DNA from: an uncultured Methanosarcinales archaeon
GTDB taxonomy: Archaea; Nanobdellota; Nanobdellia; Woesearchaeales; WJKV01
Assembly (NCBI GenBank): GCA_964576505.1
Contig: CAZNVD010000005.1
Span: 1 to 46,704 of the forward strand
DNA: 46,704 nucleotides
Reading direction: 5' to 3'
Part shown: positions 1 through 46,704 of the stretch, in pieces
How the letters are laid out: each line of letters opens with the position of its first letter
How positions within the stretch are numbered: position 1 is the stretch's first letter
Translations under genes and position numbers: made by a program
Notes under the pieces: model-generated
Database searches by the model: none
What the model saw: only the letters and a program-made list of their open reading frames with translations
What the model was told of the DNA's origin: nothing

Positions 1-3000
1 AATCTTTGCATCAACATCAGCAACAATCTTTGCCTTATCACTAGTTATCTTAACACTAGTATCAGTCTTTGCCTTCTCATATGCCGCTTTCGCAGTTGTT
101 CCACGCTCTCCACCTAAGACCGCTACAAATTCTTCAAATGTAATTTCTTCTCCCTTCGCAATCTTTTCTTTAAGTTTTTTCGCAGTCTCTTCTTTCTTTG
201 TTGTCTCTTCAACTCTTTCATCTACCTCGGCTTTCTCAGCCCGCATAGTTTCTGCAGCAGCCACAATTTCTTCAGGTGTTTCTTCAAGCTTTTTCGCTTC
301 TTCTTCAAGAGCTTTCTTTTCAGCTTCAATTCGCTCCAGAGCTTTCTTTACATCAGGCAACTTGGAGTAATCCCCTTCTGGAATTCCCTTTGCAAGTTCT
401 TCAACAGTTTTTGCTTCGGCTTCAGTAAATCCTCCTTTCTTAGCAATCTCACCTGCCTTTTCAACAAGAACCTCAGTAACTTTTTCTTTGAAGTGTTCTT
501 TAGCAACAGTCTCAGCAGCTGCTGCAGTAGCCGACGCCTCTTTACGAGCCACAGCTTCAGTTCCAAGATCCTCACTAAATTTCTTTGCAAATCCAACATC
601 TTCTTCTTTTGATTTTCTTTCTTTGCCAATAGCGTCAAAGACCTTTGTGAATCTTTTTTCTTCATACTTTTCCTTTGCCCATTTTCCAATGTCAGGTCCA
701 AGCACATCTGTAAATTCCTTAAGAGGAATATCTTCTCCTTTTGCGACCTTACCAGCCAGCTCTCTTGCTGCATCAATATCCTTTGCGCTTTCTTCTATTC
801 TCTTATCAACTGCAACTTTCTCCGCAGTTAAAGCCTCAGCAACTTTTGCTTCTTTTCTGGATTCATATCCTTTCTCAATTTTTCCTTTTGCACTTTCAAT
901 AGTCCCAACATCTTTTTCAGTAACAGCTTTCCTAAACGCTTCACTCTCAGCACCTTTCAAATTAAGCGAATTTTCAACAGTCTTGATATCTTCGGGGGAC
1001 ACAACTTTTCCCGATTTAATATCAGAAATTATCTTGTCTGCAGCAGCAGTAGCCTTTTCTTTCGAAGCATCATATCTTTCGCTGATTTTTTCTGGCGAAA
1101 GTTCGGCTGACAACTGTGCCTTAATAGTACTTCCAAATTTATCGAGCCTTGCAAAGCTTTCATCTGTCGCCTGCTTAAGTCCATCAAGCAATTCCTCCTT
1201 TTCAAGGCGCGCATCCAACCTCTCAGCTGGTGTTTTTTCAGGATCAGCAATTATATCATCAAGCTCTTTTAATTTAGCATCAGCCAACTCTTTATTCGAT
1301 TTGTAAAATTCAAATTGCACCGCCGTCTTAAGTTCAGCAGCTTCCTTCGTTAACTTATCCAATTCATATTTGTTTCCTTCTGTTGGCTCTAGCCTATAAA
1401 GTTCTTTGGCAATGAAAAGATCGAACTGCTTACTTGATTCACTTAATCTCAATTGAAGATCCTGTTTAAACGAATCAACAAGGTCAAATCCAACTAAAGC
1501 CTCACCACGAGGCTCAAACAGAGCACCTAATACTTCACTCACTTCCTGTTCATACTTCAACTTTTCAACCTTTAACTTAGTCAATCCTTCTTTGGTAAGA
1601 CCACCCGCACCATCACCATAATTTGTTCTTATATCTTCAACAGCCTTTGCTAAGCGAGCCGCCGCTCCTGCTTCCAATCCTGGTTTTGTAGGAACACCAG
1701 ATTCACTGAAAGATCCTTCATACAATTCATTTATTTTTTTGACATAGTCAGCCTCAGATATTTTTCCAGAAACAAATTGATCATACTCTTTACCAGCCTT
1801 CTCAACTGCGCGATCTAAATCTGATTTAGCTAAACTTCCTTCAACTGCGTGTTTTATTTTCAATCCTCCAAGGAAAACAATACTGTCAAGCAAGGCAGTC
1901 ATAGTAAATTCTCCAGTACCAAGCGCAGCTCCTGAACCTACAAACACAATGTTTTCTCCCAAAAAGTTAGCCGTATAAAATGCCCCCCTTGCAATTGACC
2001 CACTTGTACCAGTTAAACCTTTTAGAGCAGGTCCAGAGAGTCCGGTCAAACCAGTATATCCTTGAACTAGAGCAAATTGTATTGCAAGGTGTGCAGTGTG
2101 TTCAGCAAATGCTTCAGCAAAGCCTCCAAGTGATGTAATCTCTCCACTATCAACCATCTTACTAACATCTACATATGCAAATGTGGAAGCTTCCTTGAGA
2201 ATACTTGCCCCTCTGAGCAATGTAGTTTCAGTCAAAAGACCCCGTTCCAACGCCTGTGCAAAAGTAAGTTTCGCTACTTCCTGCGTTGCAACAGTTGCAC
2301 CAGCCTTCACCTCAAATCCAAGAAGAGTTTTACCTAAATTTCCCAAACCAGTAAATGCTTTACCTAAACCAGCAATACCTTGAGGACCTATAGAACCAAG
2401 AAGCACAGGCATAAATTCAAGTAAGTTAGCACCAGCATTTGCAGCAATATTTCCTAAGTAATTATCAAACTTCTCAACACCAAAGTACAAGTATAGTGTA
2501 CTTTGCTTATTCTGTAAACTTACAAAGTCCACATCATTATCAGCGCTCTGCAAGTGATCAGGAAACTCCTGCTTCAATCGACTAATCTCATCAAGAGACT
2601 GTTTGGCAATTCTATCCATCTGAGCTGCAAGTTCGAATACATCTGGTTCATTTGCACCAAACATGCTATCTGCGGCATAGTCTAATCCACGATAAATCAA
2701 ATCTCCAAATACAGTACCCCGCAAGAAATCACGAACACCTTTTAGACCTGAAAACACAATTCCAGCATTATCTCGGTATGTTTCAGCTTCCTTGACTATC
2801 TCTTTTAATTCTTCTTCGTAGCGCACAACCATATTTTTTTCAGCAGTTTTATACAAATTACTACTCCATGAATCTCCTTTGTCATATAGGAATCCAATTA
2901 ACTTGACTGCATCCCGTAATACACTTAGTTGTTCTCTGCTGAAGAAACTGCCATCATCATCAAGAAATCCATTGATTTTTTTCACTTCAGCTTCATACCT

Positions 3001-6000
3001 ATTAATGTCAAATCCGAGAGCAGCCAATCTGTTTAACTCTCCTGACGCAGAGCCAATGTAAGCAGTAGTAAAGTCAGTTCTTCCCGTAAGCTCACGGCCA
3101 AATTGTTCACCAAAGAGAACTTTCTTCAAACTTGGTGGAAGATTATCAACAATACTACCTTCTCCACCAAATGGAGAATCCTTTCCGAACAATCCCACAA
3201 ATTCAGGAATCGAGAGCATTGTTCTTATTTCACCAGTCTTAGGATCAGTAAAGATGAAATCCTTTTTAGTAAATTGTGCAATAAAGAAAATATCTTGCAT
3301 GATTTCTGGCTGCAGCTTTGAGAATTCAGATTGGAGTTGAGTTAATTCTTTCAATACGCTACCTCCGTAACCATATTGTCCATGGCTGTACGCTTTCTCA
3401 ACCTCCTTCTTCAGAAACTCAATTCGCTGTTTAAGACCATCATAATACTCTTTCTTTCCAAATGCAGTAATCATTAGTACTGTTTCCAAGTAAGACTGAA
3501 ATCCAGCTTTATGCTGCTCATATAGTTCTGGAACAGTTACAATATATTTTCCCATAGACAATACATCCTGGCGATTAATCTCAGTACTATATTGTCTACC
3601 AAAGCCCAAGTAAGTTCCGACCATATCGGAAAATAATTCAAGCCCGCCTTCAAGAGACATAATATTTATTGATACAAACTCCCTGTACAATTGAGACATT
3701 GCGTCAAATTGTATACGCTCACCCCTGAATGCACTCCTGAGCGCTTCAAATCTAGCTCGGAGTTGAGCAAGATAATCTACAGTTGAAGCAGCTCTGTACT
3801 GTTTAGCATTTCGTTCAACTACATCCCTATAGGATTTCAAAGTCTTTTCCCATTCTTGCAATTCCAAGACTTTTCCTTGGTTTTTCGCACGCTCGGCCGC
3901 ACGATCTTCGGGTGTTTCATAAAGAACCACTGAACCGACGCCAAGGAGATCTTGTTTTCTTTGTTTGATAAGAGCTAATGCCAGATCAATACGACGTAAT
4001 GCATCTTCAGACACCACACCAGTAAGAACTAAAGTTTGTTGCATATATGATTGCAATACGGCAGACAATGCTCTATAATAAAGAGTGCCTGCATCATCGA
4101 GTGATCCTGAATGAAGCATCGACTCAATATTATTATTTTGTTTTATCAAATCCAGCTTGATTAGGAGGTCTGAACCATACTGAACATAAGCTCTTTTAAT
4201 TTCTGCCATTTCTTTGGAATATTGTTCAATGTCTAACCCAGCATTAAGTCTCTCAGTAAGGGCTGTCATCTTATCTGCCCACTCAGCTTCCTTCTGTCCA
4301 ATCCCTTGATATGTTTGCATATTTCTCAAGAAAGCATTATACTCTGTGTCTCCATGATAAAGCGGGAAATAAGACTTAAGCAATGGACCAAATTGGGCTC
4401 GCAACATACTACCAACCATAGTTCCAGTTTCTTTATCTTGAAGATCCAATGCAGCTACCGCAGTCTCAAATATATTCATTCCTCCTTCAGAAATATACCA
4501 GAAAGTTTTGAATTTGGCTTGACCAGGTGGCCAAGAGAAAGCCAGAACATTTTCATTTCTTGGACCTACCATTAGCTGCATGAGTTTGGCAAAAATCTTA
4601 TTGTAATCACCAACAGCTACCGCAAATCCTTTTTTAGCACTAATGGAAGTATCCTGTCCAAAAATACGATCAACAGTTTGAGCACGGTCACTTTTGCCAT
4701 CAGCTCCGTATATTATTTCAGCAACTGGTGCCGCAGCGTCCTTAATGTTCTTGACATTTGAAAGTACATTATCCTGAATCCATTCAATCATTGAAAATGT
4801 TTGATCTTTTGGAAGGTCTTTAAGCTCAGGATTTTGAGCGCTAAGCAAAGCATCAATCCTTTGTTTTTGATCTTCTGTCAATAATCCAAGTTCACTTTGA
4901 CGTTTAAGCGAATCAAGCAAAATATTCTGGATTTTACTATAGACATCTGGTTCACCTGATTTTTCAGCATTAACAAGTAGTCCATCAGTATACCGTTTCT
5001 CCGCTTTTGTTAAGGCAGCGATTAAATCGGCAGAAGGTCCACCTAAGAGTCCAGTATCTGCCAGATTCATTTTTGTCTCTTTGAGGAAGTCAAGTTCCAG
5101 CTTGCTCTGCTCTAGATTAGTAGACACATCTTGTTTCCACTTTGACTCCAAAAGAGTTGTGACTAGTGCATCATTTTCAGCACTACTTCCAAAGCTGCTC
5201 TTGAATGCTGCAGCATAAAACTCTTGAAGGACAGATTTGTCCTGGTAAATAGCATCACTAGTACCAAATTGAGCGTCGTATTGCTCTGCAAGTTTGGAAG
5301 CTTTTTCCAAATCTTCGAGATTTTGAGTAGTCTGATAGGAATTATACACAGCAGTAATCTGCTTTGCCAAGGCTTGCTCGTCAGGCGGCAATCCACTAGC
5401 TCGGGCACCAAAGATAGCGAACGCGGCAGGGTTATATGCATTACTTTTCTTAACGTCATTCCAGAGATCATACTCGCTCTTTCGAGCAAAGTCTTGATAT
5501 TCTTTTGATAGTGCAGCTGATTTTTGATCAACCATCTTTATCTGATCATCTATAGTCTTTATTTGATCATTAAGCTGGAAGTTCTTATCTGCAACCTCTG
5601 CATTTTTTTCTTGAAGTGAAGTAATTTCAACATTAATCTTAGCAATTTCCTCTTTTATGGTTTCATCAGATAATGCTAGTTTAGAATTAACATCCTTAAG
5701 ACTTTTATCAAATTCTGAAAGCTTCTTTTGATATTCTTCAATGTCTGCCTCTATATCAATAATAAGCTGTTGCTGTTCTTGGTTTCGATTGCTGCCATAA
5801 AGTTTAGTATAGAAATCCAAATTTTCTTGTGATCCTTTCAAATCCGACTCCAAAGAAGCCTTCTTGGATTGAAGATCTTTTTGAATATTTTCATTTACTG
5901 TACGTTCTTTCAAGTTACTTTCAAGAATTCTTTGCTGCTCCGCCAGAATTTGTTCTGTGTTAATATTCTTAAATGTCTCTTCATCTAGTCGAGATTGCAA

Positions 6001-9000
6001 TAACTTCAATTCACTTGCCTCAGAATCAGTTAATGATCGCCCCGTCTTTGTAGCATCCTGATTGATGGCATCAATCTTTGACGCAATCTCATTTATTGTG
6101 GTAAGTCTGCTCTGCAATCGTTCAGCGTACAAAGTATCGCCAAGTTTTTGCGCTCTATCCATTTCTTTTTTCAACCAGTCAGAAGAAATGGCTAATTCCT
6201 TATTTGCGTCTCTAAGTTGACTTTCCAAAGGTTCTTTCAGACCATCTTTCGAACTCAATGCATCCTGTAAAGCTTTTAGATTTTCAGGCGTATTAAACGG
6301 ATCATCTTTCTTGCCTTGTATGTACGCAATGATTTTCTCTGGAGTTGGATCCTTAACATTCAATATCACCTCATTCAACAAAGTCTCATCAATCTTTAGA
6401 TCTTTAGCCAGCTTCGCAATCGCTTGTTTAGCTTCTTCAGTTTTTCCCTCTTTAGTTAGAGCCTGCACACCAGCAATCTTACTTGCTCCACCTGGAGTAC
6501 CAACAAGTTTTTCCTTCTCAGCTTGAGTTTGCTTTGCTGCCTCATTAGCAATCTCGCCTTTAACCTGCCTTTCGTCTGAGTACAACTGCAATGAAGCGGT
6601 ATTCCGTTGATCAATCAAATATTTCATTACATTATGAGGAGTAATGTCTGCTATACCAGGAGGCTCTGTTCTTCCTATTAAATTGAGGAATCCAGTTACA
6701 GTCTCAACAGGAATACCTAATTCTGAAGCCACCTGATTCGCAAATGCATCAGCTTCAGCTGCAAGTTTAGCTCTTTCTTCTGCTGTTTCAGCCTTGGCAG
6801 CATTACTATAGCGTACCCACAACTCATTAAGATCATTACTAAACTGATACAACTGTTGCTGACGCTCTGCCAATGATCTTTCAGGATCAAAGAATAAATC
6901 ATCGATATTATTTTTTATATCCTTATTATCTTCAATGCGTTTTTCCTGTTCAAGTTTCTTAATCTCATCAAGGGCAGATTTAATCTCTGGCGATACAGCT
7001 CCACCTGTGGCAAGATCAGTTCCAGAACCCGCATCAATTGCAGCAAACTTGCCCGATCCGGCAGGACTTTGACAGTAAAGAATTCCAGGTCGCTTACATC
7101 CCACACCAGCCAAAGCTGCGAGGAATTGTCCAAGGTTGGGCCTGCTTGGATTTTTTGAATCTGGATCAATAAAGCCGACGAAAGTTGCTGAGCCAGGGCC
7201 AGTGTATTTATTAGTATCATGCATCTGGAATTTGCCAGTAACAGGGTCAGGCAATATTTCAATTTTACTCTTACAATCATTAAACGCCTGTTGGTTTGCA
7301 ATTGTATCTTCAATTTGTTCACAATTGTTTTTCTTGCGAGTATCATCAAGTCTTTCTTCAACTGGCTTTTCCTGCTTATATGTACCAGCATCAGGCTCCT
7401 TTTCAACAGGAGAGAATTCCGCTACTGATCCGTGATCAGTATAATCAACTTCAACTGAAGTTTCTCCAACTTTCTTTTGAGTTGGACCAGTCGCTCCGAA
7501 GGGCTTTTCAGGAATAGGAAGAGGAGGACAGTCATTTTCCGCGAGATATGCTGCCTGGGCTGCTGGCCCAGATGGTGTTGCAATACCTGCGGCATTCACT
7601 CCTGACCAATCCCATCCCACTGTTGGAGGTGAAATAATCAATCCAAATAGTGCAACATTATTTTCACCCGACCATTGCAGGTGTTCAGCAAGTGATCTTA
7701 TGAATAGTTGATGTAAGTTTGAGCTATCAGCCAAGTATTCAGCATGTTTTCGTAAAAATTGCTTGAAATTATCAGGAGAACTTCTTATGTTAACAGGAGT
7801 TTCGCCATGTACATTTTTAATGTTGGCACTCGACAATTTTATGGAAGCAAAGAAATTTATCAAATTATCTGAGTGTTTCTTAACATGTTCCTTGCCCGTG
7901 CCATCCATTGGTTGTGAAGCTATTGTGAAATCACCGAAAACTTGACCACCTATAGCAGAATTCCATCCATCATAAATTTTCATGATTTCATTATTCTTGT
8001 CAATCATATCTGCCATCAGATTGAATCTGTCCATCAACTTTTGCTCCACCACATTAGCCTTCTCAGCATACTCCTCAGGATTTGTTGATTTTTTAGTCTC
8101 AGAATCAAGTCTAGACTCAGATCCCTGAGCATAGTAATTGTATTGTTCTAAATTATTATACATTCCTGGCAAATTTTCCCTTGATTCAATCATTGCGCGA
8201 GTATAGAAATCATACACTCTCAATTGGAAGTTGAGTAAATCAGCAATTCCTTTTGGTTTTCCACCAAAACACTTATTTAATTCCTTCACTGCATTATGCA
8301 TTTCAAGGAATGCCTTGTAGTCAAGGTTTTCATAAGGTGGCTTAATATTAGATTTTTCAGCAATTTTTGTTATTGCCAATTTAACTGCCTCTTTTCTTTC
8401 CCTTCCTTCCAGCGTAGTACCTGGGAATCTCTCATTAATTCTCTTCTGTAAATTAGACAACTCTTCCCCAATGGAGTCTTCTTCTCTTTGCCATTTTTCT
8501 TGTGCCAATTGATAATTGCTTTTGGCTGCTAAATCATTTAATTTATTGATAGCTTCCTTGCGCATTTTGTCCAACGCAGGCTTATCACGAGCATAAACAT
8601 CTTCTGGTTTAAGTTCAATGTCTTTCCCAGTTTTGTCTTTTCCAGCAAATCTAGAACCTAATTCCTGAGCTTCCTTCAAATAATCCTGATAACTACTACC
8701 CTCAAGAGCTCGTTGAGCGTCTTCTCTTGTCATTTTCCCTAACGCAACTTCTGACTCAACACCTTTCTCAATCTTTTCCATCTGCGACGTGGCTTCTTTG
8801 AAACGATTGTAGTCAGACTTCACACTGTCAAGGTCAAAATCTTTCAGCTTGCCATTAGCAGCCTTATACTGTTCCAATTCAATTCGCTCTTGATTCTCTC
8901 TTTCTTTTTGCCCAATAGCATCCAACTCCTCCTGATATTCATCAGACTTACTCAACTTCTCAGCAAACTCATCAGACTGATCAATTCTTAAAATTAAATT

Positions 9001-12000
9001 CTGCAATCTCTGAATACTACTATACCCTTCTGCCAACTCGTTGTGTTTATCAGACTCTTCACAAAACTTAGTCGGAGGCAACCCCAACCGAGGTCGTAAG
9101 TCTTTAATTATCAGCCCAAGATTATACTCAGTTATTCTCCGCGTCTGACCATTAACCCAAATATTATGCTGTCTATGCGATTCTTCATTTTTATCCTGAC
9201 CTGGCTGGATCATCTGATTAACACAAATGTTAGCTGCACCACCACCAGTACAAACTCCCCCACCCCCCCCAGCCAATTTCCCTTTAGCAGTACGCAACCA
9301 AGTCCCCCATCGTTCTGCGAGAACCCAGTTATAGGATCCTTCATGAATTTCTTTTGGTGTACCCACCCAGTCAAACTGAATTTTACCAATTAGCTCTTCA
9401 ACTGCTTTTACTCCTGATTCACGAGTAGCTTCACCAATACCAACACCCCTCATATGTTCATACCAAAGATCAGTCGTCTTAAACTCATCTCCACCGCCAC
9501 CACCGCCTCCTCCACCAGGCGCATTAACAGCGCCTTCAACAACTTCAATTGTATCAAGTGCAGGATCAGGAAGAGCAACAATCCAAACACTTGGCTGTGA
9601 TGCAAGTTGGTAAAATGATTCTTTGCTTTGAATTTCTTCAGGATTAAATGGCCCCATCAATTCAGCACTCAATCCAGGTATTGGAAGTTGCGGCAGCGAA
9701 GTTTCAAAAGTACCAGGAGTGTTCGAAGGTTCAGGAGGATCCTGATCAAGAGCGAATACATCAGTAATATGAACAGTCTGATAAGGGTTAACTCCTTTTT
9801 CATGGAATTCGCTGAATGCCATCACCAAATCTACCGTACTCGGCGCAAGGAATGAACCAGTATCAAGGCCATCATCAAGAGGATAAGGAGCAGGATGTGG
9901 GAATTGACTTGAATCAGGAACTTCATAATTATCAAATGTGTCTAGTGAACCAATTGCTGGAACTGCAGGCACATTGTAAACACAATCATACTGTAGTCCG
10001 GAATCTCCTACTTCTTGAATCTGATTTTCTGGAATTTGACCAACTCCCTCAAGCAGATCTAAATAATATTCAATCTCAGACATCTTATTTTCAGCAGATC
10101 CAATATCATTAGCAGATTCAGACACACCAACAGCTCCAATTGAATCAAGTACAGATTCAATCTCAGTAATTCTACCTTCTGCACTCACAACATCATCTGC
10201 AATCGCGCCGCCAGACAATGGTACAACTTTTCTGTTAGAAACAGTTTCTAAATCTTTTGATGTAACTGTGGATATTACCTTATTTCTATCCGAGAGATCT
10301 TTAGTTGTCCCTACCGCCGGGTTGATAGCATTCAGACTATCAATTGCATTTGCTGATAATTGTCTACTAGGAATTCCATAAGTCCCATCAAATGTACAAC
10401 CAAGTGGAAGTTGATTCAACATTGCAAATTCAGTATCAGGATCACCTGGAACTCCTGGCTGCTTAGATTCAGAAGCTGCCCTTCCAAAATCAGCAATAGC
10501 TCCAATTGTATCACTCACAGGATTAATAATAGTAGAATAAAGAACATCATTAAGCAGAGAAAGAGCATCTGCAGGGGGTTGTGGAGCAACTGGATTTTGT
10601 TCAGCATAAACACGATCAATCGAGCCAGCTATTCTATTTATGCTTGGTAAACTTTCCGCACCACGTGAATAAGTTGCAAAAATGTCATCATCCAGTTCTT
10701 CCAACAAAGCAATACGTCGGACATAATCACCACTACGTGAAGCACTCAACGCACTGATTCGAGCATCTATTGCATCAAGCAGCGCAAGATAAGAATCGTC
10801 ATAAACATCACCATAGGAATCACTAAACTCCGCTGCTTTTGCTCTACTCAATTCTCCACCATAATCTGCCAGAGAAGCAACTCTTGTTTTATCAGGAGTA
10901 ATAACAAAGCCTCGTGCATCATCACCATAATAAATAATTGAGCTATCTGGCAAGATACCATAACCTGCTTCAGTTAGCTTGGTAAAGTATTCTGCCAATT
11001 TAGCAAGATAATCATCAGAAATAGTTCCATCTTCAATCATATCTGCAATCTCACCAGGTGTGCTCTTCAATACATCAATTCCTTTGCCTTCAGGAGCAAT
11101 CAAGCCTGAAATACGTTTATCAGAAGCCAATTTATCAGCTGATATTGCAATAGGAATTGCAGGAACTGTTGGTTCAACTTTTGGTTCAGGTACTTTCAGT
11201 TTTGGTGATTTCACTGATAATGTCCGAGCCTTTTCAAGTGCAGCATATACATCCTTACTCAAAGCCACAGGAACTCCATCATTCAAATAAGTCAAATATT
11301 TATCAAATAGTTCAAATGACAAAGGTATTTCAGAATAGGCACCTTCAACAGCATCCAAAATGAAATATTCTCCAACATCAACAGAAGGAGACATGTAAGT
11401 TCTAAAGATCTTTCGTTCATCAGTAATTCTTCTATATTCTCCAGCTTTAGAAATAGATAAAATAATTCTCTTAATTGACTCAGGTTGTTTATTCAGTTCA
11501 TTATACGCAGTAAAAGTATTTTCAGGAAGCCCCCCATGTCCTAATTCACTCAATACTGCTCCAGATTCAGAAGCACGTGAAATTTCATCTGAAAGTTCAG
11601 TTGTAAGGCTATCAAGCAATCCACGCTCAGAAACTGTTAGTCGAGGTAGTAGATCTGAAATAAAGTATCCAAATATTTCTCTATCAGAATCAGAAGCATC
11701 ATCACGAAGGAATCTTGTCACAGAAGTAATTGTATCAGCATTCAATGATTCAAGAGCAAGTAAAACAGAAACTTCTTTCTCACCAACAGAAGTCAAAGTT
11801 CTAAGACTGTCAGTTTCAGAATCAGATAAATCTTGTTCACTCAACATGCGAAGAGTAGACAACCTAACAGCTTCCTCAATTTTTGTCGAAGTAATAATAT
11901 TTTTGTCAGCAACTGACACTATATTTTCAAAGACTCTATATGTAAACTCAACTCCCTCACTTACAAACTTCCTTTCGGGCTTCCGTTGTATAAGTAATGC

Positions 12001-15000
12001 TTTAATGGTTTGTTCCTGTCTTCTTGTATCAACAGCACCTTCAAAAATACTGATCTTTTCAATAATTTTCAACAAATCATTCTTGGCTCCATCAGACAAC
12101 TCAACTTTTGCATACTTTGCAAGTAAATCAATTCGTCGCTTAATTGAATTAAGATCACTTTCACTCACGACTGTATCTTGTGCAACTGAAGTTTCAATTG
12201 GTTTAGTAGTAATTGCTTTCTTTTCTGTAACGCTTTTCTTTTTAATAAAAAAATCAAACCAAGCAACTACAGGTTCATAACCTGGTTGTTGCAATAATTC
12301 AGTGCGATCAAGCAAATAATACATGAAAGTCTCAGCAACAAACTCATTGAACAAGGTGTATTGTACAGAAATACGATCTTGTCTAGTCATTCCAAATTCG
12401 CCACCTACAAGCAAGCCTTGCTCCCGAATCAAATTGTACTGTTTTCTCAAAGACTCAATATCTACATCATTTTCTGAAAGGTCTCCTGAATCAACTAGAT
12501 GAATAATTCCATCACCCAATTTCATACCAAAGTAATAAGCTATAGATCGAGCAGTAGTATCATATAAATATGGATTTAAAAGTATTACTCCCTTTCCATA
12601 TTCAGCAATTCTATCATGAGTGTATTCAGCTAAATTAATCTCAGTAATTACAGAAGAACTAAGATACCAACGAGGAACAAGATCAAGCATGTGATCAATC
12701 TGCTTCAACACACTTCCAAAGTTTGGATTTGTTGCAAATCCTTTAGGAAGAACCACACTAATTCCAAATTCAGCAGCATGATCTTTCAATGCCTGTGCAG
12801 CAGAAATAATTTCATCTACGGAGTTGCTTTCAAGCCCCTCAACAACTTTCCATCTATTATATGAGTCATATTCTCGAATAGATACTAAACTTGACTGAAT
12901 TGCGAAAGGATTTCTAATTAAATACTTATCACCTATTTTTTCAACAGAATAACCAGCTCTAAATTGATCAAGCATTTCTGAAGTCAGATAAGGAATTTTT
13001 GCCAGCGTAGATTCTTTATCCCAAGCAAGACCACCAAGATTCTCATAATTACTATCAGCAGTAGCACCCTCTGCAGATGGAAGTATTTCATAACCACTGT
13101 TTTCTTTTTGGTTATTATTTTTTTTGTCATTATTGTCATTAGATTTATGAGTAAAGACAGAATAAATATCAGCGAATGCTGAACCAGTATACGAAATTAA
13201 TCCCTTATTTTCTTCTTGAGGAAGAGGCGTTTCAAATGTTTTCGCAGATACAACCAGATTTGACGATGCTCCACCAACCATCAACGACGAAATATAATCA
13301 GATTTTTCTAAATTTAGAGTTTGACCTTGAACAGTAATTCCACCAGGCTGAGAACCTCGAGTACCAGAAGAGAGAGAAGAAATGTAATTTGATTTAGATT
13401 GCTCCTTCTGGAAAACAGCACCAATTCCAGATGATTGAATTTCCGCTTGTGAATCACTAGCCTGAGTAATTTGATTTTGAAGAGATCCAATAGCTCGATC
13501 ATTCTTATTGTATTCATCAGTTAATCCAACACGTTGAACACCCAAAGCTCCCTGCATACTCTTTATATCACCAAGCAACTGAGTTTTCAATACCTGTGAT
13601 TGACCTTCACTTCCTGCTGAAAGATAATTATAATATTTATCATCTCCTTTTTCTTCTCCAAATGCACCAACAAAGTCATTCCTGCTAACAATATTATCTG
13701 CTTGAATATCTCCGAAGAGTTCAGTTCCTGCAGATATCTGCTTATCTGTGTTAAACAAAGACATTTTAATGCCCTCATTTTTCTGAGTCAACGATTCTTT
13801 GCGTTTACGCGCAGCATACTCAACATAAACGTCATCAATTTTTCCAGACAAAAATTGCAATTCCTTATCAGATAGACCTACTTTTACTCGAACAAGTACA
13901 TCACTTATAGTATCAAATGCCCTCTTCCTCTCATCCCCTGTAAGTTCTAGACGGTCCAATTCTGCATTTATTTCATCCTCAGTAAGATCACCCGCTAACA
14001 ATTTCTGCTTGAATGCAGACTTTGCTTCGTCAGCCGCAAGTTCAGCTCGAATGTCAGCTGCATTTCGCCAGGCAATATTAGCCCGATTCACAACAATATG
14101 AGGTAATCTTCCATATTCAGCTTCAAACTGGGCAGCAGGCACCAAAGATATGATAATTGTCGTTTTTCTATTCAATCGTTCACGATAAGTTGTATCAGGA
14201 GTAACTTGAGCAACATCAGAACCATCAATAATAAATGCAGCTGAGTCAGCAGGAGCATTAGAACTAATAACACCTGTTTGAGAAATACCATCATCAATAA
14301 AGCCAGAGGATTCAGCACTAATCACAGAAGAATCAAGAGCATTCTCTGCAGATCCTTGTCTTGATACGCCTGAAGTTTCTTTTACTAATTGATCTTTATT
14401 ACCAAATGTAGATACTTGATTGTCTTTAGAATCATCTTTGGTAGAAGGAGTTCCAAAGACTCCTGAACTTTCTTTTTCAGCCACCTGAGCACCTGTTATC
14501 AAAGATCCTTCGACCCTAGAGACCTGACCCTCAGGAACATTCAAAGATTCAATATTATCCTGAGAAGGCTTTGAGGTTGGTTTTGACAAAGTAATCAAAT
14601 CTTGTGCAGCAGTACTCTGATCTTCTTCAGTAATCTCACTTAATTTTTTGTTAATTGCACTTCGAAGATCGTTATTGGTTACTGTAATTATCATTTCCTG
14701 TGGAAGGTCAGTTTCTTCTTCAGAATTAGACGATCCACTGCCAGTACGAAGAGCTATTTGAATGTCACCTTCAGGAATAGGAAGCACCTCAACCGGATTC
14801 TGGGGATTAAACACAAGCATCTCAATAAAGTCAGGACCTACTTCAGTAATTGCAGGAAGCACTTGTTCTTCGCCTCCGCCGCCCCCACCTCCACCCCCTT
14901 CTTCATCATCAAGAACACGAAGTGGATCTACAACAGGTACAGCTGAAAATCTATTAGGAATAAGTGGAGTATGCCCTGGATCTCGCACACCATAGTGTAA

Positions 15001-17391
15001 AATAGGAGCAGGGCAAACTATCTGAGATGGGATGAGAATTTTATATGTGTATGACTTCCTAACCCACCTGGCGCAAGGAGGCGGACCACCTTCTACACAA
15101 GCAGCCACATAATAAACCCCCTTCGGAGGATTTCCCAACATTTTCGGGTCCCAAGGAATAGGATTTCCACTGGCAGCAGCATCCTGAAACATTTTCCAAT
15201 AAGTTTCCAGAGGGATCTCACTGCCAGCTGGATACGGAAGAGGTCCTGGGTCACAGAACCAAGGGCGATGAGGAAGTGGACAAACTGGTTTCTTTACAGA
15301 AACTCCTCTGGGTGGAGTTAGATCTGCATCATCAGAAACTCCTCTAATCACCGGCTTATTATCATCAGGACCCAATCTGTAAATTGGTGTGTTGTCTTGA
15401 GTCCATCCAACAGGATCAGCATCAATTCCGTCACCTAGTCTATAAATAGGAATTCCATCCTGAGTAAATCCTACCGGCTTATCATTTATTCCATCTGCCA
15501 ATTTAAAAATAGGAATACCAAGAACCCAATCAATAGGACCAATAAATCCAGCATTCAAATTGAACCCATCTGGACCAATAATCGCAGGAATTTCTCCATC
15601 ATTAGTGAGGATCACATTACAAAAATCAACTGTATTTGTAGTAAGGTAATTTATCTGACCTGGAGTCAACCATTGAGAAAGAGCTTCAGTAGAGACAATG
15701 GCTGGACATACCATTGGAATACTAACAGGACATTCTCCACCTGAATTGAAGCAGTGAATCAATGAATTAACATATGCATTGTAAAATGGAAAGGAATCAG
15801 CTTCCAGAGCTGAGGAAGGAATTCTTACACTGTTTCCACCTTGAGTCAAAGAAATAATGCCATCAGATACAGCGCCTATAGTAACAGGTTGTTCAGGACT
15901 GAATGAAACAGGTACACCATCAAATCCAGTTACTAAAACATCTCCAGTTGGAGATACATCGACATCAAGCAGGAGGTCTGTCTGTTGCCCACTATCAGTG
16001 ATAATCGTAAGAATTCCAGGCGTAGCACTTAAATCAACCAAGCTACCATCAGTAACAGGAATTTCTGATCCATCTGTTGAAGTGAGTATTACTCCAGTAG
16101 GACCTTGGATTGGAGCATCATTAACAAGTTGATTTTCAGGAATCTCAGTTGAAGTAGTCACACCACAAGATGATATACTATAGGTGCAATCAACATTACA
16201 AGACAAAGATCCACTGCTTAAACCACCAGCAATATCACCACAATTTAAACCTGCAAGATCATTACCATCACATTCTTCAGCACCATTTCTAATTCCATCA
16301 CCACATACGGCTACAGCTACAGGAGGCAATGAAACACCACTAAGCCAATCATTAACTAAATTCAATTCATCTGCAGATGGAAGACTAGGATTGCCAGCAA
16401 TAAATCCATTAATAAGAGGCACAGCTTCAGCCAAAGCATCAAAATTAGAAATCTCTTTAGCTTTCTCTTTAGTCAGTTCATTCATAGCATTAAGCCAGTT
16501 TTGCTTAAACACAGGCCCAAATCCAGCTTCATTAGCTACCAAAAGAACCCACAAAATAGAATTCACAAGCCATTGATGCATAGGATTTCCATACACATTC
16601 ATTGGGTGAACAGATTGAAATTCATTGAAAGCACCTTGATCAGCCAAAATTCCTTCAAATTCAACTTTATTCACAAGCGTGTCAAGCTGTACATTCAAAT
16701 TATTCAAATTATTAAGAATAGGAATTAATTTTTGCAGCACTGACTCAACAGAAGGAGGAGTAGAAGCACCACTTCTAAGCTCATCCTGTTTTTTTGCATT
16801 TACTTGATTCATAAAACTATCAATTTGAATATTATTGAGATTTCCATATTCTCCGAGTGGACCACCACTTTCAGAAAAATCACCCACAGCAGCAGAAGTA
16901 ATTGAAGATCCACCTTGAGTCGAACCTCCAATCGATCCCATCATTGCATCAAATTGAGCCTTATAATTCAACTGCATCTGCTGCCAATTTTGAAGGGCAC
17001 CAAACATACTAGGAAGAGCTGCTCCAACTACACCACCATTATTTCCATAATATTCTTGCTCAGCCTGAACAGCAATAGTAAGTTGTTGAATAAGATACAT
17101 TGCCACATTCCAAGCAAAATCAAACTGAGAACTAAATTTACCAATCGAACTCTGAACTGAATTAGTTCCTGGACCTGAAGTTGCCTGTGCACCAGTAATA
17201 CTTACTAAAGAAGAAGATTTAATTGGTTGGTTAGGTTGGTTAGGTTGGTTAGGTTGGTATGGTTGGGTGTAGATAGCCGAGGCATCTTTGTAAGAAATCC
17301 AGAACTGAGAAGAAGCGGCACTAACAGTACTACCAAGCATTAAGATAACTATGAAATATGCACCAAATTTCAAGTACAAATCACGCATCAT
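1..17391 (-). CDS. Giant secreted/surface protein, 3'-partial (at least 5,797 codons in the window; the C-terminus lies beyond position 1)
   Basis: Manual translation of the minus-strand frame from ATG-ATG at 17386-17391 found no in-frame stop down to position 1. The ORF track lists nothing in this frame: every listed minus ORF in 1-17391 ends at a coordinate equal to 2 mod 3. That fits one ORF left open at the window edge and therefore omitted. GAGG lies 6-7 nt upstream of the ATG. The N-terminus MMRDLYLKFGAYFIVILMLGSTVSA looks like a signal peptide or anchor. The translation reads as normal protein throughout. Confidence 0.9.
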   Translation of the reverse strand, partial: MMRDLYLKFGAYFIVILMLGSTVSAASSQFWISYKDASAIYTQPYQPNQPNQPNQPIKSSSLVSITGAQATSGPGTNSVQSSIGKFSSQFDFAWNVAMYLIQQLTIAVQAEQEYYGNNGGVVGAALPSMFGALQNWQQMQLNYKAQFDAMMGSIGGSTQGGSSITSAAVGDFSESGGPLGEYGNLNNIQIDSFMNQVNAKKQDELRSGASTPPSVESVLQKLIPILNNLNNLNVQLDTLVNKVEFEGILADQGAFNEFQSVHPMNVYGNPMHQWLVNSILWVLLVANEAGFGPVFKQNWLNAMNELTKEKAKEISNFDALAEAVPLINGFIAGNPSLPSADELNLVNDWLSGVSLPPVAVAVCGDGIRNGAEECDGNDLAGLNCGDIAGGLSSGSLSCNVDCTYSISSCGVTTSTEIPENQLVNDAPIQGPTGVILTSTDGSEIPVTDGSLVDLSATPGILTIITDSGQQTDLLLDVDVSPTGDVLVTGFDGVPVSFSPEQPVTIGAVSDGIISLTQGGNSVRIPSSALEADSFPFYNAYVNSLIHCFNSGGECPVSIPMVCPAIVSTEALSQWLTPGQINYLTTNTVDFCNVILTNDGEIPAIIGPDGFNLNAGFIGPIDWVLGIPIFKLADGINDKPVGFTQDGIPIYRLGDGIDADPVGWTQDNTPIYRLGPDDNKPVIRGVSDDADLTPPRGVSVKKPVCPLPHRPWFCDPGPLPYPAGSEIPLETYWKMFQDAAASGNPIPWDPKMLGNPPKGVYYVAACVEGGPPPCARWVRKSYTYKILIPSQIVCPAPILHYGVRDPGHTPLIPNRFSAVPVVDPLRVLDDEEGGGGGGGGGEEQVLPAITEVGPDFIEMLVFNPQNPVEVLPIPEGDIQIALRTGSGSSNSEEETDLPQEMIITVTNNDLRSAINKKLSEITEEDQSTAAQDLITLSKPTSKPSQDNIESLNVPEGQVSRVEGSLITGAQVAEKESSGVFGTPSTKDDSKDNQVSTFGNKDQLVKETSGVSRQGSAENALDSSVISAESSGFIDDGISQTGVISSNAPADSAAFIIDGSDVAQVTPDTTYRERLNRKTTIIISLVPAAQFEAEYGRLPHIVVNRANIAWRNAADIRAELAADEAKSAFKQKLLAGDLTEDEINAELDRLELTGDERKRAFDTISDVLVRVKVGLSDKELQFLSGKIDDVYVEYAARKRKESLTQKNEGIKMSLFNTDKQISAGTELFGDIQADNIVSRNDFVGAFGEEKGDDKYYNYLSAGSEGQSQVLKTQLLGDIKSMQGALGVQRVGLTDEYNKNDRAIGSLQNQITQASDSQAEIQSSGIGAVFQKEQSKSNYISSLSSGTRGSQPGGITVQGQTLNLEKSDYISSLMVGGASSNLVVSAKTFETPLPQEENKGLISYTGSAFADIYSVFTHKSNDNNDKKNNNQKENSGYEILPSAEGATADSNYENLGGLAWDKESTLAKIPYLTSEMLDQFRAGYSVEKIGDKYLIRNPFAIQSSLVSIREYDSYNRWKVVEGLESNSVDEIISAAQALKDHAAEFGISVVLPKGFATNPNFGSVLKQIDHMLDLVPRWYLSSSVITEINLAEYTHDRIAEYGKGVILLNPYLYDTTARSIAYYFGMKLGDGIIHLVDSGDLSENDVDIESLRKQYNLIREQGLLVGGEFGMTRQDRISVQYTLFNEFVAETFMYYLLDRTELLQQPGYEPVVAWFDFFIKKKSVTEKKAITTKPIETSVAQDTVVSESDLNSIKRRIDLLAKYAKVELSDGAKNDLLKIIEKISIFEGAVDTRRQEQTIKALLIQRKPERKFVSEGVEFTYRVFENIVSVADKNIITSTKIEEAVRLSTLRMLSEQDLSDSETDSLRTLTSVGEKEVSVLLALESLNADTITSVTRFLRDDASDSDREIFGYFISDLLPRLTVSERGLLDSLTTELSDEISRASESGAVLSELGHGGLPENTFTAYNELNKQPESIKRIILSISKAGEYRRITDERKIFRTYMSPSVDVGEYFILDAVEGAYSEIPLSFELFDKYLTYLNDGVPVALSKDVYAALEKARTLSVKSPKLKVPEPKVEPTVPAIPIAISADKLASDKRISGLIAPEGKGIDVLKSTPGEIADMIEDGTISDDYLAKLAEYFTKLTEAGYGILPDSSIIYYGDDARGFVITPDKTRVASLADYGGELSRAKAAEFSDSYGDVYDDSYLALLDAIDARISALSASRSGDYVRRIALLEELDDDIFATYSRGAESLPSINRIAGSIDRVYAEQNPVAPQPPADALSLLNDVLYSTIINPVSDTIGAIADFGRAASESKQPGVPGDPDTEFAMLNQLPLGCTFDGTYGIPSRQLSANAIDSLNAINPAVGTTKDLSDRNKVISTVTSKDLETVSNRKVVPLSGGAIADDVVSAEGRITEIESVLDSIGAVGVSESANDIGSAENKMSEIEYYLDLLEGVGQIPENQIQEVGDSGLQYDCVYNVPAVPAIGSLDTFDNYEVPDSSQFPHPAPYPLDDGLDTGSFLAPSTVDLVMAFSEFHEKGVNPYQTVHITDVFALDQDPPEPSNTPGTFETSLPQLPIPGLSAELMGPFNPEEIQSKESFYQLASQPSVWIVALPDPALDTIEVVEGAVNAPGGGGGGGGGDEFKTTDLWYEHMRGVGIGEATRESGVKAVEELIGKIQFDWVGTPKEIHEGSYNWVLAERWGTWLRTAKGKLAGGGGGVCTGGGAANICVNQMIQPGQDKNEESHRQHNIWVNGQTRRITEYNLGLIIKDLRPRLGLPPTKFCEESDKHNELAEGYSSIQRLQNLILRIDQSDEFAEKLSKSDEYQEELDAIGQKERENQERIELEQYKAANGKLKDFDLDSVKSDYNRFKEATSQMEKIEKGVESEVALGKMTREDAQRALEGSSYQDYLKEAQELGSRFAGKDKTGKDIELKPEDVYARDKPALDKMRKEAINKLNDLAAKSNYQLAQEKWQREEDSIGEELSNLQKRINERFPGTTLEGRERKEAVKLAITKIAEKSNIKPPYENLDYKAFLEMHNAVKELNKCFGGKPKGIADLLNFQLRVYDFYTRAMIESRENLPGMYNNLEQYNYYAQGSESRLDSETKKSTNPEEYAEKANVVEQKLMDRFNLMADMIDKNNEIMKIYDGWNSAIGGQVFGDFTIASQPMDGTGKEHVKKHSDNLINFFASIKLSSANIKNVHGETPVNIRSSPDNFKQFLRKHAEYLADSSNLHQLFIRSLAEHLQWSGENNVALFGLIISPPTVGWDWSGVNAAGIATPSGPAAQAAYLAENDCPPLPIPEKPFGATGPTQKKVGETSVEVDYTDHGSVAEFSPVEKEPDAGTYKQEKPVEERLDDTRKKNNCEQIEDTIANQQAFNDCKSKIEILPDPVTGKFQMHDTNKYTGPGSATFVGFIDPDSKNPSRPNLGQFLAALAGVGCKRPGILYCQSPAGSGKFAAIDAGSGTDLATGGAVSPEIKSALDEIKKLEQEKRIEDNKDIKNNIDDLFFDPERSLAERQQQLYQFSNDLNELWVRYSNAAKAETAEERAKLAAEADAFANQVASELGIPVETVTGFLNLIGRTEPPGIADITPHNVMKYLIDQRNTASLQLYSDERQVKGEIANEAAKQTQAEKEKLVGTPGGASKIAGVQALTKEGKTEEAKQAIAKLAKDLKIDETLLNEVILNVKDPTPEKIIAYIQGKKDDPFNTPENLKALQDALSSKDGLKEPLESQLRDANKELAISSDWLKKEMDRAQKLGDTLYAERLQSRLTTINEIASKIDAINQDATKTGRSLTDSEASELKLLQSRLDEETFKNINTEQILAEQQRILESNLKERTVNENIQKDLQSKKASLESDLKGSQENLDFYTKLYGSNRNQEQQQLIIDIEADIEEYQKKLSEFDKSLKDVNSKLALSDETIKEEIAKINVEITSLQEKNAEVADKNFQLNDQIKTIDDQIKMVDQKSAALSKEYQDFARKSEYDLWNDVKKSNAYNPAAFAIFGARASGLPPDEQALAKQITAVYNSYQTTQNLEDLEKASKLAEQYDAQFGTSDAIYQDKSVLQEFYAAAFKSSFGSSAENDALVTTLLESKWKQDVSTNLEQSKLELDFLKETKMNLADTGLLGGPSADLIAALTKAEKRYTDGLLVNAEKSGEPDVYSKIQNILLDSLKRQSELGLLTEDQKQRIDALLSAQNPELKDLPKDQTFSMIEWIQDNVLSNVKNIKDAAAPVAEIIYGADGKSDRAQTVDRIFGQDTSISAKKGFAVAVGDYNKIFAKLMQLMVGPRNENVLAFSWPPGQAKFKTFWYISEGGMNIFETAVAALDLQDKETGTMVGSMLRAQFGPLLKSYFPLYHGDTEYNAFLRNMQTYQGIGQKEAEWADKMTALTERLNAGLDIEQYSKEMAEIKRAYVQYGSDLLIKLDLIKQNNNIESMLHSGSLDDAGTLYYRALSAVLQSYMQQTLVLTGVVSEDALRRIDLALALIKQRKQDLLGVGSVVLYETPEDRAAERAKNQGKVLELQEWEKTLKSYRDVVERNAKQYRAASTVDYLAQLRARFEALRSAFRGERIQFDAMSQLYREFVSINIMSLEGGLELFSDMVGTYLGFGRQYSTEINRQDVLSMGKYIVTVPELYEQHKAGFQSYLETVLMITAFGKKEYYDGLKQRIEFLKKEVEKAYSHGQYGYGGSVLKELTQLQSEFSKLQPEIMQDIFFIAQFTKKDFIFTDPKTGEIRTMLSIPEFVGLFGKDSPFGGEGSIVDNLPPSLKKVLFGEQFGRELTGRTDFTTAYIGSASGELNRLAALGFDINRYEAEVKKINGFLDDDGSFFSREQLSVLRDAVKLIGFLYDKGDSWSSNLYKTAEKNMVVRYEEELKEIVKEAETYRDNAGIVFSGLKGVRDFLRGTVFGDLIYRGLDYAADSMFGANEPDVFELAAQMDRIAKQSLDEISRLKQEFPDHLQSADNDVDFVSLQNKQSTLYLYFGVEKFDNYLGNIAANAGANLLEFMPVLLGSIGPQGIAGLGKAFTGLGNLGKTLLGFEVKAGATVATQEVAKLTFAQALERGLLTETTLLRGASILKEASTFAYVDVSKMVDSGEITSLGGFAEAFAEHTAHLAIQFALVQGYTGLTGLSGPALKGLTGTSGSIARGAFYTANFLGENIVFVGSGAALGTGEFTMTALLDSIVFLGGLKIKHAVEGSLAKSDLDRAVEKAGKEYDQFVSGKISEADYVKKINELYEGSFSESGVPTKPGLEAGAAARLAKAVEDIRTNYGDGAGGLTKEGLTKLKVEKLKYEQEVSEVLGALFEPRGEALVGFDLVDSFKQDLQLRLSESSKQFDLFIAKELYRLEPTEGNKYELDKLTKEAAELKTAVQFEFYKSNKELADAKLKELDDIIADPEKTPAERLDARLEKEELLDGLKQATDESFARLDKFGSTIKAQLSAELSPEKISERYDASKEKATAAADKIISDIKSGKVVSPEDIKTVENSLNLKGAESEAFRKAVTEKDVGTIESAKGKIEKGYESRKEAKVAEALTAEKVAVDKRIEESAKDIDAARELAGKVAKGEDIPLKEFTDVLGPDIGKWAKEKYEEKRFTKVFDAIGKERKSKEEDVGFAKKFSEDLGTEAVARKEASATAAAAETVAKEHFKEKVTEVLVEKAGEIAKKGGFTEAEAKTVEELAKGIPEGDYSKLPDVKKALERIEAEKKALEEEAKKLEETPEEIVAAAETMRAEKAEVDERVEETTKKEETAKKLKEKIAKGEEITFEEFVAVLGGERGTTAKAAYEKAKTDTSVKITSDKAKIVADVDAKI
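1870..2420 (-). other. Gly/Ala/Leu-rich hydrophobic segments within the giant protein (about aa 4990-5175)
   Basis: Translation gives FMPVLLGSIGPQGIAGLGKAFTGLGNLGKTLLGF ... GYTGLTGLSGPALKGLTGTSGSIARGAFYTANFLGENIVFVGSGAALGTGEFTMTALLDSIVFLGGL. These small-xxx-small patterns contrast with the charged flanking sequence. Confidence 0.5.
9490..9516 (-). repeat. Second Gly9 tract (NAP-GGGGGGGGG-DEF), about aa 2626-2634
   Basis: Nine consecutive in-frame glycine codons; plus strand reads tcc acc gcc acc acc gcc tcc tcc acc. Confidence 0.95.
14872..14898 (-). repeat. Gly9 tract flanked by acidic residues (DDEE-GGGGGGGGG-EEQ), about aa 832-840
   Basis: Nine consecutive in-frame glycine codons; plus strand reads gcc tcc gcc gcc ccc acc tcc acc ccc. 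Confidence 0.95.
15341..15520 (-). repeat. Three short tandem peptide repeats of the type G(I/T)PI(F/Y)(K/R)L(A/G)DGI(N/D)x(K/D)PVG(F/W)TQD
   Basis: Translation gives GIPIFKLADGINDKPVGFTQD / GIPIYRLGDGIDADPVGWTQD / NTPIYRLGPDDNKPVIRG. Confidence 0.7.
16165..16305 (-). other. Cys-rich module CGDGIRNGAEECDGNDLAGLNCGDIAGGLSSGSLSCNVDCTYSISSC (about aa 363-409 of the giant protein)
   Basis: The C-G-D-G-x5-E-E-C-D-G-N pattern resembles the cysteine-rich repeat family of extracellular proteins (Myxococcus-type CGNG..GEECDDGN repeat). Only a single copy was seen. Confidence 0.55.
17224..17265 (-). repeat. In-frame 9-nt tandem repeat (ttggttagg x3 perfect, plus degenerate flanking copies) encoding QPYQPNQPNQPNQP
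   Basis: Read directly: ttggttagg at 17227-17235, 17236-17244 and 17245-17253, followed by ttggtatgg. Confidence 0.9.
17317..17391 (-). other. N-terminal signal peptide / membrane anchor of the giant protein (MMRDLYLKFGAYFIVILMLGSTVSA)
   Basis: Charged N-region (RD..K), a hydrophobic core and a small-residue VSA motif. It is nearly identical to the N-terminus of the 849-aa ORF at 20707-20781. Confidence 0.75.
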
Positions 17392-17470
17392 TCATCCTCT
17401 TTTTTCAAGTATTTACATTAATACTTTCTACAGACAACTAATTTACCAACCGATTTTTAAAAAACAATAG

Positions 17471-17486
17471 AATATATAAACATATC
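17471..17486 (-). promoter_or_regulatory. TATA-box core (minus strand GATATGTTTATATATT) about 80-90 nt upstream of the giant ORF start
   Basis: The 15-nt core atatataaacatatc occurs three times (17472-17486, 18096-18110, 20860-20874), each upstream of a gene in this cluster. A GAGG Shine-Dalgarno-like motif lies at 17396-17399. Confidence 0.5.
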
Positions 17487-17664
17487 GATTCCAGAAAACA
17501 AAAAATCGAGCACATGAAAAATTACAATGTGGTCGAAAAAAGCAAGTAAAAAACAACAAACAAAAATTTAACATAACACAAAGATTTTAACCTGAATCAC
17601 CACTATCAAAAAGCAAAATTACAATCCAATACAATTTCTAGGCGACAACCACATCATTGAGCCA

Positions 17665-18075
17665 TTAAGCAAGCGAAAACACATCTTTTAATGGTCCTTG
17701 ACAATTTGCAAGCTCAGCAGTCAATGTCCTCAGTAAATCAGGATTAAAACTTCCTTTAGAATATGTACATTTCATCCCCACATTCTCAAAAAGTTGGTGT
17801 GCAGCATCAGGTTCACTTGGATCCAACCCAATAATTTTTTTCTCAACAACACAGCCATTCATCACAGTATAAGCAACAGTTGCAGTAGTGATTCTATTCT
17901 CAAAATAGACAGGTTTACATTTTTGAGCCCTAGCAAGGAAGCACATCTCATCCGAACAATTTACACTCTGAGAATCAAGATAATAAAAGAATCCCCCTAC
18001 AACAACCATTAAAATAACACCAGCTAGTATCCAATAGTTCAAATTAATTTTTGAAGATATTTTCTTTCTAACCAC
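17665..18075 (-). CDS. Small Cys-rich membrane-anchored protein, paralog 1 (136 aa, GTG start)
   Basis: ORF track. Basic N-terminus, then one TM helix (YWILAGVILMVVVGGFFYYL), then a six-Cys ectodomain. It aligns along its whole length with ORF 22267-22668. A TATA box lies about 25 nt upstream. Confidence 0.8.
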   Translation of the reverse strand: MVRKKISSKINLNYWILAGVILMVVVGGFFYYLDSQSVNCSDEMCFLARAQKCKPVYFENRITTATVAYTVMNGCVVEKKIIGLDPSEPDAAHQLFENVGMKCTYSKGSFNPDLLRTLTAELANCQGPLKDVFSLA

Positions 18076-18086
18076 ATATCAAAAAA

Positions 18087-18186
18087 GGCAAAAACATATA
18101 TAAACATATCTCTTCTGTAAAAGCACATTATTTACTTTTAGAAATCAGAATATCCTCGATAATTAATAATAAAAAATAATAATCAC
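18087..18186. repeat. Intergenic promoter block, copy A (about 100 bp, repeated at 20851-20953)
   Basis: Hand alignment: ..aacatatataaacatatctcttctgtaaaagcacattatttacttttagaaatcagaatatcctcgataattaataataaaaaa.. against ..aacaatatataaacatatctcttctagaaagaaagcttttttacttctaaaaaaaatagaatctcctcgataattaataataaaaaaa.. Confidence 0.85.
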
Positions 18187-18231
18187 CAATTAGAAAAAAC
18201 AAACTAATTTAATCAATAATTTATCATGAGA

Positions 18232-20781
18232 TCAAACATCACTAACCACAGCATCACCACTTAATCCAACAGCTTTTGTAACACTCTTCGCCTTTGTTAC
18301 AACAGATCTCCAGAATCTCTGCCACCACGATAATGGTTTAACTTCTTTAGTCTCTGCATACTCAACAACTTTCTGTCCAATCTCCTCAGATAATTTCTCA
18401 GGAAGTTTTTCTTCCACAGAATCTCGAAGCTGAGGAGGAAGAGCAGCTGTCACAGCCCTAGCCCGCATAACATTCTTTCCTATCACAGTAGCTTTTCTGT
18501 CAAAGTCAGGCTCTTCAGAATCAAAAGAAAGTGCATCCTCTTCTACGACTTCAGGAGTAAGCCCAGAAGTAACAGCTTTACTTATCTTAGTACCAACCTC
18601 ATCTCCAGCATAACTTCGGACACCATCTTTTAATTTAGCTTTTCTTTCAACAGGAATGTCAGCTTTATCAATTGCATCATCATACGAGCTTATAACAAAC
18701 ATTACATCATCACCATATTCAAGAATAGAAGGTCCATCAACAGTTCCAGATTCATCTACAAGAGTAAGTGCTGATGAATCAATCAGATTTGAATCATCAG
18801 CAAAAGCGGTAGCAATTACATAATCAACCTCATCATCAATTGCAGAAACAACTTTTCTTCCTTCAGATTCATCCAATTTAGCAAGAAGACGCTTCTTAAA
18901 GAGCTCAGCACGAGTCAAAGAATCACCAAATTCAGTTGCAAATTTCTCATCTTTGTAATCAATACGTCTATGTCCTGTTCCAACATAATCGGAAATTTTT
19001 CTACTAACAGCAGCTGAAAAGTCATCCTCAACACTGGAATCGATAGTACCAAGTTCCCTCGATACTCTGTTAAGACCATGATGATAATCAACTAAAGGTC
19101 CAATTTTTTTATCAATATCAGAATAATCTCCCCTTTTTGCCCTTTCAAGCACTGCATCATCATCCAGATCAGTTAAAATATCATCAACATCATGAGTTAC
19201 ACGAGTATTAATGAGATCAGAATAAACACCAGCATGAAGTTCATCCAGTTTACCATCATAACTTTCTCGGAATCCTCCCTCTAAAACTTTCTTTGTTTTT
19301 CGAAGTCCTCCATCCTCAACTTTCTGTGAAGTATCAAGAACATAACCACGTACATCATTGCTCAAATCAATTAAACGAGGAATTTCAGCAGGATCTTTAG
19401 CACTTGCATCAACTAATTTTTTGAGTTCACCTCTTTTAGAACCAAACACTTTATCAGCAATATGCGATCCCAAGACAGCATTACTCAATACATTCAATCC
19501 AGAGTCATCTCCTAACTGTGTTATTCTTGCATTTTTGTAACGAGTTTTCATTGAATCAATATCTCGAGCTACCTTCACAATATCATCAGGAGTAAAATCA
19601 TCACCAAGCGCACCAAGTCTATTAGCCAAAGTATTTTCAATTTCATCTAAATAAATCCCATCTACAACCTCAGCCGCAATACGAGTAGCTCCATTGCAGC
19701 CAGAATCCTCTTCAGCAACAATACCTCGATCTATCGAAGCTCCTTTTGCAAGGAAATTTCCAATACGATTTCTACTCGATTCATCAGCATCGCCCTTCAC
19801 TATTTTTGATACTTCAGTCCTAATATTATCTTCAGCAGCAACACGAGAAAACTCAGCCTTCACTGTTTCAGCAATCTTTTCATCTCTGATACCGAGCACA
19901 TCAGCTCTCGAGACTCCTTCCTTTCGCAGCCCAACCTGAAGATCAAGTGCTTTGTTGTTTAATGCAACCAACCTTTCTTTTGCCTTCTCACTATCTGCAG
20001 ATTTAGTCACAATTGAACGCAAATCAGCACTAACTGTAGCTTTTTCAAACTCTCTGTTAACTTGATTAATTGCAAACGCAGTAGGAGCATCAGTAACTTT
20101 TTCTTCAATTTTCGGCCTCAATGTTCCAATCAAATCTTTTCGTGACATACCAGCAGGTCCCATTGATTTTAGACCTACTTCAGCACGAGGCTTTGATTCA
20201 GCAACAGGAACAATTTCATTAATAACTCGTTGTATTTCGGCAAGATCTTGAAGTTCATCCTCAGCCCCACCAGCATAGGGACTTGCATCCTCACCTGCTC
20301 GGAGAAGCACTGAAACACGCCATTCAAGTTCTGAGAGTTTTCCAATAACATTATACAATGTTTCAGATTCATCAACACCTTCAACCAAAACCATTGACTC
20401 AGCACCCAATCCAGCACCATCTTCCAAACGTTCAATTCGTGATTCAGCACTACGAATTCGAGATACTAATGAGTCAATTCGGTAAGAATAGTCATCAGCT
20501 CCAGAAACTCCAAATTGACCAAGATCACTATATGCACCATAAAGATCATACATTTCATTATCAGTCAGTCCACGTTGAGATGCCTGATCACGAGTAACCA
20601 AAGCAGCAGCCGAAGAAGGTACAATACAGTCAATACCACCACCCAGAGATTTCTGGATTGCAAGTGCAGTTATTCGTCTCCCACTTGTCGTATCCAAAGA
20701 AGTAGTTGCACTAACAGTACTACCAAGCATCAATAAAACTAGGAAAGATACACCAATTTTTAAAAACAAATCACTCATCAT
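18232..20781 (-). CDS. 849-aa acidic secreted protein sharing the giant protein's signal peptide
   Basis: ORF track. N-terminus MMSDLFLKIGVSFLVLLMLGSTVSA. A 23-nt run, gcactaacagtactaccaagcat, is identical at 20708-20730 and 17318-17340. GAGG lies at 20786-20789. No other TM segment is evident. The C-terminus is basic and Trp-rich (SWWQRFWRSVVTKAKSVTKAVG). Confidence 0.85.
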   Translation of the reverse strand: MMSDLFLKIGVSFLVLLMLGSTVSATTSLDTTSGRRITALAIQKSLGGGIDCIVPSSAAALVTRDQASQRGLTDNEMYDLYGAYSDLGQFGVSGADDYSYRIDSLVSRIRSAESRIERLEDGAGLGAESMVLVEGVDESETLYNVIGKLSELEWRVSVLLRAGEDASPYAGGAEDELQDLAEIQRVINEIVPVAESKPRAEVGLKSMGPAGMSRKDLIGTLRPKIEEKVTDAPTAFAINQVNREFEKATVSADLRSIVTKSADSEKAKERLVALNNKALDLQVGLRKEGVSRADVLGIRDEKIAETVKAEFSRVAAEDNIRTEVSKIVKGDADESSRNRIGNFLAKGASIDRGIVAEEDSGCNGATRIAAEVVDGIYLDEIENTLANRLGALGDDFTPDDIVKVARDIDSMKTRYKNARITQLGDDSGLNVLSNAVLGSHIADKVFGSKRGELKKLVDASAKDPAEIPRLIDLSNDVRGYVLDTSQKVEDGGLRKTKKVLEGGFRESYDGKLDELHAGVYSDLINTRVTHDVDDILTDLDDDAVLERAKRGDYSDIDKKIGPLVDYHHGLNRVSRELGTIDSSVEDDFSAAVSRKISDYVGTGHRRIDYKDEKFATEFGDSLTRAELFKKRLLAKLDESEGRKVVSAIDDEVDYVIATAFADDSNLIDSSALTLVDESGTVDGPSILEYGDDVMFVISSYDDAIDKADIPVERKAKLKDGVRSYAGDEVGTKISKAVTSGLTPEVVEEDALSFDSEEPDFDRKATVIGKNVMRARAVTAALPPQLRDSVEEKLPEKLSEEIGQKVVEYAETKEVKPLSWWQRFWRSVVTKAKSVTKAVGLSGDAVVSDV

Positions 20782-20850
20782 TTAACCTCATTTTTTCAAA
20801 AAAAATGAACTTTCAGTAAACAATACTAAGCATTTCACATACTGCAAAAA

Positions 20851-20953
20851 AGCAAAACAATATATAAACATATCTCTTCTAGAAAGAAAGCTTTTTTACT
20901 TCTAAAAAAAATAGAATCTCCTCGATAATTAATAATAAAAAAACATTACACCA
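20851..20953. repeat. Intergenic promoter block, copy B (includes the TATA core at 20859-20874)
   Basis: See copy A. Here the block lies about 80 nt upstream of the 849-aa ORF start. Confidence 0.85.
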
Positions 20954-20969
20954 TTTAAGCACTTACACC

Positions 20970-21003
20970 TTAAACCAGATCAATTAAAATCCTTTACAAC
21001 ACT
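20970..21003 (-). pseudogene. Decayed 3'-end remnant of a third small Cys-rich protein gene
   Basis: Minus strand reads ..tgt taa agg att tta att gat ctg gtt taa. The intact paralog reads ..tgt aaa ggg act ttg aag act ttg att gat ctg gtt taa (22267-22308). The terminal IDLV-stop and the flanking acac are the same, with an internal deletion and a premature stop. Confidence 0.6.
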
Positions 21004-21046
21004 TATCAACAAAGAAAGAAAATGGCTTTATTAATTTATTTGATCA

Positions 21047-21079
21047 GGTGACCACAAAAAGATACAAATGTAGTCACCC
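21047..21079 (+). repeat. Direct repeat, left copy (ggtgaccacaaaaagatacaaatgtagtcaccc)
   Basis: It matches 22052-22083 (ggtgaccacaaaaagagataaatgtagtcaac) with 2 mismatches over the first 30 nt. The right copy contains the last codons and stop of the Fic gene (GDHKKR*). An extra atgtagtcaccca copy lies at 21098-21110, so the two copies flank the TATA-like atttaaata. Confidence 0.85.
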
Positions 21080-21121
21080 ATAACCAAAATATTTAAATAT
21101 GTAGTCACCCAAATAAAGAAT

Positions 21122-22072
21122 ATGCACGTAGAAAAAAGAAAATTAAACAAAAAAACCAAATATTATCTAGCTCATTCATACAGAGAAGGTTCTAAAATCC
21201 ACAAATTCAGAAAATATCTTGGTCAAGATATCAAAACAGAGAAATTAAACGAAAGAAAAGAAATAGCAGAAAAACTCATCCTAGAGGAAATCCACAAATA
21301 CAACATCATCAAAGATCCACTAGATTTTGAACTTTCACATAAAGAAATAGAATCAATTAAAAAGCAGGAATTAGAAATTCCATTGAAAATAGCCCACCTA
21401 TCTGAGCAGGATTGGAAATTATTCTCAGAAATATTCACATATCATACCAATGCTATCGAAGGCAGCAAACTAAATCAAAAGGAAGTAAGAAATATACTGG
21501 AAAAGGACAAGTGGCCAGATAAATCAAAAGAAGATATTGCCGAAGCATATGGTGTAGACGAAGCAATAAGATTTATCAGAGGAGCAAAAGAGCACATTTC
21601 AATAGAACTTATTCAAAAAATCCACAAGATTGTATTCAAAAATTCAAAACCATTTGCTGGAAAGCTGAGAAAAAAAGGAGAAGATGTAGTTGTCATAGAT
21701 AACAATGGAAATATTGTACACGAAGGAGCTCCTCAACCAAGAATCAAGCATCTACTCAATGAGTTAATAGATTGGTACAAAAAGAACAAGTCAAAGTATC
21801 CAGCCCTCATCCTGGGAGCAGTAATTCATAATCAATTTGAGAACATTCATCCATTCAGAGACGGCAATGGCAGAGTTGGCAGAATACTATTAAACAACAT
21901 TCTACTAAAGCACAATTTGCCTCCGATCAACATAGACTTTGTAAACAGATTAGAATATTATGAATCATTAAAATCCTACGAGCTAAACAAAGATCTAAAG
22001 CCAACAATAAATTTATACTTGAAAGAATATCAAAATTTGAAGAAAAAATTAGGTGACCACAAAAAGAGATAA
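21122..22072 (+). CDS. fic: Fic-domain protein (AMPylase family) carrying an N-terminal inhibitory-helix motif
   Basis: Canonical HxFx(D/E)GNGRxxR motif present as HPFRDGNGRVGR. An upstream (S/T)xxxE(G/N) motif is present as TNAIEG, the class II auto-inhibited arrangement. Confidence 0.9.
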   Translation: MHVEKRKLNKKTKYYLAHSYREGSKIHKFRKYLGQDIKTEKLNERKEIAEKLILEEIHKYNIIKDPLDFELSHKEIESIKKQELEIPLKIAHLSEQDWKLFSEIFTYHTNAIEGSKLNQKEVRNILEKDKWPDKSKEDIAEAYGVDEAIRFIRGAKEHISIELIQKIHKIVFKNSKPFAGKLRKKGEDVVVIDNNGNIVHEGAPQPRIKHLLNELIDWYKKNKSKYPALILGAVIHNQFENIHPFRDGNGRVGRILLNNILLKHNLPPINIDFVNRLEYYESLKSYELNKDLKPTINLYLKEYQNLKKKLGDHKKR

Positions 22073-22083
22073 ATGTAGTCAAC
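22052..22083 (+). repeat. Direct repeat, right copy, overlapping the Fic stop codon
   Basis: See 21047-21079. Confidence 0.85.
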
Positions 22084-22189
22084 GAAATTAGGGGACCCGC
22101 CTACCACGATCTGACGACCATGGCTTGCCGGCGGTTCCAATATGTTAATCCTAATTTCGAGGACCCAGAAAATCCTTTGGGATTTTCTG
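22083..22189. other. GC-rich structured island (candidate small ncRNA, or a bidirectional terminator between convergent genes)
   Basis: 33 of 50 nt are G+C across 22091-22140, in an AT-rich background. A perfect 10-bp helix pairs cgaaattagg (22083-22092) with cctaatttcg (22150-22159). It is stacked on an 8/9 helix pairing ggacccgcc (22093-22101) with ggcggttcc (22130-22138). A separate perfect 10-bp hairpin, cagaaaatcc-tttg-ggattttctg, lies at 22166-22189. Confidence 0.45.
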
Positions 22190-22266
22190 TGTCACCCACT
22201 ATTCAACCAAAACCTCATCAGTAATTCTTAGTTTTATCCACCTCTAAAAGAAAACATATTTACACA

Positions 22267-22668
22267 TTAAACCAGATCAATCAAAGTCTTCAAAGTCCCT
22301 TTACAAGTAGATATCCCACCTGTAAACGACGACAACAAGGCACTGTCAAAGCTTCCATCATCAAAACTACACTCCATCGCTGATCCCTCAAACATCACTT
22401 TAATATTCTGCGGCTCTGAACCATCAAGAGACAAGATCTGCTTTTCTACAGCACAATTATCGAGCACAGTATAACCAACCGTAGCAGTAGCAATCACATT
22501 CTCAAAATAAGCAGACTTACAATCTTTAGCACGATTAATAAAACAGGTTTCATCAGTGCAAGTAACACTTCTAAAAGCTGAATATGATAATAATCCAACT
22601 AAAACAATCACTCCAAATAATCCTAAATACACATATACAGAAAACAAAGAATTTTTTCGGCTTTTCAC
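22267..22668 (-). CDS. Small Cys-rich membrane-anchored protein, paralog 2 (133 aa, GTG start)
   Basis: ORF track. It has the same architecture and the same six conserved Cys as 17665-18075 (VTCTDETCFINRAKDCKSAYFEN.. against VNCSDEMCFLARAQKCKPVYFEN..). Confidence 0.8.
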   Translation of the reverse strand: MKSRKNSLFSVYVYLGLFGVIVLVGLLSYSAFRSVTCTDETCFINRAKDCKSAYFENVIATATVGYTVLDNCAVEKQILSLDGSEPQNIKVMFEGSAMECSFDDGSFDSALLSSFTGGISTCKGTLKTLIDLV

Positions 22669-22703
22669 CTAAAAAGAAAAAGAAACAAGATATATAAATG
22701 TTG

Positions 22704-23105
22704 TCACCAGGACTGCACTTTGAGATACTTCTTTTTCACAAGAGGCAAATAATCGGAATCTCCTGAAAGCAGTATGTCAGCTCCAACCATTTTGGAAGTA
22801 GCAGCAACAAATGAATCCAACAAAGACAAACCATAACCCAAAGACACACGAGCAGACTCCCTGGCAATCATTACATCTGGAATAATCAACTGTATTTTGT
22901 CTGATGATCCAACAGAATCAAAAAATGTATCAATTTCTTCCTTTGAAACCCCTCGCTGAAGAAGTTTTTTAGTTGCTTCAGCAAAAACAGTTAATGGAAT
23001 ATAAAGACGATCTTTACCTTCCCTCACTCCTTCCATTATTCTGACTGCTTTGAGATCCTTTGAAAACAATCCAAGAATATACCAAGTATCAGCACAATAC
23101 CTCAT
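22704..23105 (-). CDS. vapC: PIN-domain toxin (VapC-like)
   Basis: About 130 aa with an N-terminal Asp (CADTWYIL) and a C-terminal LLSGDSDY signature. It overlaps the upstream AbrB-type gene by 4 nt (ATGA). Confidence 0.75.
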   Translation of the reverse strand: MRYCADTWYILGLFSKDLKAVRIMEGVREGKDRLYIPLTVFAEATKKLLQRGVSKEEIDTFFDSVGSSDKIQLIIPDVMIARESARVSLGYGLSLLDSFVAATSKMVGADILLSGDSDYLPLVKKKYLKVQSW

Positions 23106-23374
23106 CTATGCTCCCTTTTTCGTTCTTGTTTAACTTCTTCCCAAGCCTCTCTCCAATCAAAGGTACGCATAGTAGAAATAAGCTCCAATATCTTATCCTC
23201 GGGAGATTTAATGACCGACTTTCTCAATATGATATCACCACTAGAAGTATGTGTGACAACAAAAGTATCATCCTCTTTCAATGCATCCTCATCTCTGATT
23301 TTCTTAGGAATAGTGATTTGCCCTTTTTTTCCCATTTTGACTTTGTCCGTGTAGAACATATGTTTGTGCTCCAT
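23102..23374 (-). CDS. vapB: AbrB/SpoVT/MazE-type antitoxin (VapB-like)
   Basis: GQITIPKKIRDEDALKEDDTFVV is a typical swapped-hairpin AbrB motif. It is translationally coupled to the PIN gene. A TATA box (ctttataaat on the minus strand) lies about 25-30 nt upstream. Confidence 0.8.
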   Translation of the reverse strand: MEHKHMFYTDKVKMGKKGQITIPKKIRDEDALKEDDTFVVTHTSSGDIILRKSVIKSPEDKILELISTMRTFDWREAWEEVKQERKREHR

Positions 23375-23512
23375 ACTAATAAGTAAGGAATTCCGAATTT
23401 ATAAAGATTTCCGAAAAAAAGGAATTTTTTAAATATTGCTGCAAATTAGTAAAAGACAAAAGTTTCGGATAATGAACGTCTTAAACTCTGAACAGGGAAG
23501 GTCTTTTACTAG

Positions 23513-23557
23513 TTAGAAAACGACAACTAATTATAAGTTAATTTTGTCGTTTTCTAA
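23513..23557. other. Perfect 14-bp inverted repeat with a 17-nt loop (ttagaaaacgacaa ... ttgtcgttttctaa)
   Basis: Read directly. It lies in the 610-bp poorly coding gap between 23374 and 23984. Confidence 0.8.
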
Positions 23558-23750
23558 ATTAAACCAATTTCAATAGTTTCTCTCTTAATGCATCCAATCT
23601 CAAAAGTACATACTACTAGAAATTTCCTACTCCAAATGGAAGAAGTAATCGAAAACATCGCACAAGAAGAAATAAATAAAGTAAGAAATAAATTGCAAGA
23701 AAAATATAAATATCTGAGAGTTATTTATTACAAAAATAACAAACAAAATC

Positions 23751-23972
23751 ATGGTAAAAACCAAATCTAATCAGGAAATATTTAACGAATTTATCACAGT
23801 ATTTGAAAAAAGAAAATTACCAAAAAATATTGATTGGGACAAACTATATTATTTACAGTTTGAAAAAGACTCAAGCTGCACATATCATAGGCTTCTTGAA
23901 TTGCTTCACAAAGGAGTAAATATGGGAAAAATAAAATGTATCAAAAGAGAAGAACTATATCATCGCAATTAA
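23751..23972 (+). CDS. Hypothetical small protein (73 aa); weak call
   Basis: ORF track only. The composition is plausible but there is no recognisable motif. Confidence 0.3.
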   Translation: MVKTKSNQEIFNEFITVFEKRKLPKNIDWDKLYYLQFEKDSSCTYHRLLELLHKGVNMGKIKCIKREELYHRN

Positions 23973-23983
23973 TACTAAACCAA

Positions 23984-25015
23984 CTAAATATTCCCGGATT
24001 TAGGATAATATTGCTTAAGCTTAAGACCAAGCTCATGCTTAAGATCTTTATGTTGATTCATCACAGTTTTCCTAACATCCTCCATATGCTTGATCTCAGC
24101 CTCTGAAATCATCCTATACAGTTCATACACTAAGTGAACATAACTTGCAAGATCTCTTACAAAATAAGCCTCATTTCCACTCCACACAAAAAAATCAGGA
24201 TCAATATTTGCAATTTCTCCATGCGGAGTGCCATTTACAGGAGAAACCACATATTGGCTCGTTGTTCTGTCCAACAACTCCATAAGTCCATAACTATGAA
24301 CTTTACCAACATACTCTCCAAGAAGCTGAGGATCAAGAGCAGCATCACGAAGACTAGTGCCAAAAAAGGTTCTAACATAGTGCATTGTCATTCCATCATC
24401 ACAAACTGTATGAAAAGGAACAGTTATTCTAGGACATCCAAGCGCATATACTTCTTCCAGTGCTTTGACAAGTATTGGCTCAGGAACAAGATTCGCTTTC
24501 TTTGCATTTAAAGTTTTAGTAGCATAATTTCTTCGTACATCGTGCCCACCCATACTATCAAAGGCAGGTTGCAACGCTTCCTGATCATAAGTTCTTGCCT
24601 CACGAAATATAAACAAAGGAACACCAGCATCATTCAATTCAACAATGCTCGGGCGTTTAATTAGCCAAGGCTCAAAATTAGTCCTATACTTTACAAAACA
24701 TTCAATAGTTTTATCAGCATCAAATATAAGTCTCGCTCTGTAATTAGTTGGCAAACTTTTTCTGGCTTCAGCAGATTTAGACTTATTCACAGATGCTAAA
24801 ACACTAGCCAGATTATGCCTTTCAGATTGACTTCTTTTTCTATCGCTCCTGTTAGACCTGATTAATTCATCAAGATTTGAATATTGATCAAAAATTTGGG
24901 CAGGAGAAACAGGCTCACCTGAAGTAGCCTCATAAAACTCCAAAGACAACAATCCATCTAGACTCTTCCTATCTACAAAATACCGCATTGGACTGATTTT
25001 GGCCATAAAGATCAA
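23984..25015 (-). CDS. Hypothetical protein (343 aa)
   Basis: ORF track with protein-like composition. The segment HGEIANIDPDFF faintly recalls a kinase-like HGD..N / DF(G) pattern, but I cannot support that call. Confidence 0.7.
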   Translation of the reverse strand: MIFMAKISPMRYFVDRKSLDGLLSLEFYEATSGEPVSPAQIFDQYSNLDELIRSNRSDRKRSQSERHNLASVLASVNKSKSAEARKSLPTNYRARLIFDADKTIECFVKYRTNFEPWLIKRPSIVELNDAGVPLFIFREARTYDQEALQPAFDSMGGHDVRRNYATKTLNAKKANLVPEPILVKALEEVYALGCPRITVPFHTVCDDGMTMHYVRTFFGTSLRDAALDPQLLGEYVGKVHSYGLMELLDRTTSQYVVSPVNGTPHGEIANIDPDFFVWSGNEAYFVRDLASYVHLVYELYRMISEAEIKHMEDVRKTVMNQHKDLKHELGLKLKQYYPKSGNI

Positions 25016-25129
25016 AAATATTGCTTATTTAAAAGCGTTACTACTAATAAGAAGCACAAAAAAAGATTAAATTGAATTTGGATGCCAATTATAGAATAAC
25101 ATAAAGAAAATACAAAAAAAATGTAAAAA

Positions 25130-25774
25130 TTAAATCTTCTTAAGCTGTTCAGCAATATGCATAGCAACCTTTCTTTTCAAAGCCTCTTTAATTGCCTTGT
25201 TTCTTTCAAGCTCTTCAGTGGTTTTGGCTGGCTCAGTTGATGGACCAAAAACATTAGTCAAAGTGAAATAGCATCCATTATCCATCCAAACCCAGTCACC
25301 TTTCAAATTGATAGTATGACAAATTACACCATCCACAAAGTTATCATCAGTAACCCCATATTCTTGTTTGCACGAAGACATGAAATCTTTGTTTGATCCA
25401 CATTCTACCTCAAAATTTAAATGAGTTTTCTCACTAGTAGACATAGTTCCAGTCGAAAGTGGTTTTTTGCCAATCCAATTACATTCTGTCCTTGTTCTTT
25501 GTACAGGATACGTATGCTCAGTTCGTGTAACAGTTGCATCAGGACCTAATCCAAGCAGATTAAGAGGATTAGGAACTAATTTACCACAAAACTCTTCAGC
25601 ATTCTTGAAACCTTTATCTCCAGTACTTGGTTTAGAAGTATCAGCAGTATTTGGCATTGTAGTTGCGGGTGTGTCTGTACCAGCTTTGTCAGAAATTATA
25701 ACTGGCCCATTACAAGCCGATAGTACAACCAAAAAAACAAGCAATAAAGTTAGAATAGATTTTTTCATTACCAT
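25130..25774 (-). CDS. Putative lipoprotein (214 aa)
   Basis: N-terminus MKKSILTLLLVFLVVLSAC has a lipobox-like LSAC, followed by a T/P-rich linker and a Cys-containing domain. Confidence 0.75.
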   Translation of the reverse strand: MVMKKSILTLLLVFLVVLSACNGPVIISDKAGTDTPATTMPNTADTSKPSTGDKGFKNAEEFCGKLVPNPLNLLGLGPDATVTRTEHTYPVQRTRTECNWIGKKPLSTGTMSTSEKTHLNFEVECGSNKDFMSSCKQEYGVTDDNFVDGVICHTINLKGDWVWMDNGCYFTLTNVFGPSTEPAKTTEELERNKAIKEALKRKVAMHIAEQLKKI

Positions 25775-25874
25775 AAAACCGAAAAGAAATTACACATTTT
25801 AAATCTTGTCATAGTCAAGAAATGGTAAAGTTTAAATACAAGATTTGTCTTATTTACAAGACAAAGGTGAATTT

Positions 25875-26129
25875 ATGGCTGAAACAATTGATATGGGAAC
25901 AATCAGTGCTCGTGGACAAGTTGCGATTCCAGTGGAAATTCGCGAAAAAATGCATCTAAAAGAAGGAGAAAAAATACTTTTCGTATTAGACGGAGATTCA
26001 TTATTGATTAAGAAAGTGAGCTCTATGTCTTGGAAAGAAATAACAAAACCATTGCATGAAGCAAAAAAGAAGATTCGTGAAGAAGATGTTTCTGAACTCG
26101 TGCATCGTATTCGCAAGCAAAAGAAATGA
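25875..26129 (+). CDS. AbrB/SpoVT-type antitoxin
   Basis: Motif GQVAIPVEIREKMHLKEGEKILFV. The ATG at 25875 is preferred over the track's TTG at 25845. It overlaps the downstream PIN gene by 4 nt (ATGA). Confidence 0.8.
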   Translation: MAETIDMGTISARGQVAIPVEIREKMHLKEGEKILFVLDGDSLLIKKVSSMSWKEITKPLHEAKKKIREEDVSELVHRIRKQKK

Positions 26130-26545
26130 TCACAGTAGTTCTTGACACCAATGTATTAGTTTCAGCCACATTCTGGACTGGTGCATCATTTTGCATTCTC
26201 GAACTCATTGGACAGGGAAAAGTAAAGATCGTGATTTCCAAGACAATTCTAGAAGAATACAATGAGATAGTTAATAGTGATGAGATTATTCAAAAGCCAG
26301 CCTATCAACATCAACGTATTACCTCAGTTCATAAGGTTATTCAGCTTGCAACTCTGGTAGACCCAAAGGAAAAAATTAGATTCATAAAAGACGATCCAGA
26401 TGATGACAAGTTCCTCGAAGCAGCAGTTGAAGGAAAAGCAGACTACATTGTAACCCAAGACAAGAAGCACATTCTTCCTATTAAAGAATTTCAAGGAACT
26501 AAAATTGTCACACCAGAAGAATTCTTAAGCCTAATATCCCAATAA
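26126..26545 (+). CDS. PIN-domain toxin (PIN_3-like)
   Basis: N-terminus MITVVLDTNVLVSA, with later DPDDDKFLEAAVEGKADYIVTQDKKHIL. Confidence 0.8.
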   Translation: MITVVLDTNVLVSATFWTGASFCILELIGQGKVKIVISKTILEEYNEIVNSDEIIQKPAYQHQRITSVHKVIQLATLVDPKEKIRFIKDDPDDDKFLEAAVEGKADYIVTQDKKHILPIKEFQGTKIVTPEEFLSLISQ

Positions 26546-26594
26546 TAAACATTCAAAAAGAACAGCTCTCATTATCAGATTATGATCTAATGAT

Positions 26595-28493
26595 CTACTT
26601 CAATCTAATAGCTTCCAAATTCCTTGGTGCAAGAGTCTCAACTTTGTACATCTTATGCAATGTAGCTGCTAACTCAAGACAAGCCTTAGGCTCTCCGTGA
26701 TTAATCAAGACTTTTCTAGGTCTAGGATTTAACTTGCCAAAGAAATTAATAAGTTCATTATGTCCGGCGTGACCGGAAAATCCATCTAATTTTACAACAT
26801 CCATTGCAACCTTCAGAACTTCCTGTTTATCTCTGCTAATTGAGAAATTAAATTCACGTTCTCCAGTATGCAATCTCTGACCAATTGTTCCAGGCCCAAG
26901 ATAAGATGTAAATATGATTGTATGCTTCTTACCATTTGCAAGTTCTTTAAAGTATTGTAAAGACGGACCACCATTTAACATACCTGATGTAGCAAGAATC
27001 AAAGCAGGTCCTTCATCTTCAATAATCTTCTTTCGCTCTTTCTGTGATCCAACTTGTTTAAAGAAAGGTTCAAGGAAAGGATTAGTATCCTTCTGGAAAA
27101 TTCTTTTTCTCATGGCTACATTCATGAACTCAGGATATGTAGTATGAATCGCTGTAATATCCCACACCATTCCATCAATATATACTGGAATCTCAGGCAT
27201 TTTCTTATCTTTAATCAGTTTCTCGACTACAAGCATAACTTCCTGCGCACGACCAGTTCCAAGTACAGGCATTAAAACTTTACCGCCACGTTTCACAGTT
27301 TCAATAATATGATGGCTCAACTCTTCTTCAGATTTCAATCTGTCAGGAATTACTCTTTCCTTGCTTCCATAAGTACTTTCAATCATCAGAGTCTCAAGAC
27401 GAGGAAACTTAGTAACAGCTTTCTGCAATAAATGACTATCAAGGAATTTCATATCTGATGTGTACAACAAATTGTGTAATCCATTTCCAATGTGCAGGTG
27501 AACCATCGCTCCACCAAGAACGTGTCCTGAATTGTAAAATGTAATTCTTACATCAGGCGTAATATCAGTAACTTCTTCAAAGTCAAGAGTAATTGTATGC
27601 TTCACCATCTCCTTGATATCTTCAGCAGTATACAAAGGCTCTTTTCCTTCGCCTTTCATAATTTTAACAGTATCCAACTGCAATAAACTCATCGTATCCC
27701 TAGTAGGTTCAGTGCAATACACTGCACCCTTAAATCCATATTTGTACAATAAAGGAACAAGCGCGCAGTGGTCGATATGTGAGTGTGAAACAATAATAGC
27801 ATCTAATTCATTAATTCTGAATTCAGGACATTCAAAATACGGGAAAGCCGAACTGTCATCTCCGCTTACATCCATTCCACAATCAAGTAAAATTCTACTT
27901 TCAGGAGTTTGCAATAAAATACAACTTCTTCCACACTGACGTCCAGATCCTAAGTAAGTAACTCTAACCCATTGATCTTTCTTTCCTCTAGTCCAGCCAT
28001 CATAAATACGATGTCCGACTTTATCCAGAAACTTCCGTCTTTCATCTGAATTTACATAAAGAACATTTCTAATATCATTAATTAAATCACATTTAAGTGC
28101 TGGAGTTCGTCTGACAACAGGAACCCACAATGTCTTCTCTTTAATGTCCTGCAGAATTGCGCCTTGTTTTCCGATTGCAATTCCAGGTTTTTCTACTTCA
28201 AGTACAACGTGAGATCTCTGAGGATCAAAAATAATTTGTGATAACCCTGAATCTTCTGGAATCATACTCTTAATTATCACTTCAGCTTCATCAACTTTCA
28301 TTGTCACAGAAGGATCAGGCCGCAACTCAATTCTTTTTTTGAATTCATCAACAGCCTTCTTAATACTACCTTTGTTATCAAAGAAGAATTCTTTGTTCTT
28401 CGTATACAATACAATATTTGCTCCCTCAAAAACAGCATCGCTGATTTTATCCTGAGGAAGTATCTTTAAAATTTCTTTTATAATATCTGCCAT
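26595..28493 (-). CDS. aCPSF1: KH-domain / metallo-beta-lactamase / beta-CASP ribonuclease
   Basis: 632 aa. N-terminal KH-like region (GIAIGKQGAILQDIKEKT), the HxHxDH motif (SHSHIDHCA), and beta-CASP-type length and C-terminus (GFSGHAG). Confidence 0.9.
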   Translation of the reverse strand: MADIIKEILKILPQDKISDAVFEGANIVLYTKNKEFFFDNKGSIKKAVDEFKKRIELRPDPSVTMKVDEAEVIIKSMIPEDSGLSQIIFDPQRSHVVLEVEKPGIAIGKQGAILQDIKEKTLWVPVVRRTPALKCDLINDIRNVLYVNSDERRKFLDKVGHRIYDGWTRGKKDQWVRVTYLGSGRQCGRSCILLQTPESRILLDCGMDVSGDDSSAFPYFECPEFRINELDAIIVSHSHIDHCALVPLLYKYGFKGAVYCTEPTRDTMSLLQLDTVKIMKGEGKEPLYTAEDIKEMVKHTITLDFEEVTDITPDVRITFYNSGHVLGGAMVHLHIGNGLHNLLYTSDMKFLDSHLLQKAVTKFPRLETLMIESTYGSKERVIPDRLKSEEELSHHIIETVKRGGKVLMPVLGTGRAQEVMLVVEKLIKDKKMPEIPVYIDGMVWDITAIHTTYPEFMNVAMRKRIFQKDTNPFLEPFFKQVGSQKERKKIIEDEGPALILATSGMLNGGPSLQYFKELANGKKHTIIFTSYLGPGTIGQRLHTGEREFNFSISRDKQEVLKVAMDVVKLDGFSGHAGHNELINFFGKLNPRPRKVLINHGEPKACLELAATLHKMYKVETLAPRNLEAIRLK

Positions 28494-28661
28494 TTATTAT
28501 TCTCCAAAAGAAGAATTACTTGCTTTATTTTCACTTACTTTATTTTTATTTTTGTTATTACTAACTATTAATTTATTTTTTATTTTATACATTTAATTTA
28601 CACTTTTTTATTTTATTTTTTACAGGAATATTTTATAGATTGTTAGCACAAAATTCTTTTT

Positions 28662-29303
28662 TTACTTAGCAGCTTGAAGGCTGTAATTCACACGCTTCAA
28701 AACTTTGTCATGCACTCCATCTTCATCAATGGATAATATTTTCAAACCATTGCCTGATGCAGAGTCACGTGCCATTGCAGCAGTAATTCCGCGTTCAATC
28801 AAATTAACACCATCAGCAATACTCAAACCTGGTTTATACTGATCTTCAAGTATTCCAAGAGCGAAATCACTTCCTGATCCTGAAACAACGTAATCATGAG
28901 TTTCATTAACACTTCCGTCAGGATAGATGTCATAAAGATGCAATCCTGTTGAATCATGTCCTCCCATGAGGAAATGAGTAACTCCCATTATTGGTGAAAA
29001 GTTGCGAATGTTATTGAAAACCATATTTCCAAGCAAATTAGCAGCTTCTTTAACTGTAATTTGTCTTTTTGTTCTTATTTCAATGAGTGAGATTTCAGCA
29101 GAAACCAGTTTATTAAGCAATTGAAGGTCACTTACACTTCCTGCCCACGTAATAGCGATATGTGAACTGATTTTATGCACTTTTAAAGCGTCTTTCTGAA
29201 CAATAGCACGACCTGCCGTTGCCCTCATATCAGCACCAAGCACCACGCCGTCCTTACAGAGAATGCCTAAAGTTGTTGTTCCAGTATGCCTCTGATTATC
29301 CAT
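28662..29303 (-). CDS. psmB: Proteasome beta subunit
   Basis: Short propeptide, then the catalytic Thr context HTG/TTTLGILCKDGVVLGADMRAT. The 213-aa length is typical. Confidence 0.9.
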   Translation of the reverse strand: MDNQRHTGTTTLGILCKDGVVLGADMRATAGRAIVQKDALKVHKISSHIAITWAGSVSDLQLLNKLVSAEISLIEIRTKRQITVKEAANLLGNMVFNNIRNFSPIMGVTHFLMGGHDSTGLHLYDIYPDGSVNETHDYVVSGSGSDFALGILEDQYKPGLSIADGVNLIERGITAAMARDSASGNGLKILSIDEDGVHDKVLKRVNYSLQAAK

Positions 29304-29394
29304 TGTTTATCTTCTCAGAAATCTAATTGGAAATGTGCTGAACTAATATATAAAGATTTCGGTTGAGTAGAAGCGAGGATTCATTTATGAGGCT

Positions 29395-30075
29395 TTAGCC
29401 CAGATAGCGCATTGTTTCATCTTGTATCCTGATTTCACCTAGTCTAGTCCTCTCTCTTTCAAAAAAATGAGTAATTCCAGCTGAATCCCCTCCCATTGCC
29501 AACACCTGACGAATTATATACGAACGGTATGATTCTTCATCACAAAGTCGATAATCAAGGCTAGAATTCAGCAGATCCAAAACCTGAAGCTGGTGATAAG
29601 TTTTATGGGTGTACAATCCCTTAAGGCACTCAGGACTTCCCCCTTTAGCAACATATGAGCCATACTTAAAGGCAATCTGCTGCAATGCATCAAGATCATA
29701 TGAAGGATGAGCTACTAATAGATAGGCCAAATGATTGAATACTTTATCATTATGCCCTTTAACCCCTCTCATTTCATGCAGAACCCTTACATATACTCCT
29801 TCTCTGCCTCCAATTTTTCCAATGCCTTGCCCTGGATCACTTCCCGCCCACGTTTTAATCAAATTAGGGTTCTCAAAATTTTCAACCGCACTACTATCAT
29901 CAAGTATGCATTCTCTCCATTTACTCTTCCTTCTGCCGCAGTACGAATCATACACTTTCTGAGTAAATTGATCCAGAGGTAAAGAATATTGAGAAAAATC
30001 CTGAACATAATCCCGTGTATTTAATACACCCCCAACTAAAAAGTTCAGGTTCAAGTCTGATTTTATCATCAACAA
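29395..30075 (-). CDS. Hypothetical protein (226 aa), possibly the C-terminal part of the same gene
   Basis: ORF track. It overlaps the upstream ORF by 128 nt, and there is no internal Met for the first ~100 codons. Confidence 0.55.
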   Translation of the reverse strand: MLMIKSDLNLNFLVGGVLNTRDYVQDFSQYSLPLDQFTQKVYDSYCGRRKSKWRECILDDSSAVENFENPNLIKTWAGSDPGQGIGKIGGREGVYVRVLHEMRGVKGHNDKVFNHLAYLLVAHPSYDLDALQQIAFKYGSYVAKGGSPECLKGLYTHKTYHQLQVLDLLNSSLDYRLCDEESYRSYIIRQVLAMGGDSAGITHFFERERTRLGEIRIQDETMRYLG

Positions 30076-30922
30076 GTTCTGCCATCAATTTAATCAGAGG
30101 ATTTGCAAAAATCTTTTCCGGACTTTTTCGGGTCATGCTCAAGTAATTACAAATTTTATCATCAAGCACCTGAATGAGAGAAGCGCAAGCAGTATCATTG
30201 CTTACCAGATCAAAGCCTTCCAATGAACAATCAGAATTCGAGAAATAACAATTCACCATCAGACTTTTAGAATTAGCCATTTCCCTGAATGTCTCAAGCG
30301 ATCTGCGAAACATTCTGTCAAGATACAATAAAGTTTCACCTGGAATACTTCTAAGGTAAGGCCGAAAAGTCTCACCAGTCTCAGAAGTAAAATCCATTAC
30401 ACCATTAATGTAACCCATAATCCCGCCAGTTGCAGGACTCATAGCAGCATCAAGCACAGTCGGAATCTTAGTCAGCAAAGTATAGGCATTTGGTTTCAAT
30501 CTAGCAGGCGTTTGCGAAACAAATTGTTCTATTTTTTCAACAATCAAGGATCCTAGAATTCCTTCCAGACAATCAACAGAAAGTAATTCCTTTTCTCCAT
30601 TTGCCAGATAATCCATATAAAATTGGCCTGCCAATCTGGACCACCCAGTAATTTCCTGAAGTATCAAATCTAGAGTTGTATCAAATTCAGAGGAACTAAT
30701 AGCATCACCCTTCATTGCTTTTGCGTCTAAGAAACATCTATCAAAATCTGGCAATATTTTCACAAGCCTTTCTTTAAGATCAGCACAAGAGTCAAACATA
30801 TGAGCTTTAACATAAGAAGTCATGGATTCCAATCCAGCCAATACTATCTTCTCCCTGACTTCGGGCAAAAGATGTGAGAATTCCCGTGTCGCAAGAAACG
30901 AATTTTGAACCATGCTTTGCAT
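29948..30922 (-). CDS. Hypothetical protein (324 aa), possibly the N-terminal part of a frameshifted longer gene
   Basis: ORF track. Its last ~40 codons overlap the next ORF and turn low-complexity and hydrophobic after a G5 run near 30025-30029. Confidence 0.6.
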   Translation of the reverse strand: MQSMVQNSFLATREFSHLLPEVREKIVLAGLESMTSYVKAHMFDSCADLKERLVKILPDFDRCFLDAKAMKGDAISSSEFDTTLDLILQEITGWSRLAGQFYMDYLANGEKELLSVDCLEGILGSLIVEKIEQFVSQTPARLKPNAYTLLTKIPTVLDAAMSPATGGIMGYINGVMDFTSETGETFRPYLRSIPGETLLYLDRMFRRSLETFREMANSKSLMVNCYFSNSDCSLEGFDLVSNDTACASLIQVLDDKICNYLSMTRKSPEKIFANPLIKLMAELVDDKIRLEPELFSWGCIKYTGLCSGFFSIFFTSGSIYSESV

Positions 30923-31057
30923 TTCAAAGGCCTATTTATAAACTTATCAGCCATGACTACTAAAAAGTAAGAAACAAGAAAAAAGAAAAATATTTTCTAA
31001 CAGAAGATTCATCAAACCACCTAAAAATTAATAAACTACTCAAAAAAAGATTGAGCC

Positions 31058-31492
31058 ATGATAGTAACTGCAAACTCAAAGACCTTGCGACACTTATTCC
31101 GGGATAAGTTACTTGAAGCTGCAGCATCAGTAAGAGTCTGGCTGCCAGACACAGTAGTTAGTCACTTATCATACATGTTTGCAAATTATATTACAGTAGA
31201 CAGAGAGATAGAAAGTATAAGAGAGCTCCAAACTAAACAACCATCAGATAAATTAGAACTCCACGACATATTTTTGCTCACCGCAGATTTAGGAGTTTAC
31301 AAAGGTATGTTTCTCAAAGAAGAAGGCTGGTGCTCCCCTGTATATTTCTCAGCATACCACACATGCTACGGCGATGCATATGATCTAGCTCATAAACTTA
31401 ATCTGAACACAGCCAATACATGCAGAGCTCTCGCAGAAGAATTCAACAATATAGAAACAGTGATGAAAAATTACAAATCAAAATGCCTGTAA
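31058..31492 (+). CDS. Hypothetical protein (144 aa)
   Basis: ORF track with protein-like composition and no recognised motif. Confidence 0.55.
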   Translation: MIVTANSKTLRHLFRDKLLEAAASVRVWLPDTVVSHLSYMFANYITVDREIESIRELQTKQPSDKLELHDIFLLTADLGVYKGMFLKEEGWCSPVYFSAYHTCYGDAYDLAHKLNLNTANTCRALAEEFNNIETVMKNYKSKCL

Positions 31493-32197
31493 TTAAGACT
31501 TATACAACCCGCACTCTGCATGATTTCCTTTAAGCATTCCACAAATCTGTTTCTCCAGATCAGTTCTAGAAACATAACCACTTGTACGAAAATTATTGAC
31601 TACAACAGACGGAGTTTGTGTTATATTAAATTCAGTCTTCAACAATTCAACCATTGGTTCATTTGTATCTGAAACACTAAATGAAAATATCAATACATTC
31701 TGTCCAAATTTCTTTTTCAAATATGTCAACACAAAACTCTGACCATCACATTCAGGACATGCCTTTTGTGTATCATGGAAATATAGAATAGGAACCATAT
31801 CAACAGCACAAACTTCCTTAATTTGATCCGCAAGTAGCCAGTATTTAATCTCAGTCAATAAGAATTCCCGCTTCAAGATATCAAACTGACCAGAATTAAT
31901 TCTCTCATTAGTAGAATAAGCCTCAAGTCTCACAGTAGTGTCATCAAGATCTTTCAAACTTTGATGATAAGCATCAAACACAAACCCGCAACTGGAATTG
32001 CTGATATGAGATTGAATAAAATCATACTGAATTTGAGAACTCTGAAAATGAACAGCCTCTTGCCGATACACAGTCTCAAGCAAATCCACCCTTTTATTCT
32101 CTACAACCATTCCAAGAAAAATTCCCATGCAGAAGATAACAAGAGTAATAATCCCGGCAACCACATATTTATCTTTAGAAATATGTCGCTTCACCAT
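31493..32197 (-). CDS. Membrane-anchored protein with a CPEC (CxxC) motif; possible thioredoxin-fold protein
   Basis: N-terminal TM helix (VVAGIITLVIFCMGIFLGMVV). CPECDG is followed by a beta-alpha-like stretch. It overlaps the GT2 gene by 7 nt. Confidence 0.6.
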   Translation of the reverse strand: MVKRHISKDKYVVAGIITLVIFCMGIFLGMVVENKRVDLLETVYRQEAVHFQSSQIQYDFIQSHISNSSCGFVFDAYHQSLKDLDDTTVRLEAYSTNERINSGQFDILKREFLLTEIKYWLLADQIKEVCAVDMVPILYFHDTQKACPECDGQSFVLTYLKKKFGQNVLIFSFSVSDTNEPMVELLKTEFNITQTPSVVVNNFRTSGYVSRTDLEKQICGMLKGNHAECGLYKS

Positions 32198-33453
32198 TCC
32201 TGTACAACTCCCCGCAACAAATCAACACTAACCCCAATCCAAACAATTCCAAGGAAAAGGAAGTATAAAAACATAAATACAAAAACATTTTTGTATCCAT
32301 GCGCAAATGTGCTTCCTTTAGTTGCTTCAGCCGCTTTCCACATAAACAATACAGAAAGTGCAAGCATAAACAATGAAGTGGCAATAGTTGCAAAATTAAT
32401 ATCTAAAACATGGAAACTGAATCCAAAATGTTTCAAAAAAGTAAGTACATCAAATCCAACATAACTTAAGTCAACAACATACTCAACATGCGGTTTAAAA
32501 AAGTAAAATGCAGACAAGCTAAACATTATGACAGATAAAACCCCAGAAATAAATACCATTGGTAGTTGAATCATCCCAAAGTCACCATACTCTTTGTTAA
32601 ACAAAAGCCTTCTATAATCCCAAGTAGTATGCATAGTTCCCTTAAACCATCTATTTCTTTGCTTGTACCATTCTTTAAGCGTGGCAGGAACCATTGTATA
32701 TACATAAGTATCAAGCAACTGTTTAATCACATGATGATGCGCTTGCATACGATAAGTAATTTCCAGATCTTCAGTCAAAGCTTTCTCATGAAAACCACCT
32801 ATGTCTTTCAGCACCTGAGTTTTATACACTGAAAATGGACCTGGAGCTACATGAACACAATTTATATTGCTCATCAGCCATTTGTAATACATGTTAATAG
32901 TATATTCACAATATTGAACTTTCTGCAGCCAGGTTTTAGGCTGGTACACCTTCATACATGGTAACACTGCCCCAAGATTCTCATCTTCATCAAAATGAGG
33001 CAAAATCTTCAGTAAAGCATCCTCATCAACAAAACTGTCAACATCCAGACACACAAAGAATTCACCACGTGCACGGGCAATGCCTTCATTAAGAGCCACA
33101 CCTTTACCACGTTTAGTGAGTTTGACAAATTGTAAGTCAAATCCAGAATGTTTCTTAACCAGCTCTTGAGCTACCTCAGCAGTTCTATCAGTACTTCCAT
33201 TATCAATAATTAAGACTTCATATTTGTTACGCGGGTACCTAAGTGTGAGCGCAGATTCCACTGTAGCCGCCAGATATTTCTCTTCATTGAGGCATGGCAC
33301 AACAACAGTTACAAAAGGGTATTTTCTTAGTTTTTTACTCACAGGCGCAGAAGAATCTCTGTCCAGAAAAACTAAAAACCAGAATATAACAAAGTATAGT
33401 GATACTAGATAAACAGACCAAAGTATAACACGCAAAAACAAATCTGTTTCCAT
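32191..33453 (-). CDS. Processive family-2 glycosyltransferase (cellulose/chitin/NodC-like synthase)
   Basis: N-terminal TM helix, a GT-A core (VVVPCLNEE, IIDNGSTD, LDVDS), the processive-synthase signature QRNRW and C-terminal TM helices. Confidence 0.8.
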   Translation of the reverse strand: METDLFLRVILWSVYLVSLYFVIFWFLVFLDRDSSAPVSKKLRKYPFVTVVVPCLNEEKYLAATVESALTLRYPRNKYEVLIIDNGSTDRTAEVAQELVKKHSGFDLQFVKLTKRGKGVALNEGIARARGEFFVCLDVDSFVDEDALLKILPHFDEDENLGAVLPCMKVYQPKTWLQKVQYCEYTINMYYKWLMSNINCVHVAPGPFSVYKTQVLKDIGGFHEKALTEDLEITYRMQAHHHVIKQLLDTYVYTMVPATLKEWYKQRNRWFKGTMHTTWDYRRLLFNKEYGDFGMIQLPMVFISGVLSVIMFSLSAFYFFKPHVEYVVDLSYVGFDVLTFLKHFGFSFHVLDINFATIATSLFMLALSVLFMWKAAEATKGSTFAHGYKNVFVFMFLYFLFLGIVWIGVSVDLLRGVVQEW

Positions 33454-33504
33454 TTTGCCTTTTACATATAAACGCTTTATAAAAGTTACGTCAATTTACA
33501 CGAT

Positions 33505-34986
33505 TTATACAATTCTGACAACCCCATCAATAGCAAATCTCTTTGCATACTCCAGCTTTCTTTCAGAAAAGGCATACACAGTATAAAGAAGCTCATTCTT
33601 CTTAACAACATCGCCAATATGTTTGTATAGGTAAATCCCTGAACTCTTATCAAGTGGAGCTCCAACTGCATGACAAATACGCACAACACCTTCATTAGAA
33701 ACTGAAGTAACCTTACCTGATTTTGAAGCTTTTACATGGAATTGATACGGCCCGACCGCAATTTGCTCAGCTGAAAGCACAGCAGATCCCTGACTTCTGC
33801 AAATATCTTGAAACTTTTTCCAAGCCAAACCTGAAGTCAGCAACTCTTCTGCCTTCTCATGAGGATTTTTGAATTTACCGCTCATCCCAAGTAATACTCC
33901 GGCCATCATCACAGATTTCTTCCTCAAATCAGCAGGCCCTCTCGGATCATTCTGCAAAACCCACAAAACGTCACGTGCCTCAAGAGCAGGACCCATTCCA
34001 TGTCCAATTGGCTGCGAACCATCAGTAAGCAAAACTTCAACCCGGGCACCAAATGCCTTTCCAAGTTTAATGAGGTTCTTCTTCAATTTGGTTCCTCTTT
34101 GAGAAGTCAATTTTCCATCACGTGAAACACAGAGATCAATCAAAATTCTATTACTAGACACAGATAATTTCTTAGCCATGATGCTTGCAATCATCTGACC
34201 TTCAGAATCAATTGACAGAGGCCTTTCAATTTGAATCAGCACATCATCCGCCGGCGCAAGATTCAAATTTCCACCCCAGGCAATGCATCCCCCTTCTTTC
34301 TTTACAACCCGCTTGATATCGTCAATAGACAAACCTACCTTACATATTACTTCCATTGTATCTGCAGTTCCCGCAGGTGAAGTAATGCTTCGTGAAGAAG
34401 TTTTTGGAATAGTTAACCCGGCAGCTGCAACAATTGCCACAATAATTGGAGTTGTCCGGTTTCCCGCAACACCTCCTGAACAATGCTTATCATAAACTTC
34501 GGATGCCATCCGGGGAAGCTTGTCTCCAGTTCTAATCATCGCATCAGTAAGCGCTTTTACTTCATCAAATGAAAGATCATGAACAAAGCAAGCAGAAACA
34601 AAATAAGTCATCTCTATCGCTGTCAATCTCCTTGCAGCAATATCACTAACTATAGAAAACATATCAGCTTTAGTTAGTTTTTTACCCAACAGTTTTTTCT
34701 TAATTGCAGCAATTGATTCAGGTTTATCCTCAATTCTTGCATCCACAACATCAACATCATCTGTACCGATTTTATCAGAAACATCCTTAAAAAGCCCAAG
34801 AAAACCAGGCCTTACAACTTCATTAGATCTGGTAACATCAATAATTGCAGTAACTTGAGCTTTCTTCTTTCTAATTGCTATTCTATCTCCAGGCCAAAGA
34901 TCAAGTCTTTTCGCATCTTCAAAGTGTACAAGAGCAACAAACACATCACCTGTTCTTATTGAAACATTCTTAGTTCTGAATTTCAT
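33505..34986 (-). CDS. deoA: AMP phosphorylase (archaeal long thymidine-phosphorylase family)
   Basis: About 493 aa with an extra N-terminal domain (MKFRTKNVSIRTGDVFVALVHFEDAKRL..), CSGGVAGNRTTP and TSSRSITSPAGTADT motifs. The ATG at 34986 is preferred over the track's TTG at 34995. Confidence 0.8.
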   Translation of the reverse strand: MKFRTKNVSIRTGDVFVALVHFEDAKRLDLWPGDRIAIRKKKAQVTAIIDVTRSNEVVRPGFLGLFKDVSDKIGTDDVDVVDARIEDKPESIAAIKKKLLGKKLTKADMFSIVSDIAARRLTAIEMTYFVSACFVHDLSFDEVKALTDAMIRTGDKLPRMASEVYDKHCSGGVAGNRTTPIIVAIVAAAGLTIPKTSSRSITSPAGTADTMEVICKVGLSIDDIKRVVKKEGGCIAWGGNLNLAPADDVLIQIERPLSIDSEGQMIASIMAKKLSVSSNRILIDLCVSRDGKLTSQRGTKLKKNLIKLGKAFGARVEVLLTDGSQPIGHGMGPALEARDVLWVLQNDPRGPADLRKKSVMMAGVLLGMSGKFKNPHEKAEELLTSGLAWKKFQDICRSQGSAVLSAEQIAVGPYQFHVKASKSGKVTSVSNEGVVRICHAVGAPLDKSSGIYLYKHIGDVVKKNELLYTVYAFSERKLEYAKRFAIDGVVRIV

Positions 34987-35001
34987 AGTATGCAAAAAAA
35001 A

Positions 35002-36120
35002 TTAAGTCTTAGATGCGTTCCGATGAACACTCAACTTTCCCTTTTGAACACTCATTTTTCCTCGCTTATGGCTAAGTTTATGATAAATATCAAGTACACT
35101 GAACAGGAAAGAGAGAATTACAGGACCCAACAGAACCCCAATCAACCCGAACCATTGCGCCCCTCCAACAAGTCCAAGAACAACAACAAGATTAGGCATC
35201 CGTGTTCGAGATCCAATAATATAAGGTTTGTAAAAAGCATCAACAGCAGTAATAATCAAAAGACCAAGCAACAGGAACAAAATACCTTGAACTGTCAAGA
35301 AAGTTTGACCAGTCACAATTCCATTGTAAATCATAGTAAATCCTGCTGGCGCAAACAACACCCACGGAAGCACAGGAATAAATGATAAAAGGAACATTAC
35401 CACAGTCCAGAAAATCCATGAAGGGAAACCAAATAGCGCAAATACAATTCCTCCAGCCAGACCTTGCAGCAAAGACACAACAATACTGCCATAAATAACT
35501 CCATACAATGTTTCTTTGCATCTCTGAAAAAGATATTCCTGATGTTCATCTGATAGCGGCACACAATCCCGCAAATAATGCTGAACTTTTGCCGCATCTC
35601 TGAGAAATGCAAAAAGAGCCATAAGGAAAATAGTAACTTGAAGAATAATTTCAGGTAATGTAAAAATAAAATTGGCACTGTACTCAAGGATTGACTTATT
35701 GATTTTACTCAATCCTTCCTTCAAATAATATTGAACTTCCGGATCACCTAAATATGTAGTAACTGGAGTTATCAATCCACAGATGAAACCAGATTCACAA
35801 TGAGGAAACAAAGTATCAACAGTAGTAATTTTCTGTCTAAATACATTATAAACATAATAGCTTTCAGTACCAAAAGACCTTATCACATAAGCAGCAGGAA
35901 GCAGAAATAGAAGAACTACTAAAACAACTATCAACACAGCAGAGTATGTTCCATTGTTAAATCGCTTGTTAATCCAGACATATGAAGGATAAAGCATCAT
36001 TGAGAAAACAGCACCTGCAAGAACAGCAAGCAGATAAGGTTTAATCAGGAAAAATGCAAGAACAATTGCTAAAACAGTAAGTACAACAATAAAGTACCTC
36101 TTTGTAGCATCACCCTCCAT
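35002..36120 (-). CDS. AI-2E family transporter (UPF0118/PerM-like permease)
   Basis: 372 aa and polytopic. The family-like C-terminal region reads ..AVDAFYKPYIIGSRTRMPNLVVVLGLVGGAQWFGLIGVLLGPV. Confidence 0.75.
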   Translation of the reverse strand: MEGDATKRYFIVVLTVLAIVLAFFLIKPYLLAVLAGAVFSMMLYPSYVWINKRFNNGTYSAVLIVVLVVLLFLLPAAYVIRSFGTESYYVYNVFRQKITTVDTLFPHCESGFICGLITPVTTYLGDPEVQYYLKEGLSKINKSILEYSANFIFTLPEIILQVTIFLMALFAFLRDAAKVQHYLRDCVPLSDEHQEYLFQRCKETLYGVIYGSIVVSLLQGLAGGIVFALFGFPSWIFWTVVMFLLSFIPVLPWVLFAPAGFTMIYNGIVTGQTFLTVQGILFLLLGLLIITAVDAFYKPYIIGSRTRMPNLVVVLGLVGGAQWFGLIGVLLGPVILSFLFSVLDIYHKLSHKRGKMSVQKGKLSVHRNASKT

Positions 36121-36180
36121 AAATATATAAGAAACAAATGCAGTTATAAATCTTATTATGCTGACACAAATAGATAAAAA

Positions 36181-37191
36181 TCACACCTTTTTCAACACTG
36201 CATCAACGCAAACTCTATGAACATATGGAGCAAAATTTCCACAAACAAAAATTTTATGTTTTACAACCTTCCAGCCATATTTCTTGCATGTATCTTTGAT
36301 TTTTTGTAATGGTTTTTCTAGTTCTTCCTGACCACAGAAATCATAGAAGTGTAAAACACAAGGAGATTTCGCTATCTTAAACACAAGATCTAAAAATCGT
36401 TCATTATCCCGCGGAAGACACATTAAAATGCGGTCAAACTTCCTCCTCATTCGCGGTATAATCTTCAACACATCTCCCTTAATCAATTCAATGTTTCGAG
36501 CCTTGTTTTTCGCCATATTAATTTCAGCATACTTATGAGCAACCGGATTCTTCTCGATTCCAACAATAGCTTTTGCTTCACTATGTTTATCAATAAGAAG
36601 ACAATAAGGTGCACATCCGCTAAACATAACTAGAACATTCTCTCTTCGCTTTACAAGAGATGCAATCCTCATTCTCTCATTTGCAAGCCTCACAGAATAG
36701 TACACCTTATCAACATCAAGGGCTATATGAACGCCAAATTCAACAAGAGAAGTCTCCTTTTTTCTAACTCCTGCAAGATGCGTTGTTTTTTGTAAACGGA
36801 ATTCACCTTCATGAATTCCTTTCTTCGTAACAACAGTTTTAACATGAGGCTGACTCAATAAGAATGCCTTCCCTATTTTCGATTTCTTAGATTTTAATTC
36901 AACTGGAAGATCAAGGATAGCAATATCACCAACTACATCAAAAGAACTTGGAATCATGTCCAACTCTTTTTTTGTTAAAAACTTAGCAAGAAGCTCCCTA
37001 AACACAGGAATCTTTTGCTGCTTTTGAAACGATCGTTGCACAACCGTTCCAACTTTTACTTTTTTTGTTACAGGAAATACAACATTTTCTTTATCTCTAA
37101 ATACAGTATGATTAAAATCAAGAACTCCAAGCTGCATCAATTTCTTTTTAGTCTTCTCAGCATCAATCTTGAAGACCTTTACCCCAATCAT
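36181..37191 (-). CDS. trm5: tRNA (guanine37-N1)-methyltransferase Trm5/Taw22-type (Met-10+ like)
   Basis: 336 aa with class I MTase motifs (VLVMFSGCAPY, VGIEKNP, DRILMCLPR). It overlaps fen by 4 nt. Confidence 0.75.
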   Translation of the reverse strand: MIGVKVFKIDAEKTKKKLMQLGVLDFNHTVFRDKENVVFPVTKKVKVGTVVQRSFQKQQKIPVFRELLAKFLTKKELDMIPSSFDVVGDIAILDLPVELKSKKSKIGKAFLLSQPHVKTVVTKKGIHEGEFRLQKTTHLAGVRKKETSLVEFGVHIALDVDKVYYSVRLANERMRIASLVKRRENVLVMFSGCAPYCLLIDKHSEAKAIVGIEKNPVAHKYAEINMAKNKARNIELIKGDVLKIIPRMRRKFDRILMCLPRDNERFLDLVFKIAKSPCVLHFYDFCGQEELEKPLQKIKDTCKKYGWKVVKHKIFVCGNFAPYVHRVCVDAVLKKV

Positions 37192-38216
37192 GCAAAATCA
37201 CCAAGACTTTTCTGTTGACGTTGAGATGCAGCCTTAGCCCTATTCTTTAGTTTAGCTACAACCCGCTCTTGATTAAATCCATGTTTTTCACACAGCAACT
37301 GCAAAACTTTCTTTTCATCAACGCCCGCCCACTTCAAGGTATACTTTTTTTCAACTGGCAATTCAGCAAAGATTTTGTAAACATCTTTCCATGAATAATC
37401 AAACTCCCATTTCACATTTTTGAACAAAGCATCAAAATCATGATCATATTCTTTGATCAGTTTCAATCCCTTCTTTGGTCCAATCCCAATTATTCCACCT
37501 GGATCAAAATCAGTACCTACAAGAATGCCAAGCACAATAAGTTGTTCCTGATCAATCTCAAGTCTTTTCAAGCTACTTTTTAGATCAATAAGTTCAGGCA
37601 GCACTGTTTCAAACGCAAGCTTGTTTACTCGCTTCTTTTTGCCGGCAACACTCAGATTCTTAATAACCCGAGTCGCTCCAAACAATAAACAATCAGCATC
37701 CTGACTCACAACCGCATATCCATCTCCTTTTGCGCACATATACGCAGCCTGTCCTTCTCCTTCTGAAGGTGCCTGCACAACCGGAATACCAAGCGCCATC
37801 AACAATTCTTTCGAATCATCAATCATATCCTGAGTTAATAATGACGTCCGCACTCCAAATTTCCTCATTCCTTCTGAATCTTCATTTGCAACAGCCTTCT
37901 CATAAGCGACACGAGCTTCCTGTTTAATCTTCATCCGTCTTTGATCTTCCTGCCTTTTCAATTCAGGAGTTTCCCCATCAAACACAAACACTAATTTCAA
38001 TCCTTGTTCCATGAAAGCGGTCGTCCGGTTAAACAATCCAATAAGATGAGAAGTTATAGTTCCATTTCTGCCTGTAAAAGGCATTCCATCTGGTCCTCGA
38101 ATCGTAGTCAGAAATTGATATAAAATATTGTGTGCATCAACTAACAATACTTTCCCAGACAAATCTTCAATTTTGATTTTATCCGCATCCAATAATTCTA
38201 CTATTTTACATCCCAT
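37188..38216 (-). CDS. fen: Flap endonuclease 1
   Basis: N-terminus MG..I..L plus VDAHNILYQFLTTIRGPDG, VFVFDG, QDADCLLFG and GTDFDPGG motifs. 342 aa. Confidence 0.9.
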   Translation of the reverse strand: MGCKIVELLDADKIKIEDLSGKVLLVDAHNILYQFLTTIRGPDGMPFTGRNGTITSHLIGLFNRTTAFMEQGLKLVFVFDGETPELKRQEDQRRMKIKQEARVAYEKAVANEDSEGMRKFGVRTSLLTQDMIDDSKELLMALGIPVVQAPSEGEGQAAYMCAKGDGYAVVSQDADCLLFGATRVIKNLSVAGKKKRVNKLAFETVLPELIDLKSSLKRLEIDQEQLIVLGILVGTDFDPGGIIGIGPKKGLKLIKEYDHDFDALFKNVKWEFDYSWKDVYKIFAELPVEKKYTLKWAGVDEKKVLQLLCEKHGFNQERVVAKLKNRAKAASQRQQKSLGDFA

Positions 38217-38302
38217 AACAAGCCAAAAAGAACTATTAATTAATAAGATTTAGGATTCAAAACTTTAATTGCTGAAATTTTATGAAAATACATTCAAAGA
38301 AT

Positions 38303-39100
38303 TTATGCTTTCTGAACAGCAGACAGTTGCCTATTTTTCCGAATACAATCAGTAACATAGGATCTGAAATCAGGATATGATTTACAAATTTGCAATAAAC
38401 TCAATCCACTCATCGACAAGTCTAAGTGATATGGCAGTCCCACAAAAGTGACATTATCACTGGGCAAAACAGCTACCTGTATTTCATAACCCTTAAACGC
38501 ACCATTGACTAGCCTTCCATTAGTGTGGTCAATGTTTTGTGCAATTGGAACAAGCGCTTCAATAGTAACTCCAAGAATATTGATATCCGCCGGACAATCA
38601 ACGCCCCAAATAGTATAATAAGAGTTGAATGTCTTTTCAATGCAGCCATCCCTAACCGCTTCGAACGCATCACCATCAAGGTGTTTAATTTCAGGATGAG
38701 CAAACATCAACTCAAGCATTCCCTCAATAATATTTCCTGCTGAACGCTTAGCATAAAATGATCCCCTATCAAATGTGCCTCCAACATGAAAACACACACC
38801 AGATCCCATCATTTTCTCTTTAAATCCTGCCTTCAGAATCCGCTTAGCACTCAAATCACAAGTATCATGAAAACCAACCACATATTCAGCAGCAATCTGT
38901 GGCATTAGTAAATAAGTACCTACTTCATTAGATGGAGATTGAAGTCGAACCGCTTCTCCTTTAAATTTAGGTGTTACAGAAGCATCAGTTCTCTGAGAAG
39001 CTATTTCTATGATTTGTTTCTTATCACCTTCAGAAGAGTTGTCAAAGCGTTTCTTCAAATCGCTAACATATTCTGTCAATATAATTTCATTCAGAGTCAT
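38303..39100 (-). CDS. Hypothetical protein (about 265 aa)
   Basis: ORF track. The track start at 39175 is TTG; the ATG at 39100 (MTLNEIIL) is preceded by GGAG. Confidence 0.65.
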   Translation of the reverse strand: MTLNEIILTEYVSDLKKRFDNSSEGDKKQIIEIASQRTDASVTPKFKGEAVRLQSPSNEVGTYLLMPQIAAEYVVGFHDTCDLSAKRILKAGFKEKMMGSGVCFHVGGTFDRGSFYAKRSAGNIIEGMLELMFAHPEIKHLDGDAFEAVRDGCIEKTFNSYYTIWGVDCPADINILGVTIEALVPIAQNIDHTNGRLVNGAFKGYEIQVAVLPSDNVTFVGLPYHLDLSMSGLSLLQICKSYPDFRSYVTDCIRKNRQLSAVQKA

Positions 39101-39226
39101 ATATAAACTCCTTTTTCTCCTATTTTTAAGCTTTTCTTTTTTAATCACCAAGAAGTGATTAATTTTAAGAATCAAGATACAGAAGAATCAATTGATTCTT
39201 TGCATCATAAGAAACAATGCCTTGTT

Positions 39227-40879
39227 TTATTTCCTTTCAATAGTCACATCAGGCAATCCATCTAAATCAACATCAATTCTCTGAATAATCCCATTATCAT
39301 AATATAATGTAGCTTTGTTAATGAGATTTCTGGGAACCCCATAAAAGTCTATTTTTTCATCATCAGAAAACTGAGATAAAATTAAATTATTCTCGCCAGA
39401 TTCAATAATAAATGCAGGTTTCCTTTTTTTCTTGTCACCCCAAGTTTTGTAGGGAGCAAAAGACTCTACAAGCTTATGGAGACTCGCATCAAATTTATCA
39501 TTTCTAGTTGCAATCCTTCGCTTAATTAATCCACTTGGCAGACCAGCAAATTTGAGAAGTTTTTCATCCTCAGTTACAATATTTTGTGCCCACTTCACCA
39601 AACCATCATAACCACCTACATCATCCCACACAGTTTTAGTATCGGCTTGAGTATCCTTTTGTAAGAGATCATCAATAGATTTCCATCTCAAACGCAACTT
39701 GTCAAGAATTGAATCAAAAGAATCTTTTTGCCCTGGTCCAAAATAATAGGCTATCAAACCACTATCATCGACAAACTCTTCAGTTTCTTCAGGCGAATGA
39801 TCAAATGATAGGCAATCATTTTTTCCTAGCAGTTTATCCCCCAGATTTGACTGTCGCAATGCAATCTCCACAATTCCATCCAGAAGAAGTCTCTGTGTCA
39901 CAATCCGCAATTCAGCTGTGCTAAATAATCCCCGCATATAAGTTAAAAGAGATTTGTTCACAACATTTTCAATCGAAGTTTTAGTATTCCATGGATCAGA
40001 CAATAAAGCACGAAGAATAGCAACAGAATTCTTTTTTGATTGCATAAACAAATTAGCAATTTCCTCAGCGCAATCAGCCCTATGCCGATAAGAACCAAAG
40101 TAAACAGCAACTTTTTTTTGCCCTAGAGATTCCAGTCTCACCGAACCAATATCCTTTGTGAAATAGTATGGCACTACAATATTGCCTTTATCAGATACAA
40201 TTTTAAATAATCGTTGAGCAGATTCAAATGACCTGAAACAATACAAAAACGCAAGAGGATCTATCATATCACCACCATAGTGAGATTTTCCTTTTTCTAA
40301 TTCAGGAGTCTTTCCATTTGTCACAATCCGAGTTTGTGTTTGCAGCTCAGAAACTCCTTCTTTTTCTGGATAAAATCTCCAATCAGAAATAGTACGAACA
40401 TCAGACTTTCTTTTCACAATATTAATATTACTCTCCCGACGCAAAGGTTCCAATCTTTCACTCAATTCAGTTTTATCTTCGCACCATACCTCGGGAAGAT
40501 CCACCTTGCTTGAGAAAAATCCACCAACTGCATTAACAAAATCTCCTAATCCACTTCTGCGGAATTCTCCTTTCAAAGAAAGTAAACAGTATTTAGTAGG
40601 TTTCTTAGACTTCACATTCAAATATGGTTCCAGATATGTATCTACTTTGCAAGAAAATATTACCTTTCCAGAATAACCTATAGCAGAGAGTTCATATTCA
40701 TCAGAAATATCTTCCAATGTATAAGGTAAGTTGAGACTTCCAAATGCTGCTGAACTTTCTGCTTTTGGAACTGTCTGCTTGTAAACAGCCCTGGCTTCAG
40801 GTTTCTTATCAAAAGTACCCTGACAACCTGCCAACAGCACTGCAGCTAATCCATATGAAACTAGTCTCTTCAAAACCAT
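39227..40879 (-). CDS. Putative lipoprotein (550 aa)
   Basis: N-terminus MVLKRLVSYGLAAVLLAGC has a lipobox-like LAGC. Confidence 0.75.
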   Translation of the reverse strand: MVLKRLVSYGLAAVLLAGCQGTFDKKPEARAVYKQTVPKAESSAAFGSLNLPYTLEDISDEYELSAIGYSGKVIFSCKVDTYLEPYLNVKSKKPTKYCLLSLKGEFRRSGLGDFVNAVGGFFSSKVDLPEVWCEDKTELSERLEPLRRESNINIVKRKSDVRTISDWRFYPEKEGVSELQTQTRIVTNGKTPELEKGKSHYGGDMIDPLAFLYCFRSFESAQRLFKIVSDKGNIVVPYYFTKDIGSVRLESLGQKKVAVYFGSYRHRADCAEEIANLFMQSKKNSVAILRALLSDPWNTKTSIENVVNKSLLTYMRGLFSTAELRIVTQRLLLDGIVEIALRQSNLGDKLLGKNDCLSFDHSPEETEEFVDDSGLIAYYFGPGQKDSFDSILDKLRLRWKSIDDLLQKDTQADTKTVWDDVGGYDGLVKWAQNIVTEDEKLLKFAGLPSGLIKRRIATRNDKFDASLHKLVESFAPYKTWGDKKKRKPAFIIESGENNLILSQFSDDEKIDFYGVPRNLINKATLYYDNGIIQRIDVDLDGLPDVTIERK

Positions 40880-40997
40880 AAATATTTTTTCATGCCTTCG
40901 TTTATAAATATTACCATTAATTGAGGACGAATTGTAAAGAAATATAGAACCAAGAATCTCAGATACAATTGAAACTTAAGATTCTAAGAATCAAATT

Positions 40998-41084
40998 TTA
41001 CTTCTTCCTAAACTCAACATTCTTGAAAAATTCAAATTCTTTATCACCTGTTACAAAAGGAATCCTATACTCAAGTGCATAGTA
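40998..41084 (-). pseudogene. C-terminal remnant of a PIN-domain (VapC) gene
   Basis: The translation YYALEYRIPFVTGDKEFEFFKNVEFRKK* matches the typical PIN C-terminus (A..y.iplvT.Dk.F). It is preceded by an in-frame stop, and the ~100 N-terminal codons are absent. Confidence 0.55.
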
Positions 41085-41100
41085 TCAAGACATATCATCA

Positions 41101-41226
41101 TTATAGCCACTTACCTTCTGAACCAGCTCGTACTTCTTTTAATAGTTCTTCAGTAGACTTCTTTGTTTTGGCAGTGCCAAACAAATCCTTGAGAACATTA
41201 TCTCCTTTCTTAACTTTAACTGCCAT
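41101..41226 (-). CDS. Small ORF (41 aa), possible orphan antitoxin of the degraded vapBC pair
   Basis: Hand translation gives MAVKVKKGDNVLKDLFGTAKTKKSTEELLKEVRAGSEGKWL*. The call rests on its position immediately upstream of the PIN remnant. It is not in the ORF track because it is under 60 aa. Confidence 0.35.
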   Translation of the reverse strand: MAVKVKKGDNVLKDLFGTAKTKKSTEELLKEVRAGSEGKWL

Positions 41227-41328
41227 ATATAACTATACAATATAACTGATACAAAAAGATTTAGCTTTTAGATGCAAAGAAACACTTGATTCAAGATTCC
41301 AAGCAACTTAAGCAACCAATAATTTTAC

Positions 41329-43278
<1,950 letters not shown>

Positions 43279-43355
43279 TTACTATATATCCAGAATCCTC
43301 TCAACAATTGTTTCAATAGTCACCAAGAATCATTAAAAAATGACTCAAAAAAGAG

Positions 43356-44456
43356 CTACCTTGCATGAATCTCAATCACATCTCCATCTTTAAGATGGTG
43401 ACTCAAAAGATGCTTCTGCCCCGGAAATTTAGCACTCTTTCCCCACACTTTACAAAACGTAAATTTCTTTATAAAATCTTTATGTAATCTATCACACACA
43501 TCTTTCACAGTACATCCATGTTTCATAATAAGAGGTTCATTCATATCCGCTTTTTTCCCACGTTCTTTACAGAAAACACTGATTAAGTTGAGCTTCTGAT
43601 AAATTTTCTCTTTTAACTCGTCAAGACCAAATTCTTGGTCAGCTGAAATACAAATATCAGGCCTATACAATTCCTTCATTTCATTTAATTCGCCAACAGT
43701 AATTTGATCAACTTTGTTAATTACTAGCAATGATGGAATATATACTCTGTTTCCCTCAAGAACATCAATCAGCTGATCATCAGTAATATCATCTCTAATC
43801 AAACATACACCATTTTGAATTTTATAAGTATTCAAAATCTCACGGATCTCAATTTCCCCTATATTAGTTAAAGGCACAGTACTCCCGATGGTCAATCCTC
43901 CACGGGCTTTCATAGTAACTTTAACATCCGGTTTATTCTGATCCAGCCGAATTCCAGCATCAAACAATTCATGTTTAAGCACAGCAAGAGTATGGCATCT
44001 AAAAACATCCGCCATGATAACAATCAAGTCAGCAGTCCTTGCAACACCAATTACTTCTTTACCTCTGCCACGACCTTGACTTGCTCCCTGAATAATACCT
44101 GGTACGTCTAGAATTTGAATGTCTGCAAATTTGTAATGCATCATTCCAGGAACAACATCAAGTGTAGTAAACTCATAAGCACCAACTTCACTCTGAGCAC
44201 CAGTCAATTTATTCAGCAATGTACTCTTTCCAACACTCGGAAATCCAATAAGAACTGCGCTTGCATCTCCTGATTTTCTAACAGCATAAACTCCGCTTAC
44301 ATTTTGCGATTTTTTAGAAGCCGAATGCGTCGCCTCAGTCCTAAGCTGAGCTAGCTTAGCTTTCATCATACCATGGGCCTTCTGAGTATGTTTATTATAC
44401 TTAGATTTAGCTAACGTCTCTTCAAGTTCCTTGATTTTTTCTTGCACATTAGCCAT
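43356..44456 (-). CDS. drg: DRG-family (Obg-like) GTPase with a C-terminal TGS domain
   Basis: G1 motif GFPSVGKSTLLNKLTG, DVPGII, NKVD and a C-terminal ..LKDGDVIEI. 366 aa. Confidence 0.85.
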   Translation of the reverse strand: MANVQEKIKELEETLAKSKYNKHTQKAHGMMKAKLAQLRTEATHSASKKSQNVSGVYAVRKSGDASAVLIGFPSVGKSTLLNKLTGAQSEVGAYEFTTLDVVPGMMHYKFADIQILDVPGIIQGASQGRGRGKEVIGVARTADLIVIMADVFRCHTLAVLKHELFDAGIRLDQNKPDVKVTMKARGGLTIGSTVPLTNIGEIEIREILNTYKIQNGVCLIRDDITDDQLIDVLEGNRVYIPSLLVINKVDQITVGELNEMKELYRPDICISADQEFGLDELKEKIYQKLNLISVFCKERGKKADMNEPLIMKHGCTVKDVCDRLHKDFIKKFTFCKVWGKSAKFPGQKHLLSHHLKDGDVIEIHAR

Positions 44457-44566
44457 TATTTGTTTTTTTATGCGTCGCTGCCCTCTCGCAAGCTTACGAC
44501 GCTAATTTTGGGTGGAGCATTTTCTCTAATTAAAACACAAAAATTCAAACAAAATGCTCCAGCGTA
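44457..44566. other. 110-nt insert between the two copies of the drg 5' end; contains two hairpins
   Basis: A perfect 11-bp stem pairs tggagcatttt (44513-44523) with aaaatgctcca (44551-44561). A 6-bp stem pairs gcgtcg (44472-44477) with cgacgc (44497-44502). It is locally GC-richer than its surroundings. Confidence 0.7.
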
Positions 44567-44659
44567 CATCATACCATGGGCTTTCTGAGTATGTTTATTG
44601 TACTTGGATTTAGCTAGTGTCTCTTCCAGTTCCTTGATTTTTTCTTGTACATTAGCCAT
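44567..44659 (-). pseudogene. Duplicated 5' fragment of drg (codons 1-31)
   Basis: The 93 nt align without gaps to 44364-44456, with 7 substitutions. All 7 are synonymous, and the encoded 31 aa are identical. Downstream, the reading frame runs into unrelated sequence. Confidence 0.8.
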
Positions 44660-44738
44660 AATTTAGAAAAAAGAGAAGGTAGACCTTAAAAAAGGTTTTC
44701 TAAGATACAATCGATTCTTGAAACTTATGAATCAAAAA

Positions 44739-45311
44739 TCAAAAATCTTGGTCTCTCAAATATTCAATTAACTTGGGATTAATCAGAGGATGTCCATCAA
44801 CCACAGGATACCTATAAGGTAATACAACAGATTCATTTTCTCCAAATTCAACTTCGAGCTCGTCAGCAAAATCTATACTTTCAAGCCTGTCCCCACCCAG
44901 AATCTTCATAACAACATAAACAGCCCCATCAATACAAAGCTGCTTTGGCCCAATATTCCGCAGCTGCGCTCCTTCAATTGTTGAAGTCAATTCAGTCCCG
45001 GTCCGCCCATTAAAAGCTTCCTCACCAAGTATTCCACCAACAACAAAGTAATCAAAATTATTAAGATCCTCAGGAGTCAACACATTCTCAGCAGTTGGAT
45101 CAAGTACAATTGTCCGTTTTGGATCAACTACATCCGCAGCTCTCCTCTCTGTGCATTGTGCAAACCACAATTTTTCAGAACAATTTGTAATCATCAACAA
45201 ACCGTCAGGAACATATTTACTTGCTTGCTCATATTCTAGTTTGCACCACTCATGCACCTCTGATTCAAGATGCTCGATAACAATAACCGGTTTAGTAATA
45301 TTTTTTTTCAT
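44739..45311 (-). CDS. SFM1-like SPOUT methyltransferase (DUF431 family)
   Basis: By-eye similarity to yeast Sfm1: IVIEHLESEVHEWCKLEYEQ against IIEHMEEGFSEWVILEYSQ; VLDPTAENVLTPEDLNNFDYFVVGGILGE against LLDPRA..L.PED...FDYFVFGGILGD; and LPYRY against MPFRY. Confidence 0.65.
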   Translation of the reverse strand: MKKNITKPVIVIEHLESEVHEWCKLEYEQASKYVPDGLLMITNCSEKLWFAQCTERRAADVVDPKRTIVLDPTAENVLTPEDLNNFDYFVVGGILGEEAFNGRTGTELTSTIEGAQLRNIGPKQLCIDGAVYVVMKILGGDRLESIDFADELEVEFGENESVVLPYRYPVVDGHPLINPKLIEYLRDQDF

Positions 45312-45994
45312 TTTTTCTTTTTGAATCTCAATTTTTGTTCAGCTGATAATCGTTCAGTTGCATAGCTTCTCATGATACTAGGCATCTTGGATGCATTTGA
45401 TTCGAGAAACTTAAGCAACAATTTTTCATCTCGTTTACCAACTTCACGCAGCATCCATCCGCATGCCTTGTGAAGTAATTCGTGATCATCATTCATAAGC
45501 ATTTCGGATAATTTCAAGGTATCTTCAAAATCATTGTTCCTGATAAAAGCAAATGTAGAAACAATTGCAATCCTTCTTTCCCAGAGATTTTTGCTTTGAC
45601 TGAGTTTATACAACACATCTCTAGGTTTATCAAGAAGATGTTTCCCAACAATCTTATCAGCCGTAAGATCAACAAGATCCCAATTATTAACTCCATGCAA
45701 ATGAGACATATAAAAATCATAAATTTTTAAAGGTTCATCTCTATATTTTTGTACAAGAATAAGTAACCCAAGTAACCTTATTTCATGATACTCATGATGC
45801 AAAAGTTGCTCAATATCTTGAAGCGAAGCATCTTTGTATTGTTTTGCAACAGCCCTAATCTCAGGAACATAAATCCCAAGAAATTTATCGCCATATCCAT
45901 ATTGACCTGGTGCATTTTTGAAGAAACTTGATAGTATCAAGACACGAGATTCATTACGCAAAGACATAACTTCAGATACAATATCAGCATACAT
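45308..45994 (-). CDS. DNA alkylation repair protein (AlkD-like HEAT-repeat family)
   Basis: Family-like N-terminus (..FFKNAPGQYGYGDKFLGIYVPEIRAVAKQY), WE(R)R, and ACGWMLREVGKRD. Start chosen at MYADI (45994), which has ATTTATATA about 25-30 nt upstream; the track start at 46048 is TTG. Confidence 0.7.
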   Translation of the reverse strand: MYADIVSEVMSLRNESRVLILSSFFKNAPGQYGYGDKFLGIYVPEIRAVAKQYKDASLQDIEQLLHHEYHEIRLLGLLILVQKYRDEPLKIYDFYMSHLHGVNNWDLVDLTADKIVGKHLLDKPRDVLYKLSQSKNLWERRIAIVSTFAFIRNNDFEDTLKLSEMLMNDDHELLHKACGWMLREVGKRDEKLLLKFLESNASKMPSIMRSYATERLSAEQKLRFKKKK

Positions 45995-46079
45995 AAAAAT
46001 CAGCATTTTTTCAAGGTATATAAATAATATGCTCTTCATATTGCACAAGTATTAAAAAACAGAATGTATTTTCCATGCC

Positions 46080-46520
46080 ATGAAACAGATTATGATACTC
46101 ATTCTTGTACTCGTATTTATTATCGGATGCTCATCCCAACAATTCAGCAATGTATCCAACTATAATCCAACATTAGATCAAAACGACTATTTTGATACAA
46201 CAATTACAATTTCAAACAATGAATTTGAGTCTCAAAAATACAAACTAGACATTAAGTGTACAACTTTGGACTGCCAATCATCAATAAGTGTACAGTCATT
46301 TCCTTCCATCGAATTAGAGCCACAAACCACTGCAGATATTCCTATCAGAATTATTTCAACTCCCAAAGCAGAAAATGGTGTATATGATATCAAAATAGAA
46401 ATAACCCCTGAAAAGAGACAAATAATACAACAAGCTCATATCACTGTTACAATAATTAACCAAAGGCAATCAGAAATAGATCAAATAACAGACTTCTTAA
46501 CTCAAAACCAAAAAAATTAA
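46080..46520 (+). CDS. Putative lipoprotein (146 aa)
   Basis: N-terminus MKQIMILILVLVFIIGCSS has a lipobox-like IIGC. Confidence 0.7.
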   Translation: MKQIMILILVLVFIIGCSSQQFSNVSNYNPTLDQNDYFDTTITISNNEFESQKYKLDIKCTTLDCQSSISVQSFPSIELEPQTTADIPIRIISTPKAENGVYDIKIEITPEKRQIIQQAHITVTIINQRQSEIDQITDFLTQNQKN

Positions 46521-46582
46521 AAATGCTGATTGCATAAAAAAACCACAATACATATAAAAGGGGACTAGAGAGTATAAATATT

Positions 46583-46704
46583 ATGATCGCAAGGATGGAA
46601 CAAACAAGATCAGGTGATTACTATAATCCACTAAGATGGATTAAGAATTTTGTATCTCGACTGCGCACAGGCAGCAATAATCACATTGATGCAAGTGAAG
46701 TTGA
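46583..46704 (+). CDS. 5'-partial view of an ORF running off the right edge (MIARMEQTRSGDYYNPLRWIKNFVSRLRTGSNNHIDASEV..)
   Basis: An ATG at 46583 with ATATAAAA about 25-30 nt upstream. Only 40 codons are visible. Confidence 0.35.
   Translation, partial: MIARMEQTRSGDYYNPLRWIKNFVSRLRTGSNNHIDASEV

Follow-up and report, generated by a model that had tools for sequence, protein, structure and literature searches.

Positions 1..17391 of the window (the whole stretch of DNA analysed, 46,704 nucleotides) are taken up, on the minus strand, by one native gene that has a promoter of its own, and the 5,797 residues of its visible product are completely and specifically purged of N-x-S/T glycosylation sequons. 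We regard the chances as evenly balanced that this protein is a Sec-exported, segmented, hinged and largely helical surface fibre of a DPANN-type archaeon, with binding modules for cell contact. Ultra-small episymbiotic archaea are believed to rely chiefly on giant surface genes to grip and exploit their hosts, by mechanisms that are almost unknown, and the giant surface proteins described so far are built from recognisable adhesion repeats. The giant reported here is different in kind: non-repetitive, essentially orphan and stripped of N-glycosylation sites.

A native gene with its own promoter

The frame starting at ATG-ATG (17386-17391, minus strand; TGA lies directly 5') was translated to position 1 without meeting a stop in 5,797 codons. 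Given the strand's base composition, 7.2% of codons should be stops, which gives such an open run a chance probability of P ~ 1e-188; the remaining two frames of the same strand carry 294 and 808 stops. The ORF list has 14 entries of 80 aa or more within 1-17391, every one on the plus strand or in another minus-strand frame, and the giant is missing from that list because its reading frame, whose 3' end lies beyond the window, runs past the window end. Translation and stop statistics thus bear out the original prediction of an unbroken minus-strand ORF of at least 5,797 codons absent from the ORF track. Codon usage is native: relative synonymous codon usage (RSCU) correlates with that of the neighbouring genes at r = 0.97, and at 0.88-0.95 for each third of the gene. 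The product is at least 635 kDa and acidic (pI 4.8), both values being for the visible part only, as the C-terminus is off the window.

The genes flanking the giant are archaeal chromosomal housekeeping genes. In a contig search, the GyrB encoded in the window was closest to Nanoarchaeota and Woesearchaeota MAGs, which fits a DPANN-type (Nanoarchaeota/Woesearchaeota-like) source, one of the settings that had been suggested from the sequence at the outset. A foreign or mobile origin was rejected on the native codon usage and the housekeeping flanks.

A TATA-box-like promoter 15-mer, GATATGTTTATATAT, lies on the minus strand at 17472..17486, ~80 nt 5' of the start, and a GAGG ribosome-binding motif lies at 17396-17399. 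Three exact copies of the 15-mer are found in the window, one each before the giant and the genes for two proteins, p136 and p849; even with two mismatches tolerated, only 0.24 matches are expected by chance. The gene for p136 (17665..18075, minus strand; 15-mer at 18096-18110) adjoins the giant upstream and encodes a small protein that is anchored at its N-terminus and has six conserved cysteines. A paralogue, p133, is encoded at 22267-22668. A sequence search with p136 returned no relative other than p136 itself, and the p136/p133 alignment found no relatives in JGI metagenomes. The third copy (20860-20874) precedes the gene for p849 (18232..20781, minus strand), an acidic exported protein with zero sequons that has its leader and 5'-UTR end, as well as the promoter 15-mer, in common with the giant. 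Judged from the identical promoter element, the giant is most likely co-regulated with both upstream genes. The expression signals that it has in common with p849 and p136 comprise the promoter, the ribosome-binding motif and the leader.

Residues 1-25 of the giant (17317..17391, minus strand) form a Sec-type signal peptide, with a positive n-region (MMRDLYLK), a hydrophobic core (FGAYFIVILMLG) and the residues STVSA followed by AS, which provide a cleavage-like VSA/A site. Over 28 aa this leader is 68% identical to that of p849. It is also the only segment of the giant with a Kyte-Doolittle hydropathy above 1.5 (signal peptide, 1.74); the 5,770 residues after it contain no transmembrane-level hydropathy on this scale (maximum 1.28). 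The protein would therefore be exported through the Sec pathway behind a cleavable-looking signal peptide, and the suggestion that it begins with a signal peptide or anchor and leaves the cell is upheld, the sole strongly hydrophobic segment being the N-terminal leader. The sharing of promoter and leader among the giant, p849 and p136 had been missed in the earlier reading of this DNA, as had the degenerate HExxH-family domain described below.

Complete absence of N-glycosylation sequons

The giant contains 0 sequons where 32.4 ± 5.2 are expected (P ≈ 1e-14). At position +2 from Asn, Ser occurs twice against 20.4 expected (both times as N-P-S) and Thr 0 times against 13.8, whilst other Asn offsets and the D/Q/E/K controls show normal frequencies. 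The cytoplasmic neighbours have 22 sequons versus 14.6 expected. The other exported or anchored proteins have four versus 10.6, a figure that combines four proteins at 1/6.8 with p550 and p234. The absence spans every 500-residue block of the giant to about residue 5000. Asn is itself absent after residue 5500, and the last ~800 residues are too Asn-poor for an argument about topology. This purge had been overlooked when the gene was originally described.

Sequons are of consequence only within reach of AglB, the oligosaccharyltransferase of archaea, which works on the outer side of the membrane. The purge therefore suggests that residues 1 to ~5000 are extracytoplasmic and under selection against glycosylation. 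Sequon absence would in this way provide a sequence-only readout both of topology (the chain is outside) and of a functional constraint (the chain stays bare). AglB, and surface proteins of large to giant size, are known from DPANN archaea (bioRxiv 10.1101/2023.10.27.564410; PMC10266531). Their typical surface proteins are beta-rich with many sequons, the opposite of the giant (bioRxiv 10.1101/2023.10.27.564410).

The same signature bears on whether the gene is real and where its product resides. It is most improbable that the ORF arose by chimeric assembly, or that it is decaying or not expressed. The gene does extend past the window end, and the sole other assembly in which the organism was found is in fragments: FttA is encoded on an ENA contig of 3 kb that is 100% identical to 26139-29205, whilst exact look-ups of p849, p136, Fic and GyrB gave no record. 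Against this stand the improbability of the open frame, the uniform codon usage across all thirds and the intact promoter and ribosome-binding motif; moreover, a signature of protein-level selection in every 500-residue block to ~5000 would be hard to obtain from joined pieces or a dead gene. We attach similarly scant probability to a cytoplasmic protein, either cytoskeletal or an SMC-like coiled coil, that merely has a hydrophobic N-terminus. Long helical and coiled-coil-like regions would suit such a protein, but the leader has all three parts of a signal peptide and is common to another exported protein, the Cys-rich modules are restricted to the N-terminal part, and a purge would serve no purpose in the cytoplasm, where the neighbouring proteins show none.

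Modular organisation and homology searches

From its sequence the giant appears to be a string of unrelated modules, parted by two Gly9 hinges and disordered acidic linkers (all module coordinates below are on the minus strand). A QPY-(QPN)3-QP micro-repeat at residues 43-56 (about 17224-17266), detected by TRF and by inspection, is followed by an N-terminal domain at residues ~60-345 (16357..17214) that is predicted to be helical by DSSP on a low-confidence AF2 model. This model, of residues 28-830 and built without an alignment, has a pLDDT of 36.6, too poor for module boundaries. A Cys-rich, putatively disulfide-type module follows at residues 363-409 (16165..16305), with the pattern CGDG..EECDGND..C..C..C..C (C363, C374). 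It gave one sub-threshold copy of Pfam DUF4215 (PF13948, Myxococcus-type cysteine-rich repeats; 14.7 bits, E 0.039, against a gathering cutoff of 27), and NCBIfam was silent. Within a Cys/Pro-rich region at residues 547-800 lie three short PIY/PIF beta-hairpin-like repeats (residues ~620-675; 15367..15534), with strands in the low-confidence AF2 model.

The first Gly9 hinge (residues 832-840; 14872..14898) is followed by an acidic S/T-rich linker to ~residue 1095. The second (residues 2626-2634; 9490..9516) is followed by a Trp-rich domain with a Gly5 loop (residues 2635-2800). A slippage-prone origin of these runs was rejected, as both are encoded by mixed GGN codons. The longest heptad-compatible Pro-free stretch, at residues 3722-3978 (5458..6228), is probably coiled-coil-like; the call combines a home-made heptad heuristic with a 266-residue run without Pro. 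Further on come Gly-rich, moderately hydrophobic and amphipathic segments at residues ~4985-5180 (1852..2439; Gly 15%), whose 19-residue hydropathy peaks of 1.17-1.28 are below the transmembrane range, and transmembrane helices were rejected here. The visible chain ends in a K/E/A-rich helical tail (residues 5200-5797; 1..1794). Self-comparison of the giant revealed no tandem repeats; its sole internal repeat pairs residues 5518-5577 with 5713-5772, 195 aa apart and 48% identical. The mosaic described in the original prediction could thus be located piece by piece (leader, QPN repeat, Cys module, PIY repeats, two Gly9 runs, Gly-rich segments and K/E/A stretch).

Homology searches were almost uniformly silent. 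Pfam gave nothing above noise (halves at E<=0.1; residues 1-352 and 400-aa tiles of 401-3600 at E<=10; tiles of 3601-5797 at E<=1), and by Pfam the 5,797 residues contain no Ig-like, fibronectin-like, Laminin_G_3/Concanavalin-clan or other known adhesion domain. No ATPase domain was detected in them, only two chance Walker-A-like strings. NCBIfam and PADLOC did not match the halves, and a PDB sequence search with both halves was empty. Residues 4700-5250 had no relatives in JGI metagenomes, and a word-indexed protein search with residues 4200-5200 and 1-2700 produced no matches among the 8,000 candidates to which it was limited, a weak negative. Relatives of the giant were also absent from phages (tblastn, both halves), plasmids (tblastn, C-terminal half) and an IMG/VR scan, and PHROGs returned a single marginal coiled-coil match (E 8e-4). 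With these results and the chromosomal flanks, a phage or mobile-element giant such as a tape measure or polyvalent protein was rejected.

Residues 1440-2639 were searched exhaustively against 1.84 billion proteins with phmmer, giving two weak matches, P0001 (E 1.6e-7) and P0002 (E 2e-4). Both fall on the same ~235-residue domain at 24-26% identity, which by phmmer and alignment is a degenerate, putatively zincin-like HExxH-family domain at residues 1463-1697 (12301..13005). P0002 is encoded on an archaeal contig and P0001 has a weak Pfam DUF6055 match. P0001 and P0002 stand alone as proteins of 315-481 aa and lack a signal peptide. Because MKLGD in the giant replaces the aligned HELGH of P0001 and P0002, its domain cannot bind zinc through that motif and would be catalytically dead. 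An AF2 model of the domain from an alignment of the three sequences reached pLDDT 61 and pTM 0.60; the closest PDB structure that Foldseek found for it came at E 0.47, and a PDB profile search was empty.

The earlier description of more than 3,000 globular-looking residues without a catalytic motif accordingly needs amending in one respect, in that residues 1463-1697 have relatives in a small archaeal family with the HExxH motif; no HExxH motif occurs anywhere in the 5,797 residues of the giant. That the domain content is largely undescribed agrees with essentially empty results from the profile libraries and the exhaustive search of residues 1440-2639, and the giant is, to judge from these searches, essentially an orphan.

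Possible roles and comparison with known giants

A fibre of the kind proposed above could be held to the cell by the C-terminal part off the window or by the co-regulated p849 and p136. The Cys-rich and beta-rich N-terminal head and the dead-enzyme domain would then be the binding modules for touching another cell, and a glycan-free chain may be needed for coiled-coil packing, or to pass through or insert into the envelope of the partner. Any host-contact role is suggested by lifestyle rather than by a domain. The lack of an adhesion domain of known type was counted against a fibre, as were the contrast with the beta-rich, sequon-bearing surface proteins typical of DPANN, the position of any anchor off the window and the want of relatives from which conservation or joint occurrence with a host could be read.

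The giant might instead belong to the archaeon's own envelope or matrix, as an S-layer-associated scaffold, a sheath or a tether within its own population, and have no particular part in host contact. In favour of this are its export, its acidity, its great length and its wealth of coiled-coil-like sequence, together with the co-expression with two other exported proteins that the common promoter element would bring. Archaeal S-layer and envelope proteins, however, are usually heavily N-glycosylated and beta-rich (bioRxiv 10.1101/2023.10.27.564410), whereas the giant is helical, has no sequons and has no Ig/PKD-type domains by Pfam. Core envelope proteins also normally have relatives in sister lineages, and none was found here. 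We therefore consider an envelope role improbable.

Somewhat less improbable, though still unlikely, is that the giant does not tether the cell but acts as an effector or translocator, either released or injected. Once exported by Sec, the glycan-free chain would, in whole or in part and still unfolded, thread through or insert into the partner envelope, with Gly-rich residues 4985-5180 perhaps membrane-active, a sequence of events that we rate as a minority possibility. At the same modest level of belief, sequons might have been purged because a bulky glycan would block a second translocation step. The purge is indeed total, and stronger in the giant (0/32) than in the other exported proteins (4/10.6); a Gly-rich portion of ~200 residues is moderately hydrophobic but falls short of true transmembrane helices; and no anchor is visible in 5,797 residues. 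A reinterpretation of the giants of nanohaloarchaea sees them as 'straws' for secretion (PMC10266531), and apicomplexan secretory proteins, for which selection against sequons has been argued, may offer an analogy. On the other side, there is no homology to a toxin, pore-former or secretion component, threading more than 635 kDa of polypeptide would pose a considerable mechanistic problem, and hydrophobicity in the Gly-rich region is low.

In the SPEARE-type nanohaloarchaeal giants, tandem Ig-like/fibronectin-like domains occur together with transmembrane helices at the C-terminus and an ATPase of the VirB4/TraG type, and another VirB4 gene lies downstream (Hamm et al. 2019; PMC10266531). Our giant resembles them in its DPANN source, single gene of many thousand codons, N-terminal Sec signal peptide, huge acidic ectodomain, coiled-coil content and presumed surface role. 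It differs in that its 5,797 visible residues contain no detectable Ig-like or ATPase domain, and sequence similarity to them could not be demonstrated; its C-terminus and downstream gene lie beyond the window. The parallel with SPEARE drawn in the original prediction consequently found no link in the visible part. The 'huge proteins' of archaea in UniProt (5,000 aa or more), including halomucin, are rare and mostly of unknown function, and nearly all carry Laminin_G_3, followed by Big_3_5 and similar beta domains (PMC11573180); the giant is of the same size class but has none of these. Like the giant, the signal-peptide proteins of one Nanoarchaeota-type episymbiont mostly have no sequence relatives beyond DPANN, but they are 0.9-1.3 kaa long, with abundant Ig-like or beta-helix folds and 13-52 predicted N-glycosylation sites, whilst the giant, no shorter than 5.8 kaa and largely helical, lacks such sites altogether.

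A deficit of N-x-S/T in the secretory proteins of Plasmodium and Toxoplasma, which pass the oligosaccharyltransferase, was reportedly read as negative selection by Bushkin et al. in 2010, a study cited in PMC7826898. That deficit is a proteome-wide trend in the eukaryotic ER, whereas here the purge is absolute, in one gene of an archaeon. It is conceivable, if distinctly speculative, that the purge singles out a group of exported archaeal proteins kept glycan-free for a second passage, of which the giant would be a megadalton, jointed helical conduit or effector threaded into or through the partner's envelope. If the pattern were general, sequon-free composition would be a simple filter for inter-cellular proteins in DPANN and uncultivated archaea.

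The giant open reading frame

Retranslation of the reverse complement of window 1-17391 gave 5,797 stop-free codons, beginning at an ATG-ATG (17386-17391) that has an in-frame TGA immediately before it. The original prediction of a minus-strand frame of at least 5,797 codons, open to position 1, is thus borne out with zero stops. As it also stated, the listed ORFs within the span (all those ≥80 aa) lie on the opposite strand or in a different frame; the giant itself is absent from the mechanical ORF list solely because it extends past the window edge. Since base composition predicts stops at 7.2% of codons on this strand, the probability of such an open run is ~1e-188, and the remaining two frames of the strand carry 294 and 808 stops. 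The RSCU of the giant correlates with that of twelve neighbouring genes at r = 0.97 (0.88-0.95 by thirds), and GC3 is 0.26 versus 0.27 in neighbouring genes. This agreement indicates that the gene is native; its composition, uniform along the gene, shows no trace of a chimeric join.

Absence of N-glycosylation sequons

The giant contains 263 Asn in 5,797 residues and not one sequon (N-x-S/T, where x is not Pro). Shuffled versions held 32.4 ± 5.2 sequons, the lowest of 300 shuffles having 20, and the Poisson probability of finding none is 8e-15. This deficit is remarkably specific. Two positions after Asn (+2), Thr never occurs (13.8 expected) and Ser occurs only twice (20.4 expected), both times as N-P-S, which is not a substrate of oligosaccharyltransferases. 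Ser/Thr at the other offsets from Asn, from -3 to +4, are unremarkable, none being depleted to a like degree; S/T counts at +2 after Asp, Gln, Glu or Lys match expectation; and the two out-of-frame translations of the same DNA carry 24 and 32 sequons. Cytoplasmic window proteins have 22 sequons versus 14.6 expected. An assembly artefact or dead gene is hard to reconcile with the native codon usage and the lack of a compositional join, or with this purge of sequons, which is strong evidence for translation of the ORF and for its being one evolutionary unit; we regard such an artefact as very improbable.

In Archaea, AglB N-glycosylates N-x-S/T on the membrane's outer face. Cultivated DPANN archaea encode aglB, and have surface proteins with 13-52 predicted sites (bioRxiv 10.1101/2023.10.27.564410). 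We infer that the purge is the footprint of selection against glycosylation, and residues 1 to ~5000 would therefore lie outside the cell and be required to stay bare; sequons are expected in each 500-residue block to ~5000, whilst the last 800 residues are too Asn-poor to be informative. That the giant is instead a cytoplasmic coiled-coil protein seems scarcely credible. No report of a sequon purge in archaeal proteins was found in the literature searched. The nearest precedent, as cited in PMC7826898, is that of secretory proteins in apicomplexans, for which selection against sequons has been claimed (Bushkin et al. 2010).

Among other window proteins (named by residue count), p849, p214, p133 and p136 have one sequon versus 6.8 expected, and with p550 and p234 added the count is 4 versus 10.6 (P = 0.02). 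Two orphan proteins (25130-25774 and 39227-40879, minus strand) have lipoprotein-like leaders ending in Cys (…VVLSAC and …LLAGC), with 0 and 1 sequons versus 2.1 and 2.5 expected, a hint that further exported proteins of the organism may be depleted too. Asn-Gly, which deamidates more readily than any other dipeptide, is depleted 3.4-fold in the giant (6 versus 20.3 expected; 12 versus 10.2 in cytoplasmic proteins), which may simply reflect helical content. N-x-C is enriched (5 versus 1.2), all five lying between residues 2721 and 3373.

Modular build and homology

The visible part of the giant (residues 1-5797; at least 635 kDa, pI 4.8) is a mosaic, and the features originally predicted for it are all present. 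A Sec-type leader (residues 1-25; positive n-region, hydrophobic core, VSA|A), the sole segment with hydropathy >1.5, is followed by a QPN micro-repeat (43-56), a helical region in a low-confidence model (~60-345), a DUF4215-like Cys-rich module whose Pfam score is below threshold (363-409), and an S/T-rich, then Cys/Pro-rich beta region with three PIY hairpin-like repeats (420-800). Beyond a first Gly9 run (832-840) come an acidic S/T-rich linker (841-1095), a Pro-free helical stretch (1098-1350) and a degenerate HExxH-family domain (1463-1697). A second Gly9 (2626-2634) precedes a Trp-rich domain with a Gly5 loop (2635-2800), coiled-coil-like stretches (2800-4000, strongest at 3722-3978), a helical-looking domain (4000-4980), Gly-rich segments of moderate hydropathy (4985-5180, maximum 1.28) and a K/E/A-rich tail to the visible end (5200-5797). 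Mixed GGN codons encode each of the Gly9 runs, which are therefore maintained at the protein level. All 26 Cys fall within 363-793 and 2332-3440. Most giant adhesins consist of tandem domain repeats, whereas self-comparison found none here; the single internal repeat is in the tail (5518-5577 versus 5713-5772, 48% identity). Residues 5501-5797 (297 residues; window 1-891) lack Asn.

Homology to the giant is essentially absent at the sequence level. Tiling the protein for known domains, as originally proposed, gave no Pfam match above noise with residues 1-352 and 400-aa tiles of 401-3600 (E≤10), with tiles of 3601-5797 (E≤1) or with giant halves (E≤0.1). NCBIfam, PADLOC, a PDB sequence search, tblastn of both halves against 50,697 phage records and of the C-terminal half against 72,556 plasmid records, and pattern scans of JGI metagenomes and IMG/VR returned no relative; PHROGs gave a single marginal coiled-coil match. 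Word-indexed searches of 5.8 billion proteins with residues 1-2700 and with residues 4200-5200, both weak negatives, showed no relative among the candidates listed. An exhaustive phmmer search of residues 1440-2639 (1,200 of 5,797) against 1.84 billion cluster representatives found no orthologue and two matches only, P0001 (315 aa, E 1.6e-7) and P0002 (481 aa, E 2e-4), both aligning to residues 1463-1697.

Where P0001 and P0002 have HELGH the giant has MKLGD, and HExxH occurs nowhere in its 5,797 residues; the domain is thus, on sequence grounds, a catalytically dead copy of a putative zincin-like family. Its AF2 model has a pLDDT of 61, with a best Foldseek match of E 0.47, and a PDB search with the domain profile gave no match. 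The original view that the domain content is largely undescribed agrees with the empty Pfam and other searches, but needs amending for this domain, which has relatives carrying HELGH. The P0002 contig is archaeal, the neighbours encoding ribosomal proteins S19e and L31e. P0001 and P0002 form an unnamed family without a Pfam model; P0002, set among archaeal ribosomal protein genes, has an additional ~200-residue coiled-coil N-terminus. These two free-standing HELGH proteins lie at L082 6001-7446 (Logan SRR22387819) and L083 222-1169 (GCA_964399255.1).

The giant shares Sec export and a multi-thousand-residue ectodomain with DPANN giant surface proteins, and to this extent the original assignment to that type holds. 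It belongs to no known family, since its visible part has neither the Ig-like repeats nor the ATPase of SPEARE-type proteins (PMC10266531), it lacks the Laminin_G_3 present in almost all archaeal proteins >5,000 aa (PMC11573180), and it is the reverse of a typical DPANN surface protein, both in its sequon content and in its secondary structure.

Neighbouring genes and the organism

An exact, TATA-box-like 15-mer, GATATGTTTATATAT, containing a TTTATATA box, occurs three times in the window on the minus strand (17472-17486, 18096-18110 and 20860-20874), ~20 to 95 nt 5' of three consecutive exported-protein genes: the giant, p136 (17665-18075, minus strand) and p849 (18232-20781). With two mismatches tolerated, 0.24 matches are expected. 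The p136 and p849 upstream regions also have a longer duplicated stretch in common (TTATTATTAATTATCGAGGA.ATTCT), and the giant and p849 share a 5'-UTR end and a leader peptide 68% identical over 28 residues. Because of these shared elements, the three genes look like one regulon. p136 is small (136 aa), is anchored at its N-terminus, carries six conserved Cys and has a paralogue at 22267-22668 (minus strand; 133 aa, 46% identity) with the same anchor and Cys; neither has a Pfam family, nor a relative in 5.8 billion proteins or JGI metagenomes.

We give an even chance to the giant being a Sec-exported, glycan-free, jointed, largely helical surface fibre used for contact with another cell. The Gly9 hinges and disordered linkers would space its modules, the Cys-rich/beta-rich N-terminal head and dead-enzyme domain would bind, and the fibre would be held via its C-terminus beyond the window or via p849/p136. 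The export signals, the extracytoplasmic signature, the modular build free of tandem repeats and the co-regulation are observed; the shape of the fibre, its anchoring and its contact with a partner are inferred. The absolute sequon purge and the Gly-rich amphipathic region would also suit a translocated or membrane-inserting effector, which we consider unlikely; a self-directed envelope scaffold seems slightly less likely still. The organism fits a DPANN-type archaeon on GyrB (nearest match a Nanoarchaeota MAG, 64%, with Woesearchaeota and Micrarchaeota MAGs also among the matches) and 37% GC.

The remainder of the window carries archaeal housekeeping genes (FttA/aCPSF1, proteasome beta subunit, FEN1, Trm5, DRG GTPase, SFM1-like methyltransferase, AlkD and GyrB), together with a glycosyltransferase, an AI-2E transporter, Fic and two toxin-antitoxin pairs of the PIN/AbrB kind. 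Searches for tRNA and Rfam RNA were negative. The single NCBI contig on which p136 is recorded measures 59,219 bp, which leaves 12.5 kb of source contig outside the window. ENA assembly ERZ27284378 has a 3-kb contig that matches 26139-29205 at 100% identity and stops within the second PIN gene. The stretch 21122-26545, which separates the giant-gene cluster from the housekeeping genes, resembles a flexible island, carrying Fic (21122-22072, plus strand), PIN with a MazE/AbrB-type antitoxin (22704-23374, minus), a second antitoxin with PIN_3 (25845-26545, plus), and the orphan ORFs p343 and p214, the latter encoding a lipobox protein. Nearly all window genes are on the minus strand. Plus-strand GC skew is negative in all 2-kb bins (-0.08 to -0.35), so cumulative skew drops monotonically across the 46.7 kb and never turns. 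Orphan ORFs of 226 and 324 aa at 29395-30922 (minus strand) overlap by 128 nt (29948-30075), which may reflect a frameshift in the gene or a wrongly called start.

What the first reader, a model, noticed from the sequence alone, without database searches (positions are those of the whole stretch)
17317..22668. Repeated module of a small Cys-rich membrane protein plus a large secreted protein, sharing one leader and signal-peptide cassette
**Seen in sequence**
- ORFs 17665-18075 and 22267-22668 are clear full-length paralogs. Each has one N-terminal TM helix and six conserved Cys (C-x-D-E-x-C-F .. C-K .. C .. C .. C), and both use a GTG start.
- A decayed third copy sits at about 20970-21003.
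- The giant ORF and the 849-aa ORF share:
  - the N-terminus MM(R/S)DL(Y/F)LK(F/I)G..LMLGSTVSA;
  - a 23-nt identical run (17318-17340 = 20708-20730);
  - the same GAGG spacing;
  - the same 15-nt TATA core about 80-90 nt upstream.
- In two cases a small-Cys gene, or its remnant, lies directly upstream of a large secreted gene.

**Inference**
- The small protein may be a dedicated partner of these large exported proteins, for example an anchor, chaperone or maturation factor.
- The locus appears to evolve by cassette duplication and recombination.
- I do not recognise the small Cys-rich family.
Basis: partly seen in the sequence, partly recalled or inferred. Interest (0 to 1): 0.72.

Follow-up and report, generated by a model that had tools for sequence, protein, structure and literature searches.

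The report
Duplicated cysteine-rich membrane proteins, DPANN archaeon
Two copies of a small, undescribed membrane-anchored protein sit beside two large secreted proteins in a tiny symbiotic-type archaeon; the shared promoter and export-signal pieces come from local DNA shuffling, and comparison genomes show no fixed partnership between the small and large proteins.

Summary
The two small ORFs are paralogs (46% identity, E 4e-39). The 849-aa and >5,797-aa ORFs share only a ribosome-binding site and a Sec-type signal peptide, in a 98-nt patch at 83% identity that contains a 23-nt exact run. An exact 15-nt TATA core occurs three times, not two; the third copy drives small-Cys gene 1.

The window is from a Woesearchaeota-type DPANN archaeon. 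The small protein belongs to a large unannotated family: 402 clusters at 50% identity. Its plan is a membrane anchor (TM helix or lipobox) followed by a ~100-aa extracellular domain with three disulfides. It has no match in Pfam, NCBIfam, PDB or BFVD, although the AlphaFold model is confident (pLDDT 92).

The region upstream of the 849-aa gene is a mosaic: a small-Cys 3' remnant, a copy of the small-Cys1 promoter, and the giant gene's leader.

The "dedicated partner of giant proteins" idea is not supported. Only 4 of about 31 non-redundant homolog loci have an ORF of at least 1,500 aa within 3 kb. Those ORFs are unrelated to each other and to the window's proteins, and their placement varies. 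One lipoprotein-type subfamily does keep a conserved upstream secreted ~350-aa neighbour. Function remains unknown. Interest is moderate to low.

The parts
1..17391 (-). Giant ORF. It is incomplete, longer than 5,797 aa, and runs off the window start. It has an N-terminal Sec-type signal peptide, MMRDLYLKFGAYFIVILMLGSTVSA|A.
   Evidence: Translation. No Pfam hit. No internal repeats.
17308..17405 (-). Leader patch, copy 1. It holds the A-run, GAGG, a 4-nt spacer, ATGATG and signal-peptide codons 1-28 of the giant ORF.
   Evidence: Repeat D1 is 83% identical over 98 nt.
17472..17486 (-). BRE/TATA core GATATGTTTATATAT of the giant gene, 81 nt upstream of the ATG. This implies a 5' UTR of about 55-60 nt.
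17665..18075 (-). Small Cys-rich membrane protein, copy 1 (136 aa, GTG start). It has a TM helix at about residues 12-34 and a six-Cys ectodomain at residues 38-136.
   Evidence: AlphaFold model with pLDDT 92.3. Family search.
18082..18176 (-). Intergenic and promoter block, copy A. It drives small-Cys1. TTTATATA lies at 18104-18097, 22 nt from the GTG start, so the mRNA is probably leaderless.
   Evidence: (D4, D8).
18232..20781 (-). 849-aa acidic secreted protein with signal peptide MMSDLFLKIGVSFLVLLMLGSTVSA|T. It is an orphan with no TM anchor.
   Evidence: No Pfam or NCBIfam hit. No homolog found.
20698..20795 (-). Leader patch, copy 2: ribosome-binding site plus signal-peptide codons of the 849-aa ORF.
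   Evidence: (D1).
20846..20942 (-). Intergenic and promoter block, copy B, a copy of the small-Cys1 promoter with its TATA core at 20860-20874. About 50 nt of non-matching sequence follows. That stretch includes a 16-codon remnant ORF, from GTG 20838 to a TGA that overlaps GAGG.
   Evidence: (96.7% and 91.4% pieces).
20963..21003 (-). Remnant of a small-Cys 3' end (last ~12 codons, stop codon and 7 nt beyond). It resembles copy 2.
   Evidence: (D5: 29 nt at 90% to 22260-22288) and the alignment.
21043..21076 (+). A 34-nt direct repeat that matches the 3' end of the Fic ORF. This is the upstream copy.
   Evidence: (D9, 91%).
21122..22072 (+). Fic/DOC-family gene (316 aa, motif HPFRDGNGRVGR). 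It lies between small-Cys2 and the 849-aa gene's promoter.
   Evidence: PF02661, E 5e-20.
22048..22081 (+). A 34-nt direct repeat, downstream copy. It overlaps the Fic stop codon.
22267..22668 (-). Small Cys-rich membrane protein, copy 2 (133 aa, GTG start). TTTATATA lies at 22698-22691, 22 nt upstream of the GTG, the same spacing as in copy 1.
22704..23374 (-). VapBC-type toxin-antitoxin pair directly upstream of small-Cys2. The PIN-domain gene is at 22704-23105 and the AbrB/MazE-type gene at 23102-23374.

Best explanation
**What the locus is**
- It is a variable island of surface-protein and toxin-antitoxin genes in a Woesearchaeota-type DPANN archaeon.

**The small proteins**
- The two small genes are functional paralogs of a widespread, uncurated family of DPANN proteins.
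- A short cytoplasmic N-terminus and one TM helix tether a ~100-aa alpha/beta domain to the outer face of the membrane. In other members a lipobox does the tethering.
- Three sequential disulfides stabilise the domain: C1-C2, C3-C4 and C5-C6.
- Each gene is transcribed on its own as a leaderless mRNA, from a TATA box 22 nt upstream of the GTG start.

**The large proteins**
- The 849-aa protein and the giant protein are unrelated Sec-exported proteins.
- Their similarity is confined to the ribosome-binding site plus signal peptide. That patch was copied from one gene to the other by recombination or gene conversion.
- The 849-aa gene is driven by a duplicated small-Cys promoter block from which the small-Cys coding sequence is missing.

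**Consequence**
- The small gene lying next to a large secreted gene in this window is best explained by local duplication, deletion and insertion among short repeated blocks. An obligate functional pairing is not needed to explain it.

**Inferred, not shown**
- The ectodomain is most likely a surface-exposed binding or structural module whose partner differs between lineages.
For: **Taxon**
- The window encodes FttA/aCPSF1, a proteasome subunit, FEN1, Trm5 and GyrB.
- The best FttA matches, at 58-63% identity, are Woesearchaeota and Nanoarchaeia MAGs.

**Family**
- The profile search found 402 clusters with E<=1e-3 and 255 with E<=1e-10. The domain is always at the C-terminus.
- Six Cys are present in 159 of 166 domains. 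The segment before the domain has a median length of 78 aa and ranges from 2 to 250 aa.
- Some members have a lipobox in place of the TM helix.
- Cys are lost in pairs: four sequences lack both C1 and C2, and one lacks both C3 and C4.
- The AlphaFold model has pLDDT 92.3 and pTM 0.77.
- Family-bearing contigs carry archaeal genes: MCM, TBP, TFB and ribosomal protein S3Ae.

**Mosaic structure**
- document the repeated blocks.
- The two large proteins are similar only over residues 1-28.

**Independent transcription units**
- Three TATA cores are present.
- The TATA-to-GTG spacing is 22 nt for both small genes.
- Oligo-T runs follow each stop codon.

**No conserved synteny with giant ORFs**
-.
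Against: **Residual signal for a link to giant ORFs**
- Four of about 31 homolog loci have an ORF of at least 1,500 aa within 3 kb, including the locus of the closest homolog, P0003. None of 25 FttA-anchored control loci does.
- A weak real association therefore cannot be excluded. The control is a single conserved housekeeping neighbourhood and is not a fair background.

**Evidence for working with a secreted protein**
- One subfamily has a conserved secreted upstream partner.

**Limits of the data**
- No expression data are available. The leaderless transcripts and the terminators are read from the sequence alone.
- The order of the recombination events is inferred.
- The 849-aa gene could have been inserted between duplicated promoter blocks instead of arising by deletion.
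Confidence: 0.6

Rival explanations
1. The small Cys-rich protein is a dedicated membrane anchor, chaperone or maturation factor for the adjacent large exported proteins, and the module of small gene plus large gene is the functional unit that gets duplicated.
For: - In the window, small-Cys1 lies 273 nt upstream of the giant gene, and a remnant lies upstream of the 849-aa gene.
- All three genes carry the same TATA core, which would allow co-regulation.
- ORFs of at least 1,500 aa lie within 3 kb of homologs in L035, L037, L067 and L070/L072.
- A lipobox subfamily is always preceded by a secreted ~350-aa protein.
Against: - About 27 of 31 non-redundant loci have no large ORF nearby.
- The nearby giant ORFs show no BLASTP similarity to the window's proteins, and only one weak 101-aa match among themselves. 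Two carry HEAT/TPR repeats, which are usually cytoplasmic. Other genes separate them from the small gene.
- Immediate neighbours are not enriched for hydrophobic N-termini: 9 of 27, against 25-29% background.
- Most homologs carry a cytoplasmic N-terminal domain that plays no obvious part in such a role.
- The remnant is better explained as a duplicated 3' end flanking the Fic insertion.
Confidence: 0.17
2. The shared promoter, leader and signal-peptide cassette is a functional expression site. Recombination swaps different mature-protein bodies behind one expression and export cassette to vary the surface, as in bacterial variable surface protein systems.
For: - The similarity stops abruptly at the signal-peptide cleavage site, while the bodies are unrelated.
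- The region is a mosaic of 30-100-nt repeated blocks.
- DPANN giant surface proteins are strain-variable (PMC10266531).
Against: - Only two genes carry the cassette in 46.7 kb.
- No silent cassettes, invertible repeats or recombinase were found in the window.
- The patch is only 83% identical, which suggests an old single event and not ongoing exchange.
Confidence: 0.1
3. The family is a bitopic sensor or signal transducer. The extracellular Cys domain binds a ligand, and the cytoplasmic N-terminal helical and Lys-rich region relays the signal. The window copies would be truncated decoy or ligand-binding-only versions.
For: - Most homologs have a cytoplasmic N-terminal segment of 40-250 aa.
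- That segment often contains a recurring ~40-aa helical motif, for example KGYS..I...L...G, followed by Lys-rich linkers.
Against: - The N-terminal region has no recognisable signalling or DNA-binding domain in Pfam.
- Lipobox members and the window copies lack it entirely.
- No conserved neighbouring regulator was seen.
Confidence: 0.1

Closest known systems
Giant Sec-exported surface proteins of DPANN archaea, for example the SPEARE-type proteins of Nanohaloarchaeota (PMC6642349, PMC10266531)
   Same: - The window's giant ORF is longer than 5,797 aa.
- It starts with a Sec-type signal peptide.
- It lies in a variable region of a DPANN genome.
   Different: - No domain was recognised, including Ig-like and VirB4.
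- The taxon is different (Woesearchaeota).
- No small Cys-rich neighbour is mentioned in the passages of PMC10266531 that were read. This is a partial reading only.
Lineage-specific hypothetical membrane protein families of DPANN and other archaea (PMC9258230, PMC8204110). Only titles and abstracts were seen.
   Same: The small Cys family is a conserved, lineage-restricted protein family with no functional annotation.
   Different: I could not check whether this particular family is among those catalogued. The domain plan, disulfide pattern and predicted structure given here come from this analysis only.
Variable surface (lipo)protein loci that share a conserved 5' leader and signal peptide, such as Mycoplasma vsp/vlp-type families (from general knowledge, not tested)
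   Same: Unrelated mature proteins sit behind a nearly identical ribosome-binding site and signal-peptide segment, in a repeat-rich locus.
   Different: - There are only two genes.
- No recombinase, invertible element or silent cassette was found.
- Identity is only 83%.
- The promoters are archaeal.
Small membrane-tethered extracytoplasmic domains such as PepSY or BamE-like alpha/beta modules (a resemblance of topology only, from memory)
   Same: An N-terminal TM or lipid anchor is followed by a compact module of about 100 aa in which helices pack on an antiparallel sheet.
   Different: - Foldseek found no match in PDB or BFVD (best E 0.26 and 0.29).
- No Pfam hit was found.
- Three conserved disulfides are specific to this family.

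Membership tests
Any curated protein family (Pfam-A 2025, NCBIfam 20.0) for the small Cys-rich protein | A significant HMM match of the ~100-aa Cys domain | tested here: not met
   - The two window copies gave 0 Pfam families.
- Among 43 family members there were only scattered hits above 1e-4, all to TM or low-complexity regions.
- NCBIfam gave 0 hits for 5 members.
Any solved or viral predicted fold | A Foldseek or profile match to PDB or BFVD | tested here: not met
   - PDB Foldseek: best E 0.26, TM at most 0.34.
- BFVD: best E 0.29.
- PDB profile searches: best E 0.0083 with the 2-sequence profile and 0.38 with the 40-sequence profile.
- AlphaFold DB was not available.
Sec (class I) signal peptide, for the giant and 849-aa proteins | A charged n-region, a hydrophobic h-region of about 15 aa, and small residues at -3 and -1 of the cleavage site | tested here: met
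   By inspection only, with no predictor available. The sequences are MMRDLYLK / FGAYFIVILMLGSTV / VSA|A and MMSDLFLK / IGVSFLVLLMLGSTV / VSA|T.
Type IV pilin-like (class III signal peptide) proteins, for the small protein | A short charged N-terminus directly followed by a [KR][GA]|hydrophobic prepilin-peptidase site | tested here: not met
   - The window copies have no such motif.
- Homologs carry 40-250 aa before the TM helix, some of it folded, or a lipobox.
- One locus (L066) lies near PilB/PilC-like genes, but this is a single case.
Archaeal lipobox proteins | [LVI][ASTVI][GAS]C at the end of the signal peptide | tested here: not met
   - The window copies have a plain TM helix.
- A subfamily does have the motif: LIAGC, VVSGC, TVGC, VAGC.
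Operon or dedicated-partner module with large secreted proteins | Conserved adjacency of family members to large signal-peptide proteins across related genomes | tested here: not met
   - 4 of about 31 non-redundant loci have an ORF of at least 1,500 aa within 3 kb. These ORFs are unrelated and are not adjacent to the small gene.
- No family member lies near FttA in 25 related Woesearchaeota loci.
- A proper background was not available, so a weak enrichment remains possible.
Archaeal leaderless transcription units, for the small genes | A TATA box about 22-27 nt upstream of the start codon, with no Shine-Dalgarno sequence | tested here: met
   - The end of TTTATATA lies 22 nt before the GTG start in both copies, and there is no GAGG.
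- This was read from the sequence only. No transcription start sites were mapped.
Fic/DOC family, for the inserted gene at 21122-22072 | The Fic motif HxFx(D/E)GNGRxxR and a match to PF02661 | tested here: met
   PF02661 at E 5.4e-20. The motif HPFRDGNGRVGR is present.

The most novel reading that the evidence does not exclude
The ~100-aa three-disulfide ectodomain is a previously undescribed fold. It would serve DPANN archaea as a membrane-proximal docking module for secreted surface proteins. In this lineage the partners would be the giant and 849-aa proteins. In the lipobox subfamily the partner would be the conserved ~350-aa protein carrying the DPxNFWANWDMAELKK motif. If so, it would give a handle on how these wall-less episymbionts hold very large adhesins on a single membrane.
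Probability: 0.12. Interest if true: 0.6.

Novelty: new variant of a known kind. Interest (0 to 1): 0.36.

Why it matters
DPANN archaea depend on cell-surface contact with their hosts, yet most of their surface proteome is unannotated.

This analysis defines a widespread extracellular domain family: at least 400 clusters at 50% identity, a fixed six-Cys pattern, a confident predicted structure, and no match in Pfam, NCBIfam, PDB or BFVD. It could be curated as a new family and tested.

The analysis also shows that the striking local "module" is a product of recombination among short blocks. This is a caution against reading function from a single locus. The conserved two-gene pair in the lipobox subfamily is the better starting point for experiments on function.

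Tried and rejected
**Searches that found nothing useful**
- The word-indexed homolog search with small-Cys1 returned only the query itself.
- The same search with a 43-sequence alignment returned only 22 proteins. Lys-rich words probably saturated the candidate list.
- The same search with the 849-aa protein returned nothing.
- With the two paralogs as query, it found no relative in GTDB genomes.
- An exact-sequence contig look-up of small-Cys1 found nothing.
- The first AlphaFold run, with only 2 sequences, was poor (pLDDT 65) and was not used.
- Foldseek against PDB and BFVD found nothing.
- PDB profile searches found nothing. The 2lfc hit at E 0.008 vanished with the deeper profile.
- Rfam found nothing in the window.
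- The 5' UTR hairpins are weak and not shared between the two large genes.

**Ideas considered and rejected**
- *The 849-aa protein is a paralog or fragment of the giant.* There is no similarity beyond residue 28.
- *The Cys domain recurs inside the giant protein.* The HMM hits only the two small ORFs in the window.
- *The small proteins are pilins.* See the membership test.
- *The position near FttA is conserved.* This was not seen in 25 related loci.
- *Neighbours are enriched for secreted proteins.* The rate is 33% against 25-29% background.

Full report
**1. What is in the sequence**

All the genes of interest except Fic lie on the minus strand. Reading 5' to 3' along that strand, the order is:
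- a VapBC pair (23374-22704);
- small-Cys2 (22668-22267);
- a Fic gene on the plus strand (21122-22072);
- a ~41-nt remnant of a small-Cys 3' end (21003-20963);
- a promoter block;
- the 849-aa ORF (20781-18232);
- a second copy of the promoter block;
- small-Cys1 (18075-17665);
- a third promoter;
- a giant ORF that starts at 17391 and runs off the window, so it is longer than 5,797 aa.

The two small proteins are 46% identical over 122 aa (E 4e-39). Each has a short basic N-terminus, one hydrophobic helix and six aligned cysteines.

The two large proteins are similar only over residues 1-28 (68% identity, E 2e-7), with nothing beyond that. At the DNA level this is a 98-nt patch, 17308-17405 = 20698-20795, at 83% identity. 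It contains a 23-nt exact run that shuffled sequence never reproduces. Both genes have GAGG, a 4-nt spacer, then ATGATG. The peptide reads as an ordinary Sec signal: a charged n-region, a hydrophobic core, and VSA at the cleavage site.

**2.

The 15-mer GATATGTTTATATAT occurs exactly three times (17472-86, 18096-110, 20860-74). Only 0.24 matches are expected even when two mismatches are allowed. The extra copy is the promoter of small-Cys1.

The end of TTTATATA lies 22 nt from the GTG start in both small genes, and neither has a Shine-Dalgarno sequence. From the sequence alone, this is the layout of archaeal leaderless transcripts.

The large genes have their TATA cores 79-81 nt upstream of the ATG, which gives 5' UTRs of about 55-60 nt with a GAGG.

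Oligo-T runs follow each stop codon. The four genes therefore look like separate transcription units and not an operon. This is inference; no expression data exist.

**3. The region upstream of the 849-aa gene is a mosaic**

- 20942-20913 and 20880-20846 match 18176-18147 and 18116-18082 at 96.7% and 91.4%. This is the intergenic and promoter block of small-Cys1.
- About 50 nt of non-matching sequence follows.
- Then comes the leader patch shared with the giant gene (alignment).
- Where small-Cys1 has its GTG start, the 849-aa copy keeps ATGTG followed by a 16-codon ORF. The TGA of that ORF overlaps the GAGG.

The 849-aa gene is therefore driven by a duplicated small-Cys promoter fused to a copy of the giant gene's ribosome-binding site and signal peptide.

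The "third copy" is about 41 nt long and resembles the 3' end of copy 2, not copy 1. The Fic gene lies between that remnant and the intact copy 2. Fic is itself flanked by a 34-nt direct repeat at 91% identity that matches its own 3' end. The remnant may therefore be a duplicated 3' end left by the insertion of the Fic segment, and not a decayed third gene. I could not settle the order of events.

**4. Organism**

The right half of the window encodes FttA/aCPSF1, a proteasome subunit, FEN1, Trm5/TYW2, GyrB and a DRG-type GTPase. G+C is about 36%.

The best FttA matches (58-63% identity) are MAGs labelled Woesearchaeota, Nanoarchaeia or Nanoarchaeota. Several are third-party assemblies titled "uncultured Methanosarcinales", which is probably a labelling artefact. 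The window therefore comes from a Woesearchaeota-type DPANN archaeon with no close relative among the GTDB representative genomes.

**5. The small protein family**

- An exhaustive profile search with the two paralogs found 402 clusters (50%-identity representatives) at E<=1e-3 and 255 at E<=1e-10. Members are 104-352 aa long, and the domain is always C-terminal.
- In 166 retrieved members, 159 have six Cys in the domain. The segment before the domain has a median length of 78 aa and ranges from 2 to 250 aa.
- That N-terminal segment is Lys-rich. It often starts with a recurring ~40-aa helical motif, which the window copies lack.
- A subfamily replaces the TM helix with a lipobox-type signal such as LIAGC or VVSGC. 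The constant feature is therefore tethering of the Cys domain to the outer face of the membrane.
- Cysteines are lost in pairs: four sequences lack C1 and C2 together, and one lacks C3 and C4 together. This points to sequential disulfides C1-C2, C3-C4 and C5-C6.
- With a 23-sequence alignment, AlphaFold2 gives a confident model (pLDDT 92.3, pTM 0.77). It has a TM helix at residues 12-34 and a compact domain with a beta-alpha-beta-beta-beta-alpha-beta core followed by two short C-terminal helices.
- Nothing matches the family:
  - Pfam and NCBIfam;
  - PDB sequence profiles;
  - Foldseek against PDB (best E 0.26) and BFVD (best E 0.29).
- AlphaFold DB was not available, so novelty of the fold is not established.
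- Contigs that carry the family are archaeal, encoding MCM, TBP, TFB, ribosomal protein S3Ae and eIF2-gamma.

**6. Test of the partner hypothesis**

I examined these loci:
- 5 contigs that encode homologs;
- 38 metagenome loci;
- 5 more loci for the closest homologs.

After merging near-identical members, about 31 loci remain.

*Large ORFs nearby.*
- An ORF of at least 1,500 aa lies within 3 kb in four loci:
  - L035, 1,808 aa, open-ended;
  - L037, 2,813 aa, open-ended;
  - L067, 1,543 aa;
  - L070/L072, 3,062 aa, next to P0003, the closest homolog.
- These large ORFs show no BLASTP similarity to the window's giant or 849-aa proteins. Among themselves there is only one weak match, a 101-aa stretch shared by the L035 and L037 ORFs.
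- Two of them carry HEAT/TPR repeats.
- They are separated from the small gene by other genes and lie in varying positions.
- The 839-868-aa neighbours look like leucyl-tRNA synthetase; the one with Pfam data, the 868-aa gene in L006, carries class-I tRNA-synthetase domains.

*Other neighbours.*
- P0003 and P0009, both close homologs, share DUF655 and eIF2-gamma neighbours. Only P0003 has a giant ORF nearby.
- Immediate neighbours are not enriched for hydrophobic N-termini: 9 of 27, against 25-29% in controls.
- None of 25 FttA-anchored Woesearchaeota loci contains a family member or an ORF of at least 1,500 aa.

*Assessment.*
- Four large ORFs in about 190 kb of family flanks, against none in about 350 kb of control flanks, is suggestive. 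If the four events are pooled, the chance that all fall in the family set is about 0.015. This is my own arithmetic from the and outputs.
- The control is one conserved housekeeping neighbourhood, so I treat the result as inconclusive.

*A positive result.* In 14 loci of the lipobox subfamily, the gene is immediately preceded, on the same strand, by a conserved secreted Cys-containing protein of about 310-390 aa with the motif DPxNFWANWDMAELKK. That protein has no homolog in the window and no convincing Pfam match.

**7. Most likely explanation**

The small proteins are members of a DPANN-wide family of membrane-tethered, disulfide-stabilised extracellular modules.

In this genome they lie in a fast-changing island together with VapBC pairs, a Fic gene, an orphan secreted protein and a giant surface protein. 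Giant Sec-exported surface proteins in variable regions are already known from DPANN archaea (PMC10266531).

The repeated "module" reflects duplication, deletion and patch-wise recombination among blocks of 30-100 nt. Function is not shown. The conserved operon in one subfamily makes binding of a secreted partner the most testable idea.

**8. Verdict**

The functional-partner part is not.

The family is undescribed, but it is typical of the large unannotated surface proteome of DPANN archaea, so interest is moderate to low.

Noticed in passing
window 21043-21117 and 22048-22091: The Fic gene (21122-22072, + strand) is bracketed by a 34-nt direct repeat at 91% identity that matches its own 3' end. 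The motif AAATGTAGTCACCC occurs twice in tandem just upstream of the Fic start and once at its end. This could be a trace of cassette insertion or tandem duplication, or it could be an operator.
   Followed up: partly
window 22704-23374 and 25845-26545: Two VapBC-type toxin-antitoxin pairs (AbrB/MazE antitoxin plus PIN toxin) lie within 4 kb of each other, next to the Fic gene. This gives the region the look of a mobile or variable island. The second pair was judged from ORF layout and sequence only and was not scanned against Pfam.
   Followed up: partly
L002 7719-8642, L048 8905-9846, L044 8747-9799, L056/L058/L061 and others: A conserved secreted Cys-containing protein of about 310-390 aa (motif DPxNFWANWDMAELKK) lies immediately upstream of lipobox-type members of the small Cys family in 14 loci. 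It has no convincing Pfam match. This looks like a conserved two-gene unit.
   Followed up: partly
homologs P0004, P0011, P0014, P0015, P0017, P0025, P0152-P0160 (N-termini): A recurring ~40-aa cytoplasmic helical motif, for example LKKYIKAALKQGSTKEEIKETLLKKSYPKQIINKLL, precedes the TM helix in many family members. It is often followed by long Lys/Pro-rich linkers. It has no Pfam match and is absent from the window copies.
   Followed up: no
window about 16170-16320 (giant ORF residues ~360-410): The giant protein contains a Cys-rich stretch, VCGDGIRNGAEECDGNDLAGLNCGD...C...C. From memory it resembles the CxxCGDG...EECDDGN repeats of large bacterial and DPANN surface proteins. Pfam reported nothing at E<=0.01.
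   Followed up: no
window 25130-25774 (-): A 214-aa ORF has a lipobox-like N-terminus (LVVLSAC) and several Cys residues. It has no Pfam or NCBIfam match. It is another orphan surface protein in the same island.
   Followed up: partly
L066 11928-16314: One family member (L066 9611-10324, 238 aa) lies about 1.6 kb from a cluster of PilC-like (T2SSF) and PilB-like (T2SSE) genes. This was seen only once.
   Followed up: no
window 17216-17269: Just after the giant protein's signal peptide, a 9-nt tandem repeat (GGTTGGTTA on the + strand) encodes (PNQ)n, as in QPYQPNQPNQPNQP. This could be a slippage-prone linker.
   Followed up: no
L064 1917-2700: Two family members (161 aa and 148 aa) lie next to each other on opposite strands in another metagenome contig. 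Local paralog pairs of this family are therefore not unique to the window.
   Followed up: no
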